Assembly (NCBI RefSeq): GCF_000017305.1
Contig: NC_009664.2
Location: forward strand, 3,660,001 to 3,692,000
From: Kineococcus radiotolerans SRS30216 = ATCC BAA-149
Lineage (GTDB): Bacteria > Actinomycetota > Actinomycetes > Actinomycetales > Kineococcaceae
Reading direction: 5' to 3'
Length of the DNA stretch: 32,000 nt
Shown here: positions 1 through 32,000 of the stretch, piece after piece
Position numbering within the stretch: the first letter of the stretch is position 1
How the letters are laid out: each line of letters starts with the position of its first letter
Made by a program: the position numbers and the translations under genes
Notes under the pieces: model-generated
What the model saw: only the letters and a program-made list of their open reading frames with translations
What the model was told of the DNA's origin: nothing
Database searches by the model: none

Positions 1-394
1 CGGCGTACCCGGCGGCGTCGGCGTCGTTGACCACCACGACAGGACGGCCCAGGGCCTCGGAGAACAGCGTCTCCGCGTCGGTGCCGATCCACGACGGGTC
101 GACGTTCGCCGCGCTGCGCGCGATGCCGTGCTGGATGACGGCGGGGAAGGTGATGCCGATGGGGGTGTCCGCGGGCACGTCGAAACCGGCCAGGACCTCC
201 GCGACGACGGGCGCCACCGCCGCGGGGGTCGCCGGCTGCGGGGTCTCGATGCGGACCCGCTCGGCGGCGAACTCGCCGGCGACCAGGTCGACCGGGGCGG
301 CCTTGATGCCGGATCCGCCGATGTCGACACCCAGGCCGATCGTCGCGGTGGCCCGCGCGGGACCCGTCGTGGTGGTGTTCTCGGTGCTGGTCAC
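1..394 (-). CDS. ppgK: Polyphosphate/ATP-dependent glucokinase (ROK family), N-terminal part only; the gene continues past the window start
   Basis: The minus-strand frame, absent from the ORF track, reads [42 protein letters not shown]...[16 protein letters not shown]. It carries the GxDxGGSxIK phosphate-binding motif and its N-terminus parallels mycobacterial PpgK. The GTG is at 392-394 (reverse complement). Confidence 0.8.
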
Positions 395-413
395 GACGGG
401 GAGCCTAGGCCCG

Positions 414-608
414 TCAGCGGTTCGTGTCCTTCGGCAGGACGATCCACAGCGCGGCGTAGACCAGGACCTGCGGCCCGGGCAGGACGCACGACAGGACGAA
501 GATCAGCCGCACGACGTTGGCGGGCAGGCCGAAGCGCCGCGCCAGCCCGGCGCAGACGCCGGCGACGAGCTTGCCCGAGGTCGGGCGGGACAGGACGGGG
601 GTGCTCAC
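414..608 (-). CDS. PspC-domain small membrane protein
   Basis: This lies in ORF 414..650. [33 protein letters not shown] is a typical PspC-domain core followed by a TM helix. I prefer the internal GTG at 608 because GAGGAG lies 6 nt upstream. The longest option is TTG at 650. Confidence 0.75.
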
Positions 609-731
609 GGGTGGCTCCTCGGGTCGGTGGGTTCCGTACGAGGGGGTCAACGACCGGGCGTCCCGGATCGTCGCGCTCCGCGGGGAGGATCCTCGGGCCG
701 CCCGGGTACGACTCCCGGGGGAGGCCCGGCC

Positions 732-1610
732 TCACGGGAGGGTGAGGACCTCCGCGCCGGTCTCGGTGACGACGAGGGTGTGCTCGAACTGGGCGGTGCG
801 CTTGCGGTCCTTCGTGACCACCGTCCAGCCGTCCTCCCACATCTCCCACTCGTGGGTGCCCAGCGTCAGCATCGGCTCGATCGTGAAGACCATGCCGACC
901 TCCATGACCGTCGCGTGCGCGGGGGCGGCGTCGTAGTGGGGGACGATCAGCCCGGAGTGGAACGCCGGGCCCACCCCGTGGCCGGTGAAGTCGCGCACCA
1001 CGCCGTAGCCGAAGCGCTTGGCGTAGGCCTCGATGACGCGGCCGATGACGTTGATCGCCCGCCCCGGCGCCACGGCCTTGATCCCGCGGCGCGTCGCCTC
1101 GCGGGTCCGCTCCACCAGCAGCCGCGACTCCTCGTCGACGTCCCCGCAGAGGAACGTCGCGTTGGTGTCGCCGTGCATGCCGTCCAGGTAGGCGGTGATG
1201 TCGATGTTCACGATGTCGCCGTCGGCGAGGACCGTGGAGTCGGGGATGCCGTGGCAGACGACCTCGTTGAGGCTGCTGCACAGCGACTTGGGGAAGGACC
1301 GGTAGCCCAGCGTCGAGGGGTAGGCGCCGTGGTCGCAGAGGAACTCGTGCCCGATCCGGTCCAGCTCGTCCGTCGTCGTCCCGGGCACGACGTGTTCGCC
1401 CACCAGCGCCATCGCCTGCGCGGCCAGCTTCCCGGCGCGGCGGATGCGCTCGATCCCCTCGGGGTCGATGACGTGGGAGCCCTTGTAGGGCAGCGGGGCC
1501 TGCTGGTCCACGTACTCGGGCCGGTCGATCCGCGGCGGGACCGGGCGCCGGGGCGAGATGGTGCCGGGCACCAGGGTGCCGAGGGGTGCGGTAGCGGTGC
1601 CCGTGCTCAT
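732..1610 (-). CDS. map: Type I methionine aminopeptidase
   Basis: This is the C-terminal 292 codons of ORF 732..2075. They align along their full length, from memory, with actinobacterial MapB (…[29 protein letters not shown]…[10 protein letters not shown]…HGDTN…FTGHGVG…FTIEPM…[11 protein letters not shown]). The ATG at 1610 gives a family-typical length. The upstream 155 codons are G/R/P-rich filler. Confidence 0.93.
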
Positions 1611-1664
1611 GGACCCGAGTCTAGGTCGGGTGCGCCGGGCTCCCCGAAGCGCCAGGATGCCGTC

Positions 1665-1847
1665 ATGACGACGCAGTGGTTCTACGACGTCCGCACCGGC
1701 GAGGTCCAGGAACTCGAGCGGAAGGGGCCGAACAGGGACCTGCTGGGGCCCTACGCCAGCCGCGAGGAGGCCCAGCGAGCCCTGGACACCGCCCGCGCGC
1801 GCACCGAGGAGGACGACCGCCGCGACGCCGAGGAGGACGACTGGTGA
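1665..1847 (+). CDS. Small conserved-looking hypothetical protein (60 aa, acidic C-terminus)
   Basis: ATG at 1665 opens [60 protein letters not shown], the tail of the artefactual ORF 27..1847. Codon position 3 is G/C-rich. It resembles small proteins I recall from other actinobacteria, but I cannot verify this. Confidence 0.55.
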
Positions 1848-1996
1848 CCCCGGTCGTCCCCCGGTCCTCGCGCCGCCGCGGTCAGGGGCACCCCTGAGCG
1901 TCCCGGGGCGTTGACCGGGGTGATCCCCGACGTGAGGACGACGAGCGCGGCCGGTTCCTCCACCGAGGGGTGGATGCCCCCGACCCGGACCCTCGG

Positions 1997-2040
1997 TCAG
2001 GATCGGACGACCGCCCGTGGCGGACCTAGGATCGGCGACG
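1997..2040 (+). promoter_or_regulatory. Candidate promoter/operator upstream of telA
   Basis: The direct repeat AGGATCGG(A)CGAC occurs at 1998-2010 and 2027-2039. The second copy contains TAGGAT (2026-2031), which fits the actinobacterial -10 consensus TANNNT, about 60 nt upstream of the telA ATG. No convincing -35 is visible. Confidence 0.25.
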
Positions 2041-2092
2041 AGCCCGGGTGGCGCGGGCGGGTACGCAGGACGCACACGAGGGGGACCGCCTG

Positions 2093-3355
2093 ATGTCGGA
2101 GTCGCTGGACCTGAGCAAGCCGCTGGACCCGCCGGCCGTGCCGGCCACCCCGCCTGCCCCGGACCTGCAGCTGACCCCGCCGGCCCCGGTGCCGGTGGTC
2201 GCCGACGAGCAGGCCGAGGGGATGATCCCCCTCGACGAGGCGACGCGGGCGGAGCTGCACCGCAAGGCGCAGGCCTTCGTCGCCGACCTCGCCGCGCAGG
2301 ACCCGCGCAGCCCCGCCTTCCAGAAGAAGGTCGACGACATCACGCGCATGGGGGAGCAGGAGGTCCGCTCCTCGGCGCAGGTCTCCAACCGCATGCTCGA
2401 GCGCCCGCAGTCCAGCCTGGCCGGGGCCAAGGGGCAGAAGGCCTCCGGGCCCGGGGCCGACGCGCAGGTCAAGGTCGCGAGCACCCTGCTGGAGCTGCGC
2501 CAGACCGTCACCGCCCTCGACCCCGGCCGCGCCGACCTCAAGGGCGTGCGGAAGATCCTCGGGATCATCCCCGCGGGCAACAAGATCCAGCGCTACTTCG
2601 AGCGCTACGCCGACGCCCAGTCCCAGCTCGACGCGATCATCAAGGCGCTGGCCAGCGGGCAGGACGAGCTGCGCAAGGACAACGCCTCCATCGAGTCCGA
2701 GAAGCAGAACCTCTGGACGACGATGGGCAAGCTCACCGAGTACTCCACGCTGGCCAAGGCCCTGGACGCGGCGACGGTGGCCAAGATCGACGAGCTGCGG
2801 GCGACGAACCCCCAGGCCGCGGAGGCCCTCACCGCCGACGCGCTGTTCCCGATCCGCCAGCGCCACCAGGACCTGCTGACCCAGCTCGCCGTCAGCGTGC
2901 AGGGCTACCTCGCGCTGGACCTGGTGCGCAAGAACAACATCGAGCTCATCAAGGGCGTCGACCGGGCGCAGACGACGACGGTGGCGGCCCTGCGGACCGC
3001 GGTGATCGTGGCGCAGGCGCTGGCCAACCAGAAGCTCGTGCTCGACCAGATCAACGCGCTGAACACCACGACGAACCAGATGATCCTGTCGACCTCGGAG
3101 ATGCTCAAGCAGCAGACCGGCCAGATCCACGAGCAGGCCTCCACGGCCACGGTGGACGTGGCCACGCTGCAGAAGGCCTTCGACAACGTCTTCGCGACGA
3201 TGGACGCGATCGACACGTTCAAGCAGCAGGCCGTGGTGAGCATGGCGAACACCGTCGACGCCCTCGAGGGGCAGGTGCACCGCTCGCGGTCCTACCTGGA
3301 GCGCGCGCGCAACGGCGAGCAGGGCGCGGGTCCCGCGCTGGAAGGTCCCCGGTGA
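2093..3355 (+). CDS. telA: Toxic anion resistance protein TelA family
   Basis: This is ORF 2048..3355, starting at the ATG at 2093 ([12 protein letters not shown]…). It is a long all-helical protein with the TelA-type layout (…[27 protein letters not shown]…[13 protein letters not shown]…[22 protein letters not shown]…[11 protein letters not shown]…). A Pro-rich N-terminus is common in actinobacterial TelA. Confidence 0.9.
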
Positions 3356-4272
3356 GCTCGGTGGCCTCCTCCCGCGCCGACCAGCGCCCCTCCCGGGCGC
3401 TGAGGCGGGCTGCCGCGGCCGAGGGGAGGGTCGTGCGGCGCGGCCCCGCGCAGGCCCCGCCGGAGCTCGTCTCGCGCCGGCTGCGCAGCCGCACCTGGCG
3501 GGCCGCGAACTCGTGGTGGCTGGCGATCCCGGCGCTGGGGCTGCCGTGGCTGGCGTTCCTCTACATGGGGTTGCGCGGGCGGCGGCCGCAGTGGGTGCTG
3601 GCCGCGCTCGGCTACCTCGTCGCGATGGGCGGGGCCGCCACCGGCCTCGGCCTCGGTCTGGGCCTGGCGACGGGCCACGAGCTGTTGTTCCTCGTGCTGG
3701 GTTCCCTGCTGGGCGCCGGCACCTGGGGATTGGGACTGGTGCACTCGATCATGGCGAACTCGACGTGGCTGCGGATCAAGGCGGCCTTCACGGGCGAACC
3801 CGCCCTGGAGGCCCCGACGACCCCGGCGGTGCCCCCGGCCCCCGCCGACCCGGTGAGCGGGCTGCAGGAGGCCCTGCGCGAGGTCGTGCGCACGGCCAAC
3901 CGCCACGGCGGCCGCCTGCCCGACGGGGCCGTGCCCGCGGTCCGCGAGGTCGAGGACGTGCTGCGGCCGCTGCTGGCCCACGTCGCCCGGCGCGGCGCGG
4001 AGGTCGAGGAGCTGCACAACCTCGAGGCCATCGTCACCGAGTACCTGCCCGGGGCGCTGGAGCACTACCTCGACCTGCCCCCCGACTACGCCGAGACCCA
4101 CCGGCTGCCGTCGGGGCTCACCCCGGCCGAGGAGCTCGTCAACCAGCTGCGGCTGCTGGTGGACGGGTCCCGGGACCTCCAGCGCGCCGTCCACGACCAC
4201 GACGCGCAGAAGCTGTCGGTCCAGGGCCGGTTCCTCGACGCGAAGTTCCGCCGCTCGGACCTGGACCTGTAG
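3352..4272 (+). CDS. XpaC-like membrane protein, paralog 1 (3 predicted TM helices plus a conserved C-terminal helical domain)
   Basis: This is the tail of ORF 2017..4272. GTG at 3352 overlaps the telA stop (GTGA). Predicted TM segments are WWLAIPALGLPWLAFLYMGL, WVLAALGYLVAMGGAATGLGLGLGLA and LLFLVLGSLLGAGTWGLGLV. The C-terminal domain (…YLPGALEHYLDLPPDYAETHR…TPAEELVNQLRLLV…GRFLDAKFRRSDLDL) is shared with the next two genes. The XpaC assignment (5-bromo-4-chloroindolyl phosphate hydrolysis family) rests on the known TelA-XpaC gene pairing and on architecture. Confidence 0.7.
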   Translation: MSSVASSRADQRPSRALRRAAAAEGRVVRRGPAQAPPELVSRRLRSRTWRAANSWWLAIPALGLPWLAFLYMGLRGRRPQWVLAALGYLVAMGGAATGLGLGLGLATGHELLFLVLGSLLGAGTWGLGLVHSIMANSTWLRIKAAFTGEPALEAPTTPAVPPAPADPVSGLQEALREVVRTANRHGGRLPDGAVPAVREVEDVLRPLLAHVARRGAEVEELHNLEAIVTEYLPGALEHYLDLPPDYAETHRLPSGLTPAEELVNQLRLLVDGSRDLQRAVHDHDAQKLSVQGRFLDAKFRRSDLDL

Positions 4273-4281
4273 GAGGACGCG

Positions 4282-5178
4282 GTGGGTGTCGATCTCGGCA
4301 AGGGCGACGGGACGCGGGGCCCGCGGACGCGCGAGCCGCTGCCGGAGGTGACTCCCGCGGTGGCTCCGGAGGTGGCTCCGGAGGTGGCTCCGGAGCGGCG
4401 CCCCGGCGCGACGGTGGCGCGGACGACGCCCCCACCGGCGCCGTACCAGCGGCGGGAGCCGTCGCTCCCGGCGGCGGACGAGGCGCGGGGGCTGAACCCG
4501 CACGCGATGGGGGTGTTCACCACGGCGTGGACGGCGGGGTGGATCGTCGCCTTCGCCACCCACCTCTGGTGGCTGGGCCTGATCATGCTCCTGATGCAGG
4601 GCGCGGTGTTCGGCTACGTCAAGCAGCAGGGCCTGCCGTGGGCCGGGCCCGGGCGCGCGGCCCGCCGCGCCCGGCGGCTGGAGCGCCACCGCGAGCGGGC
4701 GCGCCGCCGCGGCGCGCTCGCCCCGCCCCCGCCCGCGGTCCCGGAGCTGCCCGACCCCGTCACCACCGCCGAGCGCCGGCTGGCCGCGGTGCTCGTCACG
4801 GCCGAGACCTCCGGGGGCCGGATGGACCCCGAGGCGGTCGAGCTGGTCCGCGAGGTCGACCGGCTGCTGCGCCCGCTGCTGGCCCAGGTGCGGACCCGCG
4901 ACGCGGACCCGCAGGTCCGCCACGACCTGGAGACCCTGGCCGGGGAGCACCTGCCGCGCACCGTCGAGGACTACCTCGTCCTGCCCGACGACTACGCCCG
5001 CACCCACCGCACGGCGGCGGGCACGACCCCGGCCGACGAGCTGCGGGCCCAGCTGCAGCTGCTCGTCGAGGGCTGCCGGCAGGTGCGCGACTCCCTCCTC
5101 AGCCGCGACGTGGACCGTCAGCAGCAGCAGAGCCGGTTCCTCGAGGCGAAGTTCCGGCGCTCCGACCTGGACCTGTGA
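4282..5178 (+). CDS. XpaC-like membrane protein, paralog 2
   Basis: This is ORF 4282..5178. The GTG start is preceded by AGGAGG 5 nt upstream. It has two TM helices (VFTTAWTAGWIVAFATHLWWLGLIMLLMQGAVFGYV), an Arg-rich stretch, and a C-terminal domain ending SRFLEAKFRRSDLDL. Confidence 0.8.
   Translation: MGVDLGKGDGTRGPRTREPLPEVTPAVAPEVAPEVAPERRPGATVARTTPPPAPYQRREPSLPAADEARGLNPHAMGVFTTAWTAGWIVAFATHLWWLGLIMLLMQGAVFGYVKQQGLPWAGPGRAARRARRLERHRERARRRGALAPPPPAVPELPDPVTTAERRLAAVLVTAETSGGRMDPEAVELVREVDRLLRPLLAQVRTRDADPQVRHDLETLAGEHLPRTVEDYLVLPDDYARTHRTAAGTTPADELRAQLQLLVEGCRQVRDSLLSRDVDRQQQQSRFLEAKFRRSDLDL
4359..4394 (+). repeat. Perfect 12-nt tandem repeat x3 (GTGGCTCCGGAG), in frame, encoding (V)APE repeats
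   Basis: The identical unit sits at 4359-4370, 4371-4382 and 4383-4394 in the N-terminal disordered region of paralog 2 (…TPAVAPEVAPEVAPE…). Confidence 0.95.
4912..4972 (+). repeat. 61-nt block near-identical (60/61) to 5787-5847 in the next paralog
   Basis: CAGGTCCGCCACGACCTGGAGACCCTGGC[C/G]GGGGAGCACCTGCCGCGCACCGTCGAGGACT appears in both genes and is identical at synonymous sites. The flanking codons diverge. Confidence 0.95.
5106..5155 (+). repeat. 50-nt block identical (50/50) to 5981-6030 in the next paralog
   Basis: CGACGTGGACCGTCAGCAGCAGCAGAGCCGGTTCCTCGAGGCGAAGTTCC occurs in both genes and contains a (CAG)4 run. Confidence 0.95.
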
Positions 5179-5186
5179 GGACGGCC

Positions 5187-6053
5187 GTGGGGATCGAACT
5201 GCGCAAGGGCGACGACGACCGGGACCGGCCCCGTCGGGTGGTCCTGCCCGAGCGCGAGGTCGAGGTCATCGGCCCGAACGACCTCGAACCGCGCCTGGGG
5301 GCGAACCTCCCGGTGCTCGGGTGGGTCTCCGACCCCGTCTTCCAGCTCGTCCGGTTCGTCGGCCTGGGCGGCTGGATCGTCCTCTACGCCGCCCTCGGGC
5401 CGCTGGGCCTGTGGTGGGTGGGGTTCATCGCGATGTGGGCCTGGATCGGGGCGAACGTGGCCTACGAGAACGAGGCCCGGCGGCGGCGCCGGTTGCGGCG
5501 GCACTACCGGCGCGCGATCAAGTACGGGACGCTCGCCCCGGTGCCGGTCCTGCTGCGCCCGGAGGAGGCCGCGCCGGTGGTCCGGGAGCAGCGGCTCGCG
5601 GCGGCGGGGGCGCCCGCCGTCAGCGCGCCGCAGGTGACCGCCGCCGAGAAGGCCCTGGTCGCCACGGTCCGCCGGGTCGACACCGCCGTGGACCGCTTCG
5701 AGCGCACCGACGTCGTCCTCGTCCACGAGGTCGCCGACCTGCTCGGCCCGCTGCTGCTGCGCATCGCCGAGCGGGGCGGGGACCCCCAGGTCCGCCACGA
5801 CCTGGAGACCCTGGCGGGGGAGCACCTGCCGCGCACCGTCGAGGACTTCCTGGCCCTGCCGCCCGACGTCGCCCGCGGCAGCCGCAACGCCGCGGGGTCC
5901 ACCCCGGCGGAGGAGCTGCGCAACCAGCTGCACCTCATGGCCGACGGCTGCCGGCAGCTGCGGGAGGCGGTGCTCTCGGCCGACGTGGACCGTCAGCAGC
6001 AGCAGAGCCGGTTCCTCGAGGCGAAGTTCCGCCGCGGGGACCTGGACCTGTGA
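5187..6053 (+). CDS. XpaC-like membrane protein, paralog 3
   Basis: This is the tail of ORF 3513..6053. The GTG at 5187 is preceded by GAGGA 5 nt upstream. The protein reads VGIELRKGDDD…, then two TM helices (FVGLGGWIVLYAALGPLGLWWVGFIAMWAWIGANV), then ARRRRRLRRHYRR. The C-terminal domain is about 60-70% identical by eye to paralog 2 and ends SRFLEAKFRRGDLDL. Confidence 0.8.
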   Translation: MGIELRKGDDDRDRPRRVVLPEREVEVIGPNDLEPRLGANLPVLGWVSDPVFQLVRFVGLGGWIVLYAALGPLGLWWVGFIAMWAWIGANVAYENEARRRRRLRRHYRRAIKYGTLAPVPVLLRPEEAAPVVREQRLAAAGAPAVSAPQVTAAEKALVATVRRVDTAVDRFERTDVVLVHEVADLLGPLLLRIAERGGDPQVRHDLETLAGEHLPRTVEDFLALPPDVARGSRNAAGSTPAEELRNQLHLMADGCRQLREAVLSADVDRQQQQSRFLEAKFRRGDLDL

Positions 6054-6092
6054 CCCTCGCGGTGCCCGGTCCGGTGCGGTAGGAAGGGGACC

Positions 6093-6884
6093 GTGACCCT
6101 CGACGTGCAGCTCGTCGGTTCCACGACCCAGATGGCCGTGGTGACCCTGCGTCCCGGGCAGACGCTGTACTGCGAGGCCGGGAAGTTCCTCTTCTCCTCC
6201 GGCGACGTGGTCATGGAGACCAAGCTCACCGCGCCCGGCGGCGGCGAGGGGGGCGGCCTCGGCGGGCTGCTGCGCGGCGCGGCCCAGGCCGGCAAGCGGG
6301 TGCTGGCGGGGGAGTCCTTCGCCTTCCAGCACTTCCACACCCCCGGCGGCGACGGGCTGCTGGGGCTGGCCGGCGTCCTGCCCGGCGAGATGCGCCACCT
6401 GGAGCTGGACGGCTCGACGACGTGGTTCGCCGAGAAGGACGCCTTCGTGGCGGCCGAGGCGGGGGTGCACTTCGACATCGCCTTCTCCGGGGTGGGACAG
6501 GGCCTCATGGGCGGGGAGGGGTTCATCCTCGAGAGGTTCACCGGCCGCGGGTCGCTGCTCATCGCCGGCGCGGGCGACTTCATCGACATCAACCCCGCCG
6601 ACTACGGCGGCACCCTGCGGGTCGACACCGGCTGCGTCGTCGCCTGGGACGACCGCATCACCTACGGCGTCGAGACCGTGGGCCGGCTGAACCGGCAGGG
6701 GATCGTCAGCGCCGTCCTCGGCGGTGAGGGGCTGACCCTGGCGACGCTGCGCGGCGACGGGCGCGTCATCCTGCAGTCGGTCACCATCGAGGCCTTCGCC
6801 AAGGCGCTGGTCAAGAACAGCGCCAAGCCCGACCAGCAGGGCCTCGGGGCCCTGGGCGGGTTGTTCGGGGGCTCCCGCGGCTAG
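6093..6884 (+). CDS. AIM24 family protein (DUF124/TIGR00266-type)
   Basis: This is ORF 6093..6884 with a GTG start after AGGAAGGGGA. Blocks typical of AIM24 proteins include …[18 protein letters not shown]…, [46 protein letters not shown] and [20 protein letters not shown]. Confidence 0.85.
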
Positions 6885-6979
6885 CGGGACCTCCCCGGGC
6901 ACCAACCGGGCCCGGTGATCGTTGGGCCCACCGCAAGCGGTCACACCACCGAACGCAGCGACGAAACGGAGCGAACACC

Positions 6980-7555
6980 ATGGGCGTCAGCCTCAGCAAG
7001 GGCGGCAACGTCTCCCTCACCAAGGAAGCGCCGGGGATGACCAAGGCCGTCATCGGCCTGGGCTGGGACGCGAACTCCTTCACCGGCTCGGAGTTCGACC
7101 TCGACGCGCAGGCCATCATGGTCGGCGCGAACGGCAAGGTCCCCAGTGACGGCTACTTCGTCTTCTTCAACCAGCTGAAGTCCCCCGAGGGCTCCGTGGA
7201 GCACACCGGCGACAACCGCACCGGTGAGGGCGACGGCGACGACGAGAAGATCAACGTCGACCTCAGCCTCGTGCCCGCCGAGATCGAGAAGATCGTCTTC
7301 ACCGTCGCCATCTACGACGCCGACACCCGCAAGCAGTCCTTCGGGCAGGTGCGCAACGGCTTCATCCGCGTGGTCAACAGCGAGGGCGGCACCGAGGTCG
7401 CCCGCTACGACCTCACAGAGGACGCCTCCACCGAGACCGCGATGGTCTTCGGCGAGCTGTACCGCAACGGGTCGGACTGGAAGTTCCGCGCCGTCGGCCA
7501 GGGCTACGCCGACGGTCTGCGCGGCATCGCGACCGACTTCGGCGTCAGCGTCTGA
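6980..7555 (+). CDS. terD: TerD family stress protein (Ca2+-binding TerD domain)
   Basis: This is ORF 6980..7555 with an ATG start. The sequence is canonical: [15 protein letters not shown]…IGLGWD…FDLDAQAIM…[21 protein letters not shown]…[11 protein letters not shown]…FGQV…[10 protein letters not shown]. Confidence 0.95.
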
Positions 7556-7566
7556 CGCACTCCACC

Positions 7567-7596
7567 GCGCACCGTCCCCGGCCGGGGACGGTGCGC
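7567..7596 (+). terminator. Perfect GC-rich hairpin downstream of terD (intrinsic-terminator-like, no U tract)
   Basis: GCGCACCGTCCCC-GGCC-GGGGACGGTGCGC forms a 13-bp perfect stem 12 nt after the terD stop. The missing U tract is common in high-GC actinobacteria but lowers confidence. Confidence 0.5.
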
Positions 7597-7676
7597 GTTC
7601 GCACGTCGTCCGCACGGCGGTGAGTAGGGTTCGAGGTCCGGCCCGCACGGGCTCCGCATGAACAGGAAGCTGACAG

Positions 7677-8819
7677 GTGATCCTCAAGACCTACCGCTGG
7701 TCCTTCGTCGTGACGGCCCTGGGGCTGGTGCTCGCCGCCTGGTACGGGCTGTCGGCCCACCTGGGCATCGGGCAGGCGATCGCCCTCGTCCTGATCCTCT
7801 CGATCCTCGAGATCAGCCTCTCGTTCGACAACGCCGTGGTGAACGCGACCATCCTGGAACGGATGAGCGACTTCTGGCGGAAGATCTTCCTGTCCGTCGG
7901 CATCATCATCGCCGTCTTCGGCATGCGGCTGGTCTTCCCCATCGTGCTGGTCAGCGTGACCGCCGGGCTGGGGCCGATCGAGGTCATCCGCCTCGCCCTC
8001 GAGGGCGGTGACCCGGAGACCCCGGGCACGTACGGCTACGAGCTGCACGAGGCCCACCCCACCATCGCCTCCTTCGGCGGCATGTTCCTGCTCATGCTCT
8101 TCCTCAACTTCATCTTCGGGGAGAAGGAGCACCACTGGCTCGGGCCGATCGAGCGCGCCCTGGAGAAGGTCGGCAAGCTCGACTACGTCCAGGTCATCGT
8201 GGCCGGCGCCGTGCTCCTCGTGGTGGCCGAGACCTTCGCCACCGAGCACGGCCGGACCGTCCTGGCCTCGGGTCTGGCGGGCATCGTGACCTACCTGCTC
8301 GTCAACGGCCTCGGCGAGCTGTTCAACGTCGAGGACCACGTCGAGCACGAGGACCCCGCCACCACCTCGGCCGGCACCACGGCCTCCGGCGTCAACGGCC
8401 CCAGCGGGGCGGCCCGGGCCACCGGCAAGGCGGCGTTCTTCCTCTTCCTGTACCTCGAGGTCCTCGACGCCTCGTTCTCCTTCGACGGGGTCATCGGCGC
8501 CTTCGCCATCACCTCCGACCCGGTGATCATCGCCATCGGCCTCGGCGTCGGCGCCATGTACATCCGGTCGATGACCGTGCACCTGGTGGAGGAGGGCACC
8601 CTCGCCCAGTACCCCTACCTGGAGAACGGCGCCCTGTGGGCCATCGGCGCCCTCGCGGTGATCCTGCTGCTGAGCATCGAGGTGGAGATCCCCGAGGTCG
8701 TCACCGGCCTCATCGGGCTGGCCTTCATCGTGGCCTCGCTCATCAGCTCCATCCGGTACAACCGGGCCCACCCCGAGGAAGCCCACGTCGAGCAGCACCA
8801 CGCGGCGCAGCCGGGCTGA
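7677..8819 (+). CDS. TerC-superfamily integral membrane protein (DUF475-like)
   Basis: This is ORF 7677..8819 with a GTG start. It is polytopic, with two copies of the TerC-type motif (LEISLSFDNAVVNA and LEVLDASFSFDGVIGAF). The N-terminus MILKTYRWSFVVTALGL is typical of actinobacterial DUF475 proteins found next to terD. Confidence 0.88.
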   Translation: MILKTYRWSFVVTALGLVLAAWYGLSAHLGIGQAIALVLILSILEISLSFDNAVVNATILERMSDFWRKIFLSVGIIIAVFGMRLVFPIVLVSVTAGLGPIEVIRLALEGGDPETPGTYGYELHEAHPTIASFGGMFLLMLFLNFIFGEKEHHWLGPIERALEKVGKLDYVQVIVAGAVLLVVAETFATEHGRTVLASGLAGIVTYLLVNGLGELFNVEDHVEHEDPATTSAGTTASGVNGPSGAARATGKAAFFLFLYLEVLDASFSFDGVIGAFAITSDPVIIAIGLGVGAMYIRSMTVHLVEEGTLAQYPYLENGALWAIGALAVILLLSIEVEIPEVVTGLIGLAFIVASLISSIRYNRAHPEEAHVEQHHAAQPG

Positions 8820-8829
8820 TCCGCCGAGC

Positions 8830-8859
8830 GGGACGGAGCGGGGGCGGGGGGTCGGCGGG
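8830..8859 (+). other. Potential G-quadruplex motif in the TerC-like/TerD-like spacer
   Basis: GGG-ACGGAGC-GGGGG-C-GGGGGG-TCGGC-GGG has four G-runs of at least 3 with loops of 7 nt or less. Such motifs are frequent in genomes this GC-rich. Confidence 0.3.
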
Positions 8860-8878
8860 CTGAGCAGGAGGGCGAGCG

Positions 8879-9718
8879 GTGAGCGGCGGGACGAACGCGC
8901 GGCCGGCGGAGGAGGTCCACAACTTCCTCGGCCGGCCCGGGCCGCGGCGCAGCCGGCGCACGCTGGCCGACCACCTGCAGCCCCCCCGCCCCCGCCCGGT
9001 GGTCACCACCCCGGCCCCGCCCGCTCCGCCGCCCGCGGCGCGGGTCGCGCCCCCCGCCCCGGCGCGGGTCGCGGCCCCCGCCCCGGTCGTCGCCGTCGGG
9101 CAGGCCCGGGCCAGCGAGCGCCGGGTCGTCCTCGACGACGAGCGCCCCACCGCCACGATCCCCGCGGCCGAGCGGGCCTCGGGGACCCTGCGCATCACCC
9201 TGCGCTGGGAGCGGCAGGTCACCGCCGCCGGTCTGCACCGTTCCACCGACGTCCACCTCGGGTGCCTCTGGGAGACCCGGGACCGTCACGCGGGTGCGCT
9301 GCAGTCCCTGGGTGACCTGCTCGCCGCCCCCGGCTTCGGCGCCCGCCAGGTCCTGCGGCTGGGACCGCGCAGCGAGCAGGACGGCGAGGAGGTCCTCGCC
9401 GACGCCGCCCACCTGAGCCTGATGCGCCGGATGGTCCTGTACGTCTACGCCGTCGGGCCCAACCCCCCGGACTACCGGCGGCTGGCCCCGCACCTGACCC
9501 TCGCCCGCCGCGGCGGGGGCACCCTGCAGATGTGGGCGGGCGAGCCGCCCCCGGGGGCGCGCACCTGCGTCATCGCCTCCGTGCACGACGTCGGCGGCGA
9601 CCTCGTCGTCCGCCGCGAGGACGAGTTCCTCCCCGGGACCGCGCGCGACGTCGCGCTCGCGTACGGGTTCGACGACCTCGACTGGAACTCCGAGGGCACC
9701 GTCCCGCGTCCTTCCTGA
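8879..9718 (+). CDS. Degenerate TerD-like domain protein with a Pro/Ala-rich N-terminal extension
   Basis: This is ORF 8879..9718 with a GTG start. Residues from about 95 to 279 follow the TerD fold pattern (…LRITLRWER…DVHLGCLWE…VLRLGPRSEQDGEEVLADAAHL…MVLYVYAV…CVIASVHDVGGDLVVRREDEFL…ALAYGF). The [13 protein letters not shown] calcium motif is replaced by GPRSEQDGEE. Confidence 0.7.
   Translation: MSGGTNARPAEEVHNFLGRPGPRRSRRTLADHLQPPRPRPVVTTPAPPAPPPAARVAPPAPARVAAPAPVVAVGQARASERRVVLDDERPTATIPAAERASGTLRITLRWERQVTAAGLHRSTDVHLGCLWETRDRHAGALQSLGDLLAAPGFGARQVLRLGPRSEQDGEEVLADAAHLSLMRRMVLYVYAVGPNPPDYRRLAPHLTLARRGGGTLQMWAGEPPPGARTCVIASVHDVGGDLVVRREDEFLPGTARDVALAYGFDDLDWNSEGTVPRPS
9037..9084 (+). repeat. 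24-nt tandem repeat x2 (23/24 identical), in frame
   Basis: GGCGCGGGTCGCG[C/G]CCCCCGCCCC sits at 9037-9060 and 9061-9084 and encodes ARVAPPAP/ARVAAPAP in the disordered N-terminus of the TerD-like protein. Confidence 0.9.
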
Positions 9719-9752
9719 GCACACCCCATCCACCACGAGAGAGGGGCCCACC

Positions 9753-10331
9753 GTGGCCGTCAGTCTGAACAAGGGCCAGAAGCTGTCGCTGGAGAAGTCC
9801 GGCGGGGGCAGCCTCACCCGCGTCTTCATGGGCCTGGGCTGGGACGCCGTGGCCAAGGGCCTGTTCCGCAAGAAGGCCGTCGACATCGACCTCGACGCGA
9901 GCGTGCTGCTCTTCGACGCGCAGCGCCGGCTGGTCGACGAGGTGTGGTTCCAGCAGCTGCGCAGCAAGGACGGGTCCGTCGTCCACAGCGGCGACAACCT
10001 CACCGGCGAGGGGGAGGGCGACGACGAGGTCGTCCACATCGACCTGCCCGCGGTGCCGGCCCAGGTGCAGACCCTCGTCTTCACGGTGTCCAGCTTCACC
10101 GGCCAGGACTTCTCCCAGGTCCAGAACGCCGTCTGCCGCCTCGTCGACGCCGCCCAGCCGCAGCCGGTCGAGCTCGCCCGCTACGAGCTGTCCGACGCCG
10201 GACCGCACACCGCGCAGATCATGGCCAAGCTCACCCGCGAGGGCAGCGGCTGGGCCATGACGGCCATCGGCGCACCCGCCCAGGGCCGCCACATCCGCGA
10301 CCTCCGCGACGCCGTCGCCGCCCACGTCTGA
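9753..10331 (+). CDS. terD: TerD family stress protein (second canonical copy)
   Basis: This is ORF 9753..10331 with a GTG start after GAGAGAGGGG. The sequence reads MAVSLNKGQKLSLEK…GLGWD…VDIDLDASVLLFD…HSGDNLTGEGEGDDEVVHIDL…LVFTVSSF…WAMTAIG. Confidence 0.93.
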   Translation: MAVSLNKGQKLSLEKSGGGSLTRVFMGLGWDAVAKGLFRKKAVDIDLDASVLLFDAQRRLVDEVWFQQLRSKDGSVVHSGDNLTGEGEGDDEVVHIDLPAVPAQVQTLVFTVSSFTGQDFSQVQNAVCRLVDAAQPQPVELARYELSDAGPHTAQIMAKLTREGSGWAMTAIGAPAQGRHIRDLRDAVAAHV

Positions 10332-10346
10332 GCCGCTGAGCCCAGC

Positions 10347-11564
10347 GTGCGGCACTTCAGCACCCTCGACGCGGAGCGGGAGCGGGACCTCTTCCTCCAC
10401 CCCCCGCGACCGGTCGACGTCACCGCCGGGCGCGACGAGCTCGCCGTCGCGCTCGGCGCCACGCTGTACTGCCCCGCGACCCGCGAGCGCCTGGCGGGGG
10501 ACCTGCTGCGGCTGGCCCGCCGCGGGGTCCTCTCGGCCGTGGCGTGCCTGGAGGACTCCGTCCCCGACCACCGCGTCGCCGAGGCCGAGGAGATCCTCGT
10601 CCGCGAGCTCGCCGGCCTGGCCCGCACCCCCGAGTGGCGCGACGGGGCGCCCCTCATGCTCTTCGTGCGGGCCCGGACCCCGCAGCAGCTGCTGCGCGTC
10701 GTCGAGCGCAGCGGCGTCGGGCTGGACTGCCTGACGGGGTTCGTCGTCCCCAAGTTCGGGGGCGGCGGGCAGCCCTCCCCGGACGAGTGGCTGGAGGCGG
10801 TCAGCACCGCCTCCGAGCGGGCGGGGCGGCGGATGTGGGCCATGCCGGTCCTGGAGAGCCGCGACGTCGCGCACCTGGAGACCCGCCGCGAGGCGCTGTT
10901 CGCCATCCGCGACGTGCTCGACGCCCACCGCGAGGTCGTCCTCGCCGTGCGCACCGGGGCCACCGACCTCTCCGCCGCCTACGGGCTGCGCCGGCCCCGG
11001 GGGGCCACCGTGTGGGACGTCCGGGTCGTGGCCGACGTCCTCGGCGACGTCATCAACGTCCTGGGCCGCGCCGACGGCAGCGGCTACCCCATCACCGCCC
11101 CCGTGTGGGAGCACTTCTCCTCCGGGGAACGGGTCTTCCGCACCTCCCTGGCGGCCCGGCCGTTCGCGGAGTCCGGGTCGGTGGGCCTGCGCGAGCAGCT
11201 CATCACCGACGACCTCGACGGCCTCGTGCGCGAGCTCGTCCTCGACCGCGTCAACGGGTTGCAGGGCAAGACCGTCATCCACCCCTCCCACGTCGCCGTC
11301 GTCCACGCCACGTCGGTGGTCACGCACGAGGACTTCTGCGACGCCTCCGACGTCGTGGCCCAGCACGGGGGCGGGGCGATGGCCTCGACCTACCGGAACA
11401 AGATGAACGAGGCCGGCCCCCACCGGGTCTGGGCCGAGCGCGTCCTGGCCCGCGCCCGCGCCTTCGGAGTGGCCCGCGAGGACACCACCTACGTCCACCT
11501 GCTCCAGGCGCAGGACGACGCCTGGCGCGCCTTCACCCGCTCACCGGAAGGGGCCCGCGCGTGA
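10347..11564 (+). CDS. HpcH/HpaI aldolase / citrate-lyase-beta-like TIM-barrel C-C lyase (Ter-associated type)
   Basis: This is ORF 10347..11564 with a GTG start. Blocks typical of the Ter-linked HpcH/CitE-like family include GATLYCPATR, ACLEDSV, FVVPKF, AMPVLES, RTGATDLSAAYGLRR and GKTVIHPSHV. It lies directly downstream of terD and upstream of the PRTases, as in the published Ter neighbourhood. Confidence 0.8.
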   Translation: MRHFSTLDAERERDLFLHPPRPVDVTAGRDELAVALGATLYCPATRERLAGDLLRLARRGVLSAVACLEDSVPDHRVAEAEEILVRELAGLARTPEWRDGAPLMLFVRARTPQQLLRVVERSGVGLDCLTGFVVPKFGGGGQPSPDEWLEAVSTASERAGRRMWAMPVLESRDVAHLETRREALFAIRDVLDAHREVVLAVRTGATDLSAAYGLRRPRGATVWDVRVVADVLGDVINVLGRADGSGYPITAPVWEHFSSGERVFRTSLAARPFAESGSVGLREQLITDDLDGLVRELVLDRVNGLQGKTVIHPSHVAVVHATSVVTHEDFCDASDVVAQHGGGAMASTYRNKMNEAGPHRVWAERVLARARAFGVAREDTTYVHLLQAQDDAWRAFTRSPEGARA

Positions 11565-12943
11565 ACCGCGTCGTCCCGCACGCCCCCGCCCGCACCCGGT
11601 GGGTCGCCGAGCGGCTCGGCGTGCACCTGGACGGGCCCGCCGGCGCCGACGGCCTCACCGTCCACGACCTGCTCGGCCTCGCCCTGCGGCGCAACCCCCG
11701 GCGCGCGCACCTGCTGGTCAGCGAGGTCCTCGGCAAGCACGTGCCCACCGACCCGCGGCTGGTGCGGGCGGCCGGGGCGCGCCTGGGCGGTCTCGTCGCC
11801 GACGTCCTCGGGGTGCCCGACGCCCCCGGGCCCGACGCCGGCACCTGGCGGGCGGCGCTGGCCGGTGACGAGCTCGCCACCGCCGCGGTGGCCGCCGGCG
11901 TGCAGCGCGCCCCGGCCCGCCCCGACGCCCTCGTCGTCGGCTACGCCGAGACCGCCACCGGGCTCGGGCAGACCGTCGCCGACGCCCTCGGCTGCGCCGG
12001 GCTGCACTCCACCCGCCGCGCGGTGCCCGGCGCCCTCGACTACGCCGGTTTCGAGGAGGAGCACTCCCACGCCACCGGGCACCGGCTGCTGCCGCGCGAC
12101 CCCGCCGTCCTCGCCGCCCTCGCCGACCCGACCGCCCCGGTCGTCCTCGTCGACGACGAGCTCTCCACGGGACGCACCGTCGCGAACACCCTGCGGGCGC
12201 TGCACGCCCGCTCCCCGCACCGGCACTACGTGGTGGCCGGTCTGGTCGACGTGCGCGCCGAGGCCGACCGGGCCCGCCTCGACGGGCTCGGCGCGGAGCT
12301 GGGGGCCCGCGTGGACGTGGTCAGCCTGGCGCGCGGCGTCGTGGACCTGCCCCCCGACGTGCTCGCCCGCGGGGCGGACCTCGTCGCGGGGGTGGCTCCG
12401 GTCGTCCCCGCGGCGGGTGCTCCCGCCGACGCGGTGCCGGTGCGGGTGGACTGGCCGAGCGGGGTCCCCACCACCGCCCGCTTCGGCACCGCGCCCGCCC
12501 ACGCGGAGCTGCTCGCCGGCGCCGACCTCGTGCGGCACCTGCTGCCGGAGGTGCGCACCGACGCCGAGGTCCTCGTCCTGGCCTCCGAGGAGCTCCTGCA
12601 CGCCCCGCTGGCCGTGGCCTGCCAGCTCGCCGCCCGCCACCCCGGGCGGGTGCGGTTCTCCTCCACGACGCGCTCGCCGGTGCTGGCCGTCGACGACCCC
12701 GGGTACGCGGTGCGCAGCTCGGTGGCCTTCACCTCCCACGACCCGGCCGTGGACGGCCCGGGGACCCGCTACGCCCACAACGCGGCCCGCGAGGGGGGCT
12801 GGGACGCGATCGTCCTCGTCGTCGACTCCGCCTCCGCGCCCACCGCGCTGCACGCCCCGGACGGCGTCCTCGCGGCGCTGGCCCCGCTCGCGTCGCGGCT
12901 GCTGCTCGTCACCCTGCCCGCCGACACCTGGAGCCCCCGGTGA
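11561..12943 (+). CDS. Phosphoribosyltransferase (Ter-associated PRTase_2-type with a C-terminal TRSP-like domain)
   Basis: This is the tail of ORF 10544..12943. GTG at 11561 overlaps the upstream stop (GTGA). The PRPP-binding loop is VVLVDDELSTGRT. The N-terminal HLLVSEVLGKHVP and GYAETATGLG blocks are typical of this family. Confidence 0.82.
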   Translation: MNRVVPHAPARTRWVAERLGVHLDGPAGADGLTVHDLLGLALRRNPRRAHLLVSEVLGKHVPTDPRLVRAAGARLGGLVADVLGVPDAPGPDAGTWRAALAGDELATAAVAAGVQRAPARPDALVVGYAETATGLGQTVADALGCAGLHSTRRAVPGALDYAGFEEEHSHATGHRLLPRDPAVLAALADPTAPVVLVDDELSTGRTVANTLRALHARSPHRHYVVAGLVDVRAEADRARLDGLGAELGARVDVVSLARGVVDLPPDVLARGADLVAGVAPVVPAAGAPADAVPVRVDWPSGVPTTARFGTAPAHAELLAGADLVRHLLPEVRTDAEVLVLASEELLHAPLAVACQLAARHPGRVRFSSTTRSPVLAVDDPGYAVRSSVAFTSHDPAVDGPGTRYAHNAAREGGWDAIVLVVDSASAPTALHAPDGVLAALAPLASRLLLVTLPADTWSPR

Positions 12944-14097
12944 CCTCGTCCACGGAACTGCCCACGCCCCTGTCGGGCCCGCGGTTCTCCTCCTACCTGC
13001 CCGACGAGGTGAGCTGGCTGCTCAGCGACCTGTCCGGGGTGGAGCTGGAGGCCCCGGCCGAGGAGCGCGAGGAGGCCATCCAGAGCGGCGGGGCGCACTA
13101 CGCGGAGTCGCTGCCGGTGGAGTACCAGCCGAGCGCGGAGTACCAGCGGCTGTTCGCCGACGCCCTGGACCGCACGGCCCGCCGGGTGGCCCTCGGGGTG
13201 GGGGTGGTGGCCGAGCTGCTGCGGGCCGAGCGGGGGGAGGAGCTCCTGCTCGCGTCCCTGGCCCGGGCCGGGACCCCGGTGGGGATCCTGCTGCGCCGCT
13301 GGGGGCTGCGCGCCGGGCTGCACTGGCCGCACGTCGCGGTGTCCATCGTGCGCGGGCGCGGCATCGACGAGGTCGCGCTGCGCTGGATCGCCGCCCACCA
13401 CGACCCCTCCGCGGTCGTCTTCGTCGACGGCTGGACCGGCAAGGGGGCGATCGTGCGGGAGCTGTCCGCCGCGCTGGCCCGCTTCCCCGGCTTCAGCGAC
13501 GACCTCGCCGTGCTGGCCGACCCCGGCCACTGCGTGCGCACCTTCGGCACCCGCGAGGACTACCTCATCCCCTCGGCGTGCCTGAACTCCACGGTGTCGG
13601 GGCTGGTGAGCCGGACGGTCCTGAACGAGCGGCTGCTGGCCCCGGGCCGGTTCCACGGGGCGAAGTTCTACGCCGACCTCGCCCCCGTCGACGCGTCGAA
13701 CCGGTTCCTGGACGTGGTGAGCTCCTGGTTCGACGACGTCGCCCCGGAGGTCCCGGCGGCGGTGGCGGTGGTGCGCGCGCAGGACCGCACGGCCACCTTC
13801 ACCGGCTGGGCCGAGGTCGAGCGGGTCAGCGAGCACTACGACATCGGCGACGTGAACCTCGTCAAACCCGGGGTGGGGGAGACGACCCGGGTGCTGCTGC
13901 GCCGGGTCCCGTGGCGGGTCCTGGTGCGCCCGGAGGCGGAGCTGCGCCACCCCGACGACCTCGCCCACGTGCGGTTGCTGGCCGCGCAGCGCGGGGTGGT
14001 CGTGGAGGAGGTGCCGGGGCTGTCCTACTCCGCGATCGGGTTGATCCACCCGCGATTCACCCGGGGGGCGACCGGCGCCGACGGGCGGGCGGTGTGA
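12940..14097 (+). CDS. StiP-type protein (annotated in databases as cysteine protease StiP; PRTase_1 fold, probable C-terminal PELOTA-like domain)
   Basis: This is ORF 12940..14097; its GTG overlaps the upstream stop. N-terminal blocks SSYLPDEVSWLL, EEREEAIQSGGAHYAESLP, YQRLF, LARAGTPVGILL and VFVDGWTGKGAI match my memory of StiP-family proteins encoded in Ter clusters. Confidence 0.75.
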   Translation: MTSSTELPTPLSGPRFSSYLPDEVSWLLSDLSGVELEAPAEEREEAIQSGGAHYAESLPVEYQPSAEYQRLFADALDRTARRVALGVGVVAELLRAERGEELLLASLARAGTPVGILLRRWGLRAGLHWPHVAVSIVRGRGIDEVALRWIAAHHDPSAVVFVDGWTGKGAIVRELSAALARFPGFSDDLAVLADPGHCVRTFGTREDYLIPSACLNSTVSGLVSRTVLNERLLAPGRFHGAKFYADLAPVDASNRFLDVVSSWFDDVAPEVPAAVAVVRAQDRTATFTGWAEVERVSEHYDIGDVNLVKPGVGETTRVLLRRVPWRVLVRPEAELRHPDDLAHVRLLAAQRGVVVEEVPGLSYSAIGLIHPRFTRGATGADGRAV

Positions 14098-14921
14098 GCG
14101 GGGGGAACGGCCTGCTGGCCGCCAGCGACCTCGACCAGACGCTGGTGTTCTCCGCCCGCTCGGCCGGGGTGGACGTGGCCGGGCTCGTCGAGGTCGAGGA
14201 GTACGAGGGGCGGGTCATCTCCTACGTGACCCCCGCGGCGTGGGCGCTGCTCGGGGACCTGGTGGCGTCGGGGCGCTTCCTGCCCGTCACCACGCGGACC
14301 CCGGAGCAGTACGCGCGGATCCGCTGGCCGGGAGCTGCGCCGCGGTACGCGGTGTGCGCCAACGGCGGGGTGCTGCTGGTCGACGGCGCCCCGGACGCGG
14401 CGTGGGCGCAGGTGGTGCGGGACCGGTTGTCCGGCTGCGCCCCCCTGGCGCAGGTGCACGCGGAGCTGGCGCGGCTGGCCGGGGAGCTCGTCACCGCGGT
14501 CCCGGGCTCGGAGGACCCCGCGGTGCGCAGCGTCCCGGGGTTGTTCGGCTACCTCGTCCTGCGCGAGGGGCAGCGCCCGGAGCTGGAGGGGACCCGCCTC
14601 GGGGACCTCACCGTGCGGCTGGACGGCTGGGGCTACGCGGTGTCCCTGCAGGGCCGCAAGCTCTACGCCGTCCCGCGCCCGCTGACGAAGTCGGCGGCCG
14701 TCGCGGAGGTGGTGTCCCGTCGCGGCGCCACGGGCTTCGTCTCCGCCGGGGACTCGCTGCTCGACGTGGACCTGCTCGTCGCCGCCCGCGCGGCGCGCCG
14801 CCCCCGCCACGGGGAGCTGCTGCGGGCCGGCTGGGAGCACCCCGGGGTGGAGCTCACCGCCGCGACCGGCGCGGCGGCGGGGGAGGAGATCGCGCGCTGG
14901 CTGGCCGGCGCCGTCGGCTGA
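14094..14921 (+). CDS. HAD-superfamily phosphatase (Ter-associated)
   Basis: This is the tail of ORF 11865..14921. GTG at 14094 overlaps the upstream stop. HAD motif I is ASDLDQTLVF (DxDxT), motif II is PVTTRT, and motif IV-like is SAGDSLLDVDLL. Confidence 0.8.
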   Translation: MSGGNGLLAASDLDQTLVFSARSAGVDVAGLVEVEEYEGRVISYVTPAAWALLGDLVASGRFLPVTTRTPEQYARIRWPGAAPRYAVCANGGVLLVDGAPDAAWAQVVRDRLSGCAPLAQVHAELARLAGELVTAVPGSEDPAVRSVPGLFGYLVLREGQRPELEGTRLGDLTVRLDGWGYAVSLQGRKLYAVPRPLTKSAAVAEVVSRRGATGFVSAGDSLLDVDLLVAARAARRPRHGELLRAGWEHPGVELTAATGAAAGEEIARWLAGAVG

Positions 14922-14928
14922 CGCGCCC

Positions 14929-15480
14929 CTACCGGCCCGCCCGCGCGGGGTCCTCGCGCGCGCGGTGGCGCAGGGCGGCGAGCGCCCCCGCCGCGGCGAG
15001 CAGCCACGTCGCGGCCCGGGCCGCCACGGCCACCGGGTCGCCCGCCGGCCCCGGTGGCAGGACGAGCGCCTCCAGCGCCGCCCCGAGCGGGACGAGGAGC
15101 CGCGCGAGCAGGCCGAGGGGGCCGGGGTCGCGCACCCGGGACCCGAGGAACCCCAGCACCGGGCAGACCAGCAGGCTCGCCGCCCACCAGGTCGCGTCCC
15201 CGCGCAGCGTGGCCGCCGGCGGCACCGCGCGCAGCAGCGCGTCGGCGAGGGCGAACGCGAGCAGGGCCGCGCTCGTCGCCAGCCACCCGGCCGCGGCCGC
15301 GCGCCGCGGCGTCCGCACGAGCGCACCGGTGAGGACGGCGAGCCCCGCCCAGGCCCACCCCGCGTTGAGCAGGGAACCGCCGAACCGGGCCCCCGGGGAG
15401 GAGGAGAGGTCGAGCGCGGCGTTCAGGGCGCCGAAGCCCGTGGCGAGCGCGAGGACGACCGGCGGTCGGGAGGAGGGCAC
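14929..15480 (-). CDS. Hypothetical polytopic membrane protein
   Basis: This is ORF 14929..15480. It has 5-6 hydrophobic Ala/Leu/Gly-rich segments and a strong G/C preference at codon position 3. I recognise no family. The GTG start directly abuts GGAGG, so the SD spacing is poor and the start is uncertain. Confidence 0.5.
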   Translation of the reverse strand: MPSSRPPVVLALATGFGALNAALDLSSSPGARFGGSLLNAGWAWAGLAVLTGALVRTPRRAAAAGWLATSAALLAFALADALLRAVPPAATLRGDATWWAASLLVCPVLGFLGSRVRDPGPLGLLARLLVPLGAALEALVLPPGPAGDPVAVAARAATWLLAAAGALAALRHRAREDPARAGR

Positions 15481-15552
15481 CCTCCGATGCTGGCCACGAC
15501 CGGGGACGGGCGGGGACGGTGGGCGCCGTCGGTGCAGGATCGGCGGACCCTT

Positions 15553-15594
15553 CTCCCGGGACCTCCACCGGAGCTCCCGGGACCTCCACCGGAG
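15553..15594. repeat. Perfect 21-nt tandem direct repeat x2 in an intergenic spacer
   Basis: CTCCCGGGACCTCCACCGGAG sits at 15553-15573 and 15574-15594. Each unit contains the palindrome TCCCGGGA and the inverted repeat CTCC-ACC-GGAG. Confidence 0.95.
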
Positions 15595-15598
15595 GGCC

Positions 15599-16426
15599 TC
15601 AGGCCAGGTGGGCCAGGACCGCGGCCAGGGCGCCGGGGGCCTCGGTGAGCACCGAGAGGTGGCTCGCGCCGGGGACCACCCGCAGCGTCGACCCGGGCAC
15701 GAGCGCGGCGAGCCGGTGGGCGTGGCCGACGGGGACGACGCGGTCGGCCTCCCCGTGCAGGAGGTGGACGGGCACGGTGGTGCCGGCGGGGTCGAAGCCC
15801 CAGGGCCGCACGTGGGCGAGGTCGTCGTCGACGAGCCCGCCGTCGCCGTTCGCGGTGGCGGCCTGCACGACCGGCCCGAACCACCCCCACGGGCCCTCGA
15901 GGAGGGCCCAGTCCTCGGGGGTGAAGTCGATCCCGCCGGAGCCGGCGGCCTGGAACTCCTCCTTCGCCGCCCGTCCCGCCACCGCGGCGCCCAGGCTCGC
16001 CCGCCCGGCGGGCCCGAGACCCTCGAACCAGCCCGGCGTGCCGTCGTAGGGGGCCAGACCGGAGACGGACAGGGCGGCGGCCACCCGCCCGGGCAGCAGC
16101 GCGGCGCAGGCCAGGGCGTGCGACCCCCCGCCGGAGTGGCCCACGCTCACGCACCGCTCGACGCCGAGGTGGTCCAGCACCGCGACGACGTCGCCGACGA
16201 CGCTCGCGACGTTCCGGCCCGGGCGGCGGGGCGAGTCGGCGTAGCCGGGGCGGTCCACCCCGATCCAGCGGACCCCCGGTTCCAGCAGCGGGGCGGGCGG
16301 CTCGCCGGTGTTCGGGGTCCCGCCGTGCCAGAGCACGACGGGTCCCGGCCCGCCGGTGTCGTGGGCGTGCAGCACGCGGCCGCCGGGCAGGGGGACCTCG
16401 ACGGGGTGCGTGCTCGCCGCGCTCAC
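15599..16426 (-). CDS. Alpha/beta hydrolase fold protein
   Basis: This is the C-terminal 275 codons of ORF 15599..17368. GTG at 16426 overlaps the upstream gene's stop (GTGA). The protein has an HGG oxyanion motif (VVLWHGGTP), a nucleophile elbow GHSGGG and a C-terminal GASHL catalytic-His context. Confidence 0.85.
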
Positions 16427-17523
16427 CCGAACAACGGTGCCAGCACCGCCCGGGCGGACGCCAGGTCCAGACCGCGCCGTTCGACCCAGTCGTCGGAGTA
16501 GTAGGTGTCCAGGTAGCGGTTGCCCTCGTCGCAGACGAGGGTCACCACCGACCCGGCGCGCCCGGCCCGGCGCATCCGGTCCACCAGCCGCAGCGCCACC
16601 GCGAGGTTGGTGCCGGTGGAGGCCCCGGCCCGGATCCCGGTGCGCTCGAACAGCATCCGCATCGCGGCGACGGACTCCGCGTCGGGGACGGTGAACGCCT
16701 CGTCCACGACCGCGGGGACGAAGGAGGGTTCCACCCGGGGCCGCCCGATCCCCTCGATGCGCGAACCGGGACCCGTCAGCGCGCGGGAACCGGTGCGCCA
16801 GGCCTCGGCGAACACCGACCCCTCCGGGTCGGCCAGGGCCAGGCGCGTCGCGTGCTTCTGGTAGCGGCAGTAGCGCCCGATGGTGGCGCTCGTCCCCCCG
16901 GTGCCGGCGCCCACCACGATCCACTCCGGCTCCGGGTGGGGTTCCAGGGCCATCTGCTCGAAGATCGAGCAGGCGATGTTGTTGTTCCCGCGCCAGTCGG
17001 TGACGGTGGAGGCCGTGGCGAACTGGTCGAAGTAGTACCACCCGTCCTGGGCCCCGAGCTCCTCGGCGGCCGCGTACACCTCGCCGGGGTCGTCGACGAG
17101 GTGCAGGCGGCCGCCCTGGCCGGTGATGAGGTCGAGCTTGGCCACCGAGGTCTGCGCGGGGACCACGGCGACGAAGTCCAGGCCGAGCATGCGGGCGAAG
17201 TACGCCTCGGACACGGCCGTGGACCCGCTGGAGGCCTCGACCAGCGTCGTGTCCGGCCCGATCGCGCCGTTGGCGAGGCCGAAGAGGAACAGCGACCGGG
17301 CGAGGCGGTGCTTGAGCGAGCCCGTCGGGTGGACGGACTCGTCCTTGAGGTAGAGCTGCACCTCCCACTCCGCGGGGAGGGGGAACACGCGCAGGTGGGT
17401 GTCGGCGCTGCGGTTGGCGTCCGCCTCCACCTTGCGCACGGCCCGGTGCACCCAGTCGCGGTGCCCGCGGGCGCCGTCGGGGTCCGGGGCGGGGTCGGCG
17501 GGCCGGGGGAGGGGGTGGTCCAC
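16423..17523 (-). CDS. PLP-dependent cysteine synthase / cystathionine beta-synthase family protein
   Basis: This is the tail of ORF 16423..19191. The sequence reads …[23 protein letters not shown]… (PLP lysine), …[15 protein letters not shown]…, …[14 protein letters not shown]…. There is no in-frame ATG. The GTG at 17523 gives 366 aa, which is family-typical. Confidence 0.85.
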
Positions 17524-17570
17524 CGTCGGATCATGGCACCTCCCCGCGGCCCGCGGCCCGCGCGCGCCCG

Positions 17571-19253
17571 TCAGTCCGCCGGCAGCAGCCAGACGGTCGT
17601 CTCCCCAGGCAGCTCGCCGTCCAGCTCGTCGGCCGGCGCCCCGCTGGAGAGCACCACCCGCCCGGGGGGCAGCGGGACGGCGCGGGTGGTGAAGTTCGTG
17701 ACGCAGGTCCAGCCGCCGGGGCGGCGGAACCGCACGACGCCCTCGGGGGCGTCCTCGAACACCAGTTCCTCGCCGGTGCGCAGCCGCCGCCGCCAGGCCA
17801 GCGCCTCGCGGTAGGCGGAGAGCGTCGAGCGGGGGTCGCGGTCCTGGACGTCGGCGGCGTGGGCGGCGAACCAGGACGGCTGCGGCAGGTGGGAGGGGCC
17901 GGGGCCGAAGCCGTGGGAGGGGCCCTCCGCGGTCCAGGGCAGCGGGACGCGGCAGCCGTCGCGGCCCTTGTCGACGTGGCCGGAGCGCAGCCAGGTCGGG
18001 TCCTGCAGCACCGCGGCGTCGAGGTCGGCGACCTCGGGCAGCCCCAGCTCCTCGCCCTGGTACAGGTAGGCGCTGCCGGGCAGGGCGAGCAGGAACGCCG
18101 TCGCCGCCCGGGCCCGGCGGGCGCCGCGCTCGAGGTCGGGGGCGGGGTCGGTGCCGCCGCTGAGCAGCCACCGCGCCCGGTCGGCCTCGTCCATCCCGTC
18201 GGGCAGGCCGTAGCGGCTGACGTGGCGCACGACGTCGTGGTTGGACAGGACCCAGGTGGAGGAGGTGCCGGACTCCGCGGCCAGGCGGAGGTTCTCCTCG
18301 ACGATCCGCCGGAAGGAGGCGGCGTCGAAGTCGGAACGCAGCAGGTCGAAGTTGAACGCCTGCCCCAGCCCCTCGGGGGAGGCGTAGCGGGCGCGGCGGT
18401 GGGTGGCGACCCACGCCTCGGCGACCGCGGTGCGGGGCGGGTCGTACTCGTCGAACACCGCCCGCCAGGCGCGGTAGACCTCGTGGACCTCGTCGCGGTC
18501 CCAGAACCGGTGGGCTCCGTCGGGCAGGTCGTCCGCGGCCAGCTCCGCGGCGGAGGGCAGCGGGGAGGACATGTCCTTCACCAGGGCGTGGGCGACGTCG
18601 ACGCGGAACCCGTCGACCCCGCGGTCGGCCCAGAAGCGCAGCGTGGTGAGGAAGTCCTCGCGCACCTCGGGGTGGTCCCAGTTCCAGTCCGGCTGCTCGG
18701 GGGCGAAGGTGTGCAGGTACCACTCCCCGTCGCCGACGGGTTCCCACGCCGGGCCCCCGAAGACGGCCGTCCAGTCGCTGGGCGGCAGCTCGCCGTGCTC
18801 GCCGCGGCCGCGGGCGAAGACGTAGCGCTCGCGCTCGGGGGAGCCGGGCCCGGCGGCCAGCGCGTCGCGGAACCAGCGGTGCCGGTTCGAGGAGTGGTTG
18901 GGCACGATGTCCACGACGACCTTGATCCCCGCGGCGTGCAGGGTGGCGACCATCTCGTCGAACTGCTCCAGGGTGCCGATGGCGGGGTCGACGTCGCGGT
19001 GGTCGTCGACGTCGTAGCCCCCGTCGGCCAGGGCGGAGGGGTAGAAGGGGGAGAGCCACACGGCGTCGACCCCGAGGGAGACCAGGTGCGGGACCCGGGC
19101 GGTGATGCCGGGCAGGTCGCCGGTGCCGTCGCCGTTCGAGTCCGCGAAGCTGCGCGGGTAGACCTGGTAGACGACGGCCTGGCGCCACCACGGGTCCGGG
19201 GTGGTGGCCGGCGGCGAGGAGGGGGTGGTGGCGTGGTCGAGGAGGTCGGACAC
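17571..19253 (-). CDS. GH13 alpha-glucosidase / oligo-1,6-glucosidase family
   Basis: This is the tail of ORF 17571..20192. The sequence reads [29 protein letters not shown]…[12 protein letters not shown]…DGGYDV…[10 protein letters not shown]…[11 protein letters not shown]…AEAW…FNFD…VLSNHD…YQGEELG. GTG at 19253 has GGAGA 8 nt upstream. Confidence 0.92.
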
Positions 19254-19343
19254 GGTCGGGTCTCCAGTGATCGCGATTTGATCCGGGGCTTGAATAAAAG
19301 ACGTGGTCCGAGTGTGCGGAACGGCTCCCCGGGAGGTCAAGAC
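19254..19343. promoter_or_regulatory. Divergent promoter/operator region between the GH13 operon and the ROK regulator
   Basis: This 90-nt spacer holds the most AT-rich patch I noticed by eye (CTTGAATAAAAG, 19289-19300) and an 8-nt palindrome ATCGCGAT (19270-19277) flanked by TGATC…TTGATC. The SD for the ROK gene, GGGAGG, is at 19331-19336. I could not assign precise -10/-35 elements. Confidence 0.4.
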
Positions 19344-19385
19344 GTGGCGGACGACAGGTCGGACGACGTGGCGGACGACGTGGCG
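19344..19385 (+). repeat. Imperfect 12-nt tandem repeat at the 5' end of the ROK gene
   Basis: The units are GTGGCGGACGAC / AGGTCGGACGAC / GTGGCGGACGAC / GTGGCG, encoding [14 protein letters not shown]. Confidence 0.9.
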
Positions 19386-20600
19386 GTGCCGCGGGTGCGC
19401 GACTCCGTCACCCGGCGGTTGCGCGACGACAACGCGCTCGCCGTGCTGCACCACGTGTGGGACCTCGCGGAGGTCCTCACCCCCGCCGAACCCCCCGCCG
19501 AGCCCCCCGCCGAGCCCCCCGCCGACGCCCCCGAGGTCACCGCCAGCGACCTCATGCGCGCCACCGGGCTCTCCCGCGCCACCGTCCACGACGTGTGCGA
19601 CGAGCTCATCGAGCGCGGCTGGCTGGAGGAGCGGCGCACCGCCCGCCCCACCCCCGCCAAGGGCCGCCCCGCGCGCCGCTACGCCCTGCGCGCCGGCGCC
19701 GGGGCCGTCGTGGGGGTCGACGCCGGTGCGCACCGCCTCGCCGCCCGGGTCACCGACCTGCGCGGGCGCGTCCTGGGCGAGGCCTCCGCCGTCGTCGAGC
19801 ACGACGTCGCCCTCGACCCACCGCAGCGGCGGGTCGAGGCCGTCGAGGAGGTCGTCCTCGCCGCGCTGGAGCGCGCGGGCGACCCCCGGGTGCTGGCCCT
19901 GGCCGTGGGCGTGCCCGCCCCCGTCGACGCCGACGGCCGGACGGTCTTCACCCGCAACCCCTACTGGGCCTTCATGAACCCCGACCTCGCCGCGGCCCTC
20001 ACCCGCCGCGGCTGGCCCGCGGTCGTCGACAACGACGCCAACCTCGCCGCCCTCGCCGAGAGCGGGCAGGGGCAGGGGGTCGGGGTCGCGGACCAGGTGA
20101 CGCTGCTGGCGGGGGAGCGCTTCGGCGCCGGGGTCGTCGCCGGGGGCCGGCTGCTGCGCGGGGCGCGCGGGGGCGCGGGGGAGATGCGCCACCTCGACAT
20201 CGTCGCCGGGGTGGGCTCGGCCGACGGGTTGGGCAAGGTGCTGCGCGACCTGGCCGGCACCGGCCGCGGCCCCGGCTCCACGGCCCCCGAGGTCGTCGCG
20301 GCCGCCGCGGCCGGCGGACTGGTCGCCACCGCGCTGGTGGAGATCGCCGGGCTGCGCCTGACCCGCGTGGTGGTCACCCTGGCCAGCCTGCTCGACCCCG
20401 AGCGCGTCGTCGTCGCCGGCGGGATCGCCGACGCGGCGCCGCTGGTCGACGTCGTGAACCGGGAGCTGCCCGCGTTCCTCGACCCGCCGCGGCCCCTCGT
20501 GGTCGCCTCGACGCTGGGGCGCGACGTCGTCGCCCTCGGCGCGGTGCGCCGGGCGCTGGACGAGGTGCGCCGCGACGCGCTGGTGCTGACCCTGGTCTGA
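19344..20600 (+). CDS. ROK family transcriptional regulator (wHTH plus sugar-kinase-like domain)
   Basis: This is the tail of ORF 17859..20600. GTG at 19344 lies 7 nt after GGGAGG. The wHTH region reads …[10 protein letters not shown]…[29 protein letters not shown]…. The ROK core reads [14 protein letters not shown]…[12 protein letters not shown]…GGAGEMRH…. Several in-frame GTGs (19344, 19368, 19380) leave the exact start uncertain. Confidence 0.88.
19482..19529 (+). repeat. 12-nt tandem repeat x3 to x4, in frame (PAEP)3 plus a degenerate PADA
   Basis: The units are CCCGCCGAACCC / CCCGCCGAGCCC / CCCGCCGAGCCC / CCCGCCGACGCC. They sit between the first helix and the recognition part of the predicted wHTH of the ROK regulator. 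Confidence 0.9.
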
Positions 20601-20606
20601 GCGCCC

Positions 20607-21437
20607 TCAGAAGGAGTGCTCGGGCCCCGGGAAGGACCCGCCGCGGACCTCCTCGGCGTACTGGCGCGCCGCGTCGGAGAGGGCGGTGCGCACGTCGGCG
20701 AACCGCTTGACGAACTTCGCCGTCCGCTCGGACAGCCCCGCGAAGTCCTGCCACACCAGGACCTGCCCGTCGGTCCCGGAGCCCGCCCCGATGCCGACGG
20801 TGGGCACGGCCAGGGTGCGGGTGACCTGCGCGGCGACGTCGGCGGGGACCATCTCCATGAGCACCGCGAACGCGCCGGCCTCGGCCAGCGCCCGGGCGTC
20901 GGCCAGGACCTGCTCGCCCGCCTCGCCGCGGCCCTGCACCCGGTAGCCGCCGAGGGCGTGCTCGGACTGCGGGGTGAAGCCGATGTGGGCCATGACGGGG
21001 ATGCCCGCCTCGACGACGGCCCGGACCCGGCCCGCCCGCCGGGCCCCGCCCTCGAACTTCACCGCGTGCGCGCCGCCCTCCTTCATGACCCGCACCGCGG
21101 AGGCGACGGCGAGGTCGTCGGAGACCTCGTAGGACCCGAAGGGCAGGTCGGCGACGACGAACGCGTGCGGCGCGCCGGCCACCACGGCCCGCACCAGCGG
21201 CAGCAGGTGGTCGAGGGTCACCGGCAGCGTCGTCGGCATCCCGAAGACGGTGTTGGCGGCCGAGTCCCCGACCAGCAGCGCCGGGATGCCGGCCTCGTCG
21301 AAGACGGCCGCGGTCATCGCGTCGTAGCTGGTGAGCATCGCCCACTTCTCGCCCGCGTCCTTCCACTGCTGGAAGTGGTGGACGCGGGTGCGGCGCCGGC
21401 CCGGGACGGGGGGCGGCGGCTCGGTGGCGTAGGTCAT
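20607..21437 (-). CDS. panB: 3-methyl-2-oxobutanoate hydroxymethyltransferase
   Basis: This is ORF 20607..21437 with an ATG start. The sequence is canonical PanB: …KWAMLTSYD…[16 protein letters not shown]…DLPFGSY…[10 protein letters not shown]…[13 protein letters not shown]…GGYRVQGR…[12 protein letters not shown]…. Confidence 0.95.
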
Positions 21438-21438
21438 C

Positions 21439-23238
21439 TCAGTCCTGTCCCAGCGGGCTGTCGGTCTTCACGTCCACCGGGGGCGTGAGCGAGGCCGAGG
21501 CGGCGGGCTCGCGCCAGCGGTTGGTGATGGGCAGCCGGCGGTCGCGGCCGAAGGCCTTGTAGGAGATCTTCGGCCCCGGCGCGAACTGCCGCCGCTTCCA
21601 CTCCGCGCGGTCCACGAGGGTCACCACGGAGTCGACGACGGTGGCGTCGAAACCCGCCTCGAGCATCTCCGCGCGCCCGCGGTCGCCCTCGACGTAGTCC
21701 TCGAGGATCGCGTCGAGGACCTCGTAGGGCGGCAGGGAGTCCTGGTCGGTCTGGTCCGGGCGCAGTTCCGCCGAGGGGGGCTTGGTGATGGTGTTCTCCG
21801 GGATCGGCGGCTGCTCCCCGCGCGAGAGCGCCTCCGCGTTGCGCCACCGCGACAGCTCCCACACCAGCGTCTTGGGGACGTCCTTGAGCGGGGCGTACCC
21901 GCCGACGGAGTCGCCGTACAGCGTCGAGTACCCCACGGCGAGCTCGCTCTTGTTGCTCGTCGCCAGCGTCAGGTGGCCCTCCTGGTTGGCGATGCCCATG
22001 ATCGTCGTCCCGCGCACGCGCGCCTGCAGGTTCTCCTCCGCCACCCCGCGCAGCGGGACGGTGCCGAGGAACGCCTCGACCATCGGCGCGATCGGGTACT
22101 GCCGGTACTCGAACCCGCAGCGGTTCGCGAGGTCCTCGGCGTCGTCCCTGGAGTGCTGGGAGGAGTAGCCCGAGGGCAGCGAGATCCCCAGGACGTTCTC
22201 CGGGCCGATCGCGTCGCAGGCCAGCGACGCGACCAGCGCGGAGTCGATGCCGCCGGAGACGGCGACGACCACGGACCGGAAGCCGTTCTTGCGCACGTAG
22301 TCCCGCAGCCCCAGGACGAGCGCGCCGTGGACCTCGGCCACGTCGGGCAGGGGCTGGAGGACCTCCGACGCGCGCGGCTCGTAGGCGGGGACGGCCTCGG
22401 CGGTGACGGTGACCCGCTGGACGTGCTCCTCCCAGCCGGGGGTCGTGACCCCCGCCGGCAGGTCGAGGTCGGTGACGACCAGCGCCTCCCGGAACTGCGG
22501 GCCGCGGGCCAGCACGGTGCCCCCGGCGGCGACCACGAGGGAGTCGCCGTCGAAGACGAGCTCGTCCTGGCCCCCCACGGCGTTGACGTAGGCGATGGGG
22601 CAGCCGGCCTCGGCGGCGCGGCGCGCGACCAGCTCCAGGCGGACGTCGTCCTTGTCGCGCTCGTAGGGGGAGGCGTTGAGCACCGCGAGCAGCCCGGCGC
22701 CGGCGTCGCCGGCCATCTGCACCGGTCCGCCGTCCTGCCAGAGGTCTTCGCAGATCGCCACGGCCACGTCGACCCCACGGACCCGCACGACCAGCAGGTC
22801 GTCGCCGGGCACGAAGATGCGGTACTCGTCGAAGACGCCGTAGTTGGGCAGGTGGTGCTTGGCGTAGCGCGCCACCACGCGGCCCCCGTGCAGCACCGCC
22901 GCGCAGTTCTGCGGCAGCCTGCGCGGACCCCCCGCGCCCGGGCGGGCGTCCTCGCCGACCCGGTCCACGTAGCCCACGACGACGGTCACGTCGCCGAACC
23001 CGTCGTCGGCCAGCCGGCGCGCCAGCCGCCCCACCGCCCGCCGGGAGGCGTCGACGAAGGAGGTGCGCAGCGCGAGGTCCTCCACCGGGTACCCGGTGAC
23101 GGCGGTCTCGGGGAACAGCACCAGGTGCGCGCCGTCCTGCGCGGCCCGCCGCGTCCAGTCGAGGATGACCGCGACGTTGCCGTCGAGGTCACCGACCGTC
23201 GTGTCGACCTGGGCCATGGCCACCCGCAGCTGAGGCAT
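21439..23238 (-). CDS. nadE: Glutamine-dependent NAD+ synthetase (N-terminal CN-hydrolase domain plus NAD synthetase domain)
   Basis: This is ORF 21439..23238 with an ATG start. The sequence reads [21 protein letters not shown]…LVLFPE…ICEDLW… then …[15 protein letters not shown]…[17 protein letters not shown]…. Its stop lies 1 nt from the panB start, which implies an operon. Confidence 0.95.
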
Positions 23239-23408
23239 GGGGCCAGCGTAGTGAGCGCCCGCGACGGTGCTCGGGCCGGTGCGCGCGGGGGCCCGGCCCC
23301 GGGTGCGGCGGGGTGCGCGCCGGGTCCGGGCCGGTGGTGCGCGATGATGAGCGCGGGGCCGCCGCCGACCGCTGACGGCCCGGCGAGGGACGCGACGGAA
23401 GGGCTGCC

Positions 23409-24752
23409 ATGGACCGCCAGCAGGAGTTCGTGCTGCGGACGCTGGAGGAGCGGGACATCCGCTTCGTCCGGCTCTGGTTCACCGACGTCATCGGCACGTT
23501 GAAGTCGGTGGCGATCGCGCCCGCCGAGCTCGAGGGGGCCTTCGGCGAGGGGATCGGGTTCGACGGCTCCGCCATCGAGGGCCTGTCCCGGGTGTCGGAG
23601 TCCGACATGCTCCTCAAGCCCGAGCCCTCCACGTTCCAGGTGCTGCCGTGGCGCGCCAGCGACGAGCACCAGGGCACGGCCCGCATCTTCTGCGACATCC
23701 TCACCCCCGACGGCCAGCCGGCGCGCTCGGACCCGCGCTTCGTGCTCAAGCGGGCCCTGGACCGCGCCGCGCAGCGCGGCTACACCTTCTACACCCACCC
23801 CGAGATCGAGTTCTACCTCTTCAAGACCCCCCTCGAACGCGGTGCCGTGCCCGAGCCGGTCGACTACGTCGGCTACTTCGACAACCACCCCGGCAGCACC
23901 ACCACCGACTTCCGCCGCACGGCCATCTCGACGCTGGAGAGCATGGGCATCTCCGTCGAGTTCAGCCACCACGAGGGCGGGCCGGGGCAGAACGAGATCG
24001 ACCTGCGCTACGCCGACGCCCTCACCACCGCGGACAACATCATGACCTTCCGCACCGTCCTCAAGGAGGTGGCGCGCGACCAGGACGTCTACGCCAGCTT
24101 CATGCCCAAGCCCCTCGCCGGGGAGCCGGGGTCGGGGATGCACACCCACCTCTCGCTCTTCGACGGCGACGCCAACGCCTTCTACGAGGCCGGTGCGGAG
24201 TACCAGCTGTCCCGCACCGGGCGGCAGTTCATCGCCGGCATCCTGCGCCACGCCGCCGAGATCACCGCGGTGACCAACCAGTTCATCAACTCCTACAAGC
24301 GGTTGTGGTCCGGCGGGGAGGCCCCCAGCTACGTCTGCTGGGGCCACAACAACCGCTCCGCGCTGGTCCGGGTCCCGATGTACAAGCCCTCCAAGGGCCA
24401 GTCGGTGCGCATCGAGTACCGCGCGCTGGACTCCGCGGCCAACCCCTACCTCGCCTTCGCGCTGCTGCTCAGCGCCGGGCTGAAGGGCATCGAGGAGGGC
24501 TACGACCTGCCCGACGGCGCCGAGGACGACGTGTGGTCGCTCACCGACGCCGAGCGCCGCTCGATGGGCATCGAGCCGCTGCCGCAGAGCCTCGAGCACG
24601 CCATCGCCGTCATGGAGCGCTCCGAGCTGGTCGCCGAGACCCTCGGCGAGGGCGTCTTCGACTACTTCCTGCGCAACAAGCGCCAGGAGTGGGCCGACTA
24701 CCGCGCGCAGGTCACGCCCTTCGAGCTCCAGCGGTACCTGCCCCTGCTGTGA
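23409..24752 (+). CDS. glnA2: Glutamine synthetase type I, GlnA2-like
   Basis: This is ORF 23409..24752 with an ATG start. The sequence reads …IRFVRLWFTDVIGTLKSVAI…FDGSAIEG…EFYLF…HHEGGPGQNEIDLRY…SFMPKP…GSGMHTHLSLF…NSYKRL…APSYVCWGHNNRSALVRVP…[18 protein letters not shown]…. The length and position upstream of glnE match actinobacterial GlnA2. Confidence 0.93.
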   Translation: MDRQQEFVLRTLEERDIRFVRLWFTDVIGTLKSVAIAPAELEGAFGEGIGFDGSAIEGLSRVSESDMLLKPEPSTFQVLPWRASDEHQGTARIFCDILTPDGQPARSDPRFVLKRALDRAAQRGYTFYTHPEIEFYLFKTPLERGAVPEPVDYVGYFDNHPGSTTTDFRRTAISTLESMGISVEFSHHEGGPGQNEIDLRYADALTTADNIMTFRTVLKEVARDQDVYASFMPKPLAGEPGSGMHTHLSLFDGDANAFYEAGAEYQLSRTGRQFIAGILRHAAEITAVTNQFINSYKRLWSGGEAPSYVCWGHNNRSALVRVPMYKPSKGQSVRIEYRALDSAANPYLAFALLLSAGLKGIEEGYDLPDGAEDDVWSLTDAERRSMGIEPLPQSLEHAIAVMERSELVAETLGEGVFDYFLRNKRQEWADYRAQVTPFELQRYLPLL

Positions 24753-27700
24753 GCACCGCGTCGGGAGGCACCCGGGGGCGGCGCTCCTCCGCCGCCGCGC
24801 AGCTGGTCCGGGCCGGGTTCGCCGACCCGGACCGGGCCGCGCGGCTGCTGCGCGACCCGGCGCTGGCCGGTGTCGTCCAGCCGCCGGGGGAGCCCGGGGA
24901 GCAGGGCGAGCAGGGGCCCGGCCCCCGCCCCGACCGCGAGTTCACCGGCGGCACCGGCGCGCTGGTGCGGGCCCTGGCCCGCACCGCCGACCCCGACCAG
25001 GCCCTGCTGGGCCTGGTCCGGTGGGCCGAGGCCCTCACCGCCGGCCTGGACCGCTCCTCGCCCCCGCACGAGGTCGAGGCGGTCGCGGCCGCGCTGGACC
25101 TGCTGCGCAGCGGCGACGCGCCGGACGTCGTCGGGACCCGCGCCCGCCTGCTCGCCGTCCTCGGCGGGTCGGTGGCCCTGGCCGACCACCTCGTGCGCCA
25201 CCCCGGGCACTGGACGGTGCTGGTCGCCGGCACCTCCCCGGACCCCGGGGAGCTGCGCACCGAGCTCCTCGCCGCCGTGGGGGCCGACGCCGGGGACCCC
25301 GCGCCGGTGGCGACGACCGGGCGCGGCGGGCGCACCCCCACCGACGCGCTGCGGGTGGCCTACCGCCGCCGCCTGCTGGGCCTCGCCGGTCGCGACCTCG
25401 CCTCCGCGGACCCCCTCGCCGTCCTGCCCACCACCTCCACCGAGCTCGCCGACCTCGCCGCCGCGGCCCTCGAGGCGGCGCTCGCGATCGCCCGCTCCGA
25501 GCTGCCCGACCACCCCCCGCAGGACGGCCCGGGTTCCTGGCGCGCCTGCCGGCTGGCCGTCCTCGGGATGGGCAAGACCGGCGGGCGGGAGCTGAACTAC
25601 CTCTCCGACGTCGACGTCGTGTACGTCGCCGAACCCGCTCCCGGCGCCGCCGAGGACGACGCCCTGGCCGTGGGCGCCAAGCTGGCTGTCGCCCTGCAGC
25701 GCATCTGCGCGGAACCCACCGGGGAGGGCGCGCTGTGGGAGGTCGACGCGGCGCTGCGGCCCGAGGGGAAGTCCGGGTCGCTGGTCCGCACCCTGGACAG
25801 CCACGTCGAGTACTACCGCCGGTGGGCGAAGACGTGGGAGTTCCAGGCGCTGCTCAAGGCCCGTCCCGTCGCCGGGGACACCGCCCTCGGCTGGGACTAC
25901 GTGAGCGCCATCGCGCCGATGGTCTGGAGCGCCAGCGAGCGCGAGGGCTTCGTCGCCGACGTGCAGTCGATGCGCCGGCGCGTCGAGGCGCTCATCCCCA
26001 GCAAGGAGGCCGACCGCCAGCTCAAGCTCGGCGTCGGCGGCCTGCGCGACGTCGAGTTCAGCATCCAGCTGCTCCAGATGGTCCACGGCCGCACCGACGA
26101 GCGGTTGCGGCGCAGCGCCAACACCCTCGAGGCGCTGGAGTCCCTCGCCGCCTACGGCTACGTCGGGCGCCACGACGCGGGCGAGCTCGACCGCGACTAC
26201 CGCCTGCTGCGCTCGCTGGAGCACCGCATCCAGGTCCACCGGCTGCGCCGCACCCACGTCCTGCCCGTGGGCGAGGACGACCTGCGCCGCCTCGGGCGCT
26301 CCCTGGGGCTGCGCCCGGACCCGGTCGCGGCCCTCGACGAGGTGTGGCGCGGCACCCGGCGCGACGTGCGCCGCCTGCACGAGAAGCTGTTCTACCGCCC
26401 GCTGCTGACCGCCGTCGCGAAGCTGCCGGCCGCCGACGCCCGCATCGACGCCCAGCTCAGCCCGCAGGCCGCGCGCGAACGCCTCGCCGCCCTCGGCTAC
26501 CGCGACCCCGCCGGCGCCCTGCGCCACCTCGAGGCCCTCACCGCCGGGGTCAGCCGCCGGGCCAGCATCCAGCGCACCCTGCTGCCGGTCATGCTGGGCT
26601 GGATCGCCGACGGCGCCGACCCCGACGCGGGGCTGCTGGCCTTCCGGCAGGTGTCCGAGGCGCTGGCGGGCACCCAGTGGTTCCTGACGATGCTGCGCGA
26701 CGCCGGCGCCGCCGCCGAGCGGCTGGCCCACGTCCTCGCCGCGGCCCGGATGCCGGTGGAGCTGCTGCTGCGCTCCCCGGAGGCCGTCGCGGTGTTCGCC
26801 GACGACGACCGCCTCGCGGCCGAGGACGTCTCGGAGGTCACGGCCGACGCGGAGGCCGCCGCCCGCCGCCGCGACGACGTCGCCGCCGCGGTCCTCGCCG
26901 TGCGCGGGGTGCGCCGGCGCGAGCAGTTCCGCACCGTCGTCGCCGACCTCGTCGGGGTGCGCGACCTCGCCGGGGTCGGGCAGGCCCTCAGCGACGCCGA
27001 CCAGGCCGTCCTGGAGGTGACGCTGCGGGCGAGCGCGCGCGAGGTGGAACGCCGCAGCGGGCAGCCGCTCCCGACCCGGCTCCTCGTGGTCGGCATGGGC
27101 CGGCTCGGCGCGGGGGAGACCGGTTACGGCAGCGACGCCGACGTGCTCTTCGTCCACGACCCCCTGCCGGGGGCGGACGAGACGCAGGCCCAGCGGGCGG
27201 CCACCGAGGTCGTCGCGGAGCTGCGCCGGCTGCTGGCCGCGCCCGGGCCGGAACCCGCCCTGGAGGTCGACGCCGACCTGCGCCCGGAGGGGCGCAACGG
27301 GCCGCTGGTGCGGTCGCTGTCGAGCTACCGGGCCTACTACGAGCGCTGGTCGCTGTCGTGGGAGGCGCAGGCCCTGCTGCGGGCCCGCCCGGTCGCCGGG
27401 GACGCCGACCTGGGGGAGGCCTTCCTGGAGCTCGTCGACCCGCTGCGCTGGCCGGCCGGGGGTCTGCCCGAGGCCGACGTGCGCGAGGTGCGGCGCATCA
27501 AGGCGCGGGTGGAGGCCGAGCGGCTGCCGCGCGGGGCGGACCCCTCCCGCCACCTCAAGCTCGGCCGCGGCGGGATCTCCGACGTGGAGTGGACCGCGCA
27601 GCTGCTGCAGCTGCAGCACGCCCACGAGCACGAGGGCCTGCGGACCACCTCCACCCCCGGCGCCCTGCGCGCGGCGGCGGCCGCCGGTCTGCTCGCCCCC

Positions 27701-27940
27701 GAGGACGCCGAGGTGCTCCTCACCTCCTGGGACCTCGCCTCGCGCGCCCGCAACGCCGTCGCCCTCTGGCGCGGCAAGCCGGGCGACTCCCTACCCACCC
27801 AGGCCCGCGACCTCGACGGCGTAGCGCGCATGTTCGGCTTCGAACCGGGCAGTTCCCGGGAGTTCGAGGAGCTGTACCTGCGCACCACGCGTCGTTGCCG
27901 CGCGGTGGTCGAGCGGGTCTTCTACGCCCGGGAACCCTGA
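24749..27940 (+). CDS. glnE: Bifunctional glutamine synthetase adenylyltransferase / adenylyl-removing enzyme
   Basis: This is the tail of ORF 23648..27940. GTG at 24749 overlaps the glnA2 stop (GTGA). There are two nucleotidyltransferase repeats: …LAVLGMGKTGGRELNYLSDVDVVYV…EVDAALRPEG… and …LLVVGMGRLGAGETGYGSDADVLFV…EVDADLRPEG…. Confidence 0.93.
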   Translation: MSTASGGTRGRRSSAAAQLVRAGFADPDRAARLLRDPALAGVVQPPGEPGEQGEQGPGPRPDREFTGGTGALVRALARTADPDQALLGLVRWAEALTAGLDRSSPPHEVEAVAAALDLLRSGDAPDVVGTRARLLAVLGGSVALADHLVRHPGHWTVLVAGTSPDPGELRTELLAAVGADAGDPAPVATTGRGGRTPTDALRVAYRRRLLGLAGRDLASADPLAVLPTTSTELADLAAAALEAALAIARSELPDHPPQDGPGSWRACRLAVLGMGKTGGRELNYLSDVDVVYVAEPAPGAAEDDALAVGAKLAVALQRICAEPTGEGALWEVDAALRPEGKSGSLVRTLDSHVEYYRRWAKTWEFQALLKARPVAGDTALGWDYVSAIAPMVWSASEREGFVADVQSMRRRVEALIPSKEADRQLKLGVGGLRDVEFSIQLLQMVHGRTDERLRRSANTLEALESLAAYGYVGRHDAGELDRDYRLLRSLEHRIQVHRLRRTHVLPVGEDDLRRLGRSLGLRPDPVAALDEVWRGTRRDVRRLHEKLFYRPLLTAVAKLPAADARIDAQLSPQAARERLAALGYRDPAGALRHLEALTAGVSRRASIQRTLLPVMLGWIADGADPDAGLLAFRQVSEALAGTQWFLTMLRDAGAAAERLAHVLAAARMPVELLLRSPEAVAVFADDDRLAAEDVSEVTADAEAAARRRDDVAAAVLAVRGVRRREQFRTVVADLVGVRDLAGVGQALSDADQAVLEVTLRASAREVERRSGQPLPTRLLVVGMGRLGAGETGYGSDADVLFVHDPLPGADETQAQRAATEVVAELRRLLAAPGPEPALEVDADLRPEGRNGPLVRSLSSYRAYYERWSLSWEAQALLRARPVAGDADLGEAFLELVDPLRWPAGGLPEADVREVRRIKARVEAERLPRGADPSRHLKLGRGGISDVEWTAQLLQLQHAHEHEGLRTTSTPGALRAAAAAGLLAPEDAEVLLTSWDLASRARNAVALWRGKPGDSLPTQARDLDGVARMFGFEPGSSREFEELYLRTTRRCRAVVERVFYAREP

Positions 27941-27965
27941 ACCGCCGCCCCCGGGCCACCGCCGC

Positions 27966-28979
27966 TCAGGGACGCAGCAGCGGCACCACGTCGGCGCTGA
28001 ACTGGGTGAGGAACCGGGACTGGTCCTGACCGGGGGCGTGGAAGACGAGGTGGGTGAAACCCGCGTCGACGTAGCCCTGGACGGCCGCCGCGACCTCGGT
28101 GGGGTCCGAGGACACGATCCAGCGCTTGGCGACCTGCTCGATGGGCAGCTCGTCGGCCAGGCGGGCCATCTCGATCGGGTCGTGGACGGAGGACTTCTGC
28201 TCGGCCGTCAGGGACAGCGGCGCCCAGAAGCGGGTGTTCTCCAGCGCCTGGGCCGGGTCCTCGTCGAAGGACAGCTTGATCTCGATCGTGCGGTCGATCT
28301 GGCCCTCGGTGCGCCCCGACGCCTCCAGGCCCTCCCGCAGCGCCGGCAGCAGGGTCTCGGAGTAGAGGTCCATGCCCTTGCCGGAGGTGCAGATGTAGCC
28401 GTCGCCGGCGCGCCCGGCGTACTTGGTGACCCCCGGCCCGCCGGCGGCGACGTAGATGGGGACCGGCTGCTCGGGGCGGTCGTAGACGGTCGCGTCGTGG
28501 AGGTTGTAGTACTCGCCCTCGAAGGTGACGCGTTCCTCGCTCCAGAGCTGCTTGATGAGGCGGACGGCCTCGCGCAGGCGGGCGAAGCGTTCCCGCGTCT
28601 CGGGGAAGGTGACCCCGACGGCGGTCTCGTTGAGGGCCTCGCCGGTGCCGATGCCGAGGATCGCCCGCCCCGGGGCCAGGCAGCCGAGGGTGGCGAAGGC
28701 CTGGGCGATGACGGCGGGGTTGTAGCGCAGCGTGGGGGTCAGCACGCTGGTGCCCAGCTGCACCCGGGAGGTCTTCGCCGCGACCCAGGGCAGCCACACC
28801 AGGGCCGAGGGGGCGTGGCCGTCGACGTGGCGCCAGGGCTGGAAGTGGTCGGAGATCCAGACCGAGTCCAGGCCCTGCTCCTCGGCCTGCACGGCGAAGT
28901 CGGCGAGCTTGCCGGGGGCGAACTGCTCCGCCGACGCCTTGTACCCCAGCTTCAGGGGCTGACCGTGCGTGTCCACCAT
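27966..28979 (-). CDS. fgd: F420-dependent glucose-6-phosphate dehydrogenase (luciferase-like monooxygenase family)
   Basis: This is ORF 27966..29051, taken from the ATG at 28979 (337 aa). The sequence reads [25 protein letters not shown]…[12 protein letters not shown]…GHAP…[11 protein letters not shown]…, which closely parallels my memory of mycobacterial Fgd1. Confidence 0.88.
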
Positions 28980-29035
28980 GGTGCTCCGCCTCTCTCGCGC
29001 TGTGGCCCTCACGCTAACCGGCCCCGTCGGCGGGT

Positions 29036-29064
29036 CCGGGGGCGGGTTCACCGCCCCCGGGCGG
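29036..29064 (-). terminator. GC-rich hairpin immediately downstream of the beta-helix gene (terminator-like)
   Basis: CGGGGGCGG (29039-29047), loop GTTCA, then CCGCCCCCG (29053-29061), with 2-3 further pairs outside. It lies about 6 nt after the stop at 29070. There is no U tract. Confidence 0.45.
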
Positions 29065-29069
29065 ACGGC

Positions 29070-29903
29070 TCAGGACCCGCCGCAGGGGGCGGTGGTCGCG
29101 GGGGTGGCGGCGCCGCCCAAGAACCTGCTGCAGGTGAAGACGACCGGGGTCGTCGCGGCGCCGGCGTCCACGACGTTGACCTCGTTGAGGAGGAAGAGGG
29201 CCCCCTCCACGGTCGAGGTCCCGCAGTCGTCGGCGAAGAGGGCGGTGCCGCTGTCGGCGACCACCGAGCGGCGCACCTGCAGGGTGGCGGAGGAGCACGC
29301 CAGCCCGAGTTCGTTCCCCCGCACCGAGGTGTCGAGCACCGACGCCCGGCCGCCGTCGCGGACGGCCACCGCGACGGGGTTGCGCGCCAGGTCCGAACCC
29401 TCGACCGAGACGTCGCCGCCGCCCTCGGCGACGACCCCCCGCGAGTTCGCCCGCACGGTGGCGCGGCGCAGGACGGCCTCGCCGTGGGCCCCCAGCCCGG
29501 TGGTGTTGCCCTGCAGGGTGACCCGCTCCACGACGGCCGCGGCCCCCGGGGCCACCGTGACCCCCTCGCCCCAGGCGGTGAGGGTCCCGCCGCGGACGAC
29601 GACGTCGCGGCCCTGGACCACGACGCCCGACCAGCCGCTGCCGGTGAGGTTGTGCCCGGCCAGGTCGAGCACGACGCCGTCGCCGCGGACGACGAGGCCG
29701 TTGCCGCCCTCGGGGCAGTGCAGGTCCCGGGTCAGCGTCGTGGCGGTCGTGATCGTGTCGCCGCAGGCGAGCGGTGGCGGCGCGGCCTGGGCGGTGGCGC
29801 CGGACCCGCCGAGGACCGCCAGGGCGGCGAGGGGGCCGGCGGCCCACGCCCTGCGGGCCGGGAACCCGCCACGTCCCCGGGTCTGGTTCGCGCTCGTCCG
29901 CAC
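29070..29903 (-). CDS. Secreted right-handed parallel beta-helix repeat protein
   Basis: This is ORF 29070..29942. I prefer GTG at 29903 because GGAGGTGG lies 6 nt upstream. The signal peptide has an RR motif (…FPARRAWAAGPLAALAVLGGSGATAQA). Repeated G-x-V/G-N turns follow (VVRGDGVVLDLAGHNLTGSG, VVVRGGTLTAWGEGVTV, VERVTLQGNTTG, ATVRANSRGVVAEGGGDVSVEGSDLARN). Cys pairs sit at both ends. Confidence 0.75.
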   Translation of the reverse strand: MRTSANQTRGRGGFPARRAWAAGPLAALAVLGGSGATAQAAPPPLACGDTITTATTLTRDLHCPEGGNGLVVRGDGVVLDLAGHNLTGSGWSGVVVQGRDVVVRGGTLTAWGEGVTVAPGAAAVVERVTLQGNTTGLGAHGEAVLRRATVRANSRGVVAEGGGDVSVEGSDLARNPVAVAVRDGGRASVLDTSVRGNELGLACSSATLQVRRSVVADSGTALFADDCGTSTVEGALFLLNEVNVVDAGAATTPVVFTCSRFLGGAATPATTAPCGGS

Positions 29904-29982
29904 GGTGTGCCACCTCCACGTCGGTACCTGCTGTGTCAGCACTGACAGTACTCACACCACTACTCAACGTGGATGCGGGCGA

Positions 29983-30900
29983 TCACGCGCCGGTGAACCG
30001 CACCTCGCTGATCGCCGTCCGGTCGAAGAGGCGACCCGCCCCGGGACGGGTCACCTCGTCCACGGTGAGCGTCGCGGAACTCGTCACCACGGCCGGGACC
30101 GGGATCCGCTGCAGGTCGCGCTCGCCGTCGCTCAGCCGCTGCGGCACCGACACCGGACCGGTGGGTCCCTGGAACGTCCACGTGACGGCCAGGACGCGCC
30201 GGCCCTGGGGGTAGCGGTCGGTGCCGTCGTGGGGGTCGACCTTCGCGAAACCGTTGATGAGCCCCACCTCGGTGACGCGCACCGGGGCGTCGAAGGTGAA
30301 GGTCAGCGACGAACCCGCGGCGCTGCCCTCCGTGCGCCAGGCCGTGGAGGGGTCGGCGTCGAGGACGTTCGCGGCGACGTAGGTGGTCGTGCGCCCCCCG
30401 GCGTCGGCGGAGTCCGGGGAACTGCCCGGGGCCGTGACGCGCGCCGGGGTCAGCACCCCCGTCGGGTACACGGGTTCCGGGGTGGGCGGGGGAACCGGGG
30501 CGGCGACCGCGGGGGCGGGGGTGGCCGCGGCCACCTCCCGCACCGGGGTGGACGTGGAGGTCGAGGAGGAGGTCGAGGGGGAGGGCGCCGCCACCGGGGT
30601 CGTGCTCACGTCGTCGTCCGGGCGCACCAGCCACCAGCCCGCGACGGCCGCGGCGGCCACGACGGCGACCGCCACCCCCGCCACGACCCGCCCCGACCCG
30701 TCCTGCCCGCGCCGGGGCGTCCCGCGGCGCTCCGTGCGGGACGGGCCGGGGTCCGGGGCGGGCGCGTGGTGGACGACGGCCAGCCGGTCCGGGGCCGGGC
30801 CCGTCCCGCGCGGGGAACCGCAGGTCCAGCAGAAGGTGTCGGCCGCCCGCATCGCGGCGTGGCAATCGGGGCAGGTCGTCGTCGTCGACACGTCGGTCAT
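29983..30900 (-). CDS. Zinc-ribbon / single-TM / Pro-Ser-rich linker / discoidin-like (F5/8 type C-like) domain protein
   Basis: This is ORF 29983..30978, taken from the ATG at 30900 with GAGGA upstream. It has CPDC…CWTC (a zinc ribbon), a TM helix VVAGVAVAVVAAAAVAGWWLV, a low-complexity S/T/P linker, and a C-terminal …AANVLDADPSTAWRTEG…LTFTFDAPVRVTEVGLINGF…ISEVRF, resembling the galactose-binding/discoidin fold. Confidence 0.75.
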   Translation of the reverse strand: MTDVSTTTTCPDCHAAMRAADTFCWTCGSPRGTGPAPDRLAVVHHAPAPDPGPSRTERRGTPRRGQDGSGRVVAGVAVAVVAAAAVAGWWLVRPDDDVSTTPVAAPSPSTSSSTSTSTPVREVAAATPAPAVAAPVPPPTPEPVYPTGVLTPARVTAPGSSPDSADAGGRTTTYVAANVLDADPSTAWRTEGSAAGSSLTFTFDAPVRVTEVGLINGFAKVDPHDGTDRYPQGRRVLAVTWTFQGPTGPVSVPQRLSDGERDLQRIPVPAVVTSSATLTVDEVTRPGAGRLFDRTAISEVRFTGA

Positions 30901-31010
30901 CCCGTCCTCAGGTCCGCGGAGGAACTCCGGGCGCGGCGACGTCCTGCCACCGAGGGGCCACAAGATACCCCCGGCCACCGCCCCCGGTCAGCACCGCCGG
31001 CACGACGCGC

Positions 31011-31060
31011 GGAGCCCCCGCCCGGGCCGGCCACGGGGGCCGGGACCGGACGAGGGCTCC
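31011..31060 (-). terminator. GC-rich nested inverted repeats downstream of glnA (possible terminator)
   Basis: GGAGCCC (31011-31017) pairs with GGGCTCC (31054-31060). The alternative inner pairing is CCCCCG (31015-31020) with CGGGGG (31034-31039). It lies 32-80 nt after the glnA stop on the minus strand and has no U tract. Confidence 0.3.
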
Positions 31061-31091
31061 GCGAGATCCTCACCGCCGCAGCGGTCCAGGA

Positions 31092-32000
<909 letters not shown>

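Follow-up and report, generated by a model that had tools for sequence, protein, structure and literature searches.

A 13-gene Ter-type stress-response cluster in the chromosome of Kineococcus radiotolerans

What is the long single-strand gene array in the Kineococcus radiotolerans SRS30216 chromosome, and do its genes belong to one system? To answer this, we analysed a 32,000-nucleotide stretch of the chromosome (the window, in whose coordinates all positions are given). Third-position GC analysis resolved 13 + strand genes in a row spanning exactly 2093-14921, and these match 13 consecutive GenBank protein accessions, from ABS04780 (g1) down to ABS04768 (g13). Neighboring genes overlap by 4 nt at five junctions (g1/g2, g3/g4, g10/g11, g11/g12 and g12/g13), with further intergenic gaps of 9, 15, 34, 39 and 59 nt; the largest spacers lie 5' (95 nt) and 3' (121 nt) of g6. 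The first-pass annotation had described 13 same-strand genes with tiny or overlapping junctions, and its gene count, strand and span held, but gaps of 95 and 121 nt are not tiny. It had also stated that neither the metabolite nor the mechanism of such systems had been determined experimentally, and our literature search likewise found no experimental study of the 13-gene locus or of any Kineococcus ter gene. The genes are as follows.

2093..3355, + strand: g1, TelA of the toxic anion resistance family, a soluble protein of 420 aa (Pfam PF05816, 6e-92)
3352..4272, + strand: g2, TelA-partner membrane protein paralogue 1, ABS04779 (4-nt overlap with g1)
4282..5178, + strand: g3, TelA-partner membrane protein paralogue 2, with a TM hairpin, an Arg-rich linker and a C-terminal domain as in g2 (hydropathy, alignment)
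5175..6053, + strand: g4, TelA-partner membrane protein paralogue 3, Krad_3313 / ABS04777 (4-nt overlap with g3, hydropathy, alignment)
6093..6884, + strand: g5, AIM24-family protein, soluble (Pfam PF01987, 2e-55; TIGR00266)
6980..7555, + strand: g6, TerD/TerE-type TerD protein with an intact Ca2+-binding motif (Pfam TerD, 3e-85)
7677..8819, + strand: g7, DUF475 / TerC-superfamily polytopic membrane protein (Pfam DUF475, 1e-124; TerC, 5e-20)
8879..9718, + strand: g8, stand-alone TerA C-terminal-domain homologue, ABS04773 (hhalign, AF2 model, Foldseek)
9753..10331, + strand: g9, TerD protein of the TerZ type whose GDNLTGEGEGDDE motif is intact (Pfam TerD, 3e-46)
10347..11564, + strand: g10, TIM-barrel C-C bond lyase, HpcH/CitE-like, of a Ter-associated family (Pfam PF15617, C-C_Bond_Lyase, 4e-111)
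11561..12943, + strand: g11, PRTase_2 + TRSP phosphoribosyltransferase (Pfam, 3e-61 and 7e-29)
12940..14097, + strand: g12, StiP (formerly PRTase_1) + PELOTA_1 domain protein (Pfam, 3e-101 and 4e-32)
14094..14921, + strand: g13, HAD-superfamily phosphatase belonging to the Ter biosynthetic module (profile match)

This is a Ter-type stress-response cluster, as first proposed: a TelA module and AIM24 stand together with TerD paralogues, a membrane protein of the TerC superfamily and a lyase/PRTase/StiP/HAD biosynthetic module. The family check suggested in the first-pass annotation bore out most of its calls, with Pfam recovering TelA, AIM24, two TerD proteins, DUF475/TerC, C-C_Bond_Lyase, PRTase_2 with TRSP, and StiP with PELOTA_1. 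Gene structure and family membership are direct observations, and so are the features given below: conserved motifs for catalysis and metal binding, synteny, and the repeated co-occurrence of the families.

The family call that failed concerns g2-g4, previously termed XpaC-like. Searches with these three proteins returned no Pfam or NCBIfam match even at E<=10, which leaves an XpaC/Halogen_Hydrol identity unsupported, and 10 diverse relatives gave no match either. The name comes from legacy database labels only: in UniRef, g2 is a '5-bromo-4-chloroindolyl phosphate hydrolysis protein', and the Pfam copy used for the g2-g4 profile searches did not include its precomputed domain PF27171. These are three paralogous membrane-hairpin proteins of a large unnamed TelA-partner family. 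In g2, four hydrophobic segments precede a C-terminal helical domain that ends KFRRSDLDL; this domain was modelled as a helical bundle (pLDDT 92.8) for which structure comparison with the PDB gave no match. All 35 invariant columns of the partner-family alignment fall within it. In Actinomycetota, TelA and partner genes adjoin or overlap each other; in Variovorax and Nonomuraea they lie within about 2.5 kb of each other, a vWA gene stands between them in Sphaerotilus, and in Deinococcus the partner gene overlaps a vWA-annotated gene. The start of g1 itself (ATG 2093) is backed by full-length 420/420 orthologue alignments and a conserved RBS, and a sequence search for a solved TelA homologue found none.

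Downstream of these genes, g5 has two solved relatives without assigned function, 1YOX (PA3696) and 1PG6, and orthologues sharing about 70% identity occur widely among Actinomycetota. The AIM24 orthologue adjoins Ter genes in three of six sampled non-Kineococcus contexts and lies away from them in the other three, so AIM24 may have a role independent of Ter.

The TerD-fold proteins differ from one another. While g6 shares 62-63% identity with TerD and TerE of Klebsiella, g9 is closest to Klebsiella TerZ (48%), with which it has indels in common, and to a Pseudomonas TerD beside the biosynthetic module (53%). The third, g8, carries a Pro/Ala-rich stretch of ~80 aa ahead of its TerD-fold domain and gave no match in a Pfam search. 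By hhalign, it aligned with residues 183-383 of Klebsiella TerA (99.8%, E 2.5e-28) and with domain 2 of the two-domain TerD proteins from Streptomyces (99.8%); Foldseek with its AF2 model (pLDDT 89.5) matched 9A6R_B and Klebsiella TerD 2KXT and no other PDB entry at E<=1e-3. A motif alignment showed that g6 and g9 keep the Ca2+ motif, which g8 has lost. We place g8, earlier labelled 'degenerate TerD', as a TerA C-terminal-domain homologue with a TerD fold. The claim that the cluster lacks TerA is only half true, since this C-terminal domain is represented.

The complete Ca2+ motif in g6 and g9 and the strong DUF475/TerC match of g7, which has about nine hydrophobic segments, could be read as divalent-metal (Mn2+/Ca2+/Zn2+) homeostasis or exoprotein metalation, in which the TerC-like transporter is central, TerD proteins buffer Ca2+, and the enzymes, like TelA, are accessory or unrelated. 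Klebsiella terC is reported to contribute to zinc resistance (PMC12054061). However, an Rfam scan upstream of g7 found no Mn riboswitch or other element, and this reading leaves unexplained why four biosynthetic enzymes, TelA, its partners and AIM24 accompany TerD/TerC across taxonomic orders and phyla. We consider it unlikely.

Among the four enzymes, the PRPP loop and the HAD motifs show no change across phyla. The g11 PRPP loop VLVDDExxTG and the FxExHSHA and SxTTRSP motifs of g11 do not vary between actinobacteria and the ter plasmids of Klebsiella and Pseudomonas, and the g12 loop FVDGWTGKGAI is invariant in a seven-sequence cross-phylum alignment that contains no invariant Cys. A sequence search found no solved homologue of g10. 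A Pfam search with g13 was blank, but the HAD call for this last gene was upheld by a full-length match of its family profile to PDB 6D3V/6CJ0 (E 4e-16) and by HAD motifs I-IV (DLDxT, TTR, K, GDxxxD), invariant in nine orthologues. This closest solved relative is a P. aeruginosa "trehalose phosphatase" whose gene lies inside a plasmid ter biosynthetic module. Cross and colleagues (FASEB J, 2018) are said to have found that the sole characterised HAD homologue hydrolyses trehalose-6-phosphate in vitro, which fits poorly with a simple nucleotide substrate. PRTase, lyase and phosphatase do resemble early steps of nucleoside-antibiotic pathways, and the host is an actinobacterium, so a secreted nucleoside antibiotic with Ter and TelA proteins as self-resistance can be envisaged. 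We regard this as extremely improbable, given that no exporter, pathway regulator or additional tailoring enzyme lies in or beside the cluster and that conservation of the four enzymes extends from Bacillus to plasmids of Klebsiella, unlike strain-specific antibiotic clusters.

We then considered how the array may be transcribed. Scans with sigma-70 and terminator consensus sequences detected no promoter or terminator in this high-GC DNA; comparison among Kineococcus loci and RNA folding pointed to three elements.

1959..1974, strand not assigned: perfect palindrome TCCACC-N4-GGTGGA, candidate operator 5' of g1
2027..2032, + strand: TAGGAT, candidate -10 element (TAnnnT type), ~60 nt 5' of the g1 ATG
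7566..7597, + strand: 14-bp GC-rich perfect hairpin beginning 10 nt past the g6 stop (RNA fold, conservation)

The palindrome, the sole exact copy in the window, has a core that is invariant across 11 aligned Kineococcus upstream regions, and TAGGAT falls within a CCTA(G/C)GAT block invariant at 11 loci. The 121-nt g6-g7 spacer has an MFE of -62.4 kcal/mol (z-score -2.26), and a stem of 13-18 bp occurs at the equivalent position in 11/11 Kineococcus loci checked, although its sequence varies. This hairpin is likely a partial terminator or RNA-stabilising element. Its conservation makes a single operon of all 13 genes doubtful, and suggests that there are probably two co-directional transcription units, g1-g6 and g7-g13, a split we infer from RNA fold only.

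Together with the 95- and 121-nt gaps, the hairpin points to internal boundaries, as would be expected if independent small operons (TelA with partners; AIM24; TerD/TerC; biosynthesis) lay side by side by chance with no joint function. The modules do occur apart: locus L025 carries TelA-partner-TerD-g8 homologue without the enzymes, Actinomadura carries TerD-DUF475-TerD-enzymes without TelA or AIM24, and AIM24 is found alone. However, in Trujillonella endophytica (Geodermatophilaceae) all nine families are found in same-strand arrays, the same nine sit together on one strand of the metagenomic actinobacterial contig L033, most cluster on both strands of metagenomic contig L035, and smaller sets are found in Actinomadura, in Actinomycetales MAGs and on a Curtobacterium plasmid. 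A published Bacillus cluster combines three TerD proteins with TerC, lyase, PRTase, StiP, HAD, YceG and TelA (PMC11994780). In classical ter plasmids of Klebsiella and Pseudomonas, g10-g13 homologues sit in the divergent biosynthetic block. That the same families come together repeatedly in differing gene order, both in Bacillus and in at least three actinobacterial settings unrelated to one another, indicates functional linkage and, with the five 4-nt overlaps, makes chance juxtaposition very unlikely. The same recurrence contradicts the 'unusual composition' of the first-pass annotation: the Kineococcus cluster is a local variant of a known Ter system, not an oddity.

The cluster is also vertically inherited and, throughout the genus, fixed in the chromosome at a single housekeeping locus. 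A divergent M24 peptidase gene lies upstream in 14/14 Kineococcus loci that include that flank. Ten loci carry the complete gene order, and shorter contigs carry partial arrays compatible with it; the order is kept genus-wide with two or three TelA-partner paralogues, the g3 paralogue being the one missing in more distant loci. Searches at the cluster borders found no tRNA, transposase or integrase, as the first-pass annotation had stated, and no other mobile element; the flanking genes (M24 peptidase, panB, nadE, glnA and glnE) are housekeeping genes.

This setting bears on a proposed phage-defence role. In a dedicated anti-phage island, Ter proteins would sense infection and a nucleoside-like product would block phage replication or trigger abortive infection. 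Resistance to phages and colicins has been associated with classical ter loci, and defence is among the roles in the Ter model (PMC7824862). Ter modules are found on plasmids and, according to PMC7824862, in jumbo phages, and the Curtobacterium plasmid has DUF475-TerD-TerD-TelA amid phage-like nucleotide-metabolism genes. However, PADLOC found no family match among the 10 of 13 proteins scanned, giving only a weak coiled-coil TelA-JetC match; the locus contains no nuclease, TerY/kinase/PP2C triad or DNA-processing module; and it occupies the same site genus-wide between housekeeping genes, unlike typical variable defence islands. We therefore think such an island improbable.

We favour, with moderate confidence, a Kineococcus version of the Ter stress-response system, in which two units couple a membrane complex to metabolite synthesis. 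TerB, in the account of Anantharaman and colleagues, reportedly connects the TerD-TerC complex with the biosynthetic module. Neither TerB nor an ATP-grasp ligase is present in the cluster, which, like the AIM24 genes distant from Ter in half of the six sampled genomes, counts against the Ter model here.

Our working model of the Ter system builds on Anantharaman et al., 2012, in the form summarised by PMC7824862; every protein-protein contact and the chemistry are proposals. Unit 1 would start at the conserved promoter/operator region (1959-2032), end at the strong conserved hairpin and supply soluble TelA, three membrane-hairpin partners, AIM24 and a Ca2+-binding TerD. The cytoplasmic helical-bundle domains of g2-g4 would most likely tether TelA to the membrane, and TelA, its partners and AIM24 would work at the inner membrane face. 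Unit 2 would supply the DUF475 divalent-metal membrane protein, the TerA C-terminal-domain protein, the TerZ-type TerD and four enzymes. TerD paralogues and the TerC-like protein may form a membrane complex for metal sensing or transport. With PRPP as their substrate, the two PRTase-type enzymes would ribosylate a base-like acceptor, the lyase g10 would build or shorten a carbon side chain, and the phosphatase g13 would remove a sugar phosphate, yielding a nucleoside- or glycoside-like small molecule. This metabolite may act as the signal or effector that couples the modules during chemical, metal or envelope stress. For Kineococcus, the cluster is likely a membrane-associated metal/envelope stress system coupled to a phosphoribosyl-derived metabolite.

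The window is about 75% G+C, which makes raw ORF lists uninformative. Third-codon-position GC analysis delimited 13 consecutive + strand genes (g1–g13), from an ATG at 2093 to a stop at 14921, exactly the extent proposed in the first-pass annotation. An exact-sequence look-up placed g1, g2, g4 (Krad_3313), g8 and g13 at the expected places in a run of 13 GenBank accessions from ABS04780 to ABS04768. Neighbouring genes overlap by 4 nt at five junctions and are separated by 9–59 nt at five others; spacers of 95 and 121 nt lie on either side of g6. Searches with Pfam profiles returned the following families.

Profile assignments of cluster proteins (all + strand; E values)
g1: TelA (PF05816), 6e-92, profile positions 2-332 of 332
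g5: AIM24 (PF01987), 2e-55
g6: TerD, 3e-85
g7: DUF475 and TerC, 1e-124 and 5e-20
g9: TerD, 3e-46
g10: C-C_Bond_Lyase, 4e-111
g11: PRTase_2 and TRSP, 3e-61 and 7e-29
g12: StiP and PELOTA_1, 3e-101 and 4e-32

Scans against Pfam and NCBIfam left g2, g3, g4, g8 and g13 without a match, even with the threshold relaxed to E ≤ 10. The initial calls of TelA, AIM24, two TerD proteins, DUF475/TerC, lyase, PRTase_2-TRSP and StiP-PELOTA were all recovered in this way, and the XpaC call for g2–g4 was not. g5 scored exactly at the cut-off of TIGR00266 (96.6 bits) and matched PDB 1YOX at 1e-33, g7 has about 9 hydrophobic segments by hydropathy, and PDB sequence searches with TelA (g1), the lyase (g10) and both PRTases (g11, g12) found nothing. 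With multiple TerD paralogues, a TerC-superfamily membrane protein (g7) and a linked biosynthetic module containing two PRTases, a lyase and an HAD phosphatase, the Kineococcus cluster is a variant of the known Ter kind of system and not a separate kind, in agreement with its original designation as a Ter-type cluster.

The three TerD-fold proteins differ from one another. The Ca2+-binding motif GDN(R/L)TGEGxGDDE is intact in g6 and g9; g8 has the fold without the motif, carrying LGPRSEQDGEE where g6 and g9 carry GDNxTGEGxGDDE. As g6 is 62–63% identical to Klebsiella TerD and TerE, and g9 is 48% identical to Klebsiella TerZ with indels in common, sequence comparison assigns g6 to the TerD/TerE type and g9 to the TerZ type. 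Direct hhalign comparison of g8 with canonical TerD was insignificant (0.1–1% probability), and the homology became visible only when the second domain of two-domain TerD/TerA proteins served as an intermediate, and in a structure model. A database search with g8 recovered orthologues across Kineococcus and, at E values of 6e-13 to 1e-3, Streptomyces two-domain "TerD family" proteins of ~430 aa, to whose second domain g8 aligns. (One such Streptomyces gene, encoding protein P0150, stands alone with no Ter neighbours.) In profile-profile comparisons the g8 family matched this second domain at 99.8% (E 9e-29), the second domain matched canonical TerD at 84% (E 7e-6), and the g8 profile matched, over its whole length, residues 183-383 of Klebsiella TerA at 99.8% (hhalign, E 2.5e-28). 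An AlphaFold2 model of g8 (pLDDT 89.5, pTM 0.89) matched just two PDB entries at E ≤ 1e-3, Klebsiella TerD 2KXT and 9A6R chain B, the latter presumably B. subtilis YceC/SCP2, a TerD-family protein. A Pro/Ala-rich segment stands in place of the TerA N-terminal TerD-like domain. Together with the lost motif, these profile and model matches identify g8 as a TerA C-terminal domain that stands alone, lacks the metal motif and follows a Pro/Ala-rich N-terminus. The first description of g8 as a degenerate TerD had thus guessed the fold correctly, and the statement that the locus lacks TerA was half right: the N-terminal half is missing, but g8 is a homologue of the C-domain.

The proteins g2–g4 are paralogous. 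Each starts with a hydrophobic hairpin (in g2, hydropathy shows four hydrophobic segments), continues with an Arg-rich linker and closes with a conserved C-terminal domain of ~120 aa ending in KFRRSDLDL. The domain was located at the following places.

Instances of the g2–g4 C-terminal domain family
Window 3844-4269, + strand: one of the three copies in g2–g4
Window 4729-5175, + strand: one of the three copies in g2–g4
Window 5622-6050, + strand: one of the three copies in g2–g4
L029, a retrieved locus, 12199-12513: family instance
P0178, a single protein: family instance

An exhaustive profile search found this domain in 1,191 representative proteins at E ≤ 1e-3, many of them 160–215 aa long, with or without a membrane hairpin, and one fused to a PspC domain. 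The partner gene adjoins TelA in Actinomycetales MAGs and in Trujillonella, and tblastn matched the domain family (E 1e-8 to 1e-25) in Sphaerotilus and, with weaker signs of a TelA-vWA-partner triad, in Variovorax, Nonomuraea and Deinococcus. In Sphaerotilus the annotation table gives the triad order TelA, vWA, partner; for Variovorax and Nonomuraea the result is one of TelA-partner spacing only (within about 2.5 kb), and for Deinococcus one of vWA adjacency only, the partner overlapping a vWA-annotated gene. Unlike Sphaerotilus, where a vWA gene separates TelA from its partner, Kineococcus has no vWA and three partners.

These proteins had first been labelled XpaC-like, and their layout does resemble XpaC: an N-terminal hairpin, a helical C-terminal domain, a 4-nt overlap with the TelA gene and adjacency to TelA in other phyla. 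The B. subtilis xpaC-yaaN pair is of the same design, with a small membrane-hairpin protein that has a helical cytoplasmic domain encoded beside a TelA homologue. Unlike that pair, however, g2–g4 had no match to Halogen_Hydrol (PF10112) at E ≤ 10, nor did 10 diverse relatives at E ≤ 0.01, a negative that assumes the presence of PF10112 in the Pfam-A copy used. The case for "XpaC" comes down to an old UniRef label and to the analogous pairing of a membrane-hairpin protein with TelA: orthologues of g2 bear the legacy name "5-bromo-4-chloroindolyl phosphate hydrolysis protein", and members of the g1 cluster are named "YaaN" by JGI/IMG and in one UniRef entry. PGAP labels relatives of g2–g4 "hypothetical". 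The C-terminal domain was modelled as a confident helical bundle (pLDDT 92.8), for which a fold search of the PDB returned non-specific helical-bundle matches only, none at E ≤ 1e-3. With no Halogen_Hydrol match and a label resting on a legacy name, we regard the XpaC label as unsupported and g2–g4 as a putative, unnamed TelA-partner family, set apart from XpaC by the Halogen_Hydrol profile scans. A candidate XpaC gene beside Bacillus TelA, in a 5.5-Mb record mislabelled "plasmid", was rejected, the neighbour being a DUF3974 protein instead.

A profile of nine g13 orthologues matched PDB 6D3V/6CJ0, a P. aeruginosa "trehalose phosphatase", over its full length (E 4e-16), making this protein the closest solved homologue of g13. 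All four HAD motifs (I, DxDxT; II, T/S; III, K; IV, GDxxxD) are present in g13 and invariant in 9/9 orthologues (D12, D14, T16, T66/T67, K189/K199, G219-D220...D224), which confirms the earlier HAD call. The gene for the 6CJ0/6D3V protein lies at 9001-9711 of locus L020, from P. aeruginosa plasmid CP109686, between PRTase and StiP in a ter biosynthetic module ordered ATP-grasp, PRTase, "trehalose phosphatase", StiP, lyase, HAD-IB, TerD ... TerB, TerC, TerD, TerD; Klebsiella ter plasmids have the same enzyme order. Homologues occur in 2,559 PLSDB plasmid records, mostly from Klebsiella, E. coli, Enterobacter and Salmonella, and are labelled "hypothetical protein" in 10/10 of the enterobacterial matches listed. 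As Cross et al. are said to have described in the FASEB J in 2018, the P. aeruginosa 6CJ0 enzyme hydrolysed trehalose-6-phosphate specifically in vitro.

The PRTases are similarly conserved. In g11 the PRPP-binding loop VLVDDExxTG and the motifs FxExHSHA and SxTTRSP stay invariant all the way from actinobacterial proteins to the plasmid homologues of Klebsiella and Pseudomonas, and in g12 a PRTase-like FVDGWTGKGAI loop is invariant across seven actinobacterial and gammaproteobacterial sequences (alignment A8). The enzymes look active. The same cross-phylum alignment of seven StiP-family sequences has no invariant cysteine, which sits uneasily with the name "cysteine protease StiP", traced to an Acinetobacter study cited in PMC11994780. 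In other actinobacteria, PRTase_2-TRSP and StiP-PELOTA are fused into one protein of 850–920 aa.

PRTase_2-TRSP-StiP-PELOTA fusions in retrieved relatives
L022, 16842-19412: fused protein
L031 (Trujillonella endophytica), 16940-19495: fused protein
L033 (metagenomic contig), 19156-end: fused protein

These fusions suggest that g11 and g12, whose genes overlap by 4 nt, may act together physically.

The plasmid ter systems of Klebsiella, E. coli and Pseudomonas consist of terZABCDEF, a divergent ATP-grasp/PRTase/HAD/StiP/lyase block and terWXY. They contain counterparts of g6 (TerD/E-type), g9 (TerZ-type), g8 (TerA C-domain) and g7 (TerC-superfamily), along with homologous PRTase_2, StiP-PELOTA, lyase and HAD enzymes with conserved catalytic loops, and in both systems TerZ/TerA-type genes adjoin the biosynthetic block. 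In contrast to them, the Kineococcus cluster is chromosomal, on a single strand and in another gene order; its membrane protein belongs to the DUF475 subtype; it has TelA, three TelA partners and AIM24 in addition; and TerB, the N-terminal half of TerA, ATP-grasp, TerW and the TerY/vWA-kinase-phosphatase set are missing. Specifically, Pfam scans gave no TerB match in the 13 cluster proteins or the 13 flanking ORFs scanned, no ATP-grasp match in cluster or flanks (relatives L035, as ATPgrasp_Ter, L020 and L021 do have it), and no TerY-P triad (vWA, Ser/Thr kinase, PP2C) among the scanned window ORFs, consistent with the absences of TerB, TerY/vWA and ATP-grasp already read from the sequence.

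A parallel to the enzyme order is found in Bacillus, whose "cluster 2" ter locus comprises three terD genes, terC, lyase, PRTase, StiP, HAD, yceG and yceH/TelA (PMC11994780). This locus and B. subtilis yceCDEFGH share with Kineococcus the order lyase-PRTase-StiP-HAD without ATP-grasp, and TerD paralogues, a TerC-type protein and TelA in a single array (PMC11994780). They differ in the place of TelA, which in Bacillus lies at the 3' end with YceG and in Kineococcus at the 5' end beside its membrane-hairpin partners. Bacillus also lacks AIM24 and a stand-alone TerA-C protein and carries TerB in antisense.

Other Actinomycetota were covered as well, in a sample of about 30 loci in all. Trujillonella endophytica (Geodermatophilaceae) has a 15-gene same-strand array in the order TerC, TerD, DUF475, g8-like, TerD-vWA, AIM24, TerD, TerD, TelA, partner, TerD, g8-like, lyase, PRTase_2-TRSP-StiP-PELOTA fusion, HAD, and L033 has a similar same-strand array. 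Both contain all nine Kineococcus cluster families in single arrays, including AIM24, TelA with a short partner, g8-like genes, DUF475 and the domains of all four enzymes. In contig L035, AIM24 is divergent, beside TerD, DUF475, a g8-sized ORF, lyase, ATPgrasp_Ter, PRTase_2-TRSP, StiP-PELOTA and an HAD-sized ORF. These three loci differ from Kineococcus in gene order, in having one short partner (160–180 aa) in contrast to three long paralogues, and in extra TerC, TerD-vWA (TerF-like) or ATPgrasp_Ter genes. Actinomadura has only TerD-TerD-DUF475-TerD-lyase-PRTase-StiP-HAD. AIM24 orthologues (~70% identical) lie beside Ter genes in 3/6 sampled non-Kineococcus contexts. Since the same families occur in Kineococcus, Trujillonella, L033, L035 and the described Bacillus cluster (PMC11994780), the composition is recurrent, and the "unusual composition" claimed in the first-pass annotation did not hold. 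That the same families are re-assembled in different orders also argues against their chance juxtaposition, which we consider highly improbable. A separate region, at 1-19000 of Curtobacterium plasmid D40 (L028, NZ_CP126274), has DUF475-TerD-TerD-TelA among PRPP synthase, nicotinate PRTase, NADAR, NUDIX, dTMP kinase, Thg1 and TnpB genes and resembles an NAD/nucleotide-metabolism island carried by a phage or plasmid.

Specific to Kineococcus are the gene order, the duplicated or triplicated partner and the lack of TerB, vWA and ATP-grasp. Eighteen Kineococcus-type loci were retrieved, 17 from named Kineococcus and one from a MAG labelled Janthinobacterium lividum. The full gene order is present in 10/10 loci that are long enough, half with three partner paralogues (5/10) and half with two (5/10), and shorter contigs carry compatible partial arrays. 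A divergent M24 peptidase lies upstream in 14/14 Kineococcus loci that include that flank, in line with the earlier view of the cluster as chromosomally fixed. Downstream are genes for an alpha/beta hydrolase, a PLP enzyme, an alpha-amylase-family enzyme, a ROK regulator, panB, nadE, glnA, glnE, a luciferase-like oxidoreductase and a second glnA. Housekeeping genes make up both flanks. Searches for tRNAs and Rfam elements and the flank annotation revealed no tRNA, Rfam element or mobile-element gene at the locus, as the initial report of borders free of transposase, integrase and tRNA had it. We found no paper on Kineococcus ter genes.

Phenotypes associated with Ter systems concern tellurite, phage, colicin and host colonisation. 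That this cluster is dedicated to phage defence nevertheless appears unlikely given its fixed housekeeping location and the outcome of a PADLOC-DB v2 scan: ten of the 13 proteins (all but g3, g9 and g13) gave no match to a defence-system model, the only PADLOC match being a weak coiled-coil one of TelA to JetC (1.4e-4).

Three other ORFs of the window were noted in passing.

Window 732-2075, - strand: longest ORF of the M24 peptidase (447 aa), overlapping the g1 start region
Window 14929-15480, - strand: convergent 183-aa ORF directly 3' of the cluster, GC3 coding-like
Window 29983-30870, - strand: match to NAD-glycohydrolase-translocation / F5/8 type C domain, 1.7e-9

M24 orthologues align to only about 280–346 residues, so the true start of the peptidase is probably further downstream, leaving a divergent promoter region of ~200–300 bp. 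The 14929-15480 ORF had no Pfam match and no tblastn match in other Kineococcus loci, and hence may be species-specific or not a gene. The third ORF, between beta-helix protein and glutamine synthetase genes, is unrelated to the Ter cluster.

A consensus promoter/terminator scan and Rfam gave nothing meaningful in DNA of 75% GC. Alignment of 11 Kineococcus upstream regions revealed conserved elements ahead of TelA, and a hairpin lies within the cluster.

Candidate regulatory features (window positions)
1959-1974: perfect palindrome TCCACC-N4-GGTGGA (TCCACCGAGGGGTGGA), invariant in the 11 regions
2025-2032: CCTAGGAT block, invariant upstream of TelA in the same 11 regions
2027-2032: candidate TAnnnT -10 element inside the block
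2093, + strand: ATG with conserved RBS, common to the 11 regions
7566-7597: perfect 14-bp GC hairpin, beginning 10 nt past the g6 stop

The palindrome and the block are probably an operator plus -10 element. There is no second copy of the palindrome in the window, so no regulon is definable, and no regulator gene in the cluster. The g6–g7 spacer folds at -62.4 kcal/mol (z-score -2.26); a stem of 13–18 bp occurs at the same place in 11/11 Kineococcus loci checked despite sequence divergence, followed 3' by a conserved TGAGA(A/G)GGT block and then an RBS. From this arrangement we infer either two transcription units or attenuated read-through that would boost TerD over the downstream genes.

In the Ter model, as set out in PMC7824862, PRTases and HAD enzymes produce a derivative of a nucleoside or nucleotide, ligands are bound by TerB and TerD, TerC is active within the membrane, and sub-membrane structures are built from TelA and vWA proteins. 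We think it rather probable that this published comparative-genomic model applies, in its general picture, to the Kineococcus locus. TelA, its three membrane partners and AIM24 would act at the inner membrane face; g6 TerD, the TerZ-like g9 and g8 TerA-C would form a metal-sensing or transport complex with the DUF475 protein; and g10–g13 would yield a PRPP-derived, dephosphorylated ribosyl compound. A purely metal-homeostatic role is unlikely, leaving the co-travelling enzymes and the TelA module unexplained. Just as doubtful is a more specific scheme, that of a self-contained membrane-protection machine. Here a sub-membrane assembly of AIM24, TelA and TelA partners would be gated by Ca2+-loaded TerD/TerZ and metal-free TerA-C on a DUF475 channel, and switched by a phosphoribosyl-derived glycoside, not a canonical nucleoside. 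The last biosynthetic step would fall to the HAD, the Pseudomonas homologue of which was crystallised under the name "trehalose-6-phosphate phosphatase". If this scheme were true, the Ter metabolite would be directly approachable through a minimal pathway of four enzymes, without ATP-grasp, whose terminal enzyme is structurally characterised.

Ter systems are widespread, over 2,500 plasmid records of PLSDB alone carrying them, and the Kineococcus locus leaves their general picture unchanged. It offers a compact target: a chromosomal version on one strand that lacks TerB, ATP-grasp and TerY, contains the minimal four-enzyme pathway and suits deletion and reconstitution. It also yields corrected annotations, with g8 as TerA-C, g9 as TerZ-type and g2–g4 as a putative unnamed TelA-partner family, and points to AIM24, which recurs beside Ter genes in actinobacteria, as a candidate Ter component. 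Finally, the crystallised P. aeruginosa "trehalose phosphatase" of a plasmid ter module is a homologue of g13, which could help to identify the metabolite.

Follow-up and report, generated by a model that had tools for sequence, protein, structure and literature searches.

Directly 3' of telA in the window (the whole 32,000-nucleotide stretch of Kineococcus radiotolerans DNA that was analysed), three tandem genes encode paralogous proteins, here called p1, p2 and p3. The overall best explanation is probably that they are membrane-anchored, telA-linked paralogs serving as adaptors for TelA, that their copy number grew in steps, and that the near-identical DNA tracts in two of them reflect conserved peptide motifs at very high GC3 together with occasional gene conversion.

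The telA array and its ter stress cluster

The upstream gene matches the Pfam TelA profile over its residues 74-404 (E 6e-92; profile positions 2-332 of 332). Its likely start is the ATG at 2093, with GAGGGGGA located 7 nt 5' of it, while a GTG at 2048 is open too. The AF2 model shows TelA as an all-alpha protein whose helices are very long (pLDDT 63). The three genes downstream are on the same strand and lie where the original prediction had placed them:

2093..3355, + strand: telA, toxic anion resistance protein (Pfam PF05816 TelA)
3352..4272, + strand: paralog p1, 306 aa (ORF and translation)
3850..4269, + strand: C-terminal TelA-partner domain of p1 (alignments A1 and A3)
4258..4293, + strand: p1/p2 junction, with conserved DLDL codons, stop, GGAGGA Shine-Dalgarno and GTG start (MGVDL...)
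4282..5178, + strand: paralog p2, 298 aa (ORF and translation)
4342..4395, + strand: tandem repeat with a 12-nt unit in 4.5 copies, coding for the PEVA repeats of the variable p2 N-terminus
4756..5175, + strand: C-terminal TelA-partner domain of p2 (alignment, profile search, AF2 model)
5164..5198, + strand: p2/p3 junction, with stop, GAGGA and GTG start (MGIEL...), homologous to the p1/p2 junction
5187..6053, + strand: paralog p3, 288 aa (ORF and translation)
5631..6050, + strand: C-terminal TelA-partner domain of p3 (alignment, profile search)

The telA stop codon, ending at 3355, overlaps the GTG start of p1 at 3352 (GTGA). The spacers are 9 nt between p1 and p2 and 8 nt between p2 and p3, and GGAGGA and GAGGA precede the respective GTG starts, which agrees with the earlier claim that the stop-spacer-start junctions are homologous. 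The N-terminal MGV(D/E)L is conserved among the p2/p3-type orthologs. No terminator-like sites were found on the + strand between 1500 and 7100, and p1-p3 may be co-expressed with TelA.

The amino-acid identity is 39% between p1 and p2, 34% between p1 and p3 and 52% between p2 and p3. As the original prediction had it, the likeness is concentrated in a shared C-terminal domain of roughly 140 aa, which ends in RFL(D/E)AKFRR(S/G)DLDL. The p1 protein contains a multi-span hydrophobic region at aa 56-130, according to its hydropathy, followed by the C-terminal domain. The p2 protein begins with a disordered, Pro-rich N-terminus; its TM hairpin spans aa 73-116, its Arg-rich helix aa 125-144, and its C-terminal domain, made up of four helices, aa 159-295. 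The AF2 model of p2 has a mean pLDDT of 82, and of more than 90 within the C-terminal domain. The layout of p3 is similar, with the TM hairpin at aa 51-91 and an Arg-rich stretch ahead of the C-terminal domain. The position of the Arg-rich segment after the TM region suggests that the C-terminus is cytoplasmic.

The array is followed by co-oriented genes, identified by their Pfam matches, that make up the rest of a ter stress cluster:

6093..14094, + strand: remaining part of the ter stress cluster, in the same orientation as telA-p1-p2-p3
6093-6884, + strand: AIM24
6980-7555, + strand: TerD
7677-8819, + strand: TerC/DUF475
8879-9718, + strand: ORF with no match in the Pfam search
9753-10331, + strand: second TerD
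10347-11564, + strand: TIM-barrel C-C lyase (C-C_Bond_Lyase)
11561-12943, + strand: PRTase_2+TRSP
12940-14097, + strand: StiP+PELOTA

The ter stress clusters that Anantharaman, Iyer and Aravind are said to have described in 2012 reportedly combine TerD and TerC with PRTase, TIM-barrel lyase and StiP modules. The window resembles them in containing TelA, AIM24, two TerD proteins, TerC/DUF475, C-C_Bond_Lyase, PRTase_2+TRSP and StiP+PELOTA, so that TerD, TerC and the PRTase / C-C lyase / StiP biosynthetic module are co-located. TelA and the ter genes are widespread and have been linked to resistance against tellurite, bacteriocins, daptomycin and phages; we know of no mechanism for TelA- or ter-mediated resistance.

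A helical domain shared by telA neighbours

A profile seeded with the three window domains (A3) retrieved 1338 representative proteins at E<=1e-3, of which 619 reached E<=1e-10, and the window domains carry the signature of this profile of about 140 aa, E(H/Y)LP...LP...TP...L..QL...RFLxxKF. Within the family, the domain occurs fused to PspC, LRR, vWA, DUF805 or plain TM segments. An hmmscan search of the Pfam-A copy used here gave no matching family for the domain, and a Foldseek search with the C-terminal domain of p2 against the PDB returned generic helical bundles only (best E 0.06) and nothing enzyme-like.

The gene for this domain is linked to telA, which lies immediately upstream in 56 of the 57 loci with enough flanking sequence. 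The pairing is also seen in Sphingomonad-like contigs (L070, L071), on a Sphaerotilus plasmid with the gene order telA-vWA-X (domain match E 4e-34), for an Anaerolineae LRR fusion (L076), in a soil contig (L079) and in Bacillota, where the TelA partners match the domain profile in hhalign with probabilities of 94% and 96.7% (E 1e-7 and 4e-10). The exceptions are L024 and a PspC-fused member, L078, in which telA is absent within 4 kb. Since this PspC-fused member and the p1 ortholog of K. indalonis, which has no telA upstream, lack the neighbour, the link to telA is not absolute.

Close parallels are the telA-X-terD loci of Frankiaceae, in which the domain, at 41-58% identity, is located in the same place between telA and terD, but as one copy of about 172 aa without a TM segment. 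In the Bacillota, some of the proteins directly beside telA lack PF10112 and have C-terminal halves that are homologous to the window domain (hhalign 94-97%). These partners include the DUF3974 (PF13120) proteins of the B. cereus group downstream of telA, and TM proteins of 213-324 aa that adjoin telA elsewhere. These differ from the window proteins in that they carry other N-terminal modules (DUF3974 and others), are single-copy and show an identity of about 17%.

The original prediction had assigned the three genes to XpaC/Halogen_Hydrol (PF10112), which was not supported by the sequence-to-HMM searches. With hmmscan against Pfam-A, PF10112 had no match in p1-p3 (E limit 1), in 158 family members (12 of A1 at an E limit of 10 and 146 of A3 at 0.01) or in 14 telA-neighbour proteins from Bacillota, one Betaproteobacterium and metagenome contigs. 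The three proteins may still be true XpaC members that share its TelA-related role and have diverged beyond the reach of such searches, a reading that we hold to be unlikely, though one to be taken seriously. XpaC resembles the window proteins in being small, membrane-bound and of unknown biochemistry, and its architecture is similar, with TM segments at the N-terminus ahead of a helical domain in the cytoplasm. It is encoded beside telA in one operon (xpaC-yaaN in B. subtilis, lmo1966-lmo1967 in Listeria, xpaC-telA in Enterococcus), and the Bacillota proteins homologous to the window domain by hhalign include some of 213-252 aa encoded just upstream of telA. However, no PF10112 match was found in any protein scanned at E-value limits from 0.01 to 10, all orthologs are named "hypothetical protein" in RefSeq, and the UniProt naming is inconsistent, with sister orthologs called "DUF4129 domain-containing". 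The gene order also differs, with telA first and then three copies in the window as compared to one copy of xpaC. The XpaC family is associated with hydrolysis of 5-bromo-4-chloroindolyl phosphate, and the helical-bundle model had nothing enzyme-like among its matches. The Firmicute XpaC-TelA operons sit in cell-envelope stress regulons, and XpaC alters daptomycin binding only with intact TelA (PMC6811118, PMC12791056, PMC10269926).

Judging only from gene neighbourhood and domain architecture, p1-p3 are likely to act as adaptors between TelA and the membrane, encoded where the ter stress cluster begins. They would be anchored by a TM hairpin (p2 and p3) or 3-4 spans (p1), followed by an Arg-rich segment and a cytoplasmic four-helix bundle of about 140 aa, the bundle being the putative conserved telA-neighbour domain of several phyla. 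As alternative or heteromeric adaptors, they could dock TelA, a soluble helical protein, at the cytoplasmic membrane face or regulate it there, and their diverged N-terminal and TM parts may feed differing cues, for localisation or sensing, into the ter stress response. The PspC-type phage-shock adaptors provide an analogy, as these too are small proteins anchored in the membrane, whose cytoplasmic part is helical and presumably recruits a soluble effector that is itself all-helical, and seven members of the TelA-partner family carry a PspC domain fusion. However, the window proteins have no homology to PspC, and the presumed effector is TelA rather than PspA.

More speculatively, the four-helix bundle could be a phylum-spanning TelA-docking domain, without a match in the Pfam copy searched, that couples TelA to interchangeable modules (TM hairpin, multi-TM, PspC, LRR, vWA, DUF805). 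TelA itself might have a ClyA-like elongated helical fold, and the three Kineococcus anchors might form a heteromeric platform whose TelA-binding motifs are kept in step by gene conversion. The gene adjacent to telA encodes one conserved helical domain on varied membrane anchors in Actinomycetota, Pseudomonadota, Chloroflexota and Bacillota. This defines a family where Pfam-based annotation leaves "hypothetical", and makes the domain a concrete candidate partner of TelA, for which TelA binding and membrane retention are testable.

Near-identical tracts in p2 and p3

The two tracts shared by p2 and p3 have exactly the extent and identity that were originally described:

4912..4972, + strand: block 1 in p2, 60/61 identical to p3 5787-5847, encoding QVRHDLETLAGEHLPRTVED
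5787..5847, + strand: block 1 in p3, 60/61 identical to p2 4912-4972
5106..5155, + strand: block 2 in p2, 50/50 identical to p3 5981-6030, encoding DVDRQQQQSRFLEAKF
5981..6030, + strand: block 2 in p3, 50/50 identical to p2 5106-5155

The synonymous divergence between p2 and p3 is also uneven, as claimed, with a codon identity of 35/36 in the blocks versus 36/53 in the rest of the domain (post hoc Fisher p=0.0008). Much of this contrast has an ordinary cause in invariant motifs and codon bias. The blocks encode the peptide motifs DPQVRHDLETLAGEHLPRTVEDY/F and DVDRQQQQSRFLEAKFRR, which vary little or not at all among all p2/p3-type genes of the genus. The GC3 is 98% (0.984) and the two-fold-degenerate amino acids use essentially one codon, which leaves about 18 free synonymous sites in the blocks. 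Pairs of p2 and p3 from different genomes contain exact runs of 15-40 nt at the block sites, compared to 51 and 31 nt in the window and 53 and 34 nt in another three-copy locus, L007. As the partners sit in different genomes, the cross-genome runs cannot reflect recent conversion within a genome. We conclude that the patchiness is mainly that of two invariant peptide motifs read through a codon bias of 98% GC3. For readers of sequences, a caution follows: at about 98% GC3, a conserved peptide motif almost suffices to produce long identical tracts between paralogs.

The original prediction had explained the patchy identity by short-tract gene conversion, and this part was retained in a reduced form: the sequence comparisons point to a modest contribution of conversion on top of the effect of motifs and codon bias. 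The window pair of p2 and p3 differs at 3 positions in the blocks, whereas the other 63 p2-p3 pairs differ at 8-19, and in block 1 at 2 positions versus 3-12 in the other pairs. Same-genome pairs have a summed total of 88 block differences (permutation p=0.005 for same-genome versus cross-genome pairs) and the binomial p for the window pair is 0.003, both statistics being post hoc because the blocks were picked after the fact. The within-genome excess is confined to the blocks, with none outside (codon identity 0.69 versus 0.70), which argues against a genome-specific codon preference. For block 1 and block 2, respectively, the synonymous codon identity amounts to 0.76 and 0.83-0.85 for orthologs, 0.77 and 0.83 for cross-genome paralogs, 0.84 and 0.89 for same-genome paralogs, and 0.95 and 1.0 for the window pair. 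Occasional short-tract conversion, seeded in the two motifs, may thus have made p2 and p3 of the window more alike than cross-genome paralogs.

Local comparisons provide further, tentative hints. In block 1 as well as in block 2, p2 and p3 of the window are each other's nearest neighbours, at few informative sites; in block 2, the window p3 shows 1-4 differences from p2 genes but 4-6 from the other p3 genes. The window p2 and p3 also share a rare Arg codon, CGT (third base at 5118), which is missing from all 14 p2/p3 genes in the other seven three-copy genomes. In L007, the region between the blocks has 16 differences, compared to 25-38 in its cross-genome pairs. Since synonymous sites are near codon-usage equilibrium (expected codon identity 0.69 and 0.80), the power of such comparisons is low, and since p2 and p3 form clean orthologous clades, any conversion must be rare and short.

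It is also conceivable, if rather doubtful, that there was no conversion and that strong purifying selection on the two motifs produced the tracts, together with the extreme codon bias and with chance at the roughly 18 effectively free synonymous sites. Besides the invariance of both motifs and the near-single-codon usage, this would account for the exact runs of up to 40 nt that cross-genome paralogs carry in the same places, and for their codon identity, which equals that of orthologs. With synonymous sites near saturation, the window has a single private shared synonymous variant, like some of the cross-genome pairs (0-2). However, the few block differences of the window pair and the two probabilities above are less easily explained in this way, and L007, with five private shared variants, has an independent and longer homogenised stretch. 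We therefore prefer occasional conversion in addition to the motif and codon-bias effect.

The other explanation offered originally was that RNA structure or a protein-binding site in the coding sequence maintains the blocks at the nucleotide level. In favour of this, the window blocks are identical at synonymous sites, but orthologs vary there as freely as in the rest of the domain (codon identity 0.76 and 0.83-0.85 in the blocks versus 0.75-0.77 elsewhere), and the slightly raised value of block 2 fits its richness in single-codon amino acids. The ortholog comparison revealed no nucleotide positions in the blocks that are conserved beyond the needs of peptide motif and codon usage. The free variation argues against an RNA or DNA element, which we consider highly improbable.

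Copy number and duplication history

The survey of loci supports the earlier impression that a triplicated set is unusual. There is one copy in 37 Frankiaceae-type loci and two in most Kineococcus, while three copies were found only in the window and L001-L007, plus fragments in K. vitellinus, which represent one Kineococcus subclade. In the phylogenetic tree, p1, p2 and p3 fall into separate orthologous clades. The p1 orthologs form a clade that spans all Kineococcus and is nearest to the Frankiaceae sequences, and p1 is the window copy closest to the single Frankiaceae gene. The p3 gene groups as the ortholog of the second copy in the two-copy Kineococcus species, whereas p2 is found only in the three-copy subclade, according to both survey and tree.

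Copy number may thus have grown in steps, from one TM-less gene (Frankiaceae) to two (Kineococcus) and three (one Kineococcus subclade), the third having presumably arisen by a tandem duplication of about 0.9 kb of the second. A duplication unit of this size had been proposed before and is supported by a repeat of 282 nt, present in three copies with 69/100/82% identity and spaced by 906 and 875 nt. The Kineococcus array, with 1, 2 and 3 copies in related lineages, represents a natural series on what extra anchors add. It is very improbable that one or two copies are functionless duplicates in decay: the N-terminal regions are highly diverged and of low complexity, and the domain of p3 has a dN/dS of 0.46, above those of p1 and p2, but the ortholog dN/dS of 0.24-0.46 is below 0.5 in every domain, the p2 ORF has a coding-like GC3 of 0.97, and all three ORFs are intact in eight subclade genomes, with conserved starts, TM hairpins and C-terminal motifs.

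The telA-linked array and the ter cluster

The GC content of the window (0.67-0.80) is high, as in actinobacteria, and the best matches of the window proteins are all from Kineococcus. The three tandem paralogs, p1, p2 and p3, directly follow telA:

2093-3355, + strand: telA, full-length match to Pfam TelA (E 6e-92)
3352-4272, + strand: p1, open reading frame of 306 amino acids
4282-5178, + strand: p2, open reading frame of 298 amino acids
5187-6053, + strand: p3, open reading frame of 288 amino acids

The stop codon of telA is overlapped by the GTG start codon of p1, and the spacers between p1 and p2 (9 nt) and between p2 and p3 (8 nt) each contain a Shine-Dalgarno sequence, GGAGGA or GAGGA. 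An intrinsic terminator scan identified no terminator-like site on the + strand inside the telA-p1-p2-p3 array, and a sigma-70 promoter scan identified no promoter-like site. The sole terminator-like site is located on the - strand within telA, and the count is within the expectation from shuffled sequences.

Three copies of a 282-nt unit, at spacings of 906 and 875 nt, were detected by a repeat finder. The overall amino-acid identity among p1, p2 and p3 is 34-52% and is concentrated in the C-terminal ~140 residues, with the shared motif RFL(D/E)AKFRR(S/G)DLDL at their end. The original prediction had described two near-identical blocks in p2 and p3, and this observation was correct in every detail: block 1 (4912-4972 in p2 and 5787-5847 in p3) is identical at 60 of 61 nt and block 2 (5106-5155 and 5981-6030) at 50 of 50 nt. 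The homologous stop-spacer-start junctions that it reported are likewise seen in the sequence. The N-termini of the p2/p3-type orthologs are highly variable in length, with total lengths from 237 to 428 amino acids. In p2, this variable region contains PEVA repeats that are encoded by a 12-nt tandem repeat (4342-4395; 4.5 copies with 88% matches).

According to the Pfam matches, the telA-linked paralogs head a complete ter stress cluster, in the order AIM24, TerD, TerC/DUF475, an ORF with no Pfam match, TerD, a TIM-barrel C-C lyase, PRTase_2+TRSP and StiP+PELOTA. The coding-like ORF between terC and the second terD is located at 8879-9718, and another two coding-like ORFs with no Pfam match (14100-14918 and 14918-15580) follow the StiP/PELOTA gene. 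Genes for an alpha-amylase-family protein, a PLP-dependent enzyme and a ROK regulator separate the ter cluster from the genes for Glutamine synthetase (23409-24752, + strand) and the GlnE adenylyltransferase (about 24761-27940, + strand), and the region 23409-27940 is ordinary housekeeping context.

A TelA-partner domain family

Of all the results, the most useful is that the TelA-partner domains define a large family without a Pfam match. Among 1.84 billion representative proteins, a profile of the C-terminal domain matched 1338 at E<=1e-3 and, at the stricter limit of E<=1e-10, 619, and no Pfam family covers this domain in any protein found by the profile search. The N-terminal parts of the family members vary and include plain TM segments, PspC (7/146), LRR, vWA and DUF805. 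In 56 of the 57 related genome loci whose upstream sequence is long enough, telA is located immediately upstream. The exception among these loci is a p1 ortholog in K. indalonis T90 (L024, 2936-4084), located beside a divergent pyrG gene for CTP synthase with no telA in 3.6 kb upstream, which a rearrangement or an assembly artefact could explain. A PspC-fused family member also has no telA within 4 kb.

The pairing of telA with a gene for the domain (telA-X) is also found in Sphingomonad-like contigs, in a Sphaerotilus plasmid with the order telA-vWA-X (E 4e-34), in Anaerolineae, where an LRR fusion of the domain is paired with telA, and in a soil contig that also contains TerB. In the Bacillota, the single-sequence match is weaker and the profile-to-profile match is clear. 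The partners located downstream of telA, including DUF3974 proteins of the B. cereus group, matched with an hhalign probability of 94% (E 1.4e-7), and proteins of 213-252 amino acids encoded just upstream of telA matched with 96.7% (E 3.9e-10). Two of the B. cereus-group proteins encoded directly downstream of telA (L062, 4132-4965, and L095, 3636-4478) are annotated solely as DUF3974 in their N-terminal 126 amino acids. The C-terminal halves, which have no annotation, are homologs of the domain in the window proteins.

The original prediction had assigned the paralogs to XpaC (PF10112, Halogen_Hydrol), which is encoded beside telA in Firmicutes. At the sequence-to-profile level this assignment is unsupported: at E limits of 0.01-10, PF10112 matches were absent from p1-p3 in a Pfam scan, from the 12 and 146 members of two alignments of the domain, and from 14 telA-neighbour proteins from Bacillota, one Betaproteobacterium and metagenome contigs. 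A deeper relationship to XpaC may exist. Searches of p1-p3 against NCBIfam and PADLOC gave no match, and all orthologs are named “hypothetical protein” in RefSeq. PF27171, precomputed for two p1 orthologs, was absent from a Pfam scan of both at an E limit of 10. A tblastn search of plasmids with the window TelA and a Bacillus TelA found no Firmicute xpaC-telA pair, and a search for homologs of the Bacillus TelA and their neighbourhoods found TelA partners without PF10112. A scan of viral contigs gave one telA, which is proteobacterial and placed at a contig end, and the metagenome scan identified 27 loci, every one with the same Bacillus-type TelA subtype.

Duplication history and near-identical tracts

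The copy-number survey confirmed that the triplication is real and unusual. The Frankiaceae-type loci (n=37) contain telA, one TM-less copy of ~172 amino acids and then terD, while most Kineococcus have two copies, one of the p1 type and one of the p3 type. Three copies are present only in the window, in seven other Kineococcus loci (L001-L007) and in a fragmented K. vitellinus assembly. In a neighbour-joining tree of the domain, the p1 clade was nearest to the Frankiaceae sequences, the p2 clade was limited to the three-copy genomes, and the p3 clade included the second copy of the two-copy species. The survey and the tree indicate that the array grew from one to two to three copies, the last step being a tandem duplication of ~0.9 kb in one subclade. 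The triplication is a lineage-specific variant of a known module type. Eight genomes have all three copies intact. Between orthologs, the dN/dS ratio is 0.24-0.46 in the domain and 0.5-0.65 in the much less constrained N-terminal and TM halves, where poor alignment partly inflates it. The orthology of p1, p2 and p3 has been preserved since the duplication, so that wholesale concerted evolution did not take place.

A contig labelled “MAG: Janthinobacterium lividum” (L018) carries a Kineococcus-type telA-p1-p3-AIM24-terD locus with a 90% identical TelA and is probably misbinned. For the protein P0058, the label Paenibacillus sp. TRM 82003 contrasts with a sequence of the Kineococcus type. In the NCBI protein P0024 (446 amino acids), a frameshifted gene call seems to have joined a p2 ortholog to out-of-frame sequence and then to part of a p3 ortholog.

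Most of the patchy identity between p2 and p3 has ordinary causes. The blocks encode the peptides DPQVRHDLETLAGEHLPRTVEDY/F and DVDRQQQQSRFLEAKFRR, both fully or almost fully conserved across all p2/p3-type genes of Kineococcus. The GC3 value of the window is 0.984, such that Asp, Glu, His, Gln, Lys, Phe and similar residues are effectively single-codon, and only about 18 codons of the 111 block nt are free to vary, with a match chance of ~0.5 each. A GENECONV-style run-length test on a single pair was rejected, since constraint varies along the gene and cross-genome pairs would score as significant too. Instead, p2 of one genome was compared with p3 of another as a control, because such pairs have the same divergence time since the duplication while recent conversion is impossible. 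At the block positions, these pairs already contain identical runs of 15-40 nt, and their synonymous codon identity in blocks 1 and 2 (0.77 and 0.83) equals that of orthologs (0.76 and 0.83-0.85; 0.75-0.77 in the rest of the domain) and is near the codon-usage equilibrium expectation (0.69 and 0.80).

The gene conversion proposed in the original prediction is plausible as a minor contribution to this pattern. On top of the ordinary causes, the blocks retain a true excess of identity. The synonymous identity of p2 and p3 from the same genome was 0.84 and 0.89 in the blocks, and 0.95 and 1.0 in the window, with no same-genome excess outside the blocks (0.69 vs 0.70), which argues against a genome-specific codon preference. 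Permutation of the genome labels gave p=0.005. Across both blocks, 3 differences separate p2 and p3 of the window, compared with 8-19 in the other 63 pairs (binomial p 0.003 at the cross-genome rate). The window p2 and p3 are mutual nearest sequences in both blocks, and in block 2 the window p3 resembles p2 genes more closely than it does other p3 genes. Both share the rare Arg codon CGT (third base at 5118 in p2), which is present in 0/14 p2/p3 genes of the other seven three-copy genomes; the count of such private shared variants is weakly informative, as sister genomes (L005/L006; L001-L003) mask each other. An independent, longer homogenised stretch is present in L007, where the exact runs measure 53 and 34 nt and the inter-block region has 16 differences, compared with 25-38 in the cross-genome pairs of L007. 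Short-tract conversion seeded in conserved motifs thus probably occurs, also in the lineage of the window, as a second-order effect, with the reservations that the blocks were chosen post hoc, that informative sites are few and that only one private variant is shared. Constraint from an RNA or DNA element, the alternative raised in the original prediction, is disfavoured, as the synonymous sites of the blocks vary between species as readily as elsewhere in the domain.

Domain column 119 (5091-5093 in p2 and 5966-5968 in p3) contains Ser in both window copies and in p2 of L002 and L003, and Ala in most relatives. The Ser codons are unrelated (AGC and TCG), and this is a parallel amino-acid change that is inexplicable by conversion and may reflect co-adaptation of p2 and p3.

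Protein structure and a possible docking role

The AlphaFold2 model of p2 (66 homologs in the alignment, mean pLDDT 82) contains a disordered N-terminus followed by a TM hairpin (residues 73-116), an Arg-rich helix (125-144) and a C-terminal four-helix bundle (159-295) with pLDDT above 90 and a last helix of 46 residues. According to hydropathy profiles, p3 has a hairpin like that of p2 at residues 51-91, and in p1 the hydrophobic region is longer (56-130). A cytoplasmic location of the C-terminal domain is suggested by the basic stretch that follows the TM region. Against PDB, a Foldseek search of the p2 model matched nothing but helical bundles, either designed or generic, and four-helix bundles of the FAT-like type (best E 0.06), and a sequence-profile search of PDB gave no match below E 0.18.

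The partner domain may be a docking or regulatory module that would link TelA, a soluble and all-helical protein, to anchors in the membrane or to sensors. This is suggested by the tight translational coupling to telA, the near-universal adjacency of telA, the conserved, putatively cytoplasmic domain and the freely exchanged membrane or sensor module. In Kineococcus, the three paralogs could then serve as alternative or heteromeric anchors for TelA. What little is known of XpaC-TelA in Firmicutes agrees with such a docking role: the operon is part of LiaSR/CesSR/VraSR-type envelope-stress regulons, and upon loss of XpaC, daptomycin binding and lipid domains are altered solely in the presence of TelA (PMC6811118, PMC12791056, PMC10269926).

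TelA has no sequence relative in PDB, and its AlphaFold2 model is of low confidence (pLDDT 63), with helices of 78 and 110 residues. A Foldseek search with this model gave a long, consistent series of weak matches to ClyA-family alpha-pore-forming toxins, namely ClyA, AhlB/C, SmhB, MakE, XaxB and Hbl-B (E 2e-3 to 6e-2, TM-score 0.2-0.44).

Follow-up and report, generated by a model that had tools for sequence, protein, structure and literature searches.

We analyzed a 32 kb window (the whole stretch of DNA examined) of the Kineococcus radiotolerans chromosome, in which 13 co-directional genes make up a Ter array that ends, on its 3' side, in a module of four enzyme genes. The array runs in the order TelA, three membrane paralogs, AIM24, TerD, DUF475/TerC, TerA-like, TerD and the four enzymes; the enzyme genes were delimited by GC3 frame analysis and junction reading.

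2048-3355, + strand: TelA (Pfam TelA 6.9e-92)
3433-4272, 4282-5178 and 5187-6053, + strand: three tandem paralogous membrane proteins
6093-6884, + strand: AIM24 (Pfam AIM24 2.3e-55)
6980-7555, + strand: TerD-domain protein (Pfam TerD 3e-85)
7677-8819, + strand: DUF475/TerC-family integral membrane protein (Pfam DUF475 1.2e-124, TerC 4.9e-20)
8879-9718, + strand: divergent TerA-like protein, 279 aa, with a Pro/Ala-rich N-terminus (tblastn and blastp matches)
9753-10331, + strand: TerD-domain protein (Pfam TerD 2.9e-46)
10347-11564, + strand: C-C lyase, 405 aa
11561-12943, + strand: PRTase_2 plus TRSP protein, 460 aa
12940-14097, + strand: StiP plus PELOTA_1 protein, 385 aa
14094-14921, + strand: predicted HAD phosphatase, 275 aa

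All three junctions between the enzyme genes are 4-nt GTGA start/stop overlaps, the PRTase_2 gene beginning with a GTG that overlaps the lyase stop, and the same four products were found in independent gene calls on public contigs with identical DNA. These results confirm the translational coupling of the four genes claimed in an earlier interpretation of this DNA, made without database searches (the sequence-only reading). The TerD gene at 9753-10331 lies upstream on the same strand, 15 nt from the lyase gene, and the upstream part of the array (2048-6884) is co-directional with the module, with every gap at most 121 nt. The TerA-like protein has no Pfam match; it was recognized because tblastn aligned it within a TerA-like gene on a P. 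aeruginosa plasmid (E 3.7e-9) and blastp aligned it with an M. abscessus protein named 'Tellurium resistance' (E 1.9e-14). The linkage to TerD and TerC that characterizes the Ter-associated biosynthetic module is present here in two TerD proteins, the DUF475/TerC protein, the TerA-like protein and TelA. PADLOC-DB v2 models of known anti-phage defence systems gave no match for the four enzymes or for the TerD or TerC proteins. Each of the four enzymes has its orthologue in the ter islands of E. coli, Klebsiella and Pseudomonas; in tblastn comparisons with their E. coli IncHI2 counterparts the lyase gave 4e-32, PRTase_2 7e-26, StiP 1e-49 and the HAD protein 2e-9. The orthology of all four to the IncHI2 proteins bears out the proposal that they are the Ter-associated biosynthetic enzyme set.

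The first enzyme matched the Pfam family C-C_Bond_Lyase (PF15617, E 4.5e-111), the TIM-barrel lyase of the Ter module. Its profile matched structures of citrate lyase beta, malyl-CoA lyase, CLYBL and acyl-CoA lyase beta (E 6e-11 to 2e-5), and its single sequence returned no PDB match at E<=1. In the alignment E69, D70, R108, E170 and D207 are invariant, with the Mg and substrate residues conserved. The protein belongs to a long Gram-positive subtype: compared with the proteobacterial forms it is extended at the N-terminus and carries an insert of ~30 aa. The second enzyme carries the phosphoribosyltransferase domains of the Ter module, PRTase_2 (PF15609, 3.4e-61) and TRSP (PF12500, 6.7e-29), and is weakly similar to PyrR, OPRT and APRT. 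Its PRPP loop, VVLVDDELSTGRT, occupies aa 194-206 (nt 12140-12178), exactly as the sequence-only reading had quoted it, and V195, L196, D198, D199, E200, T203, G204 and T206 are invariant among 15 sequences from two phyla.

The third enzyme matched StiP (PF11202, 3e-101) and PELOTA_1 (PF15608, 3.7e-32), as does the second PRTase of the Ter module. It has a variant PRPP-like loop, FVDGWTGKGAI (nt 13420-13452), and since this loop contains only one acidic residue, StiP may not be catalytic. In a Foldseek search against PDB, the AlphaFold (AF2) model of the protein (pLDDT 71.7, pTM 0.78) had PyrR/HGPRT and Pelota/L7Ae as top matches. The model, itself of moderate confidence, argues strongly but not finally that StiP is a PRTase plus a Pelota/L7Ae domain and not a protease. 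PRTase_2 and StiP are one fused protein of 850-890 aa in 74 of 78 actinobacterial relatives, a count checked by translating the junctions, listing the ORFs and running Pfam. Since most Streptomyces have the fused form, it makes sense to handle the two PRTase-like proteins as a single unit.

The fourth protein had no Pfam or NCBIfam match, even at E<=5; used alone in phmmer against PDB, it found a full-length match in 6d3v/6cj0 (E 6.8e-10). HAD motif I is DLDQT (aa 12-16, nt 14127-14141), again exactly as quoted earlier; motif II is VTTRT (14286-14300), motif III the Lys in LTKSAA (14682-14699) and motif IV GDSLLD (14748-14765). In 20 sequences spanning Kineococcus, E. coli and Pseudomonas, D12-x-D14-x-T16, T66, K199 and G219-D220-x3-D224 do not vary; the orthologue in the E. 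coli ter island is a 'hypothetical' protein of 257 aa. With motifs I-IV of the superfamily in place, it is a divergent HAD-superfamily phosphatase and supplies the HAD component of the Ter module. The HMM domain check suggested by the sequence-only reading succeeded for PRTase_2/TRSP, StiP/PELOTA_1 and the lyase (as PF15617), but not for the HAD protein, which was recognized by its motifs and 6d3v; the PRPP-loop and HAD catalytic residues on which that reading had staked its proposal proved conserved on alignment.

Ter genes occur widely among pathogens and soil bacteria and have been connected with resistance to tellurite, colicin and phage; a Ter-linked enzyme module was proposed in 2012, and its product is the question on which our analysis bears. 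We consider it probable that the K. radiotolerans genes are a coupled Ter-array module building a nucleoside-like product, in a Gram-positive form that works without an ATP-grasp step. All chemical steps of this scheme are proposed from family membership. The CitE-type, Mg-dependent C-C lyase, with its conserved residues, would make or trim a carboxylate or acyl-CoA-derived acceptor, to which PRTase_2-TRSP, with its intact PRPP loop, would move ribose-5-phosphate from PRPP. The second PRTase-fold protein, StiP-PELOTA, would act in a physical complex with PRTase_2, for which the fusion in 74 of 78 relatives serves as a proxy; it could carry out a second PRPP-dependent step, or bind the nucleotide product or RNA in the manner of PyrR. 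The HAD phosphatase would then take off the 5'-phosphate to leave a nucleoside-like product, its motifs being observed and its real substrate presumed; an orthologue is active on a sugar phosphate in vitro. That activity, hydrolysis of trehalose-6-phosphate, is the one biochemical result available, and it counts against the scheme in that it is not an obvious match for a nucleotide substrate. Following the literature, the product may act alongside the TerD/TerC membrane complex when cells respond to stress or phage.

The likeness of StiP to PyrR also suits a different function, in which the module would be mainly a sensor or regulator and StiP-PELOTA and PRTase_2 would bind nucleotide and RNA as PyrR does, to control the ter genes. 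The StiP core is structurally closest to PyrR proteins, the C-terminal domain of StiP matches K-turn-binding L7Ae and Pelota, its PRPP loop is degenerate, and PRTase_2 has a weak PyrR similarity too. However, PRTase_2 keeps a complete catalytic PRPP loop, the lyase and phosphatase have intact active sites and are strictly co-conserved and translationally coupled with it, and a search of the window for Rfam RNA elements found none; we regard a mainly regulatory role as unlikely.

The five-enzyme module also has an ATP-grasp amidoligase (ATPgrasp_Ter, PF15632). The sequence-only reading had found no ATP-grasp-like ORF in the window, and this was confirmed throughout the 32 kb: Pfam placed no ATP-grasp on any real gene, the best tblastn match to the E. 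coli Ter ATP-grasp had an E of only 0.53, and the ATPgrasp_Ter HMM, in a search that recovered its positive control, matched no window ORF at E<=10 in six frames. The same reading had suggested a shortened pathway variant or a ligase encoded elsewhere in the chromosome, for which the ligase-free window is the evidence. The census of relatives speaks against it. Among 80 actinobacterial loci sampled, mostly from Streptomyces, the order Lyase-PRT2-StiP-HAD was present in 74/74 that cover the region, and a Ter-type ATP-grasp was found in 0/80, up to 10 kb on each side; no ATPgrasp_Ter was detected among 15,362 six-frame ORFs, the best E after three seed sequences being 1.5. A Nocardia locus has the four-gene order without an ATP-grasp, the Pfam-annotated neighbourhood in S. 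rimosus shows none, and two complete mobile plasmids that carry a whole ter system and the module, one of 23.6 kb from M. abscessus and one of 59.5 kb from Lactococcus, likewise lack it. The same ATP-grasp-less arrangement of four genes has been published for Bacillus altitudinis (PMC11994780). Since the census, Nocardia, the two plasmids and B. altitudinis are all without ATP-grasp, the four-gene operon is the ordinary Gram-positive form, found in every sampled relative, and not a shortened variant. The version in which the variant is peculiar to the K. radiotolerans genome is already refuted, and because the module moves between hosts without a ligase, its dependence on one is improbable; taken together, a truncated pathway or a distant ligase has about as small a chance as the regulatory role. 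In our preferred reading, amide ligation by an ATP-grasp enzyme is confined to the proteobacterial form and plays no part in the Gram-positive one.

The claim that the product is known from no organism holds for the product itself. The HAD orthologue encoded on P. aeruginosa plasmids, however, has crystal structures (6d3v, 6d3w and 6cj0, deposited as 'trehalose phosphatase') and a reported in-vitro trehalose-6-phosphate phosphatase activity, and was used as an active TPP (PMC6838324); the extrachromosomal P. aeruginosa 'trehalose-6-phosphate phosphatase' is attributed to Cross et al. 2018, as cited in PMC6838324. These data would make the HAD protein a true trehalose-6-phosphate phosphatase, and the operon a contributor to compatible-solute (trehalose) metabolism under stress. 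Yet in the loci seen the HAD gene always lies among PRTase and ter genes and never adjoins a trehalose-6-phosphate synthase, and the window protein has no Trehalose_PPase Pfam match, its E. coli orthologue scoring 16 bits against a cut-off of 27, so that neither the family threshold nor the synthase linkage of OtsB-type phosphatases is seen for the window HAD and its neighbourhoods. HAD phosphatases of this cap type are, in addition, often promiscuous in vitro. In the ter context the physiological substrate is probably another than trehalose-6-phosphate, and we think a trehalose pathway very unlikely. Even less credible is that StiP is a cysteine protease processing a protein partner, a family name that comes from work on Acinetobacter baylyi StiP, as cited in PMC11994780: a Cys occurs in the ADP(C)G(x)C loop of all sequences, but in differing columns, so that none is invariant across actinobacterial and proteobacterial members, neither an invariant catalytic Cys with His nor a protease fold was found, the modelled PRTase core and Pelota/L7Ae domain had zero proteases among the top 50 PDB matches, and in most actinobacteria StiP is joined to a bona fide PRTase in one polypeptide, all of which favours the doubt that the sequence-only reading had cast on the name, as far as the predicted structure can be trusted.

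The K. radiotolerans operon is an ordinary member of the Gram-positive form, and it therefore leaves the general picture unchanged. Four proteins rather than five make up the smallest conserved set of enzymes, which travels on small plasmids without ATP-grasp, and its phosphatase family already has a crystal structure under a probably misleading name. Going further, the Gram-positive four-enzyme and proteobacterial five-enzyme modules might make two chemically different Ter-linked nucleoside-like molecules. This proposal, which we offer tentatively and would lean against as a full combination, comprises three parts: the Gram-positive pathway would lack the amide-ligation step genome-wide, it would use the CitE-like lyase in its long form, extended at the N-terminus and bearing the 30-aa insert, together with a usually fused PRT2-StiP complex, and the last step of the pathway would fall to a nucleotide phosphatase, the enzyme crystallised as 'trehalose phosphatase'.

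Several known enzymes are related to the individual window proteins. CitE, malyl-CoA lyase and CLYBL, the nearest relatives of the window lyase with solved structures, share the TIM-barrel fold family and the conserved Mg and substrate residues with it, but the relation is distant and the window lyase falls in a separate Pfam family, PF15617. PyrR and the type I phosphoribosyltransferases (UPRT, HGPRT, APRT and OPRT) have the PRPP-loop motif in common with the window PRT2 and the predicted fold in common with StiP, whereas the window proteins add TRSP and PELOTA domains and the StiP loop is degenerate. The P. aeruginosa 'TPP' (6D3V, 6D3W, 6CJ0) is of the same HAD family as the window protein, to which 6D3V is the nearest structure, and has all catalytic motifs in common with it, although identity is only about 25%; its gene is flanked by PRT2 and StiP within a ter island.

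The proteobacterial five-enzyme form of the Ter-associated biosynthetic module was reportedly described by Anantharaman, Iyer and Aravind in 2012. It is carried by E. coli/Salmonella IncHI2 plasmids, Klebsiella virulence plasmids and P. aeruginosa megaplasmids, and, as in the window, orthologous PRTase_2-TRSP, StiP-PELOTA, HAD and C-C lyase genes adjoin TerD and TerC genes. In contrast to the window, with its order Lyase-PRT2-StiP-HAD and no ATP-grasp, the proteobacterial form includes ATPgrasp_Ter (PF15632) in the order ATPgrasp-PRT2-HAD-StiP-Lyase; its lyase is ~85 aa shorter and its PRT2 is also shorter, it is accompanied by DUF4236, TerW, TerY, vWA, PP2C and kinase genes, and the TerC of the window is of the DUF475 type. 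The Gram-positive four-gene form occurs in the ter cluster of Bacillus altitudinis 3W19 (PMC11994780), on Lactococcus pFI430 and M. abscessus pGD25-3, and on Streptomyces, Nocardia and Jatrophihabitans chromosomes. The window agrees with it in gene order, tight overlaps, the long lyase subtype and the absence of a nearby ATP-grasp, as well as in the neighbouring TerD, DUF475 and TelA genes. It differs in that PRT2 and StiP are split into two genes with a GTGA overlap, in contrast to the single fused ORF of 74 of 78 actinobacterial loci, and, whereas in Streptomyces the TerD gene adjoining the lyase is on the opposite strand, all 13 genes in Kineococcus are co-directional.

Because ORF lists are uninformative at the G+C content of the window (~75%), genes were called by third-position GC and then checked with Pfam. 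This revealed 13 co-directional genes on the + strand (2048-14921), with intergenic gaps of no more than 121 nt, in the order TelA, three paralogous membrane proteins, AIM24, TerD, DUF475/TerC, a TerA-like protein, TerD again, and the four module genes. The genes 3' of the array are unrelated housekeeping genes, i.e., an alpha/beta hydrolase, a PLP enzyme, an alpha-amylase family protein, ROK, panB, nadE, glnA and glnE. The features discussed here are as follows.

3433-4272, + strand, first of three tandem paralogs right after TelA, with N-terminal transmembrane segments
4282-5178, + strand, second tandem paralog, likewise
5187-6053, + strand, third tandem paralog, likewise
8879-9718, + strand, divergent TerA-like protein, 279 aa, with a Pro/Ala-rich N-terminus
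10347-11564, + strand, C-C lyase
11561-12943, + strand, PRT2 (PRTase_2 and TRSP)
12940-14097, + strand, StiP protein (StiP and PELOTA_1)
14094-14921, + strand, HAD phosphatase
14929-15480, minus strand, hydrophobic ORF of 183 aa with no family assignment, convergent on the end of the HAD gene

All three junctions of the module are GTGA overlaps, in which the GTG start and the TGA stop have three bases in common, and independent gene callers give the same four genes in public contigs with identical DNA. Pfam analysis identified C-C_Bond_Lyase in the lyase (4.5e-111), PRTase_2 (3.4e-61) and TRSP (6.7e-29) in PRT2, and StiP (3e-101) and PELOTA_1 (3.7e-32) in the StiP protein, in agreement with the domains that the sequence-only reading had assigned to these three genes. 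When enzymes encoded on an E. coli IncHI2 plasmid were used as tblastn queries against the window, StiP (1e-49), the lyase (4e-32), PRT2 (7e-26) and HAD (2e-9) were all recovered. Of the features that define the Ter-associated biosynthetic module, the locus lacks only the ATP-grasp, and it matches the Gram-positive four-gene form in full.

The three paralogs at 3433-6053 have a C-terminal domain of ~110 aa in common, ending in ...RFL(D/E)AKFRR(S/G)DLDL, and Pfam matched none of them with the cutoff relaxed to E<=5. Conceivably they are membrane partners of TelA that have so far gone unrecognised, and they may resemble XpaC. The protein at 8879-9718, also without a match in a Pfam scan at E<=5, matches the C-terminal part of Pseudomonas TerA-like genes and a M. 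abscessus 'Tellurium resistance' protein, and almost every Streptomyces locus has a conserved orthologue between DUF475 and TerD. At the place equivalent to 14929-15480, S. rimosus has a VTT/DedA-family membrane gene on the opposite strand. Across the window, no RNA element was detected by Rfam at the gathering threshold; at 75% GC, scans for sigma-70 promoters and terminators gave no usable information. The PADLOC defence-system library had no match to the four enzymes or to the TerD and TerC proteins.

The absence of an ATP-grasp gene from the window, first noted by eye, was confirmed by three kinds of search. No real gene in the window has an ATP-grasp Pfam match, and no such resemblance was detected at E<=5 in the genes at 3433-6053, in 8879-9718 or in the ORF at 14929-15480. 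Queries were the annotated ATP-grasp genes of three plasmids (the E. coli IncHI2 plasmid, one from Klebsiella and a megaplasmid of P. aeruginosa), with membership of PF15632 confirmed for the E. coli and Pseudomonas proteins. Against the window, tblastn with the E. coli query gave only a chance match within the lyase ORF (E 0.53). An HMM built from all three proteins and applied without filters to 15,362 six-frame ORFs recovered only its own seeds, the next best hit having an E of 1.5, and no ORF of the window matched at E<=10.

This absence had been read as a possible sign of a shortened pathway variant, which the comparison with other loci did not bear out. A scan with the StiP alignment, limited to one genome per species, yielded 80 loci, every one of them actinobacterial (Kineococcus, Streptomyces, Actinacidiphila, Kitasatospora and Jatrophihabitans); for 60 of these, both 10-kb flanks were complete. 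One of the 80 (L012) comes from a MAG labelled Janthinobacterium, and its StiP is 80% identical to that of the window. The order Lyase-PRT2-StiP-HAD was observed in all 74 loci that cover the region, the other six being cut by contig ends, and a Ter-type ATP-grasp in none of the 80 (sequence up to 10 kb on each side). The same arrangement is present in the Pfam-annotated neighbourhood of S. rimosus, in Nocardia farcinica, and on the complete plasmids pGD25-3 of Mycobacteroides abscessus (23.6 kb) and pFI430 of Lactococcus (59.5 kb), and the same four-gene order follows terD and terC in Bacillus altitudinis (2025, PMC11994780). Lack of the ATP-grasp is thus the usual state among the Gram-positive relatives sampled.

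It is possible that an unlinked ATP-grasp ligase is encoded elsewhere in the K. radiotolerans genome. The occurrence of the Gram-positive form together with ter genes on small mobile plasmids, however, argues that this form is self-sufficient without the ligase. The ATPgrasp_Ter HMM found nothing significant among the six-frame ORFs of the complete plasmid pGD25-3, and an unannotated 394-aa gene 5' of its lyase has no Pfam match; relatives of that gene in other Streptomyces loci map to the region where S. rimosus has its VTT_dom gene. About half of pGD25-3 (L097, 1-23599; from a clinical isolate) is taken up by a complete ter system that includes the four-gene module, and the plasmid also has an abortive-infection family gene and a DUF1524 gene, a cargo suggestive of a small package for defence or stress.

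The PRPP-loop string read from PRT2 by eye is exact (aa 194-206), and its key residues are invariant in a 15-sequence alignment. In 74 of 78 actinobacterial loci (L013-L090), PRT2 and StiP are encoded together in a single ORF of about 850-890 aa with no intervening stop (e.g., 892 aa at L066:8492-11170 and 851 aa at L089:8618-11173), as checked by junction translations, ORF listing and Pfam, which gives PRTase_2-TRSP-StiP-PELOTA_1 on the fused polypeptide. The separate, GTGA-overlapping genes of the window (11561-14097) are therefore the minority state in a Streptomyces-heavy sample. The fusion in relatives is Rosetta-stone evidence that both proteins act as one unit, and it probably accounts for many database 'partial' TRSP+StiP+PELOTA proteins of 480-667 aa. 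In an AlphaFold model of StiP (pLDDT 71.7, pTM 0.78), the core matches PyrR and HGPRT, and the C-terminal domain matches Pelota/L7Ae. A mainly regulatory, PyrR-like role of the module is a minority possibility. A true cysteine protease is unlikely given the StiP fold and the PRT2-StiP fusion: no protease fold was among the top 50 structure matches, and a Cys occurs in the ADP-x-G loop of every sequence, yet alignment across phyla shows no invariant Cys column, so that the doubt already raised about the database name is supported.

The HAD protein has no Pfam or NCBIfam match even at E<=5; as the sole query, it aligns full-length with PDB 6d3v/6cj0 (E 6.8e-10). Its motifs I-IV (D12-x-D14-x-T16, T66, K199 and G219-D220-x3-D224) are invariant in 20 sequences, including E. 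coli and Pseudomonas, and the catalytic residues whose loss would have spoken against the sequence-only reading are thus conserved in both PRT2 and HAD. The crystal structures of this family (6d3v, 6d3w, 6cj0) are those of the P. aeruginosa 'extrachromosomal trehalose-6-phosphate phosphatase', which served as an active phosphatase in PMC6838324, and the name has been carried over to Pseudomonas plasmid annotations. A true trehalose phosphatase is nevertheless unlikely from gene context, and the name is probably misleading, since the gene stands between two PRTase genes of the ter island, as on a Pseudomonas plasmid where 'Trehalose-6-phosphatase' (L010:9253-10011) lies between PRT2 and StiP. 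No paper tying the P. aeruginosa enzyme to the Ter module was found in the literature library searched.

The lyase had been labelled 'HpcH/CitE-like'. The CitE-type residues E69, D70, R108, E170 and D207 are retained in the alignment, and the lyase profile matches structures of citrate lyase beta, malyl-CoA lyase, CLYBL and acyl-CoA lyase beta (E 6e-11 to 2e-5), which makes 'CitE-like' a better label than 'HpcH-like'; as a single sequence, the lyase gave no match in the PDB.

In the most likely mechanism, the CitE-type lyase would supply or trim an acceptor, which PRT2, with its intact loop, would ribosylate using PRPP. StiP would act in complex with PRT2, as its fusion in relatives suggests, either in a second transfer or in PyrR-like binding of a ligand or RNA. 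HAD, with an orthologue that acts on a sugar phosphate, would then take off the 5'-phosphate from its presumed substrate, and the product would be linked to the TerD/TerC complex, as proposed in the literature. A literature search found no functional work on the Kineococcus locus or its Streptomyces orthologues (for which the numbers SCO2360-2364 were guessed).

The locus is of an already known kind, in a long-sequenced genome. The question of the product's identity is a real one, and the window makes it no easier to test than do thousands of Streptomyces genomes; useful by-products of our analysis are the split into two architectures, the PRT2-StiP fusion and the tie to mis-named crystal structures.

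The Ter module was described in 2012, a description taken here as far as PMC11994780 and PMC7824862 relay it. StiP is found in 2573 records of the plasmid collection and ATP-grasp in 2509; StiP occurs in ~41 Rhizobium plasmids, and Rhizobium does not rank among the top ten genera by frequency of ATP-grasp matches. Degraded or partial modules were observed on a Brevibacillus plasmid (L095; Lyase-PRT-StiP with no annotated HAD) and on a Rhizobium plasmid (L096; PRT-HAD-StiP, with IS21 and group II intron genes after it and neither lyase nor ATP-grasp annotated). Gram-positive lyases, such as that of the window (10347-11564), have an N-terminal extension of ~27 aa and an insert of ~30 aa (aa ~262-295), whereas the shorter proteobacterial lyases (e.g., L007:13053-14009) have neither, and the long and short subtypes follow the absence and presence of ATP-grasp. 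In contrast to the Gram-positive order Lyase-PRT2-StiP-HAD, the order on the three proteobacterial plasmids that were analysed closely is ATPgrasp-PRT2-HAD-StiP-Lyase. The two orders thus define two architectures, of which the window shows the Gram-positive one in its regular form.
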